This document shows, piece after piece, positions 1 to 64,000 of a DNA stretch of 64,000 bases. The DNA comes from Hyaloraphidium curvatum SAG 235-1 (taxonomy: Eukaryota; Fungi; Monoblepharomycota), in contig JAIVFI010000014.1 in the NCBI GenBank assembly GCA_025558095.1, positions 620,001-684,000 of the forward strand, given 5' to 3'. Positions within the stretch are counted from its first letter, which is position 1; every line of letters starts with the position of its first letter. The translations under genes and the position numbers were made by a program. A model generated the notes under the pieces. The model saw only the letters and a list, made by a program, of their open reading frames with translations. It did not search any database and was not told where the DNA came from.

Positions 1-272
1 TTTGCATCCGCCCAGGCGACCCGATCAAGTACGGTCCCCAGGACGAGTACTTCGACGTGCTCACGCGGGACGAGGTCAAGCTCTGCGAGACGATCCGGCT
101 GGCGCCCAAGCTGTACCTCTTCGTCAAGGACACGATGCTCTCTGCGCGCGAGGAGCGTGGCTACTTCAAGAAGCTCGAGGCCAAGAAGTGGTTCCGGCTT
201 GACGTCAACAAGACGGGCAAGGTGTACGACTGGTTCATGGCGCTGGGGTGGATCCTTGCGGGGCCCGAGTAG
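1..272 (+). CDS. 3' end of a SWIRM-domain protein (Ada2/Fun19-like chromatin factor), partial
   Basis: Frame reads ...LTRDEVKLCETIRLAPKLYLFVKDTM...FRLDVNKTGKVYDWFMALGWI, matching the SWIRM C-terminal DVNK..K.YD.F...GWI pattern. Stop TAG at 270-272. Confidence 0.8.
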   Translation, partial: CIRPGDPIKYGPQDEYFDVLTRDEVKLCETIRLAPKLYLFVKDTMLSAREERGYFKKLEAKKWFRLDVNKTGKVYDWFMALGWILAGPE

Positions 273-601
273 GCCGAGGTTGGTTGCCGCTCGAGTGGCT
301 TTTGCAGGGCAGGCATGCTGACGTCTGACTTCCGCAGAAGCCGTTACCAAAACACTGCTTGTAGCGCTGGTTCGCTCACGGAAGCGCCGGACGCCCAATC
401 TGCACACTAGTTTAGATCTCTTCGGTTCTGTAGACAACTGATTGATTGATTGTACAGGTGACTTTTGGCAGGCTGAAGTTCGCGATTCTAGTCCGCCCGC
501 AGCCCCCTGTCGCAGAAACCAGAGAAAAGGACTTGACATGAACAGGTAGAGAGATAACGTCGCGCGAACATCGATTAGAACAACGTTACGTAGCACATAC
601 G

Positions 602-1384
602 TTATTGAACGTTGCCACCGAAAGGCAGCGGGTCGCCTGACTCCCCGGTAATGGCTGTCACCCGCTCAAACAGTTCCTCGATGTAGTCGTCCCTGATCCC
701 CAGCCGCACCAGCTCCGCCCTGACGCGGTAGAGGTAGTCCCTGTTTGCCCCGCTTCGCCCGACCGCCTTTGCGATCGTCTCCGCCTTCTTCGCCATCGGG
801 TACGTGTCCCTCGGGATGATCCTGGGATGCTCCGGGTCCGCCACGAACGCCACGCACGGCAACGCGCCCCCGTCCTCCCCCACGCAGTCCACCCACTCGG
901 CGACGTAGAACCCCGATATCATCTCCCTCAGCCAGACCACGGAAGTCTCCTCCTCCACGTGCTCCGGCGCGATCCGGTGCGCAACCGCCTCGCACCGCCC
1001 CCCGGGCTCCACCGCCAGCATCAGGCCCGGGCGGTCGGGCGTCCCGCGGCCGAGGAGCATCTCCGCGCAGAAGGAGCGGCGGTAGCCTTCGCACGAGACC
1101 CTGCGGGACTCGGCGACCCGGATCGCGGGGTTGTACATGAGCGAGCCGTAGGCCAAGATCCATATGGAGTCGCCGGGGGACAGCCTGGAGAGTACCATGC
1201 GCCGCGAGGCCTCGCGCTGCTCGGGCGTGGGGAGCTTCCAGGTCGGGTCGATGCGCCGGATCTCGGCCTGCACTTTCTCGACCAGCGAGAGGTTCAGCGT
1301 GTCCCGCTGCAGCAGGCCGTCCTCGCCGCGGACGATGCGCGGGTGCGCAGTGGGCTCGGCATTGCTGTCGGAAGCGTCGGGCAT
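602..1384 (-). CDS. chaC: ChaC-family glutathione-specific gamma-glutamylcyclotransferase, intronless
   Basis: Motifs WILAYGSLMYNP, GYRRSFC, GRGTPDRPGLML, WLREM and GRSGANRDYL. Likely ATG at 1384 (MPDASD). Confidence 0.9.
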   Translation of the reverse strand: MPDASDSNAEPTAHPRIVRGEDGLLQRDTLNLSLVEKVQAEIRRIDPTWKLPTPEQREASRRMVLSRLSPGDSIWILAYGSLMYNPAIRVAESRRVSCEGYRRSFCAEMLLGRGTPDRPGLMLAVEPGGRCEAVAHRIAPEHVEEETSVVWLREMISGFYVAEWVDCVGEDGGALPCVAFVADPEHPRIIPRDTYPMAKKAETIAKAVGRSGANRDYLYRVRAELVRLGIRDDYIEELFERVTAITGESGDPLPFGGNVQ

Positions 1385-1772
1385 TTCGGCGGGGCGCGGG
1401 GGCCCGGAAAGGGGAGACAAACGGGGGCGGGGCGCGGAGCCCTGGAGAAAGGGAGAGGGGAGGGCTGCCGGGCGAGGCGGCGGCGCTCTCGTGACGAGGA
1501 GCCCGGGGGGAAGACGGGGACGAGAAGGCTCTTCTTTGCCACCCGACCCCACCGCGGGTTTTACCGGTGACGGCTTTCCCGCCCCGTCCCTTGAGAAGGA
1601 AAGGACAGGAACAACTCCAGAAAGAGAGAAAGTCGCAAGACCAGGTAAGAAAGACGCCCCGGCTGCTGCCCATCTGCCCCCGGACCCGGACCCTGATACC
1701 CCCGATCGCGCGCCGCAAATGGATTGCGATCTACATCATCTACATGCCCATCGTGCCCAGGTATCGGAATGT

Positions 1773-3403
<1,631 letters not shown>

Positions 3404-3826
3404 GGCGGGGAGGTGGGAAGGGGCGGCGGGAAAGGGTGCCGCGCGGCCGAGGCCGGGCGAGGGCGCCGGCGGCGGCGGGAGCGGCGGGGGGCCGCGGGAG
3501 GAGAAGGCGTCGCGGTGTGCGCGGAAATGGCGCTCTAAGAGAGGCGGAGCCGGAAGGGCCCGAAAGCGGTTTAGTGATGGGTCGAAAGTCAAGGCTGATT
3601 TTTTCTGGTATTGCGCTCTTAGACTTCAACGAACGTCCAACTCGTCCGCTCGCTCTTTGCGCAGATCTCGGCGTCCGTCGGCGACCCGGTTCGCCCGCCC
3701 ATGCGGCGCGGCTCCCCGCTGCTCCCGCGATACCCCACCGCCCGCCGCGCCGGCCTGCCCTCCCTCGCGCCTGCCCCGTCGCCCTTCCCCTCCTCCACCC
3801 CCGCCCGCCTCCCCGCCCTCCCAGCA

Positions 3827-4733
3827 ATGCCGAAGCACGCGCGCACCAAATTCTACGCCGTGCGCGTCGGCCGCGTGCCCGGAGTATACAGCTCGTGGGA
3901 GCAGACGTCGCTGCAGGTCTCGGGGTACCCGCGCGCAGTGCACCGCGCTTTCGTCCGGCGCGACGAGGCCGAGCGCTGGCTCGCCGAAGCCTTCATCGCG
4001 GACGGGACGATGAACATTGCTCGGACCAAGGAGGACGGGTCTTCGCCCGGCGTGCAGCCCCCGCAGGCCGCCCCCGGCGCCTCGTCGTCCTCCCCGCCCC
4101 CCTCCACCGGCTCCGCGTCCCCTGCACCACCCACCTCCCTCGCCTCCGCCACCACCACCACCCTCCCCACCCTCCCCTCCCGCACCTCGGGCCACGTCAC
4201 CGTCTCCATCGACGGCTCCTCCCTCTCCAACGGCTCCTCCCGCGCCCGCGCCGGCATCGGCGTCTTCCACTCCCCCCTGCACCCCCTGAACGCCAGCGAA
4301 CCCCTGCCGGACCATTTGGCACCGCACACCAACAACCGCGCGGAGCTGTACGCCGCGTACCGCGCCCTCCAATTGTTCGACGGCGCGCCGGGGATCGTGC
4401 TGCGGACCGACTCGGAGTACGCGATCAAGGTGTTCAGGGAGTACCTGCCGCGGTGGAAGCAGCGCGGGATGAAGCGCGCGGACGGGGGGAGGATCGAGAA
4501 CCTGGACCTGATCGGGATGGTGCAGGGGCTGCTGGACGAGTGGGCGGGCAGGGGGGCAGAGGTCAGGTGGGAGTGGATCAGGGTGGGTCGCCGCGTCCGG
4601 AGAGGGAGTGAGCGCATGCTCATTCCGCGGTATGGGCGAATGCGACACACAGGGCCACTCGAACGATCCGGGAAACGAGGAGGCGGACAGGCTGGCCAAG
4701 CGCGGCGCGGCGGGGGTCACGGACACGGCGTGA
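3827..4733 (+). CDS. RNH1: Ribonuclease H1 (hybrid-binding domain, S/P linker, RNase H domain), one intron at about 4583-4652
   Basis: [32 protein letters not shown] and TDSEY, then after the intron [19 protein letters not shown]. Divergent from PP2A. Confidence 0.92.
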
Positions 4734-5000
4734 GCGCGGTGGGGCCGATCTTGGACGCACGCGGGGCGGGGAAGTGTAGCATAGGGCACTGTAGAGGGAT
4801 CTTGGACGGCTTTTCGGAACCGACCCGTCCGTGGCTGCGGGCGTGAAATCCGGATGTATTCGGTCCCAACCAGGCACTTTGTGTCCGATTCGAAAATGCC
4901 TCCAGGGCTGATGTCCGCCATCGCTGGAAGACAAACTCACAAGTCGTTCCTCGAGGCCGTCGACCCAAAAGAGATGCATCGATACCGGCCGGTCTGACCA

Positions 5001-6486
5001 TTACCCCGGGCATATCGACTCGACGGTGAAAAACACCCCGGACCCGTGCAGCACGGACCAGAACCCCAGGCTGACCGTGAAAACCGTCACCACGAGAGTC
5101 CTAAGTACGCCGAACGAGGCCGTGAACCCCAGGAATGACGCGCGCGCTCCCTCGACGTCGCAGAAAGAGGCAAGCAGCCGCTCGTGCTCGCGGAGGAGCT
5201 TCAAGACCCCCTCTTTCCCGTCCCCCGGCGTGCTTAGGCAGCGCTCGCGCACCAGCATCGCGCGTATCTCGGTCCGCGCGCGGCGGTACAGGGCGACGAT
5301 GGCGTCGATCTGCTGGTTCGATTGGGCCATGTGGGCGACGTCGGTGCACACGATCGTGAGGATCCAGTAGAGCACGCAGAGGGTGTAGAGGGTAACGCAG
5401 GAACCGACGCCCAAGTTGATGAAGAGCGGCACGAAAGCCATGACTGCCCCGAGTAGGACCAAGTACCGCCCAGTGATCATGAAGGGTATACGTGACTGCC
5501 AGGTGCTCGCAAAGCCATGGTGGAGACGTGCGTAGAGGTCGGAAGGCGGGCTGTCGTTGTGGCCTCCGGCCGGAGCTGCGTAGAGGCCGGAAGGCGGGCT
5601 GTCGTTGTGGCCTCCGGCCAGAGCCAGATCGAAGCCCTGCAGCAGATCCTCGAGGGCGATCTTCATTGCACGGCGCTGCACACGGAGCGACAGCGTTAAG
5701 AGCGCCGCGTTGGTGGGGAACCGCGCCAGTACGTTTATGGGCAGGACGTTGACCACCGCCAGTACCGCGAGCGCCCCAGGCAGACCCCACCACGAACGCC
5801 AGAAGGCGGCGCCGTCGGCGATGAGCGGGTTCCACATGACCAAGAAGGTGGCGGCGCCCATGACGAGGCCGCGAGAAATCGCTTCCAAGAGGTGGAGGAC
5901 CGCGGCCCGGTGCGCCAGCGGGCCCGCGCACGCGTCTCCGGGGGACGGGCAAAGCGAGTCTTTCTCGCGATGCCGGAGGAGCGTTGAAGATGGATCATCG
6001 GCGAGCCGCGACCAGCGCGCCAGGCTGGCGAGCGCGTGTCCCGAGTAGTCCCCTGTGGAAGGCCGCATGCGGCCGTGGTGTTTGAACGCAGACAGGAACG
6101 GCGTCAGCGGCGAACCCGGACAGCGGCACCACCACGGCGGCGACGATCCCGCCAATCAGCTGCGCATTGCGGCGCGGGTCGAAGACGGCAGCCGAGCCGA
6201 TGACAACAGCCGAGAAAACCAGATTCGCGAGATGCCGTTCGACCATCCGTGCACCCCAGGGCGCGAATAAGAAGACCGTCCGCGCCTCAAACCGCAGCAG
6301 CGCGCTCCGCAGGCCAACTTCTGCGAGCAGCATGTCGCGGTCCAACGTAGGCGGTGCCGGCAGTGTGGGGGATGCGTCCTCGCGGAGGAACACGTCCGAC
6401 TCGCGAGGCGGCACGTGCGCCGGCAGGATCGCCGCCCACTCGGCGGGCGAAAAGCTCCCTTCCCGCTTCGGTTGCATAGAATCCAT
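5001..6486 (-). CDS. 7-TM family member 1 (GR-like/DUF3537-like candidate); frameshift or unresolved intron near 6100
   Basis: N-terminal FSPAEWAAILP; LLRHREKDSLCP; C-terminal ASFLGFTASFGVLRTLVVTVFTVSLGFWSVLHGSGV..ICPG*. The two halves lie in different frames and I found no phase-compatible intron. Confidence 0.7.
5531..5620. repeat. 48-bp in-frame tandem duplication (AGGHNDSPPSGLYAAP / AGGHNDSPPSDLYARL)
   Basis: cgtagaggYcggaaggcgggctgtcgttgtggcctccggcc occurs at 5531 and again at 5579. Confidence 0.9.
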
Positions 6487-6590
6487 CGCAACTGTCTCGT
6501 CCGACCACGGCGCAAAGGAGGCCACTGACCAGCCACCCAATCCCTTGCGGCCTTTCCACAGACGTTTCCACGCGTCTCCCAGTCGCGACA

Positions 6591-8161
6591 ATGGGCCCAC
6601 CGGGCGACAAACCGCCCTTCTTCTCCGCGACCGAATGGGCCGCGGCATTCCCCTCCCCGCCTCCTCCCGAGGCAGAGCCCCTCGACGGCGGGCCCGCCCC
6701 GCGCGACTTTGCCGAGGCACTGCGGACCGACCTGACCCTCGACGACGTCGCGCGGAGCCTCGGGGACTTCCCGCTGCTGCGCGGGCAGATTCGCGTCCGC
6801 CAGAAGTTCCTATGGATGATCCCGCTGCAGCCTCTGCGGCACTTTGTCTTTGCCGCCCTCGTGACGGGTTGCCTCGCAACCTCCGTCGGGGCTGAGGGCG
6901 CCGCGTCGGGCCAAAAGGAACTGATCGGTGGATTCATAGTCGCTACTTTGGCCAGCTTTGGTTTCTTTTTCGTCTCGGTTTCAGTCGTCACGATTCTTCA
7001 AAAGGGTTTCCCGGAGCAGCTGGCGGGAAACCCAATCGTGGCAACGGGGAAGATCGTCCTTGGTGTCTTAACTGATCCGGTCTCGTGGAATGCCGTGCTT
7101 CCGCCAAGCAAGGTCGCGCTGAACGTCGCTCCGCTATCGCTGGCGGCGTGCAGGGCCGCCCCTGTCCCCCACGCGGCCGGCGCGGCGGTCTTTTCGTCGT
7201 GCTGCTGCCCGGACTGCATCGCCGAATTGCTCCGGAAAACAGGCATCCAGTGGCTGCTCGACAATGCCGTGCGGTGCACCGTTGGGTGCGCAATGGTGGT
7301 CATGTTTCTGTGGACACCGTCCGTTTCGGTGGGGACCGTCTGGCAATCATGGTGGGGAATGCTTCTATTTGCTCTTATGGTTGCTGCCGGCGTCCTGGTG
7401 TGCTTCGAGGCTTTTGTCTTTCTGCCCTCTGACCTCGTGCTTTCGCGCATCTCTGGACGTTTCCAGCTCTACCTTCTTCGCCGGTCTCTGAGCGCGCTGT
7501 TGCTACGGGCAAAGGATGCGGTTCAACGTGATGCGCCCTTTGTCGGTCCGGGAGAGCTCTGGGACAGCGCAGTGGAGCCTTACATGGATCTGCATGCCAG
7601 CATGGCTGCCTGCTGGCGAAAGGCCTTGTTGTCCACGGCGTTCTTTCCCTGGCAGCTTCCTTTCCTGATCTTGCTGTATTTGTTGGCCATGGTGGTCAAT
7701 CTGGTAGGTCTTGGCTCAGTACTAGCGTTCCTCTCTCACCAACCGTCGGCCTTGTGCAGGCAATTGGTGCCTGCCTCCCGGCCTACGCCATCACCGGCAC
7801 CTGCTATTGCTTCTCCATGCTCCTCCTGGACCTCTGGACCTTCGCGGCCGTCAACGCCGAGGTCACCGCCGCCGCCTCGCTGCACCTCTCCGCCGTCTCG
7901 ACGCTGCAGCGGCTCGCCATCGCCGCCTCGCCCCCCGACCGGCCCGCCTCCCCGCTCGCCGCGCACCTGCTCGCGCACGAGCGGGCGATCGCGGGGTGCG
8001 CGGAGGAGGGGCTGAGGAGCAGGGTCAGGTTCCTGGGGCTGTTTGTGGTCGACTACGGGTCCATGCGGGGGCTGCTGATCACGGTGGCGACGGTCGGGTT
8101 CGCGTTCGCGGGGTTCCTGAGGGGTTTCGGAGTTACGGTGACCATGGACGCGTTCTGTTGA
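6591..8161 (+). CDS. 7-TM family member 2, intron 7704-7759
   Basis: FSATEWAAAFP; CCCPDC loop; spliced VNL|AIGAC; C-terminal RVRFLGLFVVDYGSMRGLLITVATVGFAFAGFLRGFGV..AFC*. Confidence 0.8.
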
Positions 8162-8437
8162 CCTCAATCAGATGGAGACGTCTGGACCCGGATCTTCGTC
8201 TGCTTGCTTTGTATGAACGGCTTCGTGCGATCGAGGCTGTCCGACCCTAGCACGGACACCAGGTCGTGCAACTTCTGATCCGTTGCCTGGATGATCTATT
8301 CTAGCCCATCTGCGAGCTCTAGGTGACGAATCAGCGATGATCTGGTGTCCTCTTAATGACGTGAAAATGGGACCGCCGTCCACCGCATCTCCACCCGACA
8401 CCTCCTTCTCCACACGGCCCCGGCCGCCCTCGCCGCG

Positions 8438-9611
8438 ATGAGCTCCCCGGACGGCTCGCGCGGCGCCCCTTTCCGCCGGCGCGAGCAGCCGGCGGCGGAG
8501 CCGGACCTCAACTTCTTCCGGCCGGGCGCGCTCGACGCGTCGCGCGCCGGGCCGTCCCACGCGGCCGCGGAGGGCGCGCAGCGGCCGCCCGCCGCCCCGC
8601 CCGACCCCGCGCCGCCGCCGCAGCGGAAGCGGTACCGCCCCGAGAACGACGACACGCTGTACGTCCTGCCGCCCGACCCGAACTCGGCCAAGCAGGCAGA
8701 CGCCCCCGCCGCGCACCGCCCGCCCAACGCCGCCGCCCGCCCTCCCAACGAGCCCGCGCCGCTCCCGGCCCGCGCAAACCCCGCCGCCGTGCTCGTCTCG
8801 CCCACGCAGCGCGGCAACCCCGTGTTGGACTGCGTCCGCAACGTGCCGTGGGAGTTTTCCGGCGACTTTCCGGCGGACTACCAGCTCGGCCGCACCTGCT
8901 GCGCGCTGTTCCTCAGCCTGAAGTACCACCGCCTGCACCCAGAGTACCTCGCCGGGCGCGTCGCCCGCTTGGGGAGGATGTACGCGCTCCGCATCGTGCT
9001 GGTGCTCGTGGACGTGGAGGACCACGAGAAGCACCTGCGCGAGGTGCACGCGACCTGCGCCGCGGGCGGGTGCACGGCGGTGCTGGCGTGGTCCAACGAG
9101 GAGGCCGGGAGGTATTTGGAGACGTTCAAGGCGTACGAGAACAAGGGTCCGGATGCGATCAAGGCCAGGGTCGAGGACGGGTACCTGGCCAGGCTGACGG
9201 GGTTCCTGACGAGCGTGAAGGGGGTCAACAAGACGGACGTGGTGTCGCTGGCGTCGAGCGTGGGGGTGGGTGGCTTGCGGCGCTTGTCTGGTTCCGGCAG
9301 GACTTGACGCACACGACGCAAACCCACAGTCGCTCCGCTCCATCATCCAGGCCCCCAAGGAATCCCTCCTCGCCGTCCCCGGCTTCGGCGACACCAAAGC
9401 CGGCAAGCTGCACGCCGCCTTCCGGCAGCCTTTCCGGATCGACCGCTCCGGGCGGGCGCGGGACCGCGCAGCCGCCGAGGCAAGGGATGATGCGGCGGGG
9501 GGACCGAGGGCGGGGAGCCCCGACGCGGACGGGGAAGGGGACGGGGAGGAGGGGGTGCAGCCGCTGGGGAGGGATCCGAGCGACGAGGAGGGGAGCAGCG
9601 GGGAGGAATGA
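8438..9611 (+). CDS. RAD10: ERCC1/Rad10/Swi10 excision-repair endonuclease subunit, one intron at about 9266-9329
   Basis: VLVSPTQRGNPVL, ALFLSLKYHRLHPEY, LAWSNEEAGRYLETFKAYE, VKGVNKTD, and an HhH motif VPGFGDTKAGKLHAAFRQPF. Confidence 0.93.
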
Positions 9612-10160
9612 GGCTCTGGCACGGTCGAGTGTTCTAGATTCTGTGGATTCCGTTCGCCCTTCCGCCGCGATCCCAGCCCGGTCGCGTCTAAGACTCCCAT
9701 CCGCCAATGGTCAGGCTCACCGGCATTCAACATTCCCAAGACGCATTCGTCCCCGATCAGCGGTCAGCCTGCGGCCCGCCGCGGCAGTAATCGCGGTGCC
9801 GTGGCCAGTCTTTCGCTCCGTCCACGTTGTCGAGGAATTCAAAGAATTGTTGCCCTCTCTTGTTGCCCTGTCTTTCTTTTCTGGTTGGTTGGTGCTAGCC
9901 CTGTCCCGTTTGCTAACAGCACCAGCCTTCGCGCCGGTCGGTCGCCCGGCCAGGCCCCGCCCGCGATCCCTCATCTCGCCGCAGCCGTTCCCACTCTCTC
10001 CCCTGCCCCCTCCCGTGCCGTGACCGTCGCGATGGCCTGATTCTCGGGCCCATAGTTGCCGGCCGAGTGGTTCTGAGGCGGATCTGACCGCGCCGCGTGC
10101 CCATCGGGCCGCAGAAATTCGCCCGCCATCGTTGAGGGACCATTGCAAGCGGATCGCGCC

Positions 10161-11531
10161 ATGATGTCCTCCATGCCTTTCCCGAGGCGGTGGCGCTCCA
10201 TCGTGAAGCTCCTGTCGGTCGTCGCCTCCCTCCTCTTCGTCTCCTCTCGCGGCCTCCCCGAGATCGCGAACTTCTCCTCCCCGCCACCGGAATCGGTGCC
10301 GCTGCCCCGCAGCGTCCCGCCGCCCTGCGCGCCTCCGAACAGCTCCGTCGTGCTCCTAACCGGAGGCGCAGGCTTCATCGGCTCCTGGGTGGCCGAGGCG
10401 CTGCTCCGGCAAGGAAAGCACGTGGTCGTGGTGGATTCGCTCCAGCGGCGGGCACACGACATCGCCCTCCGCCGTCCCGGCCCTGTCATCGCGCGCAGGG
10501 ACATCACCCGCGAAAACACACCCAACCTCAGGCACCTCGATCGGCTGCTGGCGGAGGGGGATGTGCCGGGGAGCCTCGAGTTCCACCGTATCTCCCTCGA
10601 GGACTGCGATGCCGTGGGCGAGCTGTTCCGGCGGCACGAATTCGCCACGGTGATCCATCTCGCCGCGCTGGCGGGGGTGCGACGGAGCGTGGAGGACCCG
10701 CTGCCCTATGTGGACGCGAATGTCAGGGGTACCACGTGCATGCTCACCCACGTCTACGACCGGGCGAGGACCGCGCCGGAGATACGTTTCATCTACGCGA
10801 GCAGCAGCAGCGTTTACGGAGATAGGGTGGCAAGTTCCGGGGCCGGCGCGGCGGAAAGGCCCGACGGCGAGGCGTTCCTCGAATCCGATCACATCGAGCC
10901 TGAGGCCCTCCGGTCCCCGTACGCCGGTGGGTCCTCCGATCGCGCGTGCCTTCACATCCCCTGATGCCCTCCCCATGCAGCATCAAAGGCCGCGAGCGAG
11001 CTTCTCGTCCACACCTTCCACAACCTCCACGGCGGGCCCCCCGGCGCCCGCGTGGCCCCCAGCATCCTCCGCTTCTTCACGGTCTACGGCCCACGCGGCC
11101 GGCGGGACATGTCGCCCTTCCTGTTCCTCGACGCCGTCGCCAACGGCAGGCCGGTGCCGGTGAACGGCGTGGGGATGCGGCGGGAGCTCACGTTCGTCGG
11201 GGACGTGGCCGCGGGGATCATCAGGCTCGCCGAGGGTAGGGGACCGCCGCCCGGCGGGGCGCCGAGAACCTACAACATCGCGGGGGGGAGGGTGATCACC
11301 GTGGAGGAGATGCTGGAGCAGATCCACGGCACGTACGGGCGGCTCGCGGGGAAGCAGCAGCCGCTGACGATCGAGAGAAAGCCCGTGCCGCCGGGGGACG
11401 TGCCGTTCACGAGGGGGTCGATCGAGCGGGCCAGGGAAGACTTTGGGTACGCGCCCAACACGACTTTCGAGCGCGGGATCGAGGAGATGGTTCGCTGGTA
11501 CCTCGACGACTACGAGAAGGACGGGTTCTAG
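10161..11531 (+). CDS. Membrane-anchored extended SDR, UDP-glucuronate 4-epimerase (GAE/CapI)-like; intron 10927-10980
   Basis: N-terminal RRWRSIVKLLSVVASLLFV anchor; TGGAGFIG; HLAALAGVRRSVEDPLPYVDANVRG; YASSSSVYG; catalytic YAASK formed across the intron; LRFFTVYGPRGRRDM. Confidence 0.85.
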
Positions 11532-11681
11532 CCTGGCGGCAGGCTGGGTCACGCAACGAGCTAATACTGCAGCAGGGGGGCCCGAAGCGGTGGTATTTTA
11601 TTGGGGGAGGGGAAGATGCATGCAGTGCGAGCTGGGACATTGGCTTTCTTGCAGTATAGTGCGATAGATTGGTCTTGCATC

Positions 11682-13001
11682 TCATCTTTCGGCTGCGGCC
11701 CCTGGCCCCACCCTGGCCCGGGGAGCAGAAAGCGGCCTGCACGGCTCCCCCGGCAGCCCCCAATCGTCCTGGACCACGATCATCGTCCCGTGGGAATCCT
11801 CGCAGTCGGTCCGGTTCCGGAATACCACCAGGTCGTTGTAGTGGTTGATCCTGGCTCGCCTTCCGTCGGCGCGGATCGTCCTGGGCCTGCGGCCCGCGGA
11901 CGCGCGGAGGGCGAGCAAACGGTGCACGTCGGGCGAGGCCGCGGTCGAGGTGCGGAAGAAGGCCTTGGGGGTCTTCCTGCAGAGCTCGGGGAAACGCGTA
12001 GTGGGCAGCCCCTTACCCTTGTGGGGCTCCGGGGTGGTGAAGAAGGCGCGATCCAGGAGGATCGCGTCTGGCCGCGCGGGGTCGTTGAGGATGCCGGCGA
12101 GCGGCTCGTCGCCGCCGCGGCAGACGACGTACTCGTCCGGGTCAATGTGCAGCGCCCAGTCTGCCAATTCGCGGGCCACGGCAATGCAGTGGTGCAACGC
12201 GGCCGTTTGCTGGATGGCTCCCCGGGTCGCGGGTACGGGCATGCCGTGCCAGTGGGGAAAGTAGCGCAAGTCGCGGCCAGCTGCGCGCAGGGCGGCGGCC
12301 GTGGGAGCGAACGAGCCATCGACGTCGTACAGGACGCCGGCGTCGGCGGCGCGGTTGGCAAAGTGGTGTTCGAGCCAAAGCCGCGTGGCGTCGGGCAAGT
12401 GAGCCTCGAGCACCGAGCGATTGCGGAGGCCCTGTGAGCACAAGACCACCCTGCCCGCCGCGGCCGAGGCGTCGATGGCCACGACGTCCAGATCGAAGGC
12501 GGCGCGAAAACCGGCGTCGTCCGCGACTTCCACGTCCAACGAACGCCCGACCATGCCGCGTAGACGATCCAGGCCGGCCGCCGTCAGTGGGCACAAGAGG
12601 CGCGCCAGATCGCGATATTGCAACGGGAGGGATATTGCGGTACCCGAGCCCACGGCGCCTTTGGGGCCGAGCACAAAACTCGGCGGGAAGACGAACGCGT
12701 CCGATAGCGCGATGTTGCTGTTGCCGAGCCGGGGCTCGCCTTTGGTGAGGAAGAAGGCGAGCTCGAGGAACGCGGCGGCGTCTCCCTCGCGGTGGGACGC
12801 GTCCCAGTCGGGCGATGCCACGTCCAGCGACGCGGCGACGAGCGTCCACCCCGCACCGTGCACGGGGGCCCAGTTCCGCGTCCGCACGGCCAGTGTCCCG
12901 TCCGCCGGCGGGCCTGGCGCGCCCGGACCCGAAAGGAGAAACAGCGCCGGCAGCGCGAGCGCGGGTAGCGTCGCCCATGCGAGCACCGCACGGTGCTGCA
13001 T
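11682..13001 (-). CDS. GT-A-fold glycosyltransferase, GT92/DUF23-like family A copy 1, intronless type II membrane protein
   Basis: N-terminal hydrophobic anchor; WLEHH..ADAGVLYDVD; QTAALHHCIAVA..WALHIDPDEY (DxD); RINHY. Clear paralog of the genes at 16369 and 26441. Confidence 0.7.
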   Translation of the reverse strand: MQHRAVLAWATLPALALPALFLLSGPGAPGPPADGTLAVRTRNWAPVHGAGWTLVAASLDVASPDWDASHREGDAAAFLELAFFLTKGEPRLGNSNIALSDAFVFPPSFVLGPKGAVGSGTAISLPLQYRDLARLLCPLTAAGLDRLRGMVGRSLDVEVADDAGFRAAFDLDVVAIDASAAAGRVVLCSQGLRNRSVLEAHLPDATRLWLEHHFANRAADAGVLYDVDGSFAPTAAALRAAGRDLRYFPHWHGMPVPATRGAIQQTAALHHCIAVARELADWALHIDPDEYVVCRGGDEPLAGILNDPARPDAILLDRAFFTTPEPHKGKGLPTTRFPELCRKTPKAFFRTSTAASPDVHRLLALRASAGRRPRTIRADGRRARINHYNDLVVFRNRTDCEDSHGTMIVVQDDWGLPGEPCRPLSAPRARVGPGAAAER

Positions 13002-13119
13002 CGGGGGCGCCGTCACCGCGTGAGAGGAGCGGTGGGGGCGCTCGGCGGGGGTTTTCTTGGATTCTAATGAGGATCTACGCCGCGCGCGCTAGCGACCCCA
13101 CCTCGCCGCGCCCGTGATC

Positions 13120-13814
13120 GGGGAGCCGACTTCCTGCACGCCTTCACGTGCCCGATAATGGGCAAGGTTGCGCGGCACAACGCGCTTGAATCTGCGTTGG
13201 CGGATGAGCTCAAGGACAAGCTCGCCTCCCGTGGCGTGGTCGTCGACCGTCGTCATCGTGGTTACCTCGAGAATGGGTTCGTGCCCAAAGACACCACACT
13301 TGCACGAGCCCTGGACATCGGGAAAACCTCGACCGACATCGTCATCCGCCGCGTGGGCGCTCGTTCTGACCTCGTCGACGTCACCGTTGTTACCCCCAGC
13401 GTCACGGCCTCGCGCTCGACGGACTCCGGCAACGAGACCTCGCTCCTGCGCCGCGCTGTTCAGAAGAAGGCGACGGCCCTTGCCAACCAGTTCTACGTTC
13501 CCGATCCCCCCGTGCACAACCTCGTTTGGTTTGCGGTCTCGACCTTCGGCCGCCTGCACGACGCGGCGGACGAACAGCTCCGTGTTTGGTCTCGAGAGAT
13601 CTCTCCCCCGCGCACCAAATCCGACGGCAAAGACTGGGATGTCGATGGTTTCATGGCCCGCCAGACCGGCCGTCTGCGCGCCGTTGTTCAGCGGGGGCGC
13701 GTACTGGGTTGCCAACAGCTTATGAACAGGTTCAAGGAAGCCTGTACCCGGCAGCTCGGCGGACATCTAACCCCTCCCCTCTTCCCCGAATTCAATGTAT
13801 ATGGCGTGACGTGA
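13120..13814 (+). mobile_element. 5'-truncated non-LTR retrotransposon fragment with restriction-like endonuclease domain (CRE/R2-like)
   Basis: In frame: LHAFTC (end of CCHC knuckle), RHNAL, DIVI..DVTVVTP, QKKA, WFAVSTFGRL and LRAVVQRG, which follows the RLE motif order. No RT domain is present. Confidence 0.75.
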
Positions 13815-15009
13815 TGTATCGGGGTTGGGGGGCGCTCAGCGCCTGTGATAGAGATCTGATCGGGAGAGCGCAGGGTCCCCCCCACCGGCCTGGGACCCTC
13901 GCCTCTCCCGCCCACCAGGCCGGTGTGCTCAACACTTCTCTGCGCACGTGCTCAATAACTGCTCGCCTCGCTAATGTTCCTCCTGCTCTATGCGCTACTA
14001 CTACATGTGCTCAATCTTTCGTGCGCCGCCTAGAGGTCCCGCCGCGCTCACTCGATGGTCCACGCTCGTCCGACCTGTTGCTCTTCCTAGCCTTGCGCCA
14101 CGCTCTTCCGCGCATCCACACTCTCCGCCCGTCGGCTCCACTCCACTCGTCTGCCATCATCTACTATGCTTGCTCCAGACCGCTATTCTCTCCCCCGGTG
14201 ACGCTGACCGCCGCGTAACCAACGCCTCACGGTCCCGCGGTCCCAGTTTCCCCGAGACCCCTTGCCGCATGCACGTCAGGACCGCAATCTATCCCGAAAA
14301 GGCTATGCTCGACGTTATTTTTAGGCTTTGATCGATCTCGGGCATTTGCCCCGGACGCCGCGTCAGCCGATCGCGGCCGCTCCCTCCCGCTCGCCGACCC
14401 ACACGCAAATCCCTCCCGCCCTACAGCCCGCCAGCGCCGGCCCGCTCGCCGCCTTCAAGAACACGCCCGCGAGACCCGACCTCCAGGCCGCAGCGGCCCC
14501 GCCGACCCCCAACGCCCGTCAACAACCCCACTCACCTGTTTCCTCCTTTCCACTCCTTCCTCGTCGCCCTTCACCAACGCCGCGCCAACCATGAACAACG
14601 GCAACGCTCAACAGGTTAGTACCCTCTCGCGTGGTCCGGGTCTGGGGTCTTGGTCTACGGGGTCACCGCCACCGAGGTCGGGCTGCCGAGGCGCGCCGGT
14701 ACGTTCCCCTGCTCCTGGGAGTTTGCGGATCTCCCCCTAGTCGACGCCGGGATAACGGCGTGGCACCGTCTGCTGTTGGGGCGGACTGTTTCAGCCCGCG
14801 CAGATCGGTTGGCGCACTGCAGGATCTACAATCCGCAATCCGCGCGCAATTAGAAACCGCCCCTACGCCCCAAGAATAAACCCCTCATTGACATTCAAAC
14901 CAAAGGCGACCGGCGTTTTCTTGGACCTTGGAATCTCATCGGGTCCCGAAGAGCAGGCCGGGACTCCTCGATCGTCAAAAAATGGCAGGGCGACTAGATA
15001 AGCCACTTG

Positions 15010-15112
15010 GGACCGTCGAGGGGTTCCATCAGTGCGGCATCCTGGAGCTGGAAAGTCGGAATGCCACCGCTCGTTTCATCTGGAGCTCGAGCTAGTGACC
15101 ATGAGAGGAGAG
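15010..15112. repeat. Duplicated 3' flank of family A GT genes; copy at about 18177-18280, partial copy at about 16135-16210
   Basis: ggaccgtc..gggttcca.cagtgc...tcctggagctgga...tcggaatgcca.cgct...tcatctggagctc.ag.tag.gac.atgagaggag is shared between the copies. Confidence 0.85.
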
Positions 15113-15169
15113 ATATGCATCATGGAAAAGAGCCGAGACGACTCTCCAGGCATGTATTAGAGGTGTAGT

Positions 15170-15892
15170 TCATCCGCGCGTCCTCTCCGCTATCTCACCT
15201 GCCCTGCAGGGAGCCCAAAGCGATCTGCACGGCTTGCCAGGCAGCCCCCACTCGTCCGGGACGAGGTTCATCTTCCCGCCGGAAGCCACGCAGTCAGTTC
15301 GGTTCCGGAACCCCGACAGGTCGTTGTAGTGGTTGATCCTCGCCCGCGTGGCGTCGGCGCGGATCGTCCTGGGCCTGCGGCCCGCGGACTCGCGGAGGGC
15401 GAGCAGACGGTGCACGTCGGGCGAAGCCGCGGTCGAGGTCCGGAAGATGGCCTTGGGGATCTTCGAGGAGAGCTCGGGGTAGCGCGTGGTGGGCAGCCCC
15501 GGACCCTCGTGGGGCTGGCTCCTGGGTGGTGAAGAAGGCGCGATCCAGCAGGATCGCGTCCGGCCGCGCGGGGTCGTCGAGGATGCCGGCCAGCGGCTCG
15601 TCACCGCCGCGGCAGACGACGTACTCGTCCGGATCGATGTGGAGCGCCCAGTCGGCGCGCTCGCGGGCGAGGGCGAGGCAGTGGTGCAGCGCGGGGACTT
15701 GCTGCTTCGTGCGCGGGGGTTCGGGGACGGGCATGCCGTGCCACCGCGGGAAGTAGGTCACGTCGTGGCCGGCGGAGATGAGGGCGGCTGCAGGCGGGGG
15801 CGCCAGCCCCGCTCGCGAAAGGAGCCACAGGCACAGTCCCGGCAGCGCAAGAGCGGTAGAACCGCGTATGCCAGCGACGTACGGCAGCGCAT
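15170..15892 (-). pseudogene. Family A GT pseudogene with a large internal deletion and frameshift
   Basis: The 5' part (MRCRTSLAYAVLP) copies about 17600-17740 and is joined almost directly to the catalytic C-terminal half (TYFPRWHGMP..IDPDEY). Frameshift near 15520. Confidence 0.85.
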
Positions 15893-16368
15893 CGGTTCCA
15901 CCGCGACTCGTAGACGCCAGTCAGCCGTTGGTGTGAGCAATGGGACGCCGTTTTTTTCAGATCCTTCTCGGAGGAGCTAGCCATCCAGCTATCGCAGATC
16001 GTCGCGTCCCGTTCGCCGAGAGAGACCTGGGGATCCTGCAAGCCCCGTCGCTTGCCGTTTGCCCGTTGCAATGAATTCCGGGCCGTCACATCAATGTCCT
16101 GTCTCTTGGATCTGTTCCGATCCGTTCGTCATTCTGGACCGGTTCTGCGACAGGTGCAGATGAGTTTTGCGGCTTAATTCGTCTGGAGCTCAAGCTCGTG
16201 ACGATGGGAAAGAACACACAAAGGAATCGATCGAAAGTAAGGAATAAACGCCACTTGCGAGGTGCATGGGCAAGTTTGGAAGATCGCGCTTTCAAGTGCG
16301 CAAGGCCACGGGAGCTAATCGACCCATTCCCGACCATGCGCACGCACGCCACGCATCCGATACCCCGC

Positions 16369-17667
16369 TCAACCGCCCGCGCCCTCCCTCCCGCGTCGAT
16401 CCCGCGGCGGCCTGCACCGCTCCCCCGGCGGCCCCCAATCATCGACCACCAACGGCTTCCCCGTGTCCACACAGTCCGTCCTATTCCGCTGCCTGACCAT
16501 GCTCATGTAGTGGTTGATCCTCGCGGCGTTGGGGTCGGCGCGGACCGCGTACGGGGTGTGGCGGGAGGTGGATGCGCGGAGGCCGCGTAGACGGTGCACG
16601 TCCGGGGCGGACGAGGTGCGGGTGCGAAAGTAGGCTTTGGGTGCTTTCCAGCATAGGTCGGGGAAGCGCGCCGACACTGGGGAGGGGCCGCCGAGGTGCG
16701 TGAACAGTGCGCGGTCGAGGACCACCTCGTCCGGTTCATCGGGGGCGTCCAGGTAACCAGCGAGGGGGAACCCGGAGCGGCATACGACGTACTCGTCGGG
16801 GTCAATGTGCAGGGCCCATTCGGCCGATTCCCGCGCCACGGCGAGGCAGTGGTGCAACGCCGCCGTTTGCTGGGTCGTGTCGCGGGGAGACGAGACGGGC
16901 ATGCCGTGCCAGCGGGGAAAGTAGCGGACATCGCGGCCGGCGGCGACGAGTGCGGCAGCTGTCGGTGCGAACGAGCCGTCGACGTCGTACATTACAGCGG
17001 CGTCGGCGGCGCCGTTGGAGAAGTGATGCTCGAGCCAGAAGCGGGTGGCGTCGGGTATGTGGTTCTCAAGCGCGGAGCGGTTCCAAAGGGCCTGCGTACA
17101 GATCACGACCTTGCCGGCGCCGGCAGAGGGGTCGAGTGCGACGACGTCGAGCTCGAAAGCCGCCCGGAACCCGGCGCCGTCCGCGATTTCCACCGCCAGC
17201 GAGCGTCCCACAAAGCCCCGCAGCGAATGCAGATTGGCAGCCGTCAGCGGGCACAGCAACCGCGCCAGGTCGCGCGTGTGCGGCTGGACGGCGACCGCCG
17301 TACCCGCGCCCAGGGCCCCCTTTTCGCCCAGCGCGAATTTCGGCGCGGTCGAGAACGCGTCCGAAATGAGGATCACTTTCTGGCTAAGCCGGGGTTCGCC
17401 CGCGACGAGGAAAAACGCGAGCTCCACGAACACCGCCGCGCTCCCCGGCCGCCCCGTCGCGCTCCCGCCTGGCGACAGCACGTCCAGCGATGCGGCGACG
17501 AGTGTCCACCCCGCACCGTGCACGGGGGCCCAGTTTCGGGTCCGCACGCCGAGCACCGCGCCTGCCGGCGGCAGCGGCGGGCCCGGACCCGAAAGGAGCC
17601 AGAGATACAGCGCTGGCAGCGCGAGCGCGGGCAGAACCGCGTACGCCAGCAATGTACGTCGGCGCAT
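16369..17667 (-). CDS. GT92/DUF23-like family A copy 2, intronless
   Basis: MRRRTLLAYAVLPALALPALYLWLL anchor; WLEHHFSNG; ALHHCL; HIDPDEY; RINHY. Confidence 0.72.
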   Translation of the reverse strand: MRRRTLLAYAVLPALALPALYLWLLSGPGPPLPPAGAVLGVRTRNWAPVHGAGWTLVAASLDVLSPGGSATGRPGSAAVFVELAFFLVAGEPRLSQKVILISDAFSTAPKFALGEKGALGAGTAVAVQPHTRDLARLLCPLTAANLHSLRGFVGRSLAVEIADGAGFRAAFELDVVALDPSAGAGKVVICTQALWNRSALENHIPDATRFWLEHHFSNGAADAAVMYDVDGSFAPTAAALVAAGRDVRYFPRWHGMPVSSPRDTTQQTAALHHCLAVARESAEWALHIDPDEYVVCRSGFPLAGYLDAPDEPDEVVLDRALFTHLGGPSPVSARFPDLCWKAPKAYFRTRTSSAPDVHRLRGLRASTSRHTPYAVRADPNAARINHYMSMVRQRNRTDCVDTGKPLVVDDWGPPGERCRPPRDRRGREGAGG

Positions 17668-18323
17668 CGGTTCCGCCGCGACTCGTGGACGCCAGTCAGC
17701 CGTTGGTGTGAGCAATGGGACGCCCTTTTTTTCAGATCCTTTTCGGAGTGCGAGTCCGACACACATTGCACACAGCCGGTGGTCCCCATACCCGTAACCC
17801 AGGCATGTAGAGAGGCGCGATATCGCCGACGCCCGTGCAGGATCAAACCGAGCCCGCTCACCGTACTGCTGCCGCCATGCCCGTGCCGCCTGCCAGCCGT
17901 GAATGATGCTCACCTGAAAGAAGTCCGGAGGGGGGCCGTCGGGGTTAGAGTTGCCGGGGTGGCTGTAGTAGCCGTTGTAGGGGTACAAAAGGGCAGTAAA
18001 CGTCAGGAAATCGCAGCTGGCAGGCGGATCTTGGCGGCACGCGGCAGCGAGGCGACAGACGGCGGCGGCGGTGACGGTGGCAGATTGGGTCCTGAAACCA
18101 GGCGGGGACACAGTTAGTTCGATCGCCCAAAAACCTGGTAGAGCGAGTAGATCAGTTTGCATCTTGAAGTGAGCTCTGGACCGTCACGGGTTCCACCAGT
18201 GCACCGTCCTGGAGCTGGACACTCGGAATGCCATCGCTAGTATCATCTGGAGCTCAAGTTAGAGACGATGAGAGGAGGGACGCATCACTCAAAAGAGCGA
18301 GATGATTAGATGTGGATTATCGT

Positions 18324-18590
18324 TTATCCATCATCCGCAGCGTCCGCTACCTCGCCCGCCCCAGCCCGAGGACCCCGAAGCAGCCTGCACGCCTCCCCGG
18401 GCGGGGCCCACTCGTCCCGCACCACGATCATCTTCCCATGGGAATCATCGCAGTCGGTCCGGTTCCGGAACCCGCCAGGTCGCTGTAGTGGTTGATCCTC
18501 GCCCGCGTGCCGTCGGCGCGGATCGTCCTGGGCCTGCGCCCCGCGCACGCGCGGAGGGCGATCAAAAGGTGCACGTCGGGCGGGGAAACT
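18324..18590 (-). pseudogene. 3'-terminal fragment of a family A GT gene, frameshifted
   Basis: PDVHLLIALRACAGRRPRTIRADGTRARINHY, then in another frame FRNRTDCDDSHGKMIVVRDEW. Confidence 0.85.
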
Positions 18591-18691
18591 CGAGGCGGCC
18601 CGCACTTCGGCACCCACTAATCGACCATGGCCAGCTTACCCGCATGGACGCAGTCCTTCCTGTTCCGGGGCTTTGGATGCAGCGACGGTCC

Positions 18692-20446
18692 TCATTCGGG
18701 CACCACGAGCCGCCGCAACCCCGCCGCCGCCGCCGGCACGTCCCTCATCAACCCCCCCACGCCCTCCCTGGCCTTGGCGTCCAGCGATCCCCATCCGCAG
18801 CCCGCGCCGCCCTGCAGGTATGCCTCCGACCCCGGGCCGGCGGGGAGCCGGGGGAGCTTATCCGGGAGCGCGATCGCGGCGCCGGCGGGGACGTCCCGCT
18901 CCGCGTAGGCGATCCGGACGGCGACCGCGCCCCCGCAGGCGCGCCATTCGGCGACGCGGAGGCCGGGAGGGATGGCGGAGCCGCGGAGGGAGGAGTCGGC
19001 GAGCAGGCGCGGGAACAACGTGTGCGAGGCGGGGAGGAAGCCGGGGGGGGGGAAGAAGGCCGCGGAGCCGGCGGGCATCGCCGTGCGGAGGCGGGAAGGA
19101 TCGGCGGTGGGGAGCACGGTCGAGTTGAGGAGGTTGCATTGCTCGAGTAAGGCTGCTGCGGGGGAGGCGAGGAAGGCCTCGACCGAGGGCACGGCCAAAT
19201 GCACGGTGAAGAGGGGGTAGTGCAGCGCGAGCGCGAGCACGGTCGCAAGCGTGGCGTCGGCATCCTTCCTGTCCAGCGAAGCCATGCGCACGATAAAGTG
19301 CAGCCGCAGGCCCGCTGCCCATCGCGCAAATGTGGACGGCCAGGCCGCGCGGAGATGCCACGCGCGGGCGGCGACGGGGTTGGCGAGGGTCCAGATGCCG
19401 CGGTCGGAGGCGTCCAGCGCCGCGCCGACCACGCGGAGCACCTCACCCGGATCGGCGAAATCCGCGCGGTATTCTCTGGGCACCGGAATGTCCTCGTCGA
19501 AGCTCACCCCCGGCACCTTTGCGTTGGGCACGACGGGAACGGCGCCCAGCATCGCGGCCTCCATCGGCCCGCGCTCGAAACCGGGGAACCCGGCGTCGAG
19601 GTACACCTTGGCGCGGGAGTAGAGGCACGCGATCTCGGTGATGTTGAGGCGGCGGCCCTTGCCGGCGTCCTTGAGGGTGACCACCTCCACCGCGGGCGTG
19701 CGCAGCGCCTTTATGGGCTCGCGGATGCGCGAGTCGAAATCGGGGAGGCTCACCGTGTCGGAATCGACGACCACCAGGTCCTTCTTCTCCGGGCACCCGC
19801 GGCCGCCGCACCCCGGCAGGGGCTTACCCGCGCGGCACCGCTCTGCGAACGCGTAGAACCGCGGCTGCATCGGCCGCGTCAGCCCCCCGGGCAACACCAC
19901 AGACAGCTGCTCGTTCATCCTCCGCGTGAGCGGGACGAGGGTCGCCCAGCCGCGCGCCGCGTCCGCGATCTTTTGGGGCGCGACGGGCAGCCCGAGCACG
20001 GCGACCAGCACGCGCACCCCCCGCGCAGCAAAGCCCAGCAGCTCCGCGCGATTGGCGGGCTGCTTGTGTATGTGCTCGGCGACCACGATCACGTCCCCGG
20101 GCGCCAGCAGCGGCGGGGGCCACGCGTCCAGCGGCCGCATGCCGGGGAAGTCCGCGCCGTAGCCGGCGACGTTGCAGCCCGACATCAGCGACGCATAGCC
20201 GGCGGCCAGGAGGGCGGCGTGCCACGCGTGCAGCGAGGCGGGGCCGCCGGTGGTCAGGTTGGCGGGGTAGCGGACGTACACCGTCGCGTTCCAGGGCGGC
20301 AGGGGGGGCAACGCGTCGGCGGGCACGCCGGACCCCGCCCCGCCCCCGTGCCCCGGCCAGGGGGGCCAGCCGAACGCATAGGCCGCGCCGGCAAGCAGCA
20401 GGACGGCGACGAAAGGCCGCCGGACCGCTCGGCGCCGCGGCACCAT
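18692..20446 (-). CDS. Type II membrane protein with GT-B (GT4-like) features, family B copy 1, intronless
   Basis: MVPRRRAVRRPFVAVLLLAG anchor; TGGPASLHAWH; GDVIVVAE; AKVYLDAGFPGFERGPMEAAMLGAVPVV resembles the GT-B nucleotide-binding EA..G.P helix. Confidence 0.6.
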   Translation of the reverse strand: MVPRRRAVRRPFVAVLLLAGAAYAFGWPPWPGHGGGAGSGVPADALPPLPPWNATVYVRYPANLTTGGPASLHAWHAALLAAGYASLMSGCNVAGYGADFPGMRPLDAWPPPLLAPGDVIVVAEHIHKQPANRAELLGFAARGVRVLVAVLGLPVAPQKIADAARGWATLVPLTRRMNEQLSVVLPGGLTRPMQPRFYAFAERCRAGKPLPGCGGRGCPEKKDLVVVDSDTVSLPDFDSRIREPIKALRTPAVEVVTLKDAGKGRRLNITEIACLYSRAKVYLDAGFPGFERGPMEAAMLGAVPVVPNAKVPGVSFDEDIPVPREYRADFADPGEVLRVVGAALDASDRGIWTLANPVAARAWHLRAAWPSTFARWAAGLRLHFIVRMASLDRKDADATLATVLALALHYPLFTVHLAVPSVEAFLASPAAALLEQCNLLNSTVLPTADPSRLRTAMPAGSAAFFPPPGFLPASHTLFPRLLADSSLRGSAIPPGLRVAEWRACGGAVAVRIAYAERDVPAGAAIALPDKLPRLPAGPGSEAYLQGGAGCGWGSLDAKAREGVGGLMRDVPAAAAGLRRLVVPE

Positions 20447-20515
20447 CCGGCTGGCTTATCACCACGGTCAACAAATCCCTTGTTGTCCCCAAGTTGACCC
20501 GCCGTCCTTGCGAGC

Positions 20516-21652
20516 ATGCGCCGCCGCCGCTGGTCGCCTGTCGCCCTCCTCGCGGCCGCCGCGGCGCTGCTCCCCTTCCTCGTCGGTCCGCCGCGCCCGC
20601 CGCCGGCGCCGCCGCCCCCGCCGCGGGTGCCGTGCGGCCTGCGGGTGCTGCTGATCGCCTCGCCCCGCGGGAACAGGACCTACGGGAGCACCGTGATGCG
20701 CGGCCACATGGTCGCCGAGTCTCTGTCCCGCCTCGGCATCCCCGCCCGGGTGGCCTTCGAGAACGATCACTCCGTCTGGGAGGGGAACCTGCGCGGCACC
20801 GCCTGCGTGTTCCTGAAGCGCGCCCTGCGCGAACAGCTCGCCCACATGTGCCGCGGGAAGGGCGGCGCGGTGGTGCACGACGCGCTGGACGCGCTGCCGT
20901 GGTACCAGGAGCAGGGCGCGAAATGGGCCGACGCGGTGCTGGCCAACTCGGCGGCCCACGCGGCGTGGCTGAGGACCAAGGGCGCGAGGGAGGCCAGGGT
21001 GGCGTGGCACCACCACTCCAACGTCTTTGGCGTCAGACGGGACCCGGGGAGGCCGGTGAAGACGGTGTGCTTCACCGGCAGCCCGCTCAACGCGCTGCAG
21101 CCCGCGAAGGAGGCCGCGCTCTCGGCCGAGGCCCGCAAACACGGGCTGGAATACCGCTTCCTCCCCGTGCCCCTCGAGGTCGAATCCGGGGAGCCCGGGC
21201 CCCCCGACGATCCCTACAAGCAGCTCGTCGCCCTGCGGCCGCTGGCCGGGTGCGACGCGGGGCTGATCTGGCCGCGGGACGAGGACGTGTTCACGCTCAA
21301 GCTGAGGCCGGTGACGCGGTTGGTGACGTGGTGGTCGGTCGGCGTGCCGACGGTGTTCTTTCCCTACGCGCCGTACATGGAGGTGTCGGAGGGGATGCCG
21401 GTCAGGCTGGCCGCGAGCAGCGTGGAGGAGGTCGGGAAGCACCTCGGGTGGCTGGCGGACCCCAAGAACGCGGCCGAGGTGAAGGCGCTGGTGGACGAGC
21501 AGCTCGCGAGGGCGGAGAAGTTCACGGCGAACGCGCTGGCGCCGGCGTACGCGGGGGCGCTGTGCGGGATCATCGCGGGGCTGAACCGGACCGCTTCCCT
21601 GCCCGCGCGGGGCGATCCGGGTGCCGCGGCCGTCGCAAAGCAGGGTGCGTGA
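20516..21652 (+). CDS. Type II membrane protein, putative GT-B glycosyltransferase (family C), intronless
   Basis: MRRRRWSPVALLAAAAALLPFLV plus a Pro stem; STVMRG; VFLKR; VVHDALD; ADAVLANS; VCFTGS; RPVTRLVTWWSVGVPTVF, a layout seen in bacterial GT4-like proteins. Confidence 0.55.
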   Translation: MRRRRWSPVALLAAAAALLPFLVGPPRPPPAPPPPPRVPCGLRVLLIASPRGNRTYGSTVMRGHMVAESLSRLGIPARVAFENDHSVWEGNLRGTACVFLKRALREQLAHMCRGKGGAVVHDALDALPWYQEQGAKWADAVLANSAAHAAWLRTKGAREARVAWHHHSNVFGVRRDPGRPVKTVCFTGSPLNALQPAKEAALSAEARKHGLEYRFLPVPLEVESGEPGPPDDPYKQLVALRPLAGCDAGLIWPRDEDVFTLKLRPVTRLVTWWSVGVPTVFFPYAPYMEVSEGMPVRLAASSVEEVGKHLGWLADPKNAAEVKALVDEQLARAEKFTANALAPAYAGALCGIIAGLNRTASLPARGDPGAAAVAKQGA

Positions 21653-21744
21653 GCGGTGTACGGCACAGACGGGGAACACGGTCGGATGCGAACGCGACGC
21701 AGCCCCGTCCGAGGCTCCGCGGTCCGGCCCTCCTCTGCGGGCAG

Positions 21745-23730
21745 CTACCCCCCCTCCCCACCCCCGTCCTCCCCCTCGCACTCCCCCGGCAGCGCCTCCT
21801 CCATCCTCACCGCATCATACAGCACCCCCGCCCTCCACCCGTCCCCCCTTAGCACCAATCCCACCTCGTTCCCTCCCACCCTCATCCTATCCGGGGGCAC
21901 GCACGCCTCCAGCCGCATGACGCTCCCCGCGACCCCATCGCGGTGCATCACCTGGTCCACCGGCAGGGGATACACGGCCAGCGGGTGCCCGTTGTGCAGG
22001 ACGGTGAGGTTGCCCCCGTTGCTGCCGCACAGCGCGACGCGGAGCACGGCGCCGCGCGCGGGGACCGAGGCGAGCTCGTACGCGACCGTGCGTGCGGTGG
22101 GGAGGGGGAGGCCCGAAGGGGAGAGGGAGATGGGGTGCGCGTAGGGCCAGTCCCTGTCGTGTTTCCCGCGGCCGACGTCGAACCGCACGCCGGAGGGGAA
22201 TGCGGCCGCGGCGCGGGCGTAGGCGCCCTGCACGAAATGCTGATCGGCGCCGAAAAACTCCCGCGCGGTGCGGTCGAACTCGCCGACCTGCCACAGGATC
22301 CGCCCCCCGCGCGGCGTCCACTCCAGCTCGCGCAGGTTGACCGCCTGCCCGAGGGAGAGGTTCAGCGCGGCGGGGAGGCGGTAATCCTCCGCCGTGCCGT
22401 CCGCCAGCGCGACCAGGCGGTAGCTGCCCGGCCTGACGTTCGCGATTTCGAAGGAGCCGACGGGGTCGGCGCGCGTCCAAAATTGGTACCCCGCCGCGTC
22501 GCGCTGCCAGTCGTCCGCGCGCGGCGGTACCAACCCGACCCACGCGCCCGATGCCGACAATTGGGGCAGGCGCGGGTCGGAGAGGAGGAGGCGGCCCCGC
22601 ACCGATGCGCGGGATGCCGCAGGGGGGTAAAGCGGGTCGTCCACCCAGGCAAAGGGCCACCCGGCCTTGAGCCCCGCGGCCATCCGCGCCGCGTCCCGCG
22701 CCTGCCTCTTATGCCGCCACCAGGCGGGGCCCCAACCCCCCTCGGTGAGGAGCACGGCGAACGGCCCGTAGGCTTTCGCCCATTTCTCGTCGCGCGCGAG
22801 GACGACGTGGCCGCCGCCGTAGTGCTCGCTGTGGAAGTAGTCCAGCAGCACCGGCCCCTCCCCCCGGCCCTCCCTGCTCCCAGCCGTGACGTTGGCCGCC
22901 GTGTTGCCCGGGCCCTTGCGGAAGTCCAGGTGGCCCGTGAGGTCCGTGCGGAGCGGGCCGCCGCCGAGGTACTCTGCCGACGGGTTGGCGATCCACGCCC
23001 CCGCGTGCAGGGACGGGCTGGTCCACCCCCACGCGTCCAGGGTGCCCAGCCGCGCCGAGTAGCGGTACTTGTGCTCCACGCGGCCGCGGAACGGGCCCGT
23101 GCGCAGGGTGCGCGCCTCGGGGAGGTCCGGCAGCGGCACGCCGAGGTCGAAGTCGCCCTGCGCCGGGACGGGCCCCGTGCGCTCGGCGTCGACGTGCAGG
23201 GCGGTGAAGTTGCGGTTGAGGAAGAGGTGGAAGCGCGACTCGGCGATGCGCAGCGCGGGGCCCTTGGGGGGGCGGCGCAGGGCGGCGCGGACAAAGAGGG
23301 CGTCGCTGCCGGGGCGCAGGGCGTAGGCGACGTCCAGCTGCAGGGCCAGCGAGCGGTTTGCGCGGAGGTCCGTTGTGCACGCGGCCTCCACGCCGCCCCC
23401 GGCGACCCTGCGGAGGCGGACCCTCCCCCGGCCCGCCCGTGCGGGGCGCGGCACCTCGTCCGGCCGGCCGACGTGCGCCGACACGCCGCCGCCGCGGGAG
23501 CCGAGCAGCTCCGCGCCTGTGAACGCGAGCGACACAAGCGCGCAGCCGGCCGCCGAGACGCGCGCGCGCACGCGGCCGTTGGAGAGCTCGGCGCGGCGGC
23601 CCTTCGAGTCCCCGCGGGCCGATACGCGCTCGGGGGGGCGTTCGCGGGACCACGGGAGGGCAAAGAACGCCACCAAACCGCAAAACAGCACGCATGCTGC
23701 GGCGATGCGGCGGCGGCGGGGCCGCGGCAT
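21745..23730 (-). CDS. Polysaccharide lyase family 4 (rhamnogalacturonan endolyase) with N-terminal membrane anchor, intronless
   Basis: HKYRYS, WIANPSAEYLGGGPLRTDLTGH, FHSEHYGG, WAKAYGPF, WPFAW, YQFWTRAD..F.IANVRPGSY, LWQVGEFDRTAREF and LYDAVRME. N-terminus MPRPRRRRIAAACVLFCGLVAFFALPW. Confidence 0.9.
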   Translation of the reverse strand: MPRPRRRRIAAACVLFCGLVAFFALPWSRERPPERVSARGDSKGRRAELSNGRVRARVSAAGCALVSLAFTGAELLGSRGGGVSAHVGRPDEVPRPARAGRGRVRLRRVAGGGVEAACTTDLRANRSLALQLDVAYALRPGSDALFVRAALRRPPKGPALRIAESRFHLFLNRNFTALHVDAERTGPVPAQGDFDLGVPLPDLPEARTLRTGPFRGRVEHKYRYSARLGTLDAWGWTSPSLHAGAWIANPSAEYLGGGPLRTDLTGHLDFRKGPGNTAANVTAGSREGRGEGPVLLDYFHSEHYGGGHVVLARDEKWAKAYGPFAVLLTEGGWGPAWWRHKRQARDAARMAAGLKAGWPFAWVDDPLYPPAASRASVRGRLLLSDPRLPQLSASGAWVGLVPPRADDWQRDAAGYQFWTRADPVGSFEIANVRPGSYRLVALADGTAEDYRLPAALNLSLGQAVNLRELEWTPRGGRILWQVGEFDRTAREFFGADQHFVQGAYARAAAAFPSGVRFDVGRGKHDRDWPYAHPISLSPSGLPLPTARTVAYELASVPARGAVLRVALCGSNGGNLTVLHNGHPLAVYPLPVDQVMHRDGVAGSVMRLEACVPPDRMRVGGNEVGLVLRGDGWRAGVLYDAVRMEEALPGECEGEDGGGEGG

Positions 23731-24257
23731 GCTCGGCCGAAAGTGAATCCGCCCGGAAGTGTATTGACGAAGCGATGTAAACAATAAAGGGGGAGGTCGA
23801 TCCCCAGCAGGCATCCCCATCGTCCGATCCCGATCGGCACCGATCCGTCCTGCTCACGATGCAAGCAGGAGGATGTTGCGCCGGGGGAGGTCGCCTTCCT
23901 GCGGCGTGACCGTGATCGATCTCGGGGGACGGCCGGGCGCGAACCGCACGCAACGGCATCCGGGCGGGCCGATCGCCGCCGTCCCAGCGGGCAGCCGCAG
24001 CAGGGAGAGGGAGCAGGAGGCGAGCAGCAGCCGGTCCGCGGGTGCCGGATGGGCGATCCGCGCGAGGTTCGGCCGGCGGCGTAATTGTCTTTTGGTCCCT
24101 TCCCGGTTCCCGATAGTGCCTCGTCCCCCTCGTCCCCCGCCGCAGGCCGCCGCGCGACCGCTTCCCCGCCCGTGCAGCCCTCGAGCCCCGCTGCACCCGC
24201 GATGCGCGCCTGAGCCGGCCGATGCCGTTGCGGTCGCCCCTCCCCGACCCGCAAGCG

Positions 24258-26057
24258 ATGCCGCCCTTTTGGCGGAAGCGCCGCGTGCTCCTCGCCGCCG
24301 CCGCGGTGCTCGCCATGCTGCGCCTGCGTGCCGAGGCTGGCGGCGGGCCGGGACCGGGCGGCACGGGCGCGATGGCCGCCGCGGACGCTCCCCCAAGGGA
24401 GGATCGGTCGGGTGCCGCGGTCTACGTCCTCTACCCGCACGGCCGCCACACCGCCTCCGGCGGCCCGTCCACCCTCCACCTGTGGCACTCGGCGGTGCTG
24501 GCCGCCGGCTTCCGCGGGGGCATGTTCGGCGCCAACCCCGAGGCCTACGGGCCGGAGTACTCCCCGCTGCGGCCGCTGCCGGACTGGCCGCCGCCCGATC
24601 TGGCCGAGGGGGACGTGGTGCTGTTCCCCGAGTACCTGGCAAAGGAGGACGGGTGGCTGCCCAGGATCGCCGCGATGAGGGGGCTGGGCGTGCGGACCGT
24701 CGCGCTGGTGCTCGGCGCGACGACGGACCCCCGCGAGCTGGCCGACCGGCTGCGCGGGTGGGCCGCCGCCGTCGCCGTGACCGACACCCTTGCCGCGGCG
24801 ATGGGCATGATGCGCGGCACCGTCGCCCGCCCGATGCTGCCCAGCGCCTACAGGGCCGCGGAGGAATGCTGGGCCGGCACGCTGGACTGCCCCGGCCGGC
24901 CGGGGGACTGCCGCCGCAAGCGCGACCTCGTGATCCTGGACAACGAGGAACCGCTGCTCCCCGACGCGGTGGTCGAGCGGATCCGCGCGCTGCGCAGCCC
25001 CCCCGTGGAGGTGATCCAGCTCCGGCCGTGGGGCGGCCGGCTGACGCAGCAGGCCCTGCGGTGCGCGCTGGCGGACGCCAAGGCGTTCGTGGACCACACG
25101 TTCCCGGGGCACGAGAGGGGGCCGTTCGAGGCCGCGATGATGGGCGCGGTGCCGGTGGTCCCCGACGGGCCCGTCGCGGGGCAGGATTTCAAGGTGGACA
25201 CGCCCGTGCCGGACGCCTACCGCGCCAAATTCTGGAAGGAGGACAACGTGTGGATCGCCCGCAGTGCCTCGGATTTCGCGGACGGCGGCGCGGTCGTGGA
25301 CGCCGTGGACCGCGCGCTGCGCGCCGTCGACACCGCCTCGTGGGGAGCAGGGAACCCCGTCCTCCGCAGGGCAAACGGCGTGCGCGCCGCGTGGCCCGCG
25401 GAATCCGCCGCGTGGCTGTCCAGCATCCGCCTCTTTGTCGCGATCGCCGTCCCCGCGGGCGGGGAAGCAGCGGCCGCCGCCTCGGCAGCGGCATGGATCG
25501 CGCACCACCGCCTCGCCACCGTCTTCCTCCTCCTCCCCTCCCCATCCTCCTTCCTCGCCTCCCCTGCGGCGGCGGCGCTGAACGCCTCCCTCCTCCTCGG
25601 CCCCTCGGTCGTCCCCCTTCCCCTGCGCACCGGAACCGAGTGGCCCGGCGCCCGCATCCCGGGGGGATCGACGGTGCTCCTCGCCCCCCCCGACGCGGTG
25701 CCGCTGTCCCGGGGGGTGGTGCAGAAGATCGAGGAGGCGCTGGAGGGGGCGGCCGAAACGGAGCTGCGCTGGCGGTGGGGACGGGCATCCGCACGGACGG
25801 CGCGGTGGGACCTGGCACCGTGCGGCCCGGGCGCCGGCGCGATCCTCGCCTTCCGCCTCGGCACCGCGCCCGTGCCCGCCGGCGCGATCGTCGCGCTGCC
25901 GCCCCCGATCGCGGCGCGGGAAGCGGGCGGCGGCCACGGCGGGGGAGCGCTGTTCGTCCGCGGGTCGGCGGCGTGCGCGGCGCGGGGGGAGGGCAAGGGG
26001 ACGCTGGCGGGGTGGATGCCGGAGGGGATGGGGGAGCTGCGAAGGTTGTTGGCGTGA
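24258..26057 (+). CDS. Family B GT-B-like protein copy 2, intronless
   Basis: Full-length paralog of 18692-20446: SGGPSTLHLWH, GDVVLFPE, AKAFVDHTFPGHERGPFEAAMMGAVPVV. WRKRRVLLAAAAVLAML anchor. Confidence 0.6.
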   Translation: MPPFWRKRRVLLAAAAVLAMLRLRAEAGGGPGPGGTGAMAAADAPPREDRSGAAVYVLYPHGRHTASGGPSTLHLWHSAVLAAGFRGGMFGANPEAYGPEYSPLRPLPDWPPPDLAEGDVVLFPEYLAKEDGWLPRIAAMRGLGVRTVALVLGATTDPRELADRLRGWAAAVAVTDTLAAAMGMMRGTVARPMLPSAYRAAEECWAGTLDCPGRPGDCRRKRDLVILDNEEPLLPDAVVERIRALRSPPVEVIQLRPWGGRLTQQALRCALADAKAFVDHTFPGHERGPFEAAMMGAVPVVPDGPVAGQDFKVDTPVPDAYRAKFWKEDNVWIARSASDFADGGAVVDAVDRALRAVDTASWGAGNPVLRRANGVRAAWPAESAAWLSSIRLFVAIAVPAGGEAAAAASAAAWIAHHRLATVFLLLPSPSSFLASPAAAALNASLLLGPSVVPLPLRTGTEWPGARIPGGSTVLLAPPDAVPLSRGVVQKIEEALEGAAETELRWRWGRASARTARWDLAPCGPGAGAILAFRLGTAPVPAGAIVALPPPIAAREAGGGHGGGALFVRGSAACAARGEGKGTLAGWMPEGMGELRRLLA

Positions 26058-26440
26058 TGGCGCGGTGCCGGGGAGGCGCGCGGTGCGGCACGACCGTCCG
26101 GGGTGTTGTATATCGAGGGATGCTTCCCTGTTTATGGAGTTTACGTCTTGGGCCTGCTCGATCGGGGCCCGGCAAGCAAGAAGGAGCCGATTTGCAGGGA
26201 TTGACCCGTGTGACCCTGTGAACCCTGGTTCGGTCTGGTCTGGTTTTCCGCCGGCGTCGTACCACAAGAATAAACCGATGCCACTGGACCGATTAGGTTA
26301 GGATTGTCCGTCCCGGGTTCGGTGGAGGGACGCTGGGAGGCGGAGCTATAGGCTGGACGCAGCGCTGGACGAGGTGGTTTTTGCGCGTGTTGCGGCCGCG
26401 GCCAAATCAACACCGGCAGCGGAGGCGGGCGAGCCGGCCG

Positions 26441-27778
26441 ATGCGAAGGCGCGCGGCGCTGACGTGGACCGCCGTACTGGCGGGGGTGTGGCTACTGCGG
26501 CCGGTTCCGCGGGCGCCGGGGCCGGCGGGTCCGCCACGGATCCCGGGGGAAGGCGAGGTCGCCGTGCGGACACATAATTGGCAGCCGGTGCACGGCGCGG
26601 GGTGGACGCTGGTGGCCGCGTCGCTGGACGTGCTGGGCGGGATCGCGGTGCCGGGGAACGGGACGGGGACGGCGGGGGGCGGCGACGCGGCCGCGGTCGT
26701 CGAGCTGGCCTTCTTCCTCGCGGGGGGGGAGCCCCGCCGCAGCGAGCTGGTGCAGCTCGTTTCGGACGCCTTCGAGCGCCCGCCCGAGTTCGTGCTGGGC
26801 GACGGAGGGGCCGTGGGATCGGGGACCGCCGTCGCCCTCAAGCAGGAGATGCGCGACCTGGCGCGGCTGCTGTGCCCGCTCACCGCCGCCGGCCTGGAGC
26901 GGCTGCGGGGGATGGTCGGACGCCGGCTGGCGGTGCAAGTCGCGGACGGAGCGGGGTTCCGCGCCGCGTTCGACCTGGACGTCGTCGCGCTGGACCCCTC
27001 TGCCGCCGCGGGCAGGATCGTCCTGTGCACGCAGGTCCTGCGCAACCGCTCCGTGCTCGAGAACCGCGTGCCCGACGCCACTCGCATCTGGCTGGAGCAC
27101 CATTTCTCCAACGGGGCCGCGGACGCCGCGGTCGTGTACGACGTCGACGGCAGCTTCGCGCCCACCGCCGCCGCCCTCGTCGCACGCGGCCGCGACGTGA
27201 CCTACTTCCCGCGGTGGCACGGGATGCCCGTCCCCGCCCCCCCGGGAGGCATCCAGCAGGTCGCCGCGCTGCACCACTGCCTCGCCCTCGCCCGCGGGCG
27301 GGCCGAATGGGCGCTGCACCTCGACCCGGACGAGTACCTCGTCTGCCGGCGCGGGCACCCTCTCGCACGCATGCTGGGCGATCCCGCGCGGCCGGACGTC
27401 GTGCGGCTCGAGAGGGCCTTCTTCACGCACCCCGAGCCGGCGGCGGGGGGGGACTTCGCGCGGACGAGGTTCCCGGAGCTGTGCTGGCGCACGCCCAAGC
27501 CGCTCTTCCGCACCTCCACTGCCGCCTCGCCGGACGTGCACAGGCTGTTCTCCCTGCGCGCGTCGGCGGGGGGCGGGAAGCCGCGGGAGCTGCGCCCCGG
27601 CGCGGGGGCGGCGAGGGTGAACCACTACTTCGACATGGTGGCGTTCAGGAACAGGACGGACTGCCAGAGGAGCGAGGAGGAGGGGACGGGGTGGCCGGTG
27701 GTGGTGGAGGACGGGTGGGGGCCGCCGGGGGAGGAGTGCAGGCCGCCCCGGGCGGTCTCGGATGCTGCGGAGGGGTGA
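26441..27778 (+). CDS. GT92/DUF23-like family A copy 3, intronless
   Basis: MRRRAALTWTAVLAGVWLL anchor; VRTHNWQPVHGAGWTLVAASLDV; ALHHCL; HLDPDEY; RVNHY. Confidence 0.72.
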   Translation: MRRRAALTWTAVLAGVWLLRPVPRAPGPAGPPRIPGEGEVAVRTHNWQPVHGAGWTLVAASLDVLGGIAVPGNGTGTAGGGDAAAVVELAFFLAGGEPRRSELVQLVSDAFERPPEFVLGDGGAVGSGTAVALKQEMRDLARLLCPLTAAGLERLRGMVGRRLAVQVADGAGFRAAFDLDVVALDPSAAAGRIVLCTQVLRNRSVLENRVPDATRIWLEHHFSNGAADAAVVYDVDGSFAPTAAALVARGRDVTYFPRWHGMPVPAPPGGIQQVAALHHCLALARGRAEWALHLDPDEYLVCRRGHPLARMLGDPARPDVVRLERAFFTHPEPAAGGDFARTRFPELCWRTPKPLFRTSTAASPDVHRLFSLRASAGGGKPRELRPGAGAARVNHYFDMVAFRNRTDCQRSEEEGTGWPVVVEDGWGPPGEECRPPRAVSDAAEG

Positions 27779-28637
27779 GGGGCGGGGCGGGTGCGTGCCC
27801 CGCGGATGTGGCAGGCTGGAAGCTGGTGCTCGGTAGTTTGTATTGCGATATTCATTGGTCACGCAAAATATGTGGATGCGAACGCCCGGCGTGGCAGCCA
27901 GACCGCGGCGCGATAAGCGAGGCGAAAGGCGGCCCCCATCCGGGCCCGCAAAGCAAGGGAGAAACCGCCGTTTTTTGCTATCTCTACGGTCCGTGGGATC
28001 CAAACCAAGGCATGTCATTGATTTGATTGTGAATGTTGGGCATCGCCCCGGGCGGCAGGGGTCTGGCCACGTCGCGACAATTGGATCGAGCTAGCCGGCC
28101 GCCACTCCACACCGTTACCGTATCAAAGCCGTCTGATTCGGTGATTGCGCCATCCGGACGGTTCCAATTGCACGTGTTTGAGGGGGCGCCGAATCAGGTG
28201 CGTGAGGCTGGGAGGCTGGCACAGTGCGAACCAGTTCAACCAATCGATTGGGCGGTTTCCATTTTGGGCCGACTTCCATCCCCCGCCTCCGCGCCCGTCA
28301 TCGCCGCGCGGGCCCCGGGCCACCGACAGCGACGCGCGCATGCCGCTCGCCCCGCGCGGAGTGCCGCCGAGGGAGCGCCGCTGCTGATTGCGCGGCCCGC
28401 GGGATCGCCCGCCCAAACAACGGCGCCATCGCCCGCGCGCAGCCACCGCGCCGCACGCCGCGCCGCACAGCGAATCGCGGTCGGCGCCGCTCTCCGCTGG
28501 CGCCGGCGCCGCCCGGCCGGGACACCCCGGCGGGCAAACACGGAGGCCAAACACGGACGGGCTAACACCCCAACAACAACGGGCCTAGCCGACGCCCGGG
28601 CACTCTAGGGCCCCTTCGCCCTATTTAAACAACGGAC

Positions 28638-31250
28638 ATGGACCCCGAGGAGCCGCGCGAGGCGCCGTCGCCGAAGCACGCGCACCGCCGCAAGCTGTCG
28701 GCCGTCGGCCTGGCCTTCCCGGCCCCGCAGCCGCACGTCGCCGGCCAGGCCTCGCTGCTGGTGCCCGACGCAGCCTACTCGATGCCGCACCCGTCGCAGG
28801 GCTCGGCCGTGGCCGCATACGCCGGCTCGTCGCAGCTGCACCACCGCGACGTGCACCACCACTACGGCGGCGCCGCCGCGACCACCGCGGTCAACTACCG
28901 CGGCTCGCTGGCCAGCCTGTCGGGCATCGCGCCGGACCCGGAGGACGACAAGGCCCGCAAGGCCATGCTGCACTCGGCGCACACGTCCATCGGCGTGACG
29001 GGCTTCGTCGAGGGATACCCGCTGGGCATGGACGGCTCGCGGCCCGCGTCGCCGGCATCGGACTCGACCGTCTCCACCGTCGTGTCGGTCGCCACCTCCG
29101 GCACCCCGACCTCCTCCTCCCCCTCGAGCCCGTCCTCCCTCTCCCCGCCCTTGCTCCCCGCCGAACCGCCGCTGCACCCCATCCTCGGCCTGAACGGCTA
29201 CAAGGCCGGCAAGACCTCCCCGCCTCCCCCGTACTCGTACCACAAGGGCGGCCAGCCCTACTCGCCGACCGCCAGCAGCCCCGGCCCCGGCATCCCCTCC
29301 TTCTCCTCGTACCCGTACCCGCGCTTCTCGGCCCCGCCGAAACGCCCCGGCGCCCGCGGCCGCCGCGCATGCGCATCGCTGCGCGCGCCGAGCTGCTCCG
29401 CCCTGGGCCGCATCGCGCGGTACGCCGCCGTGCTCTACGCCGCGTGCACGGTGGTGTTCACCACCTGGCACCTGGCCTCGCCGTACCTCTCCCCCGCATC
29501 CAAGGCGGTGCGGATCGAAGTGCAGCCCGACGCCGCGCCGCCCGCGCCCGCCGTGGCGCCGCAGGCGTGGCGGGACGCGGAGGATCCGGCGAGGAGGGAC
29601 AGGATGCGCGGGTTCGCGCCGGCGAGGCCGGCGGAGGTGGTTCCCGAGAGGGAGAGGGAGAGGGCGAGGGAGAGGGAGGAGAGGGAGAGCAGGGTTGCCG
29701 AGAGCTTGAGGGCGCGCGAGAGGGAGAGGGAGAGGGAGAGGGAACGGGAACGGGAACGGGAACGGGAGAGGGAGAAGGAGAGGGAGAGGGAGGAGGCGGT
29801 GCCCGTGCCCGCGGTTCCCGTCGTTCCCGTCGCCCCTGCATCGGCGGCGCCGGCGGTCGAGGAGCAGGAGGACAAGCCGGCCGCGGCGCCCGCACCCGCG
29901 GAGGCCGAGAAGCCGGCCGCGGAGAAGGCGGCGCCGGCGGTGGTGGCGGCGCCGGCGGTGGTGGCGGTGCCGCCGACGACGCCGGGGACGATGGTGCCGG
30001 CGACGGCGGTCGGTGAAGGTGAGGGGCGTTGGCGCGTGCCGAAGGCCCGAAGCTGATTCGTGTTGTTCCGTCCCAGGTATCTTCGACTACGCGAGCAAGG
30101 ACTTTATGCTGTCGAAGCTCTTCCAGTTCGCCATGAAGCCGTACCGCATCGAGCCCTTCTACATCCGCGCCGAGGAGCGGCCCGACGCCGGGGACATCAC
30201 CATCACGACGATGCTGGACCCGTCGCGCTACGACCGCCTGCTCAAACTGGTGTACCAGTACCGCGGCCCCATCTCGGTGACGATCCACATCCAGGACGAC
30301 GAGGAGAACCAGGTCGAGGAGGCCATTGCGGACCTGGACGAGCTGGTGCACCAGCACCCCATCCTGGCCAAGTACGTCGACGCGCACCTGCTCATCGACC
30401 GGTTCGACCGGCAGTTCAACCTGTGGCGCAACGTGGCGCGGTTCTTTGCCCGGAGCAAGTACGTCGTGCAGCTCGACGTGGATTTCTTCGTGTGCACGGA
30501 CTTCCGCACCTCGATCCTGGGCAACCCGGAGCTGCTCCGCAAGATGGACCGCGAAAAGGCCGTGCTCGTCATCCCCGCCTTCGAGTTTTCCAACGAGCTC
30601 GCGCCGCGCACCGAGGCGGACCGCTTCCCGCGCACCAAGGAGGCCATGGTGGACGCCTACAAGCGCGGCGAGATCGCCGTGTTCCACGCCGACTGGGAGC
30701 GCGGGCACGGGCCGACCGACTACGGGCGGTGGTTCCGCGCGCGCGAGGCGTACCAGATCTCGACGTACAACTTCAACTACGAGCCCTACGTGGTCATGCG
30801 CCGCGACGACCCGCCGTGGTGCGACGAGCGGTTCGTGGGGTACGGAAGCAACAAGGCCGCGTGCCTGTACGAGATTTACCTCGCGGGGTACGAGTTCTGG
30901 GTGCTGCCGGGGGATTTCTTGATACACCAGTGGCACGAGTACCCGTCGGAGGAGCGGACCGCCGAGGTTGGTTTTCCCGTGTGCATGGGGACGAGATTGG
31001 AAGCTGACCCCATCCTGTCATGCAGCGCCGGTACAACCGCCGCCTCTACGAGACCTTCCGTGAGGAAACCTGCTTCCGGTACAACCGCGTGCTGCAGATG
31101 GCCTCGGGCGGCTCGGACACGGACCTGCTCGACCGGCTGGACTGCATGCAGTTCGCCAAGGCGCACATGAGCCACGGGCTCATCCGGTCCGCGGACGGCA
31201 GGGCGATCGCCGAGGCGGGGGAGGAGGAGGTGCGGGATCGTGGGCTGTGA
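28638..31250 (+). CDS. GT49-family glycosyltransferase (LARGE/B4GAT1-like), introns 30013-30076 and 30967-31025
   Basis: Long S/P-rich N-terminus, TM (YAAVLYAACTVVFTTW), then DITITT, YRGPISV, FNLWRNVAR, QLDVDF, VIPAFE, YEPYVV, PWCDERFVGYGSNKAAC and FLIHQWH. Confidence 0.9.
29646..29792 (+). repeat. Coding hexanucleotide microsatellite (GAGAGG/GAACGG)n encoding an Arg-Glu repeat stem
   Basis: Directly visible; translates to ERERERARE...REREREKERE. Confidence 0.9.
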
Positions 31251-31488
31251 AGGCGGCCCGGGGAGGTGAACGGGGAAGAGTAAGCTATGGCACGACGTCG
31301 ATGGGCGGATGGGCCGGGCACGAGAGGGGCTAAGCTATGGCACGAGAGAGATGTACAGATGGTAATGATGGATGATTATTGATGCCATGAGGCGGTGGGA
31401 GCGGCATGCGGGCCGATGATGCTGGGATTCGGCGGAGCTCTGGTTCCTTGCCGCAGTTCCACCGAAGCCCGCGACGACCCCTCCCCAG

Positions 31489-33005
31489 ATGGCCACCGAC
31501 GCCGACTCCGACGCCGATTTCAGGCCCCTCGAATGGCTCGCGCTGTTCCCGACGCCGTCCCCGCCGATGAAGGAGTTCGGCGACGATGAGCGGCGCGCGG
31601 GCCCCGACGACGCGCCCCGCGCGGCGGACCCGCTGACGCGCGACGGCGTGCTCCGCAACCTCTCCGGCGCGGCGTGGCTCGCCAGCTGGTCGGCGCTGCG
31701 GCTGCACTGCGCGCTGCCGGGCGGGGCGGGCGTCCCCGTGGCCGCGCTGCTCGGCGCAACCGGCTGCGCGCTGCTCGGCCTCGCGCTGCCGCTGGCCGGC
31801 GCCGCGATCGCCCCGAAGGACGCGGCAATCGGCATCGCCGGGGTCGCCGTCATCTGCGCCGGCAACCTGGCCATGTTCGCCGTGTCGCGCCACGGGATGG
31901 GGGCCAACCTGCTGGGGGCGCTCGACTACACCGCGCCCGCCGGGTTGTGCCGCTGGCTCCAGCTGGTGCGGGCGGGCGCCCCGGAGGCGGCGGACAAGCA
32001 CGGCAGCGCGCTCGGAGCCCTGCTGGCCCACGTTCCCGGCGACGAGGACTGCCTGTGCGCTTCGTGCTGCGCATGGGTGCAGAATGCGGCGGGGACCTTG
32101 TCGCTGCTCTACACCTTCGTCTACAACGTCCTACTCGGGGAACTCCTGCTATTTCTGTTTGTCTACACGCCCCTGGTGACGTACGGAACAGCGCTGTGGT
32201 CGACGCCGTACGGAGGCCTGCTCGGTGCGCTGTACGTCCTCGCGATGGTCTCGGGGATCGTCGTCAGCTGGCTGGCCAACCCCCTGGGCGTGGGCAACGT
32301 CGGCTTCACCGCCCTTGAGCGCCGCCTGCACTGCCGCGCCGCTTCCCTGGCCATGGACGACCTCCTCATGCGCTTCCGCGCCGCTGCCGCCGAGGGCAGC
32401 GGCCCTCCGCGGGCATCTTCGTGGTTGTACGTCAGGCTGCACTATCGCTTCGCCGCCATGTGCCGCTCCAGGCGCCGGCAGGACGGGGCGCTCATCTCGC
32501 AGATCTACGGGGCCGTGCTGGTGCCGTGCGTGGTCTTCTTTGCCGTTCTCTCCGCGGTACGTTCTGCTCGATCCCCCGCTCTCGCGCTGATCCGCCCCTT
32601 CCCCCCCGACAGGCCGTCGGCCGCTGCATCCCCGCATGGCAGCTCGTCTACCTCGCCCACGCCGCGATCTACTTTGCCACCAACGCCGTCAACCTCGCCT
32701 CGCGCAACGCCCTCATCGACTCGGTCCTGGGCGTCCACCTCTCCGCCGAGCGGGACCTCCGCACCCTCGTCCTGTCCGTCGGCCCGGGTGCCCTTGCCGA
32801 CGACGCCGCGATGCACTGCTCCGCGCTGGCGTCGTTCGGCGAGGTGCAGCGCCACCGCGCGAGGCTGTTCGGGTTCGTGGTCTCGTACGGCAGCGTGAGA
32901 ACGCTGCTCGCGACGGGGACGACGGTCGCGGTGGCGCTGTGGACCGTGCTGCGCGCGTTCGGGGTGTCGGCGAAATGGGAGAGCTTCTGCTTCTCGGGGA
33001 TCTGA
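31489..33005 (+). CDS. 7-TM family member 3, intron 32557-32612
   Basis: FRPLEWLALFP; PLTRD; RWLQL; LLAHVPGDEDCLCASC; LSA|AVGRC; RARLFGFVVSYGSVRTLLATGTTVAVALWTVLRAFGV..SFC. Confidence 0.82.
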
Positions 33006-34571
33006 GGGCGGGGCGGGGTTCGCCGTGGGCCTCGGGCCCTTCGGCTGCGCAGACGCGAGGGCGATCTGGCGCTCCAGAGGAGGAGGAGGAGGTGCGCGAT
33101 CCGGGGCTGTACCTTTACTTGCGGTCCGGAGAGGTGGACTCTGGTTGTTAAGCTGGTACGACGTCACGACGGGGCGGATGTGCTCCGGCACGTGCGAGAG
33201 TAAGCGAAAGGAAAACATTCTTGATGACTCCACACGGAAACAATCGGCGATCCGGTCGGCGGTTTCAAATGCTCTCACCCTCCGCCAACTAGCGCTCAAC
33301 GACGGCCTTCAGTGTCCTCCAGTACTCTTCGCGGTCCCATGCCGGCATTATGCCGCAGCAGATCGTCCGCAGCGTCTTGCGCAGAGCGTAGATCGCGCCG
33401 AGAAACGCCTCGGCGTCGGACGCTCCCCTTGAATCACATGCCCGAAGTGTCGCGGTTACGGGGGATTCGGGTGGGCCGCGCTGGGCAAAGCCGGACCAAC
33501 CCCCTCGGAGCGTCGCCGTCGACGCCGGTCAGGTTGCTGACTCCCAGACCGCGGAGCTCGGGCAGGCCGGGGCCGAGGAACTCGCGCGGGCACGGCCAGG
33601 TGACGTTGGTGCCCGGCAGCATGAGCGACTCCGGCGAGGGACGCGAGGGCAGGAGGCAAGGCATCACAACGTCCTGTGGTGGTGAAATTGAGAAGGTCGA
33701 TGGCCGGTCTGCATGATCAGGGGTTCAGGCCCTCGTCCCCGCGCACGAGCAGGTGCACGAGGAGCAGGCGCACAGTGGAGCGTGCGATGCGGGCTGCGTC
33801 CGGAACCGGCACGGCGGGCCGAGCGCGAACCTTGCGGGAGCGCCTCGAGACACGTCACCAATGGTTCGCCGCGGTGCCGTCCTACCTGACGATCATGACC
33901 AGCAACTCCGCCGGGAGGGTAATTGGGGCGTGCTTTCCGGCCACCGGAGCCAGCGGTCCCCCTGCCGGAGGCCAGAAATCGGCGAGGCGAAGCTGCCTCG
34001 GCCGTCCCGGTTCCGCGGACGCCGGGGGGCGGGGGCTGGACATGGCGCCTCCGTCGGTGCTATATTCCAAACTGCTGCTGCGGCCAGAGAGGATTTTCGC
34101 GCGGAAGATGGGACGAGCAGCCGGCGCTCGTGTACTTCCGCGCCGGCGGTGATGAGTCGCAGGCCCAGTGTCGTCTCGACGGCGGATCGGCAGATCTCCC
34201 TTCACCGTAGCGAATCCCGGATCCAACCCATGAAATTCGTCGAGTTCATAAGGAAATAGACGATTGCCATCGTAATGTTCGTTTTCCTTATTGTTCCTGT
34301 GGAGTCGTCGTCCCTCGCCGTCCATGCCTCGGAATCGGGCACATTACGCACGATCCGGCCCCGAAAAAAACGCCAGCTGATATTCTGCATCATCATCACT
34401 CGTGTTTTAGCTCTCGCCCAAGGTCGGACTTGCGGCCGTGGCGGACGATCCTGGCCGCACGGCGCCGCCATGACGGGATGAGTCGATCCCCGCCGCCGCC
34501 ACCAAACAGCGTTCTCCGCCGCCCACCCCTCCTCCATCTCCGCGTCCCTCCTCCATGCCGGCCCGCCCGCG

Positions 34572-36845
34572 ATGAGCTACACGACCATAGCGTGTCACTC
34601 GTGCCGAAAGAGGCGGCTGCGGTGCGGCGGCGACGGGCACAACAAGTGTGGGTTGCGGGGTGCCGCAACCTCTGGCCGTCGCCTAACCACCCCATTCCAT
34701 TATATAGGCGAGCCGTGCGAGGCCCGCGGGCTTGTCTGCGAGTATGCGCTCGTCTCGGGCCGGTGGAAGCGCACGGCGGACGGCCGCACGCTGTCCTCCG
34801 ACGGCTCGCTCTCGCCGACGCCGTCGGCGCCCTCCCGGGCCTCGGCGTCGCCGCAGCCGCACGCGCAGCCCTCGCCGCCCGCGCAGCTGTCGTTGGCGCC
34901 CGACGACGACCCGCAGCTGACCGCCGACGCGCGGCTGCTGCTGCTGCGGGCGTTTGTCGACGCCGTGCCGCGCGACGCCGCGGCGCCGGTGCACCCGCTC
35001 GCCTTTTTGGACGCCTTCGGGGCGCCGCCGGTGCGGGCGGGGAGCGCGGCACAGCAGCGGCCGGCCGGCGTGCCGCAGGGGCTGCCCGGCCTGCCGTCGC
35101 ATTCGTCGTCCCCGGTGCCCGACCTGCAGACCAAGGGCTACCTGTTCAGCAGCGGATATGCCCCGGGGATGGGCCTCTCCGCCGCATTTTTGAGGCGAAC
35201 GCTGCGCCACCCCGTGCTCGAGCACGCCGCGCTGCTGGCCGGCGCCCGCTCCATCCTCCAGGACATCAACCACCCCTCCCCGCACGCGCGCGCTCTCCCC
35301 GTGCCGCCGCACGCCTTTGCCCGTGGGCTGACTGTGCGCGCCTCCGTGGCCAGGCTGGAAAAGCGGCTGGCGCGGCTGCTGGGCGAGGGCATGGCGCGGT
35401 TCTTTGCCGACGCCGCCGAGGGCCGCCCGCTACGCACGCCGGACTACCTGGCGCTGCAGGTGGCCATGTTCGTCACGGCCGTGTTCGTCCACCTGGGCGC
35501 GCGGAGGGTGGACGCGGCGAGGGCCTATTTCGCCCAGCTGGCGGCCATGTGGCGCATGGCAGGCATCTGCGGGGACGCCACGTCGCCGCCGCCAGACGGC
35601 TCGCTGGACGGTTGGATCGTCAGGGAGCTCTCCCTGCGGGTCTTTTGGGTGACCGCCGCCCTCGAGCTCTCCACGGCCACGCGGAGCATGCGCAGCCCCG
35701 TCTTTTCGCCCGGCGAGTTTTCCACCGTGGCCTTCCCGGTGCCCGACGCGGCCTTCTGGGCCGTCGCGCCCCCGGACCGGCGCGACCCCGCAATGGACCC
35801 CGATCCCGCGGACCTTCTCCGCCTCGCGCCGCCGTTCCGCGCGGGGGAGCTGTTTTCGTGGCTGGACCCCGTGGCCGAGGGTTCTCCCGGCCCGCCAGAG
35901 GCCGTGCTCCGCTATTCGGTCACGGAGCACGTGCTTTCCAAGCGGCCCTTCCTGCAGCACATGCTCAGCTTCTACCTGGCCAAGTTCGGGGAGTTTTCCG
36001 GGTGGCTGCGCGACGTGGCGGGGCTGCAGCTGCTCGAGGTCATCGCGGCGGAGCATTTGGTGACGCCCGAGGGGCCCGCGGACCTCGAGGGCGCGTGGGC
36101 GTCCACGGGCGTGTTCGACCCCGCCGGCCCGGCGCTACAGGCCCTGCTCGGCAACCCCTATTTGCCCGAGGCCGTCCGTCGGCGGCAGTTCCTCCAGCGC
36201 GCCGCGGACGTGATCGAGGAGGCCCTCCCCGAGCACATCCTCACCCCCCTCAGGGCCGGCGACGTCCCCGCCCTCCTCGCCTCCCTCCCCCGCGACATGG
36301 AGCGCCTCCAGGTGCAGCGCCTCCTCTCGAACCTCTGCCACATCCAGCTCGCCAAGATCCTCGTGCGCTCGCCCGAGCCGTTCCACGACCGCCCCGGATC
36401 GGCGGCGCCCAAGCTCCGCCCGGAGCTGCTCGCGGCGCTGTGGCACCGCACCCGCGCGTTCCTCGACGCCGCGCATTCGGCGATCCTCGTGTCGCACGCG
36501 TGCGCGGTGCTGGCCAGGTTCCCGGGGCCGGAGCTCAGGGGGAACCTGATGCTCACGGGAACCTGCCGCTCCGCGGCGCACGCGGCGTGGTTCCACCTCC
36601 TCGCCTTCCGCCGGTTACGTGGCACCCCCGGCGCCGCGCAGACCGCACGCGGGCTGCTCGGCGACGCCGCGGCGTGCCTCTCCCTCCTCGAGAAGAGCGG
36701 CAGGCCCGAGGCGCTGGTCGCCGCGGGCCAGATGCGCGCGGCGATGGCACGGGAGGGGGAGCCGAGCAGGGAGGAGGTCGAGGTGATGCTGCTGGCGAGG
36801 ACGGCGGGGCTGGCGCTGGACGACGGGGCGGAGGAGGAGGAGTGA
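34572..36845 (+). CDS. Zn(II)2Cys6 fungal transcription factor, 60-nt intron 34648-34707
   Basis: After splicing the N-terminus reads ACHSCRKRRLRCGGDGHNKCEPCEARGLVCEY (C-x2-C-x6-C-x7-C-x2-C-x6-C). Middle region WIVRELSLRVFW resembles the fungal TF middle homology region. Confidence 0.85.
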   Translation: MSYTTIACHSCRKRRLRCGGDGHNKCGLRGAATSGRRLTTPFHYIGEPCEARGLVCEYALVSGRWKRTADGRTLSSDGSLSPTPSAPSRASASPQPHAQPSPPAQLSLAPDDDPQLTADARLLLLRAFVDAVPRDAAAPVHPLAFLDAFGAPPVRAGSAAQQRPAGVPQGLPGLPSHSSSPVPDLQTKGYLFSSGYAPGMGLSAAFLRRTLRHPVLEHAALLAGARSILQDINHPSPHARALPVPPHAFARGLTVRASVARLEKRLARLLGEGMARFFADAAEGRPLRTPDYLALQVAMFVTAVFVHLGARRVDAARAYFAQLAAMWRMAGICGDATSPPPDGSLDGWIVRELSLRVFWVTAALELSTATRSMRSPVFSPGEFSTVAFPVPDAAFWAVAPPDRRDPAMDPDPADLLRLAPPFRAGELFSWLDPVAEGSPGPPEAVLRYSVTEHVLSKRPFLQHMLSFYLAKFGEFSGWLRDVAGLQLLEVIAAEHLVTPEGPADLEGAWASTGVFDPAGPALQALLGNPYLPEAVRRRQFLQRAADVIEEALPEHILTPLRAGDVPALLASLPRDMERLQVQRLLSNLCHIQLAKILVRSPEPFHDRPGSAAPKLRPELLAALWHRTRAFLDAAHSAILVSHACAVLARFPGPELRGNLMLTGTCRSAAHAAWFHLLAFRRLRGTPGAAQTARGLLGDAAACLSLLEKSGRPEALVAAGQMRAAMAREGEPSREEVEVMLLARTAGLALDDGAEEEE

Positions 36846-37380
36846 TCGGCGCGAGGTGCGGGGGCAAGGTTCGGACGGAGAAGAACGCGGAAGAGGAAGA
36901 AAAGAGTGAGAGAAGAAAAGAGGAAGTAACTTTGGCGTGCCGATCGGATCAACGGTTCGAGGCGACGGAGCGCTGGCGAGCGCTGGCGAGGGCCGCCTGA
37001 TAATTGGTTGTTGTATGCTGCAACATCTACACGTTGGCCGAACCCCTCCCAGGACCTCCTTATTCCCTTCCCTTGGGCCGCTCGCAGGGGCCGCCCACTG
37101 CTGGCACCCTTTTGTCACACCCGCACCTCCCTCTCCATCCCCGCCAGCAGCTCGCCCGGCGTCACAATCCTGCTCTTCTGGTGGGACAAAGACTCTGGAC
37201 ACTGCCGCGGTGCCAGGAGGATCGGAAGCGTGGCGGTCGTGAAGGGGTTCCGGGCGCTTACTACTGGATCGAGACCGGGATTGAAATTCAGAGAAAGAAC
37301 AACGTAACGCAAAACCTCCCGTGCATAAGATCTGTCCGCCAGAGTCCCTCCGGCGAAGCTTCCTCCCTGGAGAACGTCCG

Positions 37381-38011
37381 TCAGGCGACAGGCTTGCCGC
37401 GCGCGACCCCGTCGCGATATCTCTCCCAGTCCGGCCCAAAGTAGATCTTCAGAATGGCATTGGTGATGCCGGCAGCAGACTGGACCTTTGCACCTTCCAC
37501 TTTGGCCTCCAGGATGGCCTGGATCTGCATTCCCGAGCGCTCCCGCGAGTCCTTCTCCATCTGCCGAAGCTCCCGCTCGTGGGACACTTCTGCCGCCCGT
37601 AGCTCGCGCTCCGCGGCAAGCTGGCCCTCCCAGCGCTCGCGCTCCGCGGCAAGCTGCTTCTCCCATAGCTTGCGCTCCGCGTCGAGCTGCTTCTCCCGTA
37701 GCTCGCGCTCGTGAATTAGGTCCGCCCGAAGCGTCACGTAGTGCGAACCTGGAACGGGAACAAGGGCGTCGGCGGCGCCGCGGGCCCACGCCCATGCCGG
37801 CACTCGCACCGGCATAGAAGGAGCCCGCCAGGACGGCAGAGAGCGCGACAATGACGTCGGCGTACTCCTTGATGAACGCGACGGTGCTCTTGAAACGGGC
37901 CCCGGTGCCGGTCCCCCCCTGATCTTGCGACGCCGCGCGCCGGGACGGGGTTGTGCCGACGGGCGACACGCTCCTGCGCGCGACGGCGACGCCTGCGACC
38001 GGGAACCGCAT
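37381..38011 (-). CDS. Small single-TM protein with 11-residue coiled-coil repeats, intron 37749-37809
   Basis: Arg-rich N-terminus, TM (VIVALSAVLAGSFYAG), then ERELREKQLDA/ERKLWEKQLAA/ERERWEGQLAA/ERELRAAEVSH. Canonical GTGCG..CAG intron joins the frames. Confidence 0.65.
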
Positions 38012-38679
38012 GTCCTGCGGAGCAAAGAAGGAAAAGAGGAGGCGGCTACGGAAAGGCGGCGCGCTACGTGCGCGGAAGCAAGGTTCGATTGGTTGTTGAC
38101 AGGCTGTGTCAAGGTGAGTCGCGCCGTCCGCGACGTACTGCCATGCAGGCCCGCCGGGGGCGCCCGATCCGCGAGTCACGAACCTCGAATCCAACATCAA
38201 ACGAACGCATGCTGAGCGCATTGATCTCCTAGCGTTATCTGCCATATGCACCTGGTCCAGAGAGTCCAAGTGACGACCCGCCGAAATGGCCCAGCATGAC
38301 TTTGAATTCAAGACAAACGTGAGCGCAGTAAGCAAAATGAGAGCGGAGCAGGACCCACAGGCCATCAACGTGCTCAGAAAGGTGACCTAGCCCTTTCCGA
38401 GGGATTGAAACGATTATGGAGCGACGCCTCACAGCTCAGTTAGCTCATGCTTGCGGGGCACCCAGCTCTCGAACTGTCGATGACGTGCTGTAGCGGGAAA
38501 GAGCGAGACGAAGGACACAGGAAGTTGCCATGGAGTGTTTGACCGATGTGGCGTCTCCAGGGATGGCAAAAGGAGCCGACAGGCCAAGTGAAGTCAGCCC
38601 AGCTCGTCGTTACGGCCTATCTCTTGCCCCAGCATGCCCCGGCTCCTGCCCCGCCCGACCCGTTGATCCGCGCTCAGCA

Positions 38680-40751
38680 ATGTCATCGAACGGATCTCCG
38701 GCCGCCCCGGCTGCGGACCCGCCGCGGCCGCGGTCCGCGCTGAAGCGGCCGTCGGGGGCAACGCCCTCCGACGCGCCCCGCCGGCCGCGCCTCCCCGCGC
38801 CGCAGCCGCTGCCGCCGCCGGCGCTCACGTCGTTCCCCGAGCCGCCGGGCCGCACGCAGTCGTCCCTCTCGCTGGCCGCGGGCTCGGTGCGCTCGGCGCT
38901 CAACTCAACATTCATCTCGCCGAGCACGGGCAACGAATACGACGTGCTGTCGACCATCGTGGTCGTGGCCGTGATGCTGGTCGCGGGCACCTGCAACACG
39001 ATCCTGAACAAGCTGCAGGACCAGACCTGCGGTGGGTCATCCCGAGGCCTCCTGGACGCGCCACCTGGTTGCTGACGCCTCCCCGTGCGGTGCCACGCGT
39101 CCTTCAATTTTCTCCCGTGCCTCTACTGCTGCCAATGTGCTCGCAGTGCGGAATTGCGACGACCCGGACCCGGCGAACCACCGGGGGTTCGAGCAGCCGC
39201 TGTGGCAGACCCTCAACATGTTCCTCGGCGAGTGGCTCTGCCTCGTCATCATGTACGCCGTGCGCACCTTTGCCGGCTTCCGCGGGTGGCGCAAGTGTGG
39301 GTGCTTGGGCCGGAGGGCTTTGCCCCGTCGGTTATCTCACCACCCGACTTGGCCGCCAGCGCTCTACCGCACCTTCTACGGCTCCATGCCCACCGAGCTC
39401 GACCCCGACGACGACATGCCCGCGCCCTACACCGTCCCCGCCACCCCGTCGTCGCTGCTCAACCCTAACGGCGCCGGGCAGGGCAACGGCGACGCCGAGG
39501 GCCGCCCTCCCCTGCTCAAGATCACGCGGCCGGGTTCGTCCACAGTGCGCAGCGTACAGCTGCCTTCACCGGCGCCTTCGAACGGGTACCGTCGCCTGCC
39601 GCGGGAGGAGGTGGTGGTGGACGACGTGGCCGAGGCGGCGGGCGATGGGCCGTCGGAGGAGGAGCCCGTGCGGGTCGGGAACGTGGGCAAGGTGCCCAAC
39701 GTTGTCGTGCGCGAGTTTGGGGACGAGCTCGAGGAGCTGCACGGGTGGAAGGTGTTCCTGCTCATGATACCCACCGTCTGCGACATCATCGGGACCACGG
39801 TGGGCTCTCTCGGCCGAAGCCAGCATTGCGTTGCCCAACCTGATCTCCCGCGCCCCGCACAGCTGATGAACGTCGGCTTGCTCTACACCACGGCCTCCAT
39901 CTACCAGATGCTCCGCGGCTCCGTGGTCCTCTGCACCGGCATCCTCTCCTTCCTCTTCCTGCGGCGCCGCCTCTTCCTCTTCCAATGGCTCGCCCTCCTC
40001 GTCATCGTCGTCGGCATCGGCATCGTCGGCGCCAGCCCCCTCCTCGAATCCCACACCCCTGCGGGCGGCAGCACCCCGGGCCTGCTGCAAGCCCTGTTCC
40101 AGGCCGACGACCCGTCCCGCGTCCTCGCGGGCACCTTCATGATCCTCCTCGCGCAGCTCTTCACCTCGTCCCAGTTCATCATCGAGGAGCGGCTGCTGGC
40201 GCGCTACTCGGTGCACCCCATGGAGGCCATCGGGTACGAGGGCAGCTTCGGCCTGCTCTTCCTCTTCCTGCTCGCGCCGCCGGCCTATTTCATCTGGGGC
40301 CGGCACGACCCCGAATCGTGGTTCAACGTGCCCGTCGCGTGGGAGCAGGTCATCTCGTCCCCGCTGATCTGGGGCGCCGGGATCGGCTGCGTTTTCTCGA
40401 TAGCGGCCTTCAACGGGACCGGGCTCGAGGTGACCAAACGGCTCACGGCCACGAGCAGGAGCACCGTGGACGCGTGCAGGACCATCCTGATCTGGGGGGT
40501 GAGCATGGCGCTGGGGTGGGAGTCGTTCAGGGTGCTGCAGGTGTGCGGGTTCGTCGGTGGGTTGCTCTTGCCGCGGCGTTGAGGGCGATCGGGAAGCTAA
40601 CGCGCCGCCCCCCAAAGTGCTGTTGTACGGCACCTTCACGTTCAACGGGATCGTGCCGCCGCCCGCTTGCCTGGCACCGCGGATCGAGGACGCGGAGGGG
40701 GTCAAGAGGCCGCTGCTGGCGCCGCCGCGCGAGGAGGACGAGGAGCGGTGA
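38680..40751 (+). CDS. SLC35F6-like DMT/nucleotide-sugar-transporter-family membrane protein, multi-exon
   Basis: MLVAGTCNTILNKLQD, FEQPLWQTLNMFLGEWLCL, PTVCDIIGTT|LMNVGL, ASIYQMLRGSVV, QFIIEE, GYEGSFG and VTKRLTATSRSTVDACRT. Confidence 0.88.
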
Positions 40752-41088
40752 CGGCAAAGGAACGGTATGATCGGCGGAAGGGGAATGGATGCTCATTCCC
40801 ATCTTTGTTGGTTCCTCGTCCGTCTTTGCTTGTCGCTTTGTCCGATAGCGGATTCGCACTCCAGCGAGTTGTATTTGACGGAACGCTCTTGTGGGCATTG
40901 AAGGCAGTGGTAGGCCACCAGTAGACGGTTGCTGGATCGAGACGCTTGACCATTGCCGGACCTCAGCGAGAGTTGCGGGGTCCATCGTCGTTTATCATCC
41001 GTTTCACACCACCTGTACACCGCTCATGCCACGGCATACCCTCACACGTGCTGGAGCCTGGCATATGTACCACCGTTCCCGCCTCTGC

Positions 41089-42720
41089 TCAGCCAGGGCA
41101 TATGGTCTGCGGCGTGAACGAGACCCCGAGTCCCCTAAGCACGGTCCACAGCGCGGCGAGGATGGGTACCAGCGCCACGATGAGGCTCCTCACGGTCCCG
41201 ACGGTGACGCTCACGCCGAGGAACCTCGCCCGCAGTAGCCCGACATCACGGAACGAGTCCAGCAGGTCCGCGTGGTGCTGCATCAGGGCCGCGGTGGGCG
41301 GATCTCGGACGTCGACGAGGAGGCCGAGGATGTCCTGGCGCGCGGCCGTGTAGAGCTCGACGATGTCGTCGATCTGCGAGTTGGCGGCGGCGACGGAGAT
41401 GAGGTCGCCGAGGATGTGGGAGAAGTAGAATAGTTGGATGATGATGCACCACGCGGGCAAGCAGGCGCCGAAGATCATGTAGATGACGGCGCCGGAGAGT
41501 TCCACCGCCATTATGCTGAAGATGCTCTTGTCCGAGTTGGCCGAGAGAACAAACAGGGAACGCCATTGGATGGTGAGGCGGCGGTGCAGCTGTACGTAGA
41601 GCTCTTGGGAAGTGGGCGGGGGATCCGAGCCCTCGGCGCACCTTTCGAGCTTGTACATGAGCGATCGGATGGCCGCAGAACAAGCACGATGCTGCAAACG
41701 GTGCGCAAGCTGGAGCGGAGCGATGGCCGCAGGTCGGGCAAAGAAGTGGAGGAAGATTTGGACGAACGAGTTGCCGATAACTGGATGAAGCGGTGAGTCC
41801 AAGGTGCACAATGATGCCGCACAGCGAAGCAACCCACGGAACCATACGGCAAAGAATGCCCACCACGAATTCCAAAGAAGCGAGCCGAAATAGACGAGTT
41901 GGGTGTAAGTCCGCATGATGAGCACGGCCGTGCCGAACATCCAGAACACGGTAGCATGGAGGAGCCACATGGCGGCGGCAGAGCGTACGACTTCTCCACC
42001 ACAGGAGCGGGCCGCACAGGGGCACAGCCTATCGCCGGGTTGGTGCCGGACCAGCCACGGCGTTTGCGCCCGCGCATCGTCACCGAGCTTTTCCAGCCCG
42101 CCGTTTGTGCCGGCAAAGACCGCAAGTGCCGACCAGCGCGAGAACCCTGCACAGGAGTGGTGGTCGAGGGAAACAGGAGCGGGTCCCGCCTCACGTTTGC
42201 CCTCTGGCCGCGTTTCTCCGTGGCCGGCGTTGCTGCTGAGCTCTGTCCTGAACATGCCAACGAGGAACGTCACGAGGAGAAAGAACTGAGAGATGCAGAT
42301 TGCTGTTGTGCCGGCCACCATGTGCGGGTACGAGAACGCGCCGAGTACGCCGTTGAAGTGCCATAGAGCGACGACGAGCGCCACGTTCGGCAGGGTGGAG
42401 GTAACAAAGATGCGGATTCCCGGCCGCACGATCAGCGGCGTCAGCCAGAGGTGCACCCGCGCCAAAATGCGCAGGAGCGGCCACGGAGAAAGCGAGCGCA
42501 GGAGCACGTCGCGCGTGAGGGGCCGGGCCTCGCGGGCGGGCGCCGCCGGGTCCGCCGCGGCGGCACGCCACGGATGCGGGGCCGGGGGTGCCGGGGGCGC
42601 GGGAAAGAGGCACAACCATTCCACGGGGAGGAGCGAGTCGGGCGGCAGCACATCGAGAGGCCCGTTGGGAGACAGAGCGCCATCGGTCTGCCGTCGCCTA
42701 GAGCTCCCTTCCGCTTCCAT
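41089..42720 (-). CDS. 7-TM family member 4 (probable short in-frame intron at about 41780-41840)
   Basis: LLPVEWLCLFP; PLTRD; LVRHQPGDRLCPCAARSCGG; LYVQLH; RARFLGVSVTVGTVRSLIVALVPILAALWTVLRGLGV..ICPG*. Confidence 0.82.
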   Translation of the reverse strand: MEAEGSSRRRQTDGALSPNGPLDVLPPDSLLPVEWLCLFPAPPAPPAPHPWRAAAADPAAPAREARPLTRDVLLRSLSPWPLLRILARVHLWLTPLIVRPGIRIFVTSTLPNVALVVALWHFNGVLGAFSYPHMVAGTTAICISQFFLLVTFLVGMFRTELSSNAGHGETRPEGKREAGPAPVSLDHHSCAGFSRWSALAVFAGTNGGLEKLGDDARAQTPWLVRHQPGDRLCPCAARSCGGEVVRSAAAMWLLHATVFWMFGTAVLIMRTYTQLVYFGSLLWNSWWAFFAVWFRGLLRCAASLCTLDSPLHPVIGNSFVQIFLHFFARPAAIAPLQLAHRLQHRACSAAIRSLMYKLERCAEGSDPPPTSQELYVQLHRRLTIQWRSLFVLSANSDKSIFSIMAVELSGAVIYMIFGACLPAWCIIIQLFYFSHILGDLISVAAANSQIDDIVELYTAARQDILGLLVDVRDPPTAALMQHHADLLDSFRDVGLLRARFLGVSVTVGTVRSLIVALVPILAALWTVLRGLGVSFTPQTICPG

Positions 42721-43028
42721 GCCGCGGAAGGCGTGCGTTCTCGCCGCCCTGGCTGGTCAAGGTAACTAACTTAGAAGCTCAACTCTTGTGGGACATCGGA
42801 GGTGAGCGTTTCACAGGGAGCCTTCTTTCGAAAGTCGGGGTGGAACTTGCGCTGATCGGCGAGACTTCCCTCGCAATCGCATCGTCAATAGCTTGGTAAG
42901 GACGGAAAAGCCATTTCACTTGCATTCAAGGCATACATAGTCATCCGCCACCAAACTGTACGTCGCTCGTGCCATAGCTTTCCTCCTCCCGTGCCGTACC
43001 GCCTATGACCTCTCCCACGAACCTGATC

Positions 43029-44628
43029 TCACCCAGGACACACACTCTGCAGCGTCACCGTCACCCCCCCGCCCCGCAGCAGCCCCACCAACCCCACCAC
43101 GACGGTGAAGGCCGCGAGCAGCAGCGTCCGAAGGGCCCCAAACGTCACGACGAAGCCGAGGAACCTGGCCCTGTAGCGCGACGGATCCGCGTAGGTCCGC
43201 AGCGCGGCGGCGTGGCTCCAGACGAGCGTCCTGTCGGTACCGGGAGGGGCCGGGCGGAGAAGGAGGAGGGAGATGCGGTCCGCGGCGGCGAGGTAGAGAG
43301 CTGCCGTGCCGTCGATATGGTGGTTCTGTACAGCGACGGCGCAGAGGTTCGCGAGGAGGCCGTAGCATACAAGGGACAAGCCGGCAATAGTCCACGCAGG
43401 GACACAGGAAGCGCCGAGCTGCAACAGGGCATCAAGTTAGAAGCGCTTCGCGAATGAGCGTCGCTCATGCACGCACTATGTTGATCATCAGGGTCACCAC
43501 TTCGAGCAGAATCCCGAAAGCAAAAACCTTCCGGATGCTGTCGCTGACCGTCCTATGCACACGCCAATCGGAGGTAAGCCACGGATGCAGCCAGGTGTAG
43601 GGTTCCACGGCGGGCGCGACTGCTGGAATGCAATCCAGGTGCCAGCGGGCCTCCAATCGCTTCACCAAATCCGAAAGGGCGAAGGAAAGGAGGCGTCGCC
43701 GAAGACGGTTGGAGATATCGAAGTCGTGTGGCACATACGTTCCGTTGGATATGCAGGTCATCACGAAGGCGTGGATTACAGCACTCAGAGTCGTGAAGGC
43801 GAGAAGGAAGGCTGCCCGAGGAGTGGTCCAGGTGCGCGGAGAAAAGGTCACGCAAATGGTCCAAAGTCCTAGCAGAACCCAGGCACCGAGAGGGCCGCAG
43901 AAGCCAACTACGATCTTCAGCGTCCACGCGTAGTGTGCGTTCTTTTCCGGGATTCCACCGGCGCATTCCTTCCTGGGACACGGGCACAAGGGGTCGTCGG
44001 GGTCGTGACGAAGCAGGCAATCTTCCGTTGCTTTTTCCAGCTCTGGTTCGCCCTCCGAGACTCTGCTGGCATCGACTAGCTGCGCCCATCTGACGAGGTC
44101 CGCGGCCCAGTGGCCGTCCAGGGCAGTGCCGGCGCCGTTGGCGGTTGGACGCCAGCCACCCGAGACAAAGTGAATCAAGGTCCATCCATAGCCGTTAACC
44201 AAGAAAGCTAGTGTTCCGACGGCGAGGTGCCGGGCGCTGAAGGTGCCGTCGTTGAACGGGATGATTAGTATACCAGACGCTAGCAGCACCGACATGTAGA
44301 TCAAGTGGTAAAGCCAAGGCCGCGTATAGCCGCGGGTAAGCTTGATCACGGCGAACTGGAGGGCCAGCTGGGCGCGTTGGAACGGGAACCTCTTGAGCGA
44401 GTCCAGCATCGAGTCCGGCGTAAGGGGCCGCGCCAAACGCGCCGGCAGGGCGGGGTCCGCCGTCGGGAGAAGGAGATCGCGAGGCACGCGCGCGTCTGGG
44501 GCCGGCGGACGCGGGAACACCGCGAGGAAGTCGGCCGGGCCGAGCGTCGCCAGGCGGTCCCCCGCGGGAATCAGGGGCTCCGTGGGGGTTCCGGCAGGCT
44601 GGGAGGCAGAAAGCTCCATCTCTAACAT
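43029..44628 (-). CDS. 7-TM family member 5, intron 43419-43476
   Basis: LGPADFLAVFP; PLTPD; RWAQL; LLRHDPDDPLCPCPRKECAG; INI|LGASC; RARFLGFVVTFGALRTLLLAAFTVVVGLVGLLRGGGV..VCPG*. Confidence 0.82.
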
Positions 44629-44811
44629 ATCTTCCAATGGTCAGAGGAAGTGACGGCACTCGATCGAGTTCGTATGCATGTGGGCCGTCGATCGCGCACA
44701 ATCTCGTTCCGCGTCGTTGCCCCCCACCCCTAAGCGACCGCTTCTTGGCCAAAAGGGCAGAATTACGCGTCTCGGACATCTTCCCGGCGGATATCGGGCG
44801 CCGCAGCCGGG

Positions 44812-45678
44812 ATGCGCTCCGACGACGCGACCTGGAGCGCGGTCTCCCAGGTCCTCGGTTGGTCCTTCTTCTTGGCCTGGAGCCTCTCCTTCTGGCCGCA
44901 GGTGGTCCTCAACCACCGCCGAAAGAGCGTCGCAGGCCTGAGCTTTGACTTTGTTGCCCTGAACCTGCTCGGATTCGCGTGCCTGACGGGGTACACCGCG
45001 GCCTTCCGCTTTTCCGATGCGGTCCGCGACGAGTATGCAAAGAGACACGGCGGTGCACCGCCCCTTGTGGACGCCAACGACCTCGTCTTTGCTGCGCACG
45101 CGTTCCTGGCGACCGCTGTCGTGGTGTTGCAGGTGATCTTCCTGGACCGCGGCGGGCAGCGCGTGTCGCCCTGGGCGTGGGCATTCCTCGGGATTGCAGG
45201 CGGGGTGCTGCTCGCCACATCGGGTACCGTGGCGTTTGCGGACGGTAAGCTCGGCGGGACGCGGCTGGAGTGGCTCGACGTGGTCTACGCGGCCTCGACG
45301 GTCAAGCTCCTCGTGACTTTGGTCAAGTACCTGCCCCAAGTCGTCCTGAACTACCAACGGCGATCGACTGCAGGCTGGAGCATTACCAACATCTGGTTGG
45401 ACGCCACCGGCGGCGTGCTCTCCCTGCTCCAGCTTCTCCTGGACGCGGCCGTGTCGGGGCACTGGGAGGGCGTAGTGGGGAATCCCGTCAAGCTGGGCAT
45501 GTCGTTTCTCAGCCTTGCATTCGACGCGTTTTTTTTCGTGCAGCATTACGCGTTGTACGGTCCGGGGAAGGCGGCGGACGAGGAGGTCGGGAATGGGATC
45601 GCCGAGGACGGGCAGCCTGCGCGAGGCGGGAGAGAGACGGACCCGCTGCTCGGGCCGAGGCCGGCGGTGCCTCGCTAG
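44812..45678 (+). CDS. ERS1: Cystinosin/Ers1-like PQ-loop lysosomal/vacuolar transporter
   Basis: LGWSFFLAWSLSFWPQVVLNHRRKSVAGLSFDF, NDLVFAAHA, KYLPQVVLNYQRRSTAGWSI, GNPVKLG and QHYALY. Confidence 0.9.
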   Translation: MRSDDATWSAVSQVLGWSFFLAWSLSFWPQVVLNHRRKSVAGLSFDFVALNLLGFACLTGYTAAFRFSDAVRDEYAKRHGGAPPLVDANDLVFAAHAFLATAVVVLQVIFLDRGGQRVSPWAWAFLGIAGGVLLATSGTVAFADGKLGGTRLEWLDVVYAASTVKLLVTLVKYLPQVVLNYQRRSTAGWSITNIWLDATGGVLSLLQLLLDAAVSGHWEGVVGNPVKLGMSFLSLAFDAFFFVQHYALYGPGKAADEEVGNGIAEDGQPARGGRETDPLLGPRPAVPR

Positions 45679-45957
45679 CTGGCACCGCTGTGACTCTTTA
45701 CCGGTGCGCGAACGGACACTGACTCTAACTTGCGCTGCGGAAGTCTGATCCGCGCTACCGCCGCTCCCTACCTTGCAAGCTGTGCCGCGGAGCGGCCCCG
45801 CGAGCGCCAGCGAGCCCCGCGGCAGCGGGCGCGTACCCACGCCGCAGGCAGGCACGTTATGGCAAGCGTCATTGAACCAAAGCTATGGCCAGTAGTTGCT
45901 TGACAGCATCAGGGAGCTTGTTACGGCATATAGCACGTCTATGTCTCTTGCTCTATC

Positions 45958-48145
45958 CTATCGCGGCTCCCCATGGCCGTTCACCAGCGATGCATCGCTC
46001 CCGAGCGGCACATCGACCATCTCCCCCGCGCTTGTCCCCGCGCCGTGCCCCGCCTCGAGCTCCGTCACGCTCCTCGCCACCCCCCTCGACAAGCCCAGCT
46101 TGGCCGCCTCGGGCAGCGTCTCGAGCGGCAGCGCGAAGCATATCCCAGCGGCAAAGACCAGGATGCCCGCGGACACGAAGGGCAGCAGCGCGTTGCGGTA
46201 CCACACGTCCGCCGAGAGCAGCGCGCCGCTCATGGTCGGGGCGAGCATGGAGGAGAAGCGGCCGAGGGACATGGCGAGGCCGAGGAGCTGCGTGCGATGC
46301 GCAGTGGGGTACAGTTCGGGCGTGTAGAGCCAGAGGGCGGTGGATGAGATCTGCCAGCCGACGTTGAAGAGGACGCTGGTGGCTCTGCGGATCTGGAGTC
46401 AGCTGCGATCGGCGTTTCCAGGGGAATGGGACCCACAGGCTGCCGGCCTCGAGAGCAGCATGCTGAGAGGGATCGTTCTTGGCGGCCTCGAAGGCGACGG
46501 CACCGAAACCGGCGAGCGAGGCGGCCATGAAGAGCGTGGCGGTCCAGATGGTCCCCACGCGCCCCAGGGGCGGCCAGTCGAGCATGTACCGGCAGACGAC
46601 GGCGGAGGGGATGGCGGCGACTGTAAGGGCATGGTGAGTGGGCTGTAGCGGACAACCGGTGGTTGATCCCACCCGTGTAGATGACGAGGTCGCGATACGT
46701 AGCGCTCTCGTTCGTCAGGCCCATGTTGGTCAGGAGTACGGCAAGGAAGCTGCTGAATGAGACTCCGCCCAGGTAGTAGACGAACCAGAAGATGAAGAGG
46801 AGGATGCTCGTGGTGCGGAGCAACGGATCGTTCGCCACCGCGGCGTTCCAAGTGTCCCGAACCGAGGCGACGGCAAACTTGACGCCGTCGAGCACCTTGG
46901 TGAACCAGTTGCGGTTGTCGACGCCCTTTTCCACCACCACGCGATTCCGCGGCTCCCTCCCCGCGCCGACGCCAAAGTGCTCCTCGAAAGCAAACTCCTC
47001 CTTCTCCCCCAGCGGATCCCGGTTGTACTCTGCCACCCGCCTCAGATCCCTCGACGCCCCCTCCCAGTCGTCCTTGGTCGCGGAAAAGTACGGCGTCTCG
47101 TACAGCGGCAGCAGCAAGCGGCGGCACGCGAGCATGACGAGATTGATCCCGGCCAGGATGAGCGTGAACACGCGCCACGAGGAGGTGCCGACGTAGGCGG
47201 GGTGGTCGAAGAGGGTGAGCTCCAAGGGCATGATCGCCCAGGCGAGGAGCGAGGGGACCACGGAGCCGCACCAGAAGATCATGTTCCTTTTCGGGCGCGG
47301 GGTCAGACAGCGGATGGGCGCCGGTGTCGGTCGCGGACTTACATGTAGGACATGACGGAGCCCATTTCCTTGGGGATCCACTCGAGGAAGAGGCACGAAT
47401 CCAGGGCGACGTTGCCTCCGTAGGACATGCCCAGGAGCGTCGCGAACACGCACACGCCGCCGAACGCGGGCATGAGGGCCATCAGGATGCCGCTGAAGCC
47501 GCAGAGGCCGAGGGTCACGCCGAATGTCAGCCGGCGGCCGTAGTAGGCCGCGAAAGCGCCCCAGATGATCTCGCCCAACGCGGAGCCGAAGTAGAACAAC
47601 GTGAGCATCAGACCTGTCATGCTGGGGGAGAGGTTGAAGGCCGCCGTGATCCCGGGCATCATGAAGGAGATGCCCGTCCACCACAGCGCGTCGTTGGCCC
47701 AGCCCAACGAACAGAGAGCAAATAGTCGGTGCTGGTAGCGGCCGTAGCCGACCCGCCGCAGCGCCTCCTCGATCCAGTCCTCGTGCGTCTTTTCGTGCGG
47801 CAGTTTTCCTGCCGAAGTCTTTGCCCGCGTGTCCGCCGACCGCAGCTCCAGCGCCACGGAGCCCGCGACCGAGGCGCCGAAGGCCTGCATCGGCGTGTTG
47901 ATGTCCGGCACCACCGAATGCACCCGCAGCGCCTCGGCCACGGTATGTGCGCGCCGGGAGCTCGGCTTCTCGGGGGCCGCCTTGACGGGCACGGTCTTCG
48001 ACGACGGGGGCAACGCTGCGGCCGCCGGGGACGCGGAGCTCGCGGCGTCCCCTGGCGCGTGCCGCGTCTCCTCCGAGAGCGGCATCGCGATGGCCGTCCT
48101 CGCCATCTCCGGAACCGCAGCGCCCGCAGGCAAATTGGCGTCCAT
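45958..48145 (-). CDS. MFS transporter (SV2/SVOP-like sugar porter family), multi-exon
   Basis: VGYGRYQHRLFALCSLGWANDALW, YGRRLTF, GGNVALD..FLEWIP, SWRVF, ETPYF, YTPELYPT, and many hydrophobic helices. Confidence 0.85.
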
Positions 48146-48471
48146 CGCTGCCGCAGCAAGGCAAGAGCCGAGAGATGTGTTGGCCAGGGTCGTCGATCCG
48201 AGCGCCCCGCCCGCGCAACAAAGGTCCCCCGCTTCCCGCTCCCTGGCCAGCCAGCGACACAGGCAGCGGCTTCCGTTCCTAATGATGGCCGATCGATGGA
48301 CAGGCGGCGATAGAAACCCATCTTTTCGCTATAAGACATCCGCTACGCCGGTTGAAACCGTATGGAAAACCGCCCCGTCCTGCTTCCTTCAAATGTAGAG
48401 CCCCCGATTCGTCCGATCCTGCTTGATTCATCTGATCTCTTCTTCTTGAACGAAAAGAAACCTCGGAATCT

Positions 48472-49240
48472 TTACTGCTCGAGGTGCACGCCCTCCGGGG
48501 GCTCCCACTGAGCGTGCGGGGGCTCGACGAGCGTGTCTGGACGGATACGCGTCAGATCGCGCAAGAAACACCGACACCACACGCGCAACACCCACTGACG
48601 AAGTACAGGCACCCGTTGGTGTGGTCGTGCAGGACGGACCAACCCCTGGGCATGTCGGGGTCCTGCGGCGGCGGGCCGGGGGGCGGGGGGAAGTACGAGC
48701 CGGGCGGGGCGTACCAGGTGACCATGGGGGGGTTCACGTTGGTGTCTGGCATCGGGATCAGCGACTTGCGGCGCGGGATCGCGGGATGTGCTGCACCCAC
48801 CGACGAAGAAGTACTCGCCCGAGCTCGGGTCCTGCTGCCTGATCCAGCCGGCGGGGAGCGACGGCTTCTGCGGCTGCTGCGGCGGGCCCTGGGTGTGCGG
48901 CATCGGCGGGGGCGCCACGGCGACGACCTGCGGGGCCGGGGCCGGGGCCGGGGCGGCGCGCGGCGCGGCGGGCTGCTCGGCGTAGTACGCCTGCTGGGGC
49001 TGCTGCGGGGCCCCGCCGCCGGCACCAGCGGCGACACCAGCTTGGTACGCTTGCTGTTGCTGCTGGGCAGCCATCTGCTGCTGCTGCTGAGCCATATAGG
49101 CCTGCTCCTGCTTCTTCTCGGCATGGTTGCTGGCGACCGCGGCGCCGACCACGAGGCCGGTCACCATCCCACGGCGGCGAGCGCTGCGGCGGGGTCAGCA
49201 TGAAAACTGGCGCGACGAGCAGCGCGACCTACAGCAGCAT
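48472..49240 (-). CDS. Small Gln/Pro-rich protein with two WW domains, multi-exon
   Basis: Spliced LPAGWIRQQDPSSGEYFFV|DTNVNPPMVTWYAPP and MPRGWSVLHDHTNGCLYFV|DTLVEPPHAQWEPP. A tiny first exon at about 49233-49240 gives MLLARRRGMVTG. Confidence 0.7.
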
Positions 49241-50030
49241 CTTGGCGGTTTCGGCGGAGGAAGCGAGTGGAAGGGTTGTTTCTCGAGCCCTGTGTTGGCC
49301 GGCCCCTGCGCGACAAGCCGCGTCGGGGCTTAGTCGCCCACGGAACACCGGAGCTCGCGCCAGAAAACGGGAACTCCACGCAAGGCTCGCCATCAGTGCT
49401 CATCTGACTCTCGGCAGGCATCGTTCATCCGCATTTTCATCAACGCGGGTGCTGGATAGCGAGCGGTTGCGAACGAGCCTGTGCCAAGGTTGCCAAGGAG
49501 GAGAAAGCGAGCTCGGATGAGTATAACATAAAGCATTCCCATCTAGTGCATTAGAAAGATTGATTCCGAGGCGCTGGGGCGCGAGTGAGCAATGTTTGCT
49601 TCGTTCCTAGGTGGGTGGGCCGCGGCACGTTACATTCGGCATCGAGCTTCATGCTCCAGACGGAACGGTGGGCCGGTTGCCATCAAAGCAAGGCGATTCC
49701 GCAGCTCTTTCCATCCGCCATGCGATGCCTTGTCAGTTTAGCCTCGAGGGGATCTGCCGGAATACGGAAATGCCGCACCCGGCGCGGCGATCCGCACTCC
49801 GGCTCGGCCACACACCACTGCCCCCCCCCCCCCCCAACGGTTGGGTTTCGCCGCGGCCCCACGGCCTTCAGGCGCCGGAAGCGTCTCAGCTCTGCGACAC
49901 CGCCGTGTGATGCGCCGGGCCGCCGCGTGACCGCCGGACAAACATCGGTCGGCGGTTCGCGCTTTGTCAACAGAGACCGGAACCCCCCGCGGACGCCTCC
50001 CGGGCCGTCCTCTCCCTCCTGCGCCCCACG

Positions 50031-51372
50031 ATGGCGATGCCGAAGCCGCGGCAGTCGCGGCTGCTCGACGTGGCGGCGCTGGCGCCCTTGCGGGCGCTGC
50101 TGCACGTCGCGCCGGGCAACTCGTCCGCCGCCGCGCCGCCGGCCGCCTCGGACCTCGTGCCGCTCTCGGCGCTGCTGACGTCGGTCGTCTCGGTCGCCGC
50201 CGGCGTCGTGGTGGCCTGGCTGTCGCCGCTGTGGGCCGCCTTCGGCGAGCTGACGTGGGCCGAGTGGGGCACCGTCGTGCTGCCGCCGCTGGCTTACTGG
50301 GCCTACTCGCTCTTCCTCACCGTGGTGCCGCCTCTGGTGCCCGGCTTTGCCGAGCGGTACCGGCTCAACTCCACCACCGAGCGTGTGAACCGCGTGACGC
50401 CGGGCGAGGTGGCCCGCACTGTCGTGGTGCAGCACATGATCCAGATGACCGTGGCGCTCGCCGTCGCCGTTCTGACTCGGGGGCAGGGTAAACCGGACAC
50501 TTGGCCCGTGGCCATCGGGAAGATGGCGGTGGGCGCCTTTGTGCTGGACGCCTACGAGTACTGGATCCACAGGTGAGCAGATCGGCGGGCGGCATCGGGG
50601 TCTTCGGACCTGTTTCCGGGGGGGCTGCGGCTTTTTCGGTACTGGCCGTGGTGGGGCGTTGTGGTCGGCGCCGGCATGCCCCCCGCAACCGGTCCTGATC
50701 CGGCTTCCGAACCTCCGATGTGTTTGCCACCGGGTGCCTGACATCGGATCGCCCCTCGCCAGGTGGATGCACGTCAACCCCTACCTCTACCGGACCATCC
50801 ACTCGGTCCACCATCGCCTCACCACCTCGTACTCCTTCGGCGCGCTCTACAACCACCCGCTCGAGGGCCTGCTCCTCGACACCATCGGCGGCGGGCTGGC
50901 CTCGCTCGTGACCTTCATGAACCCCGAAACGGCGTGCCTGTTCTACGTCTTGAGCACGCTCAAGACGGTGGATGACCACTGCGGCTATGTTTGGCCGTGG
51001 ATGAGGCTGTTTGGGAACCATGCCGGGTATCACGACGTGGGTTCTTCGGATGTGCTCGGACGCCGTCAGAAGCTGACCGCCTTGTTTGTCAGGTCCACCA
51101 CTGGAAGGGCGGCGGCAAGTTCAACTTCAGCCAGCCGTGGGTGTTGTCCGATCTTTGCCCCATTGCGCCAGACTGACCCCGCGGCTCCGATCAGTTACTT
51201 CACCTTCTGGGACGACCTCTGCGGAACCCGATGGACCGGCCCTTCCCCCTCCTACGTGGGTCCCAACCCGCCCGTCGCCTCCGACCCCGGGGCAAAAGCG
51301 GACCCGCCCGCTCCCGCCGGGAAGGAACCGGCGGTCGTGCGGACGCTCCGCTCGCGGACGGTGAAAGCCTAG
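50031..51372 (+). CDS. SUR2: Sphinganine C4-hydroxylase (fatty acid hydroxylase superfamily), three introns
   Basis: His boxes YWIHR|WMH, HSVHH and YHDVHH; GALYNHPLEGLLLDT; KTVDDHCGY; NFSQPYFTFWD. Confidence 0.9.
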
Positions 51373-51554
51373 GGGGCTGGACCTTCAATTGTACAGGCCT
51401 GGGACGCGGGTCCGGGCGGCGTGGGGGAATCTTCGACGTTTTCTTCTTGATCTTTTTCTTTCTTCGAGAGTACTGAGTACGTACGAGAGCTGCCGGTAAT
51501 ATATTGGCATGGAAAGGAAGACAGTTCGACCGAACCACTTTCCCGGCACCCTGC

Positions 51555-52505
51555 TCATTCAAAAGCCGCGGTCGGATTGCCCAGCAGGCCGCCGTAGCTC
51601 CCCGTGATTGAGACGCGCGGAAAGAGCGCCCAAAAGGCCCTTTCGTCCGAGTTGCGGCCCCACTCGAGGAAACTTGAGTAACTTCTCAGGGCAAAGTCCA
51701 CCTCCAGCCCGTGCCCCATTATCTCGGCCGCCGCCATGCCCGATTCCGTGAGCACGAGGTCCGGGAGCGGGTTGACGATGACCAGCCTCCTAAGCTTGGG
51801 CGGCAGGCACGCAGAAAGGGCCGACGTCGGCGCGTGCCACAGGCAGAGCGTTTCCAACCTGCCCAGGTCCCTGATCCTTGCCAGCGCCGCGCGGTCGCAC
51901 CCCGAGGCGTCCCGGATCTCGGCGTCCAGGAGGTTGGGCGGCGGTTGGAGGAGGAACGCGTCCCGCGCCCACGCCGGGACCCGCACCGAGCGCAGCTTGG
52001 AGGAAAGTTCGGGGTACAGGAAGACGGTGGTCGTTCCGGGCGGTGCGAAATCGGGCATCGCGCAGCGGAGGTCGCGGAGGGTCGGCGAGAGCGAGAGCAG
52101 GCCCAAGACCGCGGCGCTGGTCGCGCATGGAGCCTCCAATGAGACAGCTTCGAGGCCCGTCGTCCGCGACAAAATGGATAGGAGGGCGTGGCACGGGTGC
52201 CGAGAGAGGGTGAGCCGGCGCACGTGCGCGAACTTGCCCGGCGACGAAAGTGCCCCGGCGAACGCTTCGAAGCCGCGGAATGTCTCCCTCAGGCGCAGGT
52301 ACCGGAGTAGAGGCGGCGTGCCGAGCGCGTAGCAGGCGCGGTCCGCCAGCATGAGGCGCAGCAGCGTCCGTTTGAGGCCCGAGGCGGCGAGGTGCTCCAT
52401 GACCACGAGGACGAGCTCCGGGAGCAGGTGCGGCCGAGAGGGGGGTTTCTGCCCCGAGCTCGGGATCTGAAGAGTCCCGCAGTCTGATTCCGGGGCATCC
52501 TCCAT
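51555..52505 (-). CDS. F-box-like / leucine-rich-repeat protein
   Basis: N-terminal LLPELVLVVMEHL..LLRLMLADR..Y followed by LxxLxL-type repeats. Confidence 0.55.
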   Translation of the reverse strand: MEDAPESDCGTLQIPSSGQKPPSRPHLLPELVLVVMEHLAASGLKRTLLRLMLADRACYALGTPPLLRYLRLRETFRGFEAFAGALSSPGKFAHVRRLTLSRHPCHALLSILSRTTGLEAVSLEAPCATSAAVLGLLSLSPTLRDLRCAMPDFAPPGTTTVFLYPELSSKLRSVRVPAWARDAFLLQPPPNLLDAEIRDASGCDRAALARIRDLGRLETLCLWHAPTSALSACLPPKLRRLVIVNPLPDLVLTESGMAAAEIMGHGLEVDFALRSYSSFLEWGRNSDERAFWALFPRVSITGSYGGLLGNPTAAFE

Positions 52506-52939
52506 GCCAGATTCGTCGTCAGGGAGGCGGGAAACGCGGACGAGATTTCAACCGCCTCGGCGCTGACTGACGGCGACGCGTTGCACCGTCCCCCCGATCT
52601 CTGCACTTTGGACCTTTACCGATTGCTTTCGTCAGGATTTCCAATGAGTTTTGATTACACACAGATGTGTTGCTAAAGCATCGTCGTCGTCGGCGCTCTC
52701 CTCGTCCGGAACCTTGACGTGCATCCCACTTGTCCGGTCTAGTCGTCACCGTCGTCACCCGCGTTCTGCTCCTCGCCATATCTTCATTCCAATCATCATC
52801 ACTGGCCATCCCCTGCCCACTCGTGCAGCTTCAACTGGTCGGAGCCTAGGAGCATTGCGTCGTCTTCCAGCAGCTGGATGGCTGTGGAGGCGCATCCCTA
52901 CCGATTCCCCTCCTCAACATGTTTCTGTCAAATGATGCG

Positions 52940-53991
52940 TTAAGACGTCGCCTGAAAGCATTTCAGCTTGTGGGCGGCCCAGTGCTGGCGCTGGCAATCG
53001 GGCCCGCAGTAGAGAGCGACGCGGCACCGTCCGCACTTGCTGAGCTTCCCTTCGGTTCCGCAGAGGTCGCAGCTGTCCGGCACGGGGGGCGATATGGCAA
53101 CGTGGAGGTACCGGCCCGCATCGATCTCCTGCTTCCGCGCCTTGCGAATCATCCCCTGCCCATCATCAACGGTCTTGATGTCGAGCACGACGCTCAGGCA
53201 GAGCAACGAGTGGTGGATCATGCCGAGATCGCGTTCGACGTCTTTGCCCAGCTTCTGCATGTCGAGCAAGGCCTCGAAGCACTCCTTCTCGGTCTGCCCC
53301 ATCATCCCCATGCGGTGGCCCGGCCCTCTGTTCTCGCGCACCAGCTTCCGCAGGGCTGAAGGGTCCCGCTCAATCACCTCGCAAACCAGGCTCAGCTGCC
53401 GGAGGAAGGTGTACCTGGCCTTGCGGGCCATCTCGCCCATCCCTTCGGCCGTCCAGGACGGCTTCGGATCCGCCAGCAGCTTCACGATCGAGACGTACGC
53501 CACGTACGAGACGAAAGCGGACCGATCCATCGCCAACGGATCGTTCGCGATCCTCTGTGCAACCCTCGGAGAGTGGCTCGCGACGTCGGCCAGGATGGGG
53601 ACGGCGAGCTTGGCCAGCTGGAACAGATGCGGCGCGGGAGGCCGGGACCCGTCGCCGGCGCCGGTGACGACGAGGAGTTAGGTCGGCGTAGCTCTGCTTG
53701 GAAAACGGCCATGGCAACGGAATCCGCCAGCGGCTCGGCGAGGTCGTCCCGCGTGACGGGCCCGCCCCCGAAGTACGGAGCGAGCACGGCGGGGTCGAAG
53801 CCGTTCTTCAGGTAGAAGAACGTCTCGACGAGCGTGCCTGCGCGCTCCAAGGCCTCCTTGGCGCGCTCCGGATCGCCGTGGCCGGTCCCGGTCGAGATGA
53901 GCGCCGACACGTCACGCACGAACCCCGCCGTGTCCATGGCGTCCCATCCGGACTTAGCGGTGGGAGCGGTAATGGAACTTTCGGAGACCAT
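52940..53991 (-). CDS. MYND zinc-finger protein; apparent 1-nt frameshift near 53680
   Basis: C-terminal CDLCGTEGKLSKCGRCRVALYCGPDCQRQHWAAHKLKC. The upstream ORF (MVSESS..AELRRP) switches frame to LLVVTG.. with no evident intron. Confidence 0.75.
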
Positions 53992-55052
53992 GGTGCTTGA
54001 TGGTGCGGCCGGCGGTACGCTGGTGGTGGGCGGAGGGCTGTCGGTTTTGGGGCAACGCCCGTCGGGTGTTATCTACGCGGGGCCGTTAGGCGAAGCAGTA
54101 ACCCGAGGTCCGTTTGCAAGGAAGCAGAAAACTAAGCAACAGCTGCTGGTTGCCAATGTCTAGCGTCGCCTGATTTCGCTTCAGGCGGCGCGATCGCTGA
54201 CCGCCTTGCTCGTGCCATCATTGGCGCGAGAATTCGAAATGACATTGATATTCACGCCCGTCAGTCATTCCGAAATGAATCAGTGCGACGAGATCCGTGG
54301 AACGACGTCACGGAGACGGAGACGATTTTGGCTCGGCCGACTGCCCTTGCGCACCGCGGGAGACCGCCGGACCCGACGCAACACCACAGGCCGGCATCGA
54401 CGCCACCGACGGCAAAATCGCCGTCGCGGGTGCATGATGCACCCTGCGAAGATGGTTTCGCGCCGCCTCCGGTCCGTGCCCGGCCAACGGGAGTCGGTTG
54501 CCTCTTTGGGACTGGCGAACCCCCGAGGTCGCGGAAAACCAGGAACCGATGGGATCAGGCATCCTCCGCCCGTTCCGCCGCCTTTCGGTAGACCGAGCGC
54601 GTCTGATTCGCCGCCGCGGCGCACATGATGCGGTCCGATGGGCATATTCGATGTAATCCCCCAGCGACGTGCGGCACCTCCGCACTTCCTCCATCCCAAG
54701 CCGCTATCAGGCCGCCCGCCGCCAACGTCAAACCTCCCTCCCGCCACAAGCACCTCCGTGCCGGTCCATCCGCGTACAGCCCACCGAGGGAGCACCAACC
54801 GCACGAGGGACGAGGGCATGAGGAGTGGGGACGCTGCACCAGCCCCTGATCACACCGGCATTTTCCCGAGCTCTCCTCCGCCAGAACCACTCCGTCATCC
54901 CCTGTCGAGTCGGTCCCCGTGCCCTCCGCTCGCCGCATCGCGGGCATTGCATTCCGCCCCGTGCGATCCGGCCCGCGGCACCCGCGGCAGCGCCCCCGGC
55001 GCCCACCGAGGCGCCACCCTCTTCGTCGGACACCCCCCGCCCCCCGAGGACG

Positions 55053-56673
55053 ATGCCCCGCCCCGCGATGCCGCGGCTGGCGCTCGCCTCCGCCTTTCTG
55101 CTGCTCTCCGCCGGCGCCGCATCGGCGTCCGTGCTCGACACGCTGTTCGCCGGCCGCCCCGCTGCCGACCCGGCGCTGCTGGCCATGAAGCACGACAACG
55201 ACCTGGAGGCCGGCAACATCACGCTGGACCACTCGCCGTACAGGCGGTACCGCCGCGGCCCGTCGCGGAACTGGGGCGTCTCGGTCGAGGGCGCCTCGGA
55301 CGTGCCCGTGGGGATCCCGCCGCGCACCGCATGTGAAGGCCTCCTGACGCCGCCCCGCGCGCAGAACGTGATCGGCAACCCCGCATACCACGTGTTCCCC
55401 GACAGCCACATCACCGTCGTGAACGGGGCCTCGGGATGGGTCATCATCTGGTCGGAGTGCGAGAACTACCGCTCCGTCAACGACAACCGCTGGCTCGACT
55501 CCAGCGGGCGCATGGAACCCTACATCGCCTGGCCGAACATCTACTACGGCGGCAGGAAGGGTGGGTGTCCCTCTGGCGCCGGGATGCGGTGCAGCTGCTG
55601 ACCGAGCCCCAACTCGGCCCCAGACTACCGCGGCTTTGACAATGGCGGCCGCTGGCTCATGAGCGTGCACATCCACCCCACGAACGGCAACCCCAGGGTG
55701 CGCATTCCCTGCCGACGGCCCGCACGCGGACGCTGACCCCCTCCACCAGCACTTCATCGCCTTCTACCACGCCGAGGACGGCTACTGGCCGCGCCACCCC
55801 GCCGGCGGCCCCGCATGGAAATCCATCGGCATGGTGCAATCCTGGGACGAGGGCATGACCTGTGCGTCCCCCCGCCCCCCCCCCCCCTGTTCCCGCCGTT
55901 CCGCTGACCCGCGCATCCCCGCGCACAGGGACCGACTACGGCCAGATCATCACCTCCCCCATCCCCCGGCCCCCGGACGACGCGCCCTACTACGGCGGCG
56001 TGGGCAACCACGACGTGGTGTGGGACAAGGGCAGCAACAGGTGGATGCTCATGTTCTCGGAGCACCAGCTCGGCATCGCCGTGTCGTACGACCCCAGCGC
56101 CATGCCCAACTCCTGGTGCGTCCGCCGTGCGATGCGCCGGCCCCCGCGGTGCGTAATGCTGATGCGATGCGTTCCGCGCAGGTTCAAGTGGACCGGGGAC
56201 GGGTTCAACTCGCCCGGCCTGTACGGCTCGTTCGTCGCTTCCCCCGGGCTGGACTGGGTCCCGGGCTCCAACCCCTCGATCCACTGGAACGTCTACGTCG
56301 AGAAATGGATCGTCATCTTCAACGGCTGTCGGTTCCTCCCCCTGGCCCGCATGCATCCGTGGCTGACCCCGCCGGTTCGCAGGGGACAACTGCCTGCACG
56401 TCTCGGGCAGCGACGACGGGATTCACTGGGAAGGCGTCCGCACGCTGACCTGCAGCATGGACGGCAGCAGGGCGTGGTACCCCAACATCGTCTCCCCCGA
56501 GGGCGGCTCCTACTGGGGCGGGCAGTGGTGGGTCGGCCCCCTTTCCCGGGCGGATGCGCCGGAGCTGACGCGGATCGACCGGCAGGATGAAGCTCTACCA
56601 CGCGGACAGGTTCATCTGGCCGGACGTGCGGCACCTCGTGCAGAGGGGGATGAACTTCTGGCGCGGGGACTGA
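55053..56673 (+). CDS. Secreted beta-propeller glycoside-hydrolase-like protein, many introns
   Basis: Signal peptide (RLALASAFLLLSAGAASA); FDNGGRWL, IAFYHAE, WKSIGMVQSWDEGMTW (Asp-box-like), GGVGNHDVVWD, NPSIHWNVYVEKWIV, SDDGIHW and AWYPNIV. Confidence 0.65.
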
Positions 56674-58553
56674 TTGGAACGAGGAGGAGTGCGGGGCGTG
56701 CGTGGGAATCTTGGACGGCTGCGACGGCTACGGCGAATCTGTGTAGAATGCACTGGAACATGCTATCGTCTGGAAATACTGTTGCGGAGATCGATGCCGG
56801 GTGGTGCATGGCGGTTGGCGGAGCTGTTGCTCTGCCTCGGCGGTTTGACCCGTCCGGCGGAGGCGTGCGCGGGCCCGTGCGCGAGTGGGGCAGCCCAGGA
56901 GCAGGGGTTCCCCGTCAGTTCGCAAATGAAAGTCCTACGCGGCAGGCGCTAGAGCATAGGTATGATCCCTGCCCGCCCTCGACCGTGGAATTGGGTTCGG
57001 ACCGACGCGAGCTTTGGCGGCTTCGGTGCGACGAGTCATCGCTCGGCACACCCCTGCACAACACGCTTCCGCCGGCCTGGCTTGGGAAAGGAAGCCCACC
57101 GCCCGCAATCGCCGAAGCCCCTTCCGCCGCGCGCTCGTGGCTTCGCGGCGGGCTTCGCGGGTGGCTCCCGCCTGGACGCCCCGCGGCGGTACCCCTCAAC
57201 CCTCGGCATTGCGACGCCGGCCTGTCCCGCGGCGACGCGGCCAGGCGTCGATCGGCAAACCCCGCGATCGGAGTTCCACCCGGGCTCCCAGACCAGGCCA
57301 CAACCGGGCCCCGGTCCCCGGCCCCGACGCTCCGCCAGTGCCCCACCTGCCCGCCTCACCCCGCCCACTCCGACCGCAACGCACCCTCCCGACGCCTCCC
57401 CCCGCCACCACCCCCCACCCCCGCCCCTCCGGCTTGTGTGGCAAAGCACCTGGCCGGGTCCGCCCCCCCGCATCCCCACCCCTCCCGCACCCGGGCCGCC
57501 GCGCGGGACAGTTGGTCCCCACCTTCATGATGCCGTCCGCGGTGCGCCGGGGGCTCCCCGTTGCGCGGTGGGGGAGGAATCGGGGGCCGCAGCGGGCGGG
57601 GTCGGCACCGCCCGCGGGCGGCGAAGCGGAGGCGGGGGCCGACGCCGGCCGGGCGTGGCGGGGGTGCGGGACGGGGCGGATGGGGGGCGGAGGGGGAGGA
57701 TGGGATGGGGGGAGGGTGGATGCGGAGTGTGGGAGGGGGGGAGAGGGTTGGCCGGCGGGTTGGGCGTTGGGCTTGGATGGGGCTTGGGCGGGGGGGTCGG
57801 CGCGGGCGGATGGGGGCGCCCGGGTGCGCGGGGGTTCGGGGGTCGGTGGATCGGGGATGGCCGAACCTGCGGGTGCGCAGCGGATGCGTGCGGGGCGTGT
57901 TGGTGCCGGTGGCGAGGTCCGGCCCGGATGGGGGAACTCGGATCGTGCCCTTGCGGCGCCGCACACAGCATCCATGGCCGGCTTGCAGAGGCCGGACCTC
58001 GCGTGCGTGCGGGCATGTGAATGGGGACCTGGCCGTCGGCGTTGCCGCCGAGCGGGGTTGACGCAGCTTGGCCGGTGGGGTGTTCCCAACCCATCCCGTG
58101 GATTTGGGTTTCGACGGCAGACTATCCGGAGACGGCCGGCGGCCGCCGTCGGTGCATCCTGGGCATGCGGGGGCGGCGCGGTAATTCGGTGCGGGCCGGA
58201 TGGTTGCTTCCCGACCCGCGCGGGCCGGCACCTTCGCTTGGGACGCCTCGGGACGTGGGCCGTTTCGGGTTCTACGTCGGCCGACGTTTCCCGCCCGGCG
58301 CCCTTGGCCGATCCCTACCATGGGCCGCCCGCACCCCTTGAAGCGCCTGTGTGCACCGCTTAGCCACCGGACCAGAGTACAGCGCTTCTTGGATGCTCGA
58401 AGAGTGCGCTTGCTGCACATGGAGCCCAGGCGTGCGAACCTCGGGGCGCGGCATCCGAGTGGGATGGCCGTATTCGGTGTCGCCGGGGTCCGGACCGATG
58501 TCTGGCCCTTGTCGGCGGCAAGTGCCTGCCGCAGGACACACACCGCCCTCCCG

Positions 58554-60185
58554 ATGGAACCACCGGACCAGCCCTCCCCGCTCTCGTACCTGCCGCGGCC
58601 GCCGATGGCCGTGCCGGAACCCGCCTCGCCCCCGTGGGGGCCCGCGAAGCCCGCGAGGCCGGGCGCGCAGTCGCCGCCGGCCGACGCCCTCCGCCCGCTG
58701 TCCTCGTCGTTCGGCTCGACGACCACGCTGGCCGAGCGGCCCGCGCGCTACTCGCCGTACCCGCCGTCGTCGTGCTCGACGCTCGCGTCCGGCGCCGCCT
58801 CGGCGCGCACGCCGTCGGGCCCGCTGGCCGCCGCGCGCCGCCACGCCGGCCACGACTACTTCGCGCCGCGCCCGCGCTCGGCCTCGCGCGGCAAGGCCGC
58901 CTCGGCGCCCGCCGTCGACGACGAGTCGCCCGACGCGGACTCGCCCGCGCTGCCCGCGCCGCACGCCGGCTCGCGCTCGCTGCCCCTCACCCGCCGCCGC
59001 CCCGACCTCGCCGGCGAGCAGCCGGCCGCGCCGGCAAAGGTCAACCTGCTGCAGGCGCTGTTCCCGCCGCCCGCTGCCGCCGCGCCCGAACACTACCCCC
59101 TGGAGCCGCTCGCGCTGCTCTTCACGCTGGGCATCCACGCCGCGTGGAACTCGGTGCCCCTCCCCGCCCTGCGCGCCGCCATCCTCTCGCTGCCGGACCC
59201 GCTGCGCCCGCCGGAGGTCTCGGCCGGCAAGCTGTTCCGCTTCTACCAGTGGTCGCACCAGCTGCTCTCCCGCACGCGGCTGCCCGCCTTTTCCGTGCTC
59301 TCGGCCCTGGTCTACGTGCACCGCCTCTGCTCCTCCCCGACGCACGCCGCGTCCGCGGGCTTGCCCGTGGACCCCGGGTCGGAGTACCGCGTGGCGTCGA
59401 CCGCCGCGATCCTGAGCAACAAGTACCTGGACGACAACCGCTTCACCAACCGGACCTGGGGCACCGTCACGGGCTTCTCCGTCGCCGAGCTGACCCGCAT
59501 GGAGGTCGAGTTCGGGCACTCGATCTCGTGGGACCTGGCGGTGAACGAGGGGCAGTGGTCCGCCTTCATCGCCGACCGCATCGTCGGCGCCGGGCTGTGG
59601 AGGCTCGCGGTGGACGTGCTGGGCGCGCGCGTGCCGGGGATGCAGGACGGCGTCGAGTGCGCGACGAGGGTGCTCACGGTCATGACGCGGAAGCTCCCGC
59701 AGGACGATGCCCCCGCGCTGCCGGCGGCCAGGCCGAAAGCCTCCCCGGCGCCGGCCGGCGCGCCCGGATCGGACCTCATCTCGGCGCTCGCCAACCGCCG
59801 CCTGCCCTCCGCGACGGACCGCCGCTCCTCCGAGGCGCTGCAGGCCCTCGCGGCGGTGCAGGCGCACCACCGCCAGGCCTCTTTGGTGCAGGCCGCCGCC
59901 TCGGCGTGCAAGCCCGAGCGCGCGGGCTCGGCCGCCTTTTCGGACGTGAGCTCCGCGACCCTCGGCGGGCGCTCGGCGGCATCGATGCCGCTCCCCGGAC
60001 ACACCCACCGCGGCCGGCCCGCGGCGGCGGACCCGTGCGCGGACGGCCGGCTCGCGGAGCTGGTGGAGCAGATCCAGCGCGCGGCGCGGCTGGAGCCGCT
60101 GGACCCCCGCGCGGCGGTGCCGGCGCACGGCTTGGTGCGCGTGCGGAGGGACGATGCGGGGATGGTGGGGATGGTGCCGTCTTGA
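58554..60185 (+). CDS. Pho85/PCL-type cyclin (Clg1/Pas1-like)
   Basis: LLSRTRLP..VLSALVYVHRL..EYRVASTAAILSNKYLDDNRFTNRTWGTVTGFSVAELTRMEVEF..WDL. Confidence 0.88.
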   Translation: MEPPDQPSPLSYLPRPPMAVPEPASPPWGPAKPARPGAQSPPADALRPLSSSFGSTTTLAERPARYSPYPPSSCSTLASGAASARTPSGPLAAARRHAGHDYFAPRPRSASRGKAASAPAVDDESPDADSPALPAPHAGSRSLPLTRRRPDLAGEQPAAPAKVNLLQALFPPPAAAAPEHYPLEPLALLFTLGIHAAWNSVPLPALRAAILSLPDPLRPPEVSAGKLFRFYQWSHQLLSRTRLPAFSVLSALVYVHRLCSSPTHAASAGLPVDPGSEYRVASTAAILSNKYLDDNRFTNRTWGTVTGFSVAELTRMEVEFGHSISWDLAVNEGQWSAFIADRIVGAGLWRLAVDVLGARVPGMQDGVECATRVLTVMTRKLPQDDAPALPAARPKASPAPAGAPGSDLISALANRRLPSATDRRSSEALQALAAVQAHHRQASLVQAAASACKPERAGSAAFSDVSSATLGGRSAASMPLPGHTHRGRPAAADPCADGRLAELVEQIQRAARLEPLDPRAAVPAHGLVRVRRDDAGMVGMVPS

Positions 60186-60524
60186 AGCTGGCGATGCGCA
60201 CGGGGTGCATCGGAGTGCATTGGGGTGCGCGGGTAATGTATGCGGGTGCCTGGTGCAAGATGTACACGAGACGCTGGAGGGGGGGCGGTAGAGTAATTTG
60301 CTTCATTCTTCTCGCGGTCCGCGGTCCGAGCTCCGTGCGATGGCCTCGCGCGGGGCGGGAAAGTGCGGCCGACGCCTCTGTTTACGACAACGCCACGCAT
60401 ATGCGCCCAAACCTTTACCTTGATCCCCGCGGGCTCGTGCGCCCACGTGGTCTGTCGGCCTCCTATCTCGAAAGGAGCGTCAGCATGGCCTCCCTTTCCA
60501 TTCAGCGATGACGCACCGGTAACG

Positions 60525-62391
60525 ATGGCGGCCACGGACCCCGCACCCCGCCCCGACGGGCCGGCGGTGATCCTCCTGCTGCCGGCCGAGCCGCCGCCGC
60601 CGGCCGCCGACGCGTGGGGCAACCTGTCTGCCGCGGGCGTGCGGCGCGCGCAGCATTTCGCGCGGACGCTCGGGACGGGCCGCGGCCACGGGCTGGCGGC
60701 AGAGGGCCGGAGGGGCAGCAGGCGCAGCGGCGAGTCGAGCCCGCTGCTGGCCCCGCCGAGCCCCGCGCCCTCGCCCAAGCCCTCGTCGTCCTTCCGCATC
60801 CTGGACTACCTCTCGCCCAGGCTGCGGCCGCAGCCCCCGGCCCCGGACGACCCGGCCGCGCTCCCGCCGATAACAAAGATCCTCGCTCCGCGCCCCGCGC
60901 TGATCCTCGCCTCCGAGGTGGCGCCCTCCAAAGGCTGGCTCCCGAAATCCCGCGCCGCCGCGCGCGGCTTCGCGGGGCTCCGGCCGCGCCAGACCGTCGA
61001 GCCGCTCGCCCGCGCGCTGGGGCTCAAGGTGGAGCAGAGGCTGCCCGCCGAGGCGTGGAAGGACGCCGTCGAGGAGATACGGGGGGCCGAGGGGACGGTG
61101 GTGGTGTGCTGGGAGCGCGAGGGGGCCGAGAAGATCGGGGGGCAGCTGCTGAGCGACGAGGGGTTCGCGGAGGCCGTCGAGGCGGGGCTGGCGGCGGCGC
61201 CGAGGGAGGCGGGGGGCAAGGAGGGAGGGAAGGGGAAGGATAAGGGGAAAGGGAAGGGGAAGGAGGCGGTGGCGGGTGCGGAGGAGGGCGGGGAGGGCGG
61301 TGGGGAGGGAGAGCAGGGCGGGGAGGAGTGGACAGAGGCGCTCGCCCCTGCGGACGACGCGCCCGGCGCCAAACCGCCCTCCGACAAGGGCAAGGGCAAG
61401 GACAAGCCCAAGCCCAAGGCCGGCAAGGGCAAGGGCAAGGAGAAGCCCGGCGAGCCCGCGCCGGGGCCCGATGCCCCGATCGCCGGCACCTTCGTGGTGA
61501 ACGGGGACGACGATTCGGATTCGGGGTTGGACGACGACGAGGACGAATTGGACGACGGCGCGCCGCGGGACGGGGCGCCGGCGATCGCGGTCGCGTCCGC
61601 CTCGCCGGAACCGATGGACGCGGATGCCCCCGTCGAGGTGCCGCCCGACCCGCCGCAGCAGCCGGCGAAGGAGGGCAAGGGCAAGAAGAAGCGGAAGGAC
61701 AAGGGCGGGTCCGTCGGGAGCATGCCGCCGGACGGCGCGTCGGCGGAGGCGCCTGACTCCGTCCCCGGTGCGCCGGGCCGAACTGCCGGCGACGGACCGG
61801 GCGACCAATCCTCTGCACCTGCGTCCGCGGAGGAACCCGGATCGCCCGCCCGGGCCGACGCGGCAGCGGCCGACGTTTCCGAACCCCCCTGCGAACCCTC
61901 CGCTCCCCCGCCCGGCAACACCCCCACGGACCCCGATCCCCCAGCCGACGGCAAGCCCAAGGACAAGGACAAGAAGGACAAGGGCAAGAAGAAGCCCAGG
62001 CCCGACCCCGCCGACCCGACGGACGCCCCGGCGCTCGACCGCGCCGACACCCTCTCCCGCGGCTCCGAGTCCTCCTCCAAAGGCAAGGGCAAGAAATCCC
62101 CCGACAAGGAAAAGGACCGCAAGGGGCGCAGGGTGGCGTTCCCACCGGGTCCGCTGGGGCACGACACCTACCTCGTCTTCCGGGACGGCAGGGTTCGCCC
62201 TGAGCGGATGCTGTTCGACGCCGCCGGCACCCCGATCTTTGCGCCGGAGGACTTGGATCCCGCGGATCTGGACCGGCTGGATCTCGGGGACGCCGGCGGG
62301 GACGGGGGGTGGGGGGGGGGAGGGGGGGCTGGGGACGGGGTGCTGCTGGTTGGGGGGCCACGGGTGCGGGCCGGGGTGCGGGGTGCAGTAG
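60525..62391 (+). CDS. Degenerate histidine-phosphatase (PGM/SixA-like) domain protein with long K/D/P-rich insert; true end ambiguous because of a G-run (62391 or 62582)
   Basis: VILLLPAEP..NLSAAGVRRAQ..RPRQTVEPLARALGL..TVVVCWER. Confidence 0.55.
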
Positions 62392-62729
62392 ATGCGCGGT
62401 GTTTGGGCGGTTTTGCGGTGCGGAATCGAGATCAAGGGGGATGGGAAGGGGATTGTTGGCTTTTTGACCGAGCGGTCCAACGCGCTGGTCGCGGTCCGAG
62501 GACAAAAGCCTGCGCACGAAGCTGGCCGGCGACAGCTTTCCGCGCCTCGCGCACACGAAACACCCGGCGCCCGATATCATGAGCGACGACATCAACGCCG
62601 CTGCCGCCGGTGAGGCCGGCTCCGGCTGGGAAGCCATGGACCGGCGGTTGTGCGTGACGTGTCCGAGCGGTTCGCGCTCGGCTGCGGCACGGACGCTTCC
62701 ACGGATCTTCTGAACAGCGGAAGCTTTCT

Positions 62730-62869
62730 CTGACAATTGCGACTACTGGGGGCTCCAAGGGAAGCTCAGCAAGTGCGACCGGTGCCGCGTTGCTCTTTAC
62801 TGCGGGTCCGATTGCCAGCGCAAGCAGTAGGTCGCCCACAAGGCCAAGTGCTTCGAGGCAATGCCTTAG
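62730..62869 (+). pseudogene. MYND zinc-finger remnant, paralogous to the 52940 gene
   Basis: CDYWGLQGKLSKCDRCRVALYCGSDCQRKQ*VAHKAKC: the second Cys is replaced by W, and TAG at 62828-62830 replaces the conserved Trp. Confidence 0.8.
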
Positions 62870-63028
62870 CGTGCCGTGACAGAGCGATGCTGATGTACTC
62901 GGGCGGATGGGAATCTAATCGCACTGGCGACGGCCGCGTCCCTCGCGCGTCTCTTCTTTGTCCCCCATTGCAGTAGTCTCGTGCCTCGAAGGCGCAGCGT
63001 CGCTCCGTCCCACGCGGTGCCGCCACAA

Positions 63029-64000
63029 ATGGAAGACCCGAATACTGAATTTGGCGATCGGGACGACGGCCCGGCCGCCAAGGACGGCCTGAACGGCGCG
63101 CTGCCCGACTCCGGCGCGGCGCGCCTCACGGACCTCGAATGGCTGGCTCTGCTGCCCGCCCGACCTCCGCGCCCCCAGTCTCTGCCGTGGAAGGTCTCTC
63201 CCACGCCCGACCCGGCGGCGGAGGTCCGCCATGAGGACCCTCTGACGGCCGCGCGGCTGTTGGCCATTTTGTCTCCAGAACCCCTTCTCCGGCGCTGGGC
63301 AGGGCTCCAGCTCTGGTTTCAGCCCTACGTCCCCTTCTTCTTTGTGCACTGGCTCTCGGAAATCGTCCAACAATCTTCGTTGTTCATCGCCATACCGCTG
63401 GTTGCTACTGTCGAAGGCGTCACCTTCACGACGCGCCAAATGGTGACCGGACTCGTCGCTCATACACTGTGCAATGCCTTGTATGTCGCTGCTGTTATCC
63501 GTAGCGGCGTTTTCCAGCGCAAGCTGCTGCGGGAGGAAGCCGGCGATGCCGCAGGCCTTAAGGACTCTAATACCCTGGATCGGTCCGACATGGGCCACCT
63601 TGCACGCTGGCTCCAATTGACCTCGGAGGGGGACGCTTCGGAACGCGGCGGCGCCCTTCTGGCCCACCGCGAGGATGACGCTTGGTGCCCCTGCAGCAGA
63701 CCTTCCTGCGGTGGCAACGAAGCGAAAAGGGCGGGGCTGTTGGCGGTCGCGCACGCAACAGGATGGCCCGCCGTCCTGGGCGTGGCCTATGCCCTCTTCC
63801 AACCATACACTCAAATCGTCACCTTGGCCCCGTTCACGTGGACGCAGGCCTGGAGCGCGAGCACCGCAGCGCTGATGCTGGCTCTGCTCGTGACGCTCTT
63901 CTATGCCATACCGGTGGCCATATTCAGCCACGCAAAGAGCCTACCCACTCTTGGACTAGAAGGGCGCATGCAGCGGCGCTCTTTCTCGTTGGCATTGGCA
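63029..64000 (+). CDS. 7-TM family member 6, runs off the window end (absent from the ORF track)
   Basis: My translation: MEDPNTE..LTDLEWLALLP..PLTAARLL..LARWLQL..LLAHREDDAWCPCSRPSCGG..YTQIVTLAPFTW..LEGRMQRRSFSLALA. Confidence 0.8.
   Translation, partial: MEDPNTEFGDRDDGPAAKDGLNGALPDSGAARLTDLEWLALLPARPPRPQSLPWKVSPTPDPAAEVRHEDPLTAARLLAILSPEPLLRRWAGLQLWFQPYVPFFFVHWLSEIVQQSSLFIAIPLVATVEGVTFTTRQMVTGLVAHTLCNALYVAAVIRSGVFQRKLLREEAGDAAGLKDSNTLDRSDMGHLARWLQLTSEGDASERGGALLAHREDDAWCPCSRPSCGGNEAKRAGLLAVAHATGWPAVLGVAYALFQPYTQIVTLAPFTWTQAWSASTAALMLALLVTLFYAIPVAIFSHAKSLPTLGLEGRMQRRSFSLALA

Follow-up and report, generated by a model that had tools for sequence, protein, structure and literature searches.

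A large family of divergent seven-helix proteins with a predicted 7TMIC-like fold in the fungus Hyaloraphidium curvatum

Plant DUF3537 proteins, animal GR-like proteins and the odorant and gustatory receptors of insects all belong to the seven-transmembrane ion channel (7TMIC) superfamily. Sequence resemblance to GRLs or DUF3537 has led to fungal GR-like proteins in the chytrid genus Spizellomyces, SpunGRL1 and SpalGRL1, one gene per species (Benton, Dessimoz and Moi 2020, PMC7746228). We analyzed a window of 64,000 nt (the whole stretch of DNA studied) from the freshwater chytrid fungus Hyaloraphidium curvatum. It carries six paralogous loci, A-F, and the best and sole full-length structural matches listed for two modelled family members are insect OR, Orco and GR proteins (Pfam 7tm_6 and 7tm_7; PDB 6c70, 7lic, 8v02, 8vc1 and 8jm9).

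The initial annotation had placed six divergent paralogs in the window, and tblastn with copy D against the window returned exactly six loci at those positions (27-38% identical, E 1e-5 to 1e-34), separated by 2.9-3.9 substitutions per site. Five of the six look intact and one, copy A, is broken. The mechanical ORFs differ from the real genes, and the gene models were corrected as follows.

5001-6486, minus strand: copy A, whole locus, probably a pseudogene
5529-5618, minus strand: tandem repeat in copy A, two 42-nt copies with 48 nt spacing and one mismatch
6591-8161, plus strand: copy B, whole locus, model of 504 aa
6591-7703, plus strand: copy B exon 1, 371 codons, phase 0
7704-7759, plus strand: copy B predicted intron, 56 nt, GTAGGT..CAG, CTCAC branch-like site
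7760-8161, plus strand: copy B exon 2, TM6, TM7a, TM7b and C-terminal Cys, stop codon 8159-8161
31489-33005, plus strand: copy C, whole locus, model of 486 aa
31489-32556, plus strand: copy C exon 1
32557-32612, plus strand: copy C predicted intron, 56 nt, GTACGT..CAG, position and phase as in B and E
32613-33005, plus strand: copy C exon 2
41089-42720, minus strand: copy D, whole locus, model of 524 aa
41838-42720, minus strand: copy D exon 1, N-terminus to mid TM4, phase 1
41781-41837, minus strand: copy D intron, 57 nt, GTGGGT..CAG, in frame, no stop codons
41089-41780, minus strand: copy D exon 2
43029-44628, minus strand: copy E, whole locus, model of about 513 aa
43477-44628, minus strand: copy E exon 1, starting at the first ATG
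43419-43476, minus strand: copy E intron, 58 nt, phase 0
43029-43418, minus strand: copy E exon 2
63029-64000, plus strand, on to window-equivalent 64621: copy F, intronless, 531 aa, extending beyond the window end

Copies B, C and E each contain one phase-0 intron of 56-58 nt directly before 'G.C(I/L/V)PA', supported by RNA contigs in E (joint 43418/43477, skipping 58 nt) and by prediction only in B and C; in B, a 41-nt alternative (7719-7759) likewise preserves the frame. The copy D intron is removed in an RNA contig (joint 41780/41838, skipping 57 nt, CT..AC on the plus strand). The mechanical ORF reads through it because it is in frame without stops, and the NCBI model P0001 leaves it out. 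Since RNA contigs show the introns of D and E removed, both genes are transcribed. Copy F (G000:C14:683029-684621, the same as L033:265-1857) was used for folding.

Copy A is judged from its sequence to be probably a pseudogene. Its N-terminal part (ATG 6486) and C-terminal part (ORF 5001-6155) lie in different frames, the change falling between about 6138 and 6050, and no frame-restoring GT..AG intron of 40-99 nt was found around it. The copy has Ser at a position where 122 of 123 members keep Cys, and through a 48-nt tandem duplication AGGHNDSPPS(G/D)LYA is encoded twice in the TM4-TM5 cytoplasmic region. Its closest relative, P0005, is 44% identical. The ATGs of A and B stand head to head, 104 nt apart; B is the most divergent copy, with altered spacing of its His/Cys motif. 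The six copies sit amid ordinary genes, encoding PQ-loop, nucleotide-sugar transporter and GT2 proteins.

The initial annotation described proteins with no signal peptide, about seven hydrophobic segments, a long TM4-5 loop and a very short TM5-6 loop, and the corrected models agree: the N-terminus is not hydrophobic (the first hydrophobic window of F begins near residue 110), seven membrane helices are predicted, the TM4-TM5 cytoplasmic region has about 80 aa and the TM5-6 loop has 4 residues. The 'A..N..ID.I' motif reported after TM6 was recovered, its Asn being kept in 119 of 123 members, but the segment is the cytoplasmic continuation of TM6 and not a separate helix. The conserved C-terminal block is also present, as 'RARFLGF.V..G..RT...T..T...GLW..LRG.GV..T....CP'. 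The positive-inside rule over 108 members gives the proposed N-in topology, not N-out, and places the C-terminus outside (mean K+R of 0.06-0.5 in the four predicted outer segments versus 5.6-9 in the inner ones). TM7 consists of two parts, 7a in the cytoplasm and 7b in the membrane, and no helix is better conserved than TM7b, in line with the claim that conservation peaks in a split TM7.

Among the 108 members, the best-conserved parts are TM7b, the TM5-6 loop, the link between 7a and 7b, and the C-terminus, and TM1-TM5 are the least conserved; the conservation scores are 0.47 for the TM3-4 loop, 0.68 for the TM5-6 loop and 0.52 for the C-terminus. In the predicted models TM4, TM5 and TM6 are long and reach into the cytoplasm. 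The predicted cytoplasmic N-terminus of about 80 residues carries a conserved F..EWLALFP...DPA...R...PL motif. The 60-70-residue cytoplasmic loop between TM2 and TM3 contains an invariant His-x6-Cys-x-Cys-x4-Cys, with Asp three residues past the His, which is a candidate zinc site. Two near-invariant Cys residues, located in the 4-residue outer loop between TM5 and TM6 and at the extracellular C-terminus, make up a candidate disulfide. Near-invariant Arg residues flank TM7b at both ends; we know of no such arrangement in insect pores, and it may therefore mean a different selectivity or no pore.

A fold like that of insect GR/OR and plant DUF3537 proteins had been suggested, and two AlphaFold models, of copy F (pLDDT 88.8, pTM 0.88) and of a second member, P0021 (pLDDT 94.1, pTM 0.92), matched OR/Orco/GR structures over their full length. 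In an exhaustive alignment of copy F to 48,161 PDB representatives, insect OR/Orco/GR structures took all of the first eight places (Z 9.3-12.6, 302-347 residues, rmsd 5.1-6.0 A), whole chains running colinearly with model residues 71-517. Rows below rank 8 cover at most 181 residues, and neither a GPCR nor a transporter fold competes. P0021 aligned with insect OR/Orco/GR at Z up to 12.5 over 300-343 residues; in its ranking partial helix-bundle matches interleave, and unrelated four-helix bundles reach Z 9-10.5. The structural scores are moderate: a Z of about 12.5 falls short of the value of about 13 below which the aligner advises caution with helical bundles. Realignment of the Foldseek candidates placed OR/Orco/GR in all of the top 18 entries (Orco 6c70 reached Z 10.4 with 343 residues aligned), Foldseek's own scores being E 0.015-0.02 and TM 0.28-0.41.

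The ESM Atlas, where predicted models stand on either side of the comparison, gave TM (query/target) of 0.52/0.61 for DUF3537, 0.48/0.64 for 7tm_6, 0.46/0.61 for 7tm_7 and 0.52/0.66 for a cnidarian cluster, and only 0.32 for the next unrelated family. One 932-residue Chlorophyta cluster was also matched there, at TM 0.53 by query. At the sequence level, a Pfam search with 47 members at E<=10 detected no 7tm_6, 7tm_7, Trehalose_recp or DUF3537, the family profile matched no PDB sequence, and the GR/GRL TM7 motif (T/S)Yhhhhh(Q/K/E)(F/L/M) was present in 0 of 122 members. The link to 7TMICs that the models support is structural only.

The family resembles insect OR/GR in its predicted N-in/C-out seven helices, very short outer loops and cytoplasmic extensions of TM4-6, in a split TM7 whose 7b segment is the best conserved part, in the high variability of TM1-4, which exceeds that of the other parts, and in forming a large, divergent multigene repertoire, with colinear alignments at Z 8.5-12.6 over 300-347 residues. 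It differs in its fungal host, in an identity of only 6-12% within the structural alignments with no HMM match, in the missing TM7 motif, in about 80 extra N-terminal residues with the EWLALFP motif, in the length of the TM2-3 loop with its His-Cys3 and in the conserved outer-side Cys pair. With SpunGRL1 and SpalGRL1 it shares a chytrid host, seven predicted TM helices, an intracellular N-terminus and a mostly unconserved TM7 motif (one of four positions there, PMC7746228); by their published description it is set apart by its roughly 450 members and by having no detectable similarity to Pfam 7tm_7 or DUF3537. Plant DUF3537 (PF12056) is close in predicted structure (the ESM Atlas alignment covers 361 residues) and in language-model features (similarity 0.91), and likewise lacks the TM7 motif (PMC7746228). 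PF12056 matched no member, nor anything in a genome search run without a positive control. Plant DUF3537 families have 4-12 members, and their long loop is IL3 (IL2 in green algae) (PMC7746228), whereas in H. curvatum the long loops are IL1 and the TM4-5 region. Compared with class-B PHTF-like 7TMICs (Himmel, Moi and Benton 2023, bioRxiv 10.1101/2023.08.30.555482), the H. curvatum IL1 has only 60-70 residues and its own His-Cys3 motif.

The large, diversifying repertoire proposed from six copies is borne out in the genome, where the H-x3-D-x2-CPC DNA pattern detected 312 loci versus 2 for a reversed control. Among sampled motif loci, 35 of 40 yielded ORFs matching the family HMM. As the motif is carried by 84 of 122 annotated full-length members, the 312 loci scale to a family of about 450, of which the six copies in the window are old, divergent members. 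Against 1.84 billion representatives, the family profile matched 418 clusters at E<=1e-10, rising to 469 at E<=1e-3; all ten sampled clusters were H. curvatum singletons, and on this sample the family has so far been seen in H. curvatum only. No report of such a large set in any fungus was found in the literature. The family is under moderate purifying selection, dN/dS being 0.25-0.49 in the 12 closest pairs. By region, dN ranged from a minimum of 0.14 in TM7b to a maximum of 0.41 in TM3/TM4, and no region exceeded a dN/dS of 0.51.

These data bear on three other readings. That the genes are transposon cargo or a pseudogene swarm, selfish or decaying and serving no cellular function, is very improbable: copy A is broken, a few genome copies have in-frame stops and a genome of 32 Mb holds a very large number of copies, but 75 of the 88 matches listed have no stop codons, the window copies are old by their identity and distances, intron position and phase are kept, D and E are transcribed and spliced, the neighbours are ordinary genes and dN/dS indicates constraint. 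An unrelated, lineage-specific seven-helix family, whose long helices align with OR/GR by chance and from which function could not be read, is a good deal less improbable, and we still consider it unlikely. It would explain why no sequence similarity appeared at any threshold tried (Pfam, PDB profile), the missing TM7 motif, the Foldseek TM below 0.45, a Z of at most 12.6, inside the helical-bundle caution range, and the partial matches of unrelated four-helix bundles. Against chance, every match listed for the two independent models that is colinear and full-length (at least 300 residues) is to a 7TMIC member, and three 7TMIC branches (7tm_6, 7tm_7 and DUF3537) are matched in the ESM Atlas well ahead of the next family. 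All checkable hallmarks (N-in, short outer loops, long TM4-6, split TM7, TM7b conservation) are present, and chytrid 7TMICs are already documented (PMC7746228).

The same fold evidence would also suit 7TMIC-fold proteins with a role other than environmental chemoreception, such as telling self from non-self, protecting the cell surface from parasites or viruses, or gating internal compartments, the variable part recognising proteins or lipids and not small environmental ligands. We give this reading roughly one chance in four. It is favoured by outer loops and a C-terminal tail that are conserved, not variable, by the lack of any region of elevated dN/dS, and by the N-terminal motif and His-Cys3 loop, which suggest cytoplasmic partners; two published studies give no function for non-animal 7TMICs (PMC7746228; 10.1101/2023.08.30.555482). 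On the other side, the family's variable TM1-TM4 and conserved TM7b and anchor follow the pattern described for insect receptors (10.1101/2023.08.30.555482), and a family of hundreds of paralogs that are old, divergent, expressed and under moderate purifying selection looks like a receptor repertoire.

Our preferred reading, which we hold with confidence a little above even, is that the family consists of 7TMIC-fold proteins forming a large chemoreceptor-like channel repertoire. H. curvatum is described as non-flagellate, and classical chemotaxis therefore cannot be the output of such a repertoire. In the predicted plan, a cytoplasmic N-terminus precedes seven membrane helices joined by very short outer loops, and the cytoplasmic extensions of TM4, TM5 and TM6 together with TM7a would form an anchor-like bundle. 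By analogy to the solved insect receptors, four subunits would join via this bundle around a central pore lined by the short TM7b, and a small ligand would open the pore by binding, in each subunit, to the variable bundle of TM1-TM4 and TM6. We infer homology with the 7TMICs, and the H. curvatum proteins may be tetrameric, ion-conducting and ligand-gated and may have a chemosensory use.

The initial annotation had placed six divergent paralogs of one seven-transmembrane (7-TM) family in the window, and a tblastn search of the window with copy D recovered the six loci at these positions (27-38% identity to D, E 1e-5 to 1e-34):

5001-6486, minus strand: copy A
6591-8161, plus strand: copy B
31489-33005, plus strand: copy C
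41089-42720, minus strand: copy D
43029-44628, minus strand: copy E
63029-64621, plus strand: copy F (locus L033), without intron, ending beyond the window at window-equivalent 64621

The window, C14:620001-684000 in the assembly of the chytrid H. curvatum, has a high GC content (63-77%), and mechanical ORFs (unspliced open frames) are not the true genes here. The frame of B, C and E breaks directly upstream of the conserved G.C(I/L/V)PA, and an intron of identical position and phase is predicted in each of the three; copy D carries an intron as well:

7704-7759, plus strand: predicted copy B intron, single GT..AG, 56 nt, phase 0, restores the frame
32557-32612, plus strand: predicted copy C intron, single GT..AG, 56 nt, phase 0, restores the frame
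43419-43476, minus strand: copy E intron, single GT..AG, 58 nt, phase 0, restores the frame, RNA-confirmed
41781-41837, minus strand: copy D intron, GTGGGT..CAG, 57 nt, in frame and stop-free, RNA-confirmed

The phase-0 intron just upstream of TM6 is common to B, C, E and many copies in the genome, and may correspond to an intron position of animal GR/GRL genes. The D intron is in frame and lacks stops, so that ORF finders read through it and D appears as one ORF (41089-42720, 95% identical to the NCBI protein DFJ74DRAFT_669064); an insert of the same kind is present at this site in two other paralogs. The NCBI model of D (P0001) removes the intron but begins at an internal Met, losing the first 133 residues with the N-terminal motif and TM1, and RNA contigs span 42583-42935, including the upstream ATG of D at 42720. 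Candidate intron removals were tested by script for an open frame, and the spliced copies B-E entered the analysis exon by exon; folding was done on copy F, which has no intron, and on database proteins.

The RNA source was one public run in which 88% of the words sampled from 41000-46900 occur. Exactly the D intron (joint 41780/41838, 57 skipped) and the E intron (joint 43418/43477, 58 skipped) are missing from its contigs, together with the two introns of a neighbouring gene:

45808-46900, minus strand: neighbouring gene; an RNA contig confirms its two GT..AG introns of 52 nt, at 46385-46436 and 46621-46672

Because the introns are exactly absent from the contigs, the run is RNA, which shows D and E to be transcribed genes whose splicing follows the models; the contigs give no expression ranking. 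All four RNA-confirmed introns of this stretch are 52-58 nt long, with 5' GTG(G/C)G and 3' CAG.

Copy A appears to be broken. The first 125 codons, from 6486, are in another frame than the C-terminal ORF, and no GT..AG intron of 40-99 nt repairs the frame, so that the break was treated as a frameshift. Copy A also has Ser at a Cys position kept in 122 of 123 members, and it contains a tandem duplication:

5529-5618, minus strand: two near-perfect 42-nt copies in copy A, 48-nt spacing, one mismatch

We detected a predicted fold of the seven-transmembrane ion channel superfamily (7TMIC: insect OR/Orco/GR, animal GR-like and plant DUF3537 proteins). AlphaFold models were obtained for copy F (47 family sequences, pLDDT 88.8, pTM 0.88) and for P0021, a member of another subclade (128 sequences, pLDDT 94.1, pTM 0.92). 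Foldseek against PDB gave weak matches (best E 0.015-0.02, TM 0.28-0.41), of which the first eight or nine ranks were all insect GR/OR chains, and re-alignment of Foldseek's own candidates placed OR/Orco/GR in the first 18 entries (including Orco 6c70, Z 10.4, 343 residues). An exhaustive comparison of the F model with 48,161 PDB representatives ranked all eight insect OR/Orco/GR representatives 1-8 (Z 9.3-12.6, 302-347 residues aligned, rmsd 5.1-6.0 A); F residues 71-517 are colinear with the whole OR/Orco/GR chains, and all lower-ranked matches cover at most 181 residues. The P0021 model gave the same picture (Z up to 12.5), with syntaxin-like bundles interleaved as partial matches of the cytoplasmic helices. 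In the ESM Atlas, with predicted models on both sides, TM was 0.52/0.66 for a cnidarian cluster, 0.52/0.61 for DUF3537, 0.48/0.64 for 7tm_6 and 0.46/0.61 for 7tm_7, and the next family after these 7TMIC branches reached only 0.32. Since Z near 12.5 is within the tool's caution range for helical bundles, the case for the fold rests on full-length colinearity, exclusivity and the agreement of two models and three known branches. The fold proposed in the initial annotation is thus supported by structure comparison at moderate scores, OR/Orco/GR being, among the PDB matches listed, the only full-length colinear ones for both models.

The models predict seven helices with OR-like packing, as described for 7TMICs (10.1101/2023.08.30.555482). 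Five of the six structural hallmarks of Himmel et al. are present (10.1101/2023.08.30.555482); for the remaining one, the re-entrant TM0, the candidates are short helices ahead of TM1 (in F, 64-80 and the start of 85-129; in P0021, 50-77), where the structural alignments begin. The predicted anatomy in copy F numbering is as follows:

1-84: cytoplasmic N-terminus, with the F..EWLALFP...DPA...R...PL motif
about 105-129: TM1
135-162: TM2
163-230: cytoplasmic loop, with RW.QL, then H213-x3-D217-x2-C220-P-C222-x4-C227
231-257: TM3
258-275: outer loop, with WT..VT.....W...W
276-301: TM4, extended by the cytoplasmic helix 305-348
359-403: TM5
404-407: outer loop of 4 residues, C405 inside
408-456: TM6, near-invariant Asn at 432
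461-484: TM7a, cytoplasmic
485-494: 7a-7b link of 10 residues, RARFLGF consensus
495-518: TM7b
519-531: outer tail, C529 inside

Mean K+R over 108 members is 0.06-0.5 in the four predicted outer segments vs 5.6-9 in the inner ones, and by the positive-inside rule this predicts the N-in, C-out topology, in agreement with the N-in orientation expected initially. As in 7TMICs, the outer loops are shorter than the inner ones (means 4, 18 and 4 vs about 60, 70 and 65 residues). TM4-6 extend far into the cytoplasm, as in the 7TMIC anchor domain (F 276-301 plus 305-348, 359-403 and 408-456; P0021 231-254 plus 260-291, 305-348 and 353-403), and both models show a kink or break in TM4 where it leaves the membrane. 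The split TM7, another feature of the initial annotation, is present in both models, as helices 461-484 and 495-518 with the 10-residue link in F and as 408-424 and 441-464 in P0021. TM7b is the best conserved helix (0.595), and the helical periodicity of its conservation, examined as a pore-face test, was weak (reached by 183 of 2000 shuffles) and was not counted as evidence.

Several residues appear specific to the family. In the TM2-3 loop, the His and each of the three Cys persist in 121-122 of 123 members, and the Asp in 116 of 123; as the loop is cytoplasmic by topology, we read His-Cys3 as a candidate zinc site. Two further Cys, one in the TM5-6 loop and one at the C-terminus, occur together in 117 of 123 members. 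Besides the 7a-7b hairpin, both models have strands only where the TM5-6 loop and the outer tail lie, which makes plausible a disulfide joining the end of TM7b to the TM5-6 loop. Both ends of TM7b carry a near-invariant Arg. In copy F, residue 490 of the RARFLGF link is Asp vs Gly in 96% of the family, Gly being retained in the closest relatives (loci L002, L004 and L025), and Phe replaces the usual Trp of GLW.

Searching the 31.9 Mb genome in six frames with D yielded 727 first-look candidates, and all 80 that were scored matched. The DNA pattern for H-x3-D-x2-C-P-C was found at 312 genome sites vs 2 for the reversed control, and 35 of 40 sampled sites yield ORFs matching the family HMM. Among the annotated full-length members, 84 of 122 carry the exact motif, as do three of the six window copies; scaling the 312 loci by the frequency 84/122 gives a family of about 450 genes. 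The family profile against 1.84 billion representatives (50% identity) detected 469 clusters with a cut-off of E<=1e-3 and 418 with E<=1e-10, and each of ten sampled clusters was an H. curvatum singleton with the name 'hypothetical protein'; on this sample, the family may be restricted to H. curvatum. A word-indexed homolog search with one protein or with an alignment listed three matches and one, respectively, all H. curvatum, from a swamped candidate list, and two motif-based metagenome scans of low sensitivity (GLWS[VIL]LRGxG and HD[PA]xDxLCPC) gave 90 and 48 pattern matches with no relatives.

The members are constrained coding genes. dN/dS is 0.25-0.49 in the twelve closest intronless pairs, and it exceeded 0.51 in no region when eight pairs were pooled. 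The same pool gives the lowest dN for TM7b (0.14), the 7a-7b link and the TM5-6 loop (0.16 each) and the C-terminus (0.17), and the highest for TM3 and TM4 (0.41) and the TM4-5 linker (0.52).

Across a tree of 128 members, 2.9-3.9 substitutions per site separate the window copies, equal to the family median (3.15), and each has nearer relatives elsewhere in the family. By these distances and the closer kin elsewhere, the six-copy cluster is old; recent local tandem duplication was rejected, since the distances among the copies match their distances to other members. A (-) and B (+) are arranged head to head, their ATGs separated by 104 nt (6487-6590), and E and D are in tandem. The closest pair in the genome (81% identical) is also head to head, on the same contig (C14) at 38288-39778 (-) and 40290-41822 (+). 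Such head-to-head pairs may share a bidirectional promoter. By motif matches, 5-6 copies per ~30-40 kb were found on several contigs (for instance, C1:704002-736648, C5:784007-816919 and C12:691306-732400), beside dispersed singles. The genes adjoining family copies are ordinary:

44812-45678, plus strand: PQ-loop (cystinosin-like) gene, intronless, Pfam E 8e-34
39032-40582, plus strand: nucleotide-sugar/UAA transporter ORF between family copies, E 4e-8
16369-18162, minus strand: GT2 glycosyltransferase ORF between family copies, E 2e-5, below the Pfam cut-off

A single RNA contig extends from copy E (-) over the plus-strand PQ-loop gene to 45750, with a sharp depth peak (1347) at 45531-45727 and several loose ends at 45703-45751. 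Long ORFs without Pfam match (8168-9739, 18692-20446, 23873-26221, 26492-28018, 28638-30056, 34572-36845 and 46230-48260) may be spurious, GC-driven frames.

Sequence comparison gave a different picture of the relation to known families. hmmscan of 47 members at E<=10 gave no match to 7tm_6, 7tm_7, Trehalose_recp or DUF3537, Pfam on the mechanical ORFs gave no relevant family, and the family profile matched no receptor among the PDB sequences, so that, as far as hmmscan and this profile search reach, the family seems to lack the sequence-profile similarity that iterated PSI-BLAST detected across 7TMICs (10.1101/2023.08.30.555482). Genome-wide six-frame searches with PF12056 and PF08395 gave no match, nor did their controls, and are uninformative. 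The family resembles plant DUF3537 (PF12056) in predicted structure (TM 0.52/0.61) and language-model features (0.91, a lead only), but not in Pfam match. It differs from animal GR/GRL in lacking a match to Pfam 7tm_7 (PF08395) or 7tm_6 (PF02949) and in lacking their TM7 motif, (T/S)Yhhhhh(Q/K/E)(F/L/M), which neither a strict nor a relaxed pattern found within the last 70 residues of any of 122 full-length members; this Robertson motif is diagnostic, not definitive (PMC7746228).

We lean towards the view that the members are subunits of tetrameric, ligand-gated 7TMIC-type channels, forming a chemoreceptor-like repertoire. The data show paralogy, copy number, transcription of two copies, constraint, and the predicted fold and topology; homology with 7TMICs, tetramer, pore, gating and a sensory role are inferred. 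The same 7TMIC fold could serve another role, which we consider unlikely; non-animal 7TMICs are reported in one to a dozen copies per genome, with no known function (PMC7746228). Convergence on the fold would leave the members without 7TMIC ancestry and is, in our estimate, quite improbable: although the searches with known families gave no match, the structural matches are full-length and colinear. A selfish or decaying family, such as a transposon, is hardly credible, being contradicted by the divergence of the copies, dN/dS, the conserved introns and transcription.

To our knowledge, large ligand-gated channel repertoires of 7TMICs are confined to animals, mostly insects. The sole fungal members of Benton et al. 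(2020) are single candidate GRLs in two Spizellomyces species (PMC7746228), and 'Fungi' in the summary of Himmel et al. (2023) comprises Chytridiomycota and Blastocladiomycota only, with no expansion described (10.1101/2023.08.30.555482). Our literature search found no paper linking Hyaloraphidium with gustatory receptors, and among papers using the term 7TMIC since 2023 none describes a fungal expansion.

Beyond the preferred channel reading, we tentatively propose, as a possibility somewhat short of probable, that a non-swimming unicellular fungus independently expanded the insect-receptor fold to ~450 expressed genes for ligand-gated channels (several per cent of the gene set, and the largest such repertoire outside animals). 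These would form a 7TMIC clade orphaned in sequence and equipped with regulatory modules not shared by other members: a His-Cys3 metal site in the cytoplasm and, outside the cell, a disulfide that clamps the pore helix. Most family genes are intronless or have one short intron and are thus easy to clone, making the putative ion-channel function and sensing of non-animal 7TMICs directly testable, and structure-function work can start from the invariant His-Cys3 loop and the Cys pair. Taken together, a family of ~450 members with a 7TMIC fold, expressed and under selection in a small fungus that can be cultured, would mean that this fold radiated on a large scale a second time, independently, and, if this is true, large 7TMIC chemoreceptor repertoires were not invented by animals alone.

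Follow-up and report, generated by a model that had tools for sequence, protein, structure and literature searches.

The galactosaminogalactan (GAG) cluster of Aspergillus fumigatus comprises the genes uge3, gtb3, agd3, sph3 and ega3. In plants, the RG-I machinery includes GAE1-6, GALS (GT92), RRT (GT106), RGGAT (GT116), GAUT (GT8) and apoplastic PL4 lyases, all encoded by dispersed genes. The bacterial alginate operon (algD-A with AlgL) encodes nucleotide-uronic-acid supply, transferases and a lyase that acts on the nascent polymer together, and human LARGE1, the matriglycan polymerase, combines a GT8 and a GT49 domain.

The locus described here occupies positions 10161–31250 of a window of 64,000 nucleotides, the whole stretch that was analysed from the early-diverging fungus Hyaloraphidium curvatum. 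Its genes resemble an assembly line in the Golgi, with an acidic glycan not yet described as the product. On balance, and with modest confidence, we read it as a Golgi synthesis-and-trimming cluster for a uronic-acid glycan that works like the GAG cluster of Aspergillus. Both are fungal clusters of a nucleotide-sugar 4-epimerase, glycosyltransferase genes and membrane-anchored polymer-cleaving enzymes, yet they have no families in common. The epimerase is of the GAE type here and of the GalE type in GAG; GAG has a single large GT4-type synthase where this locus has GT49, GT92-like and new GT-B proteins, and GH135/GH114 enzymes where it has a PL4 lyase; no deacetylase is present here. The implied polymer would be anionic, whereas GAG is cationic.

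Likenesses to plant RG-I synthesis are a type II GAE-type epimerase, a GT92-related domain (hhalign 97.5%) and a PL4 lyase of the PF06045-bearing plant and bacterial type. In contrast to the dispersed plant genes, those of H. curvatum are clustered, and the GT-A proteins stay under the GT92 cut-off and match GALS1 only at E 0.68. The cluster holds no GT8, GT106 or GT116 homolog, which counts against the pectin/RG-I-like product of the original prediction; such a product is a guess, and a decidedly unlikely one. The locus shares with the alginate operon the grouping of nucleotide-uronic-acid supply, transferases and lyase. Relative to that operon, the genes have separate promoters on both strands and encode proteins of a eukaryotic Golgi-type layout, no synthase/exporter complex is found, and the lyase is PL4 instead of PL5. 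The GT49 protein resembles LARGE1 in its GT49 domain, aligned DxD, type II topology and stem region, but has a long unrelated cytosolic N-terminus and lacks the GT8 xylosyltransferase domain. New here are the modelled GT-B fold of the FamB proteins, the profile homology between the GT-A family and GT92, the type and uniqueness of the PL4 lyase, and the recurrence of the epimerase/FamB pair.

Gene content and organization of the locus

Nine intact genes for glycan enzymes from six unrelated families lie contiguously over 21 kb. They encode a GAE-type epimerase, three GT-A proteins, two FamB proteins, one GT-B-like protein of 378 aa, a PL4 lyase and a GT49 protein; seven of these nine neighbours are predicted glycosyltransferases, the remaining two being the epimerase and the lyase. 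All nine genes that had been predicted were recovered intact and with unchanged coordinates, and the single N-proximal TM segment claimed for them was seen in every protein as one hydrophobic segment behind an Arg-rich N-terminal tail. Tandem duplication does not explain six unrelated glycan families side by side, and chance is, by a rough estimate, very unlikely. Two locally duplicated families supply five of the nine genes, so that the count of nine overstates the independent clustering.

The seven genes between 11682 and 27778 are intronless, whereas the flanking genes carry introns. The GC3 of the locus genes (0.78–0.95) is like that of host genes. Birth-and-death duplication has occurred within the locus. 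The GT-A/FamB duplication is inverted, with the PL4 gene mid-way inside it, and two GT-A pseudogene fragments are found on the minus strand. One of them, a frameshifted C-terminal half at 15197–15809, was recognized by six-frame reading and shows 63–75% identity in two frames in a protein search of the organism's own genome; the other, at 18345–18589, was found by the same kind of search and retains the last ~80 residues. A 218-aa open reading frame without family assignment (13158–13814, plus strand) also lies inside the locus. A possible retroelement remnant, together with the pseudogene fragments, indicates turnover.

Epimerase, PL4 lyase and GT49 protein

The epimerase gene (10161–11531, plus strand) consists of exons 10161–10926 and 10981–11531, separated by an intron of 54 nt (10927–10980, GT..AG) as read from the DNA. 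The product is a type II-anchored extended SDR whose hydrophobic segment spans residues 14–32, and it matches the Pfam families Epimerase and GDP_Man_Dehyd with E values of 1e-26 to 1e-28. The best PDB match of both exons is 5u4q (E 2e-17 and 3.5e-19); MoeE5 and 6zl6, both UDP-GlcA 4-epimerases, are further matches of exon 2, and exon 1 matches GalE well too. The Rossmann GxxGxxG motif and the catalytic Ser/Thr...YxxxK triad are present across the splice junction as GGAGFIGS, SSSSVYG and YAASK. These motifs are common to the protein and named UDP-glucuronate 4-epimerases, as is FFTVYGPRGRRDM, which aligns with the FFTVYGPRxRPDM motif of 5u4q and six such enzymes, R39 and R41 being invariant in the alignment. 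In the named enzymes SSSSVYG, YxxxK and FFTVYGPRxRxDM do not vary. The carboxylate grip of UDP-glucuronate 4-epimerase is formed by a Ser/Thr network and Arg185 (PMC12338863), and the residue numbering of that study can be tentatively mapped onto the H. curvatum protein. An ortholog on contig L008 of another organism has named best matches that are nearly all UDP-glucuronate 4-epimerases (31–37% identity). The assignment to the GAE type, made originally, agrees with PDB matches, shared motifs and named relatives; identity to named enzymes is 33–48%, so that the substrate is a predicted one.

The PL4 gene (21745–23820, minus strand) encodes a rhamnogalacturonan-lyase-type protein with an Arg-rich segment and a hydrophobic segment of 19 residues. 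The database's 661-aa version of the protein probably begins at 23730. Domains II (fn3-like, PF14686, 56.6 bits) and III (CBM-like, PF14683, 64.2 bits) exceed their Pfam cut-offs, and the profile matches 1NKG/2XHN with an E value of 5.5e-8. Residues 41–407 have no Pfam match even at E 10, and domain I gave no sequence alignment to 1NKG. The catalytic Lys and His of A. aculeatus RGL4 are K150 and H210. Residues 79–676 are 30–36% identical to bacterial PL4s. This similarity holds at 30–36% across residues 79–420. Two of the bacterial proteins aligned there (P0005 and P0006) carry PF06045; RVEHKY and TGHLD, intact N-domain motifs, are invariant, as is NPSxEY. From these alignments the protein appears to be a full-length PL4 of the bacterial/plant type, in line with the lyase originally proposed, and its locus is the only one for PL4 in the H. 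curvatum genome. The hydrophobic segment may be a signal anchor or a cleavable signal peptide, so that the protein could be secreted.

The GT49 gene (28638–31250, plus strand; exons 28638–30018, 30077–30966 and 31026–31250, with splice sites read from the DNA) encodes a protein of ~831 aa. Its single TM segment follows ~260 cytosolic residues, and the protein has a stem rich in Glu and Arg and a GT49 domain like that of LARGE1. The Pfam match to PF13896 (180 bits) is above the cut-off. The predicted GT49 identity was borne out by a match to the glucuronyltransferase domain of LARGE1 with an E value of 1.5e-28 (103 bits), in which the DxD motifs are aligned (LDVDF to SDIDF).

GT-A, FamB and the 378-aa protein

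The three GT-A genes are located at 11682–13016 (GT-A1, minus strand), 16369–17667 (GT-A2, minus strand) and 26441–27778 (GT-A3, plus strand). Comparison of the sequences with one another identifies them as paralogs that are about 67% identical, all with a DPDEY motif. The open frame of GT-A2 runs on to 18162, and its start is likely the Met ahead of the anchor. A dN/dS of ~0.35 among the three argues for purifying selection on the copies. In Pfam, GT-A1 scores 25.7 bits with Glyco_tranf_2_4 and 16.6 bits with GT92 (PF01697, cut-off 23 bits), both under the cut-off. Comparison of the GT-A profile by hhalign with four canonical GT92 proteins that H. curvatum itself encodes gave a probability of 97.5% and an E value of 7e-12 over 227 columns. 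In the PDB the profile matched solely the galactan synthase 8d3t (GALS1), near D-x-DEY, with a non-significant E value of 0.68. A genome-wide PF01697 scan at E≤1 detected at least nine canonical GT92 loci elsewhere in the genome, and the GT-A genes of the cluster were missing from it. Homology to GT92 was retained from the original prediction, but the proteins do not reach the GT92 cut-off, and the claim that they are GALS-like galactan synthases is not supported in view of this and of the canonical loci elsewhere. A search for GT-A relatives outside H. curvatum found none.

FamB1 (18692–20446, minus strand) and its paralog FamB2 (24222–26057, plus strand; 38–42% identity by sequence comparison) have no Pfam or NCBIfam match, and the same is true of the 378-aa protein. 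FamB is predicted to fold as a GT-B glycosyltransferase. The AF2 model of FamB1 (pLDDT 86.4, pTM 0.86), in which an extra C-terminal domain spans about residues 382–584, gave 133 matches at E≤1e-3 in a Foldseek search of the PDB; the best 44 of the 133 (E≤2.5e-4) are nearly all GT-B glycosyltransferases. Atlas shape matches to Glycos_transf_1 clusters have TM-by-target values of 0.67–0.85. Relatives of FamB below 1e-10 number only about 10 among 1.8 billion representatives.

The 378-aa protein is encoded by a single-copy gene (20516–21652, plus strand) that lies head-to-head with FamB1, a spacer of 69 bp separating the two. Atlas language-model features hint, weakly, at a GT-B (GT1/GT4)-like protein (0.95; 184 of 256 features in common with clusters named ‘glycosyltransferase family 1’), and the clusters matched in this way are bacterial. 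There is no PDB sequence match, and hhalign revealed no homology to FamB. What had been described as three GT-B-like proteins therefore resolves into two sequence-unrelated families: for the Pfam-less FamB pair the expected glycosyltransferase fold was modelled as GT-B by AF2, Foldseek and Atlas, and the 378-aa protein is tentatively placed there by its language-model features.

On contig L008 (GC 53%), the TM-anchored epimerase ortholog (42–47% identity) is located head-to-head with the closest FamB homolog, and a type II fucosyltransferase-like GT adjoins the pair. Among the other cluster members no linkage elsewhere was found; solely the epimerase/FamB pair recurs, and the other FamB homologs are located amid housekeeping genes.

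Proposed pathway and rival explanations

The gene products most likely act together, in the Golgi or secretory pathway; for such a common pathway we infer donor sugars, lyase function and product as follows. UDP-glucose dehydrogenase, encoded elsewhere, would make UDP-GlcA; genes of this type, able to supply it, are present in the H. curvatum genome. The membrane-anchored epimerase would turn part of the UDP-GlcA into UDP-GalA, and the GT49 protein, the three GT-A, the two FamB and the one GT-B-like enzyme would add GlcA/GalA and neutral sugars. A membrane-tethered PL4 would cleave the uronic-acid polymer by beta-elimination, and may shorten chains or set them free, or weaken the wall of the mother cell when autospores leave it. 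No chemical evidence of a GalA or GlcA polymer in H. curvatum was found in the literature searched.

The same enzymes could constitute a common pathway that decorates glycoproteins or glycolipids and not a wall or mucilage polysaccharide, for example with a GlcA-containing O-glycan like the matriglycan of LARGE. LARGE1, to which the GT49 protein is similar, makes a glycan attached to protein, and the long cytosolic N-terminus of the GT49 protein is typical of Golgi glycoconjugate enzymes; glycoconjugates are also frequent substrates of GT92 and GT4-like enzymes. We nevertheless consider this unlikely, because the presence of a polysaccharide lyase implies that its substrate is a repeating polymer of uronic acid, and seven glycosyltransferases with duplications suit a polymer with side chains. 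Less probable is a PL4 that acts as a nutritional, secreted pectinase on algal or plant pectin and is merely located amid GT genes, so that the locus is not one pathway; a nutritional pectinase of this kind has been proposed for Gonapodya. PL4 is among the pectin-specific families reconstructed in ancestral fungi, and Gonapodya, a relative of H. curvatum, grows on RG-I (Chang et al. 2015, PMC4494064). The nearest PL4 homologs detected are from polysaccharide-degrading bacteria, one of them within a catabolic-looking operon, and the hydrophobic segment at the N-terminus may serve as a signal peptide. Against such a role, H. curvatum is nearly devoid of other pectinases (no CE8 in the genome, one weak GH28 match and one PL1), and the lyase has the same Arg-rich anchor layout as its GT neighbours and is enclosed by the inverted GT-A/FamB duplication.

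It is very improbable that genes acquired or duplicated independently of one another, with no function in common, merely form an island here, even though the seven intronless genes differ from the intron-bearing flanks, bacteria provide both the nearest detected kin of PL4 and the clusters that the 378-aa protein matches by features, and the pseudogene fragments and possible retroelement remnant attest to turnover. The GC3 values fit host genes, FamB, GT49 and GT92 are eukaryotic families, the epimerase/FamB adjacency is kept in another organism, and the GT-A copies appear to be under purifying selection. PL4 is only 30–36% identical to bacterial PL4s, so that any transfer would be old.

Within the preferred reading, a synthesis-and-trimming cluster for a uronic-acid glycan, a bolder version to which we give little credence concerns the product. 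H. curvatum was formerly mistaken for a green alga. In a stacked Golgi it would itself make an acidic polysaccharide of the rhamnogalacturonan/pectin-like kind for its wall or sheath, by means of clustered non-plant glycosyltransferases and a tethered PL4. If so, this transferase set would include a GT-B family that is new and a branch of GT92 that is divergent, and the tethered lyase would remodel the polymer or break down the mother wall to let autospores out.

Two further genes downstream may be accessory to the cluster. The open reading frame at 34572–36845 (plus strand) is a candidate Zn2Cys6-type transcription factor: it contains CxxCx6Cx7C...Cx6C, a zinc cluster split by an in-frame intron (GTGGGT...TAG) whose removal restores CX2C, and Pfam Zn_clus matches its first half only, at 17.3 bits. 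The open reading frame at 39032–40582 (plus strand) covers part of a multi-exon gene of the DMT/nucleotide-sugar-transporter family and matches Pfam UAA with 33.3 bits, above the cut-off of 26.2.

Organization of the cluster

The host assembly comprises 31.9 Mb in 55 contigs, with the window at C14:620001–684000. Because the GC content of the window is high (63–77%), spurious open reading frames are numerous in every region, and coding frames were chosen by a GC3 much greater than GC2. The cluster is bounded by an ERCC1-like gene (8438–9307) on one side and by a dispersed 7-TM-like gene (31489 onward) on the other, and all nine intact glycan-enzyme genes of the original prediction were indeed read between them. 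These are predicted to encode a UDP-glucuronate 4-epimerase (10161–11531, +, with one 54-nt GT..AG intron); three GT-A glycosyltransferase paralogs, GT-A1 (11682–13016, −), GT-A2 (16369–17667, −) and GT-A3 (26441–27778, +); two members of a Pfam-less family, FamB1 (18692–20446, −) and FamB2 (24222–26057, +); a 378-aa protein (20516–21652, +); a PL4 rhamnogalacturonan-lyase-type protein (21745–23820, −); and a LARGE1-like GT49 (28638–31250, +, with three exons and introns at 30019–30076 and 30967–31025). All nine products display an Arg-rich N-terminus followed by a single hydrophobic stretch, which in GT49 is placed after about 260 residues. H. curvatum, which lacks flagella, is related to the Monoblepharidomycetes, has a stacked Golgi and reproduces by autospores (PMC6899921).

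An ORF of 218 aa at 13158–13814 (+) has a lower GC3 (0.73) and no match in Pfam or NCBIfam. The seven core genes (11682–27778) are all devoid of introns, and introns are present in the surrounding epimerase, GT49, Zn2Cys6 and transporter genes. Two decayed GT-A fragments (15197–15809 and 18345–18589, both −) sit amid the intact GT-A copies. Inverted GT-A/FamB pairs flank the genes for the 378-aa protein and PL4 and, together with the pseudogene fragments, point to a locus shaped by birth-and-death evolution.

Enzyme families of the cluster

The exons of the spliced genes (epimerase, GT49 and Zn2Cys6) were searched one by one. Both epimerase exons have their best match in PDB entry 5u4q (E 1.9e-17 and 3.5e-19), which we take to be a Klebsiella Uge-type enzyme and whose entry label says dehydratase only; the next matches of exon 2 are the UDP-GlcA 4-epimerases MoeE5 and 6zl6. 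When the protein is aligned with named UDP-glucuronate 4-epimerases, GGAGFIGS, SSSSVYG, YAASK and FFTVYGPRGRRDM are invariant columns. In the Bacillus enzyme, the carboxylate is gripped by a Ser/Thr network and one Arg (PMC12338863). Assignment to the UDP-glucuronate 4-epimerase type has good sequence support, and we infer that the substrate would be the one typical of this family.

Domains II and III of PL4 exceed the Pfam cut-offs, and its N-domain motifs are intact. A single-sequence search of the PDB with this protein was empty, and a profile search was needed to retrieve 1NKG (E 5.5e-8). Residues 79–676 are 30–36% identical to PL4s of Verrucomicrobiota, Planctomycetota, Acidobacteriota, Chthonomonas and Bacteroidales, and PF06045, the model of the catalytic domain, has matches in two environmental homologs. 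For GT49, exon 2 aligns with the LARGE1 GT49 domain (E 1.5e-28), including the DxD motif.

Plant GT92 enzymes of the GALS type had been cited in the original prediction as a comparison. In Pfam, the three GT-A copies, which are 67% identical with a dN/dS of about 0.35, give sub-threshold matches only (Glyco_tranf_2_4, 25.7 bits; GT92, 16.6 bits). At least nine canonical GT92 loci lie outside the cluster, and the GT-A profile aligns to a profile of four of them with 97.5% probability (E 7e-12). Its sole match in the PDB is the plant galactan synthase 8d3t, around DxDEY, at a non-significant E of 0.68. A word-based search for related proteins returned those of H. curvatum only, a pattern scan of metagenomes returned none, and an AF2 model built from four paralogs was unusable (pLDDT 35). 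On these results, the GT-A copies form a divergent, GT92-related branch, species-restricted so far, and are not GALS orthologs. The fourth copy is located on contig C34 (G000:C34:196300–202100; L004/L005), between a gene for a FAD-binding oxidase and a divergently oriented GT4 gene, and the three genes form a second small glycan-gene grouping.

FamB has four copies in the genome, and only about ten relatives below 1e-10 among 1.8 billion representatives. The relatives are located on eukaryote-like contigs, including compact ones whose picoalga-like gene density indicates that FamB also occurs outside fungi. On three such gene-dense metagenome contigs (L010, L011 and L012), the neighbours of the FamB homologs are PGK, CAP and SYS1. 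The AF2 model of FamB (pLDDT 86.4) has 133 Foldseek matches in the PDB at E<=1e-3, nearly all GT-B glycosyltransferases among those listed; it also resembles Glycos_transf_1 clusters of the Atlas, and has an additional C-terminal domain. The three GT-B-like proteins of the original prediction fall into two families unrelated in sequence. The 378-aa protein, encoded by a single-copy gene, shows no homology to FamB by BLAST or hhalign and has no match in the PDB, Pfam, NCBIfam or PADLOC; it appears GT1/GT4-like only by language-model features (0.95).

Gene linkage and the predicted pathway

The sole independent evidence found that the cluster members belong together comes from a contig of another organism (L008; Logan SRR26194948, GC 53%), where an epimerase ortholog (42–47% identity) is arranged head-to-head with the closest FamB homolog (38%). 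The ortholog is full-length and intron-free, and shares the N-terminal anchor and two insertions of the H. curvatum protein; its named best matches are nearly all UDP-glucuronate 4-epimerases (31–37% identity). A type II fucosyltransferase-like protein, with a borderline match to a xyloglucan-fucosyltransferase (GT37), is adjacent to these two genes (L008:8263–13971), followed by a 726-aa protein.

The most economical reading, which we favor by a modest degree, is a secretory-pathway locus that would make and trim a uronic-acid glycan. UDP-glucose dehydrogenase-type genes are present in the genome. The locus would operate on the pattern of the Aspergillus galactosaminogalactan (GAG) cluster, in which an epimerase and glycosyltransferases are paired with membrane-anchored enzymes for cleaving the polymer. 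The cluster might instead serve a glycoconjugate pathway, which we regard as somewhat unlikely. That the product is pectin/RG-I-like, as originally proposed, is unlikely: the label derives solely from the PL4 family name and distant GT92 kinship. NCBIfam does not distinguish the SDR subtype of the candidate UDP-rhamnose enzymes, SDR paralogs on contigs C8 and C33.

A nutritional PL4 that happens to be situated among unrelated glycosyltransferases is quite improbable. The genome holds one PL4 copy; other pectinases are sparse (one weak GH28 match and one PL1) and no CE8 was found in it, in contrast to the 27 pectinases of Gonapodya (PMC4494064). We give very little credence to an island of genes, acquired or duplicated, that share no function.

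Fungal walls are usually seen as chitin, glucan and mannan. To our knowledge, genetically defined acidic-polysaccharide pathways are rare in fungi and clustered ones rarer, the GAG cluster being the main example. Literature searches turned up nothing on uronic-acid polymers, on Hyaloraphidium wall chemistry or on a cluster of this kind in chytrids. A locus with a Golgi-type supply of UDP-GalA, a lyase and seven glycosyltransferases would constitute a direct genetic handle on a glycan of a poorly studied lineage, and would provide FamB, an unclassified eukaryotic GT-B family also present in picoalga-like genomes, with its first functional context. It also bears on the question of whether PL4 genes of early fungi always reflect feeding on plant or algal pectin.

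Flanking genes

A gene for a Zn2Cys6-type regulator (34572–36845, +) and a gene of the DMT/nucleotide-sugar-transporter family (39032–40582) could be accessories of the cluster, though nothing ties either to it. A short in-frame intron interrupts the zinc cluster of the regulator, which is restored when the intron is removed, and Pfam detects the domain's first half only. This intron has the donor GTGGGT, a hexamer that the epimerase intron shares.

The loci at 31489–33070 (+), 41089–42720 (−), about 5004–6155 (−) and about 6591–8015 (+) encode multi-pass membrane proteins (about 500–540 aa) that have no match in Pfam. The genes at 31489–33070 and 41089–42720 were rejected as cluster members because the family is dispersed, with at least 80 copies: 88 matching stretches in the host genome, from 727 first-look candidates, were read as at least 80 loci. 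The family is spread over most contigs, and is very large and lineage-specific. The 14-mer AAGCTATGGCACGA occurs exactly at 31282–31295 (+) and 31332–31345 (+), just past the GT49 stop codon, and at 42967–42980 (−), three matches versus 0.25 expected by chance.
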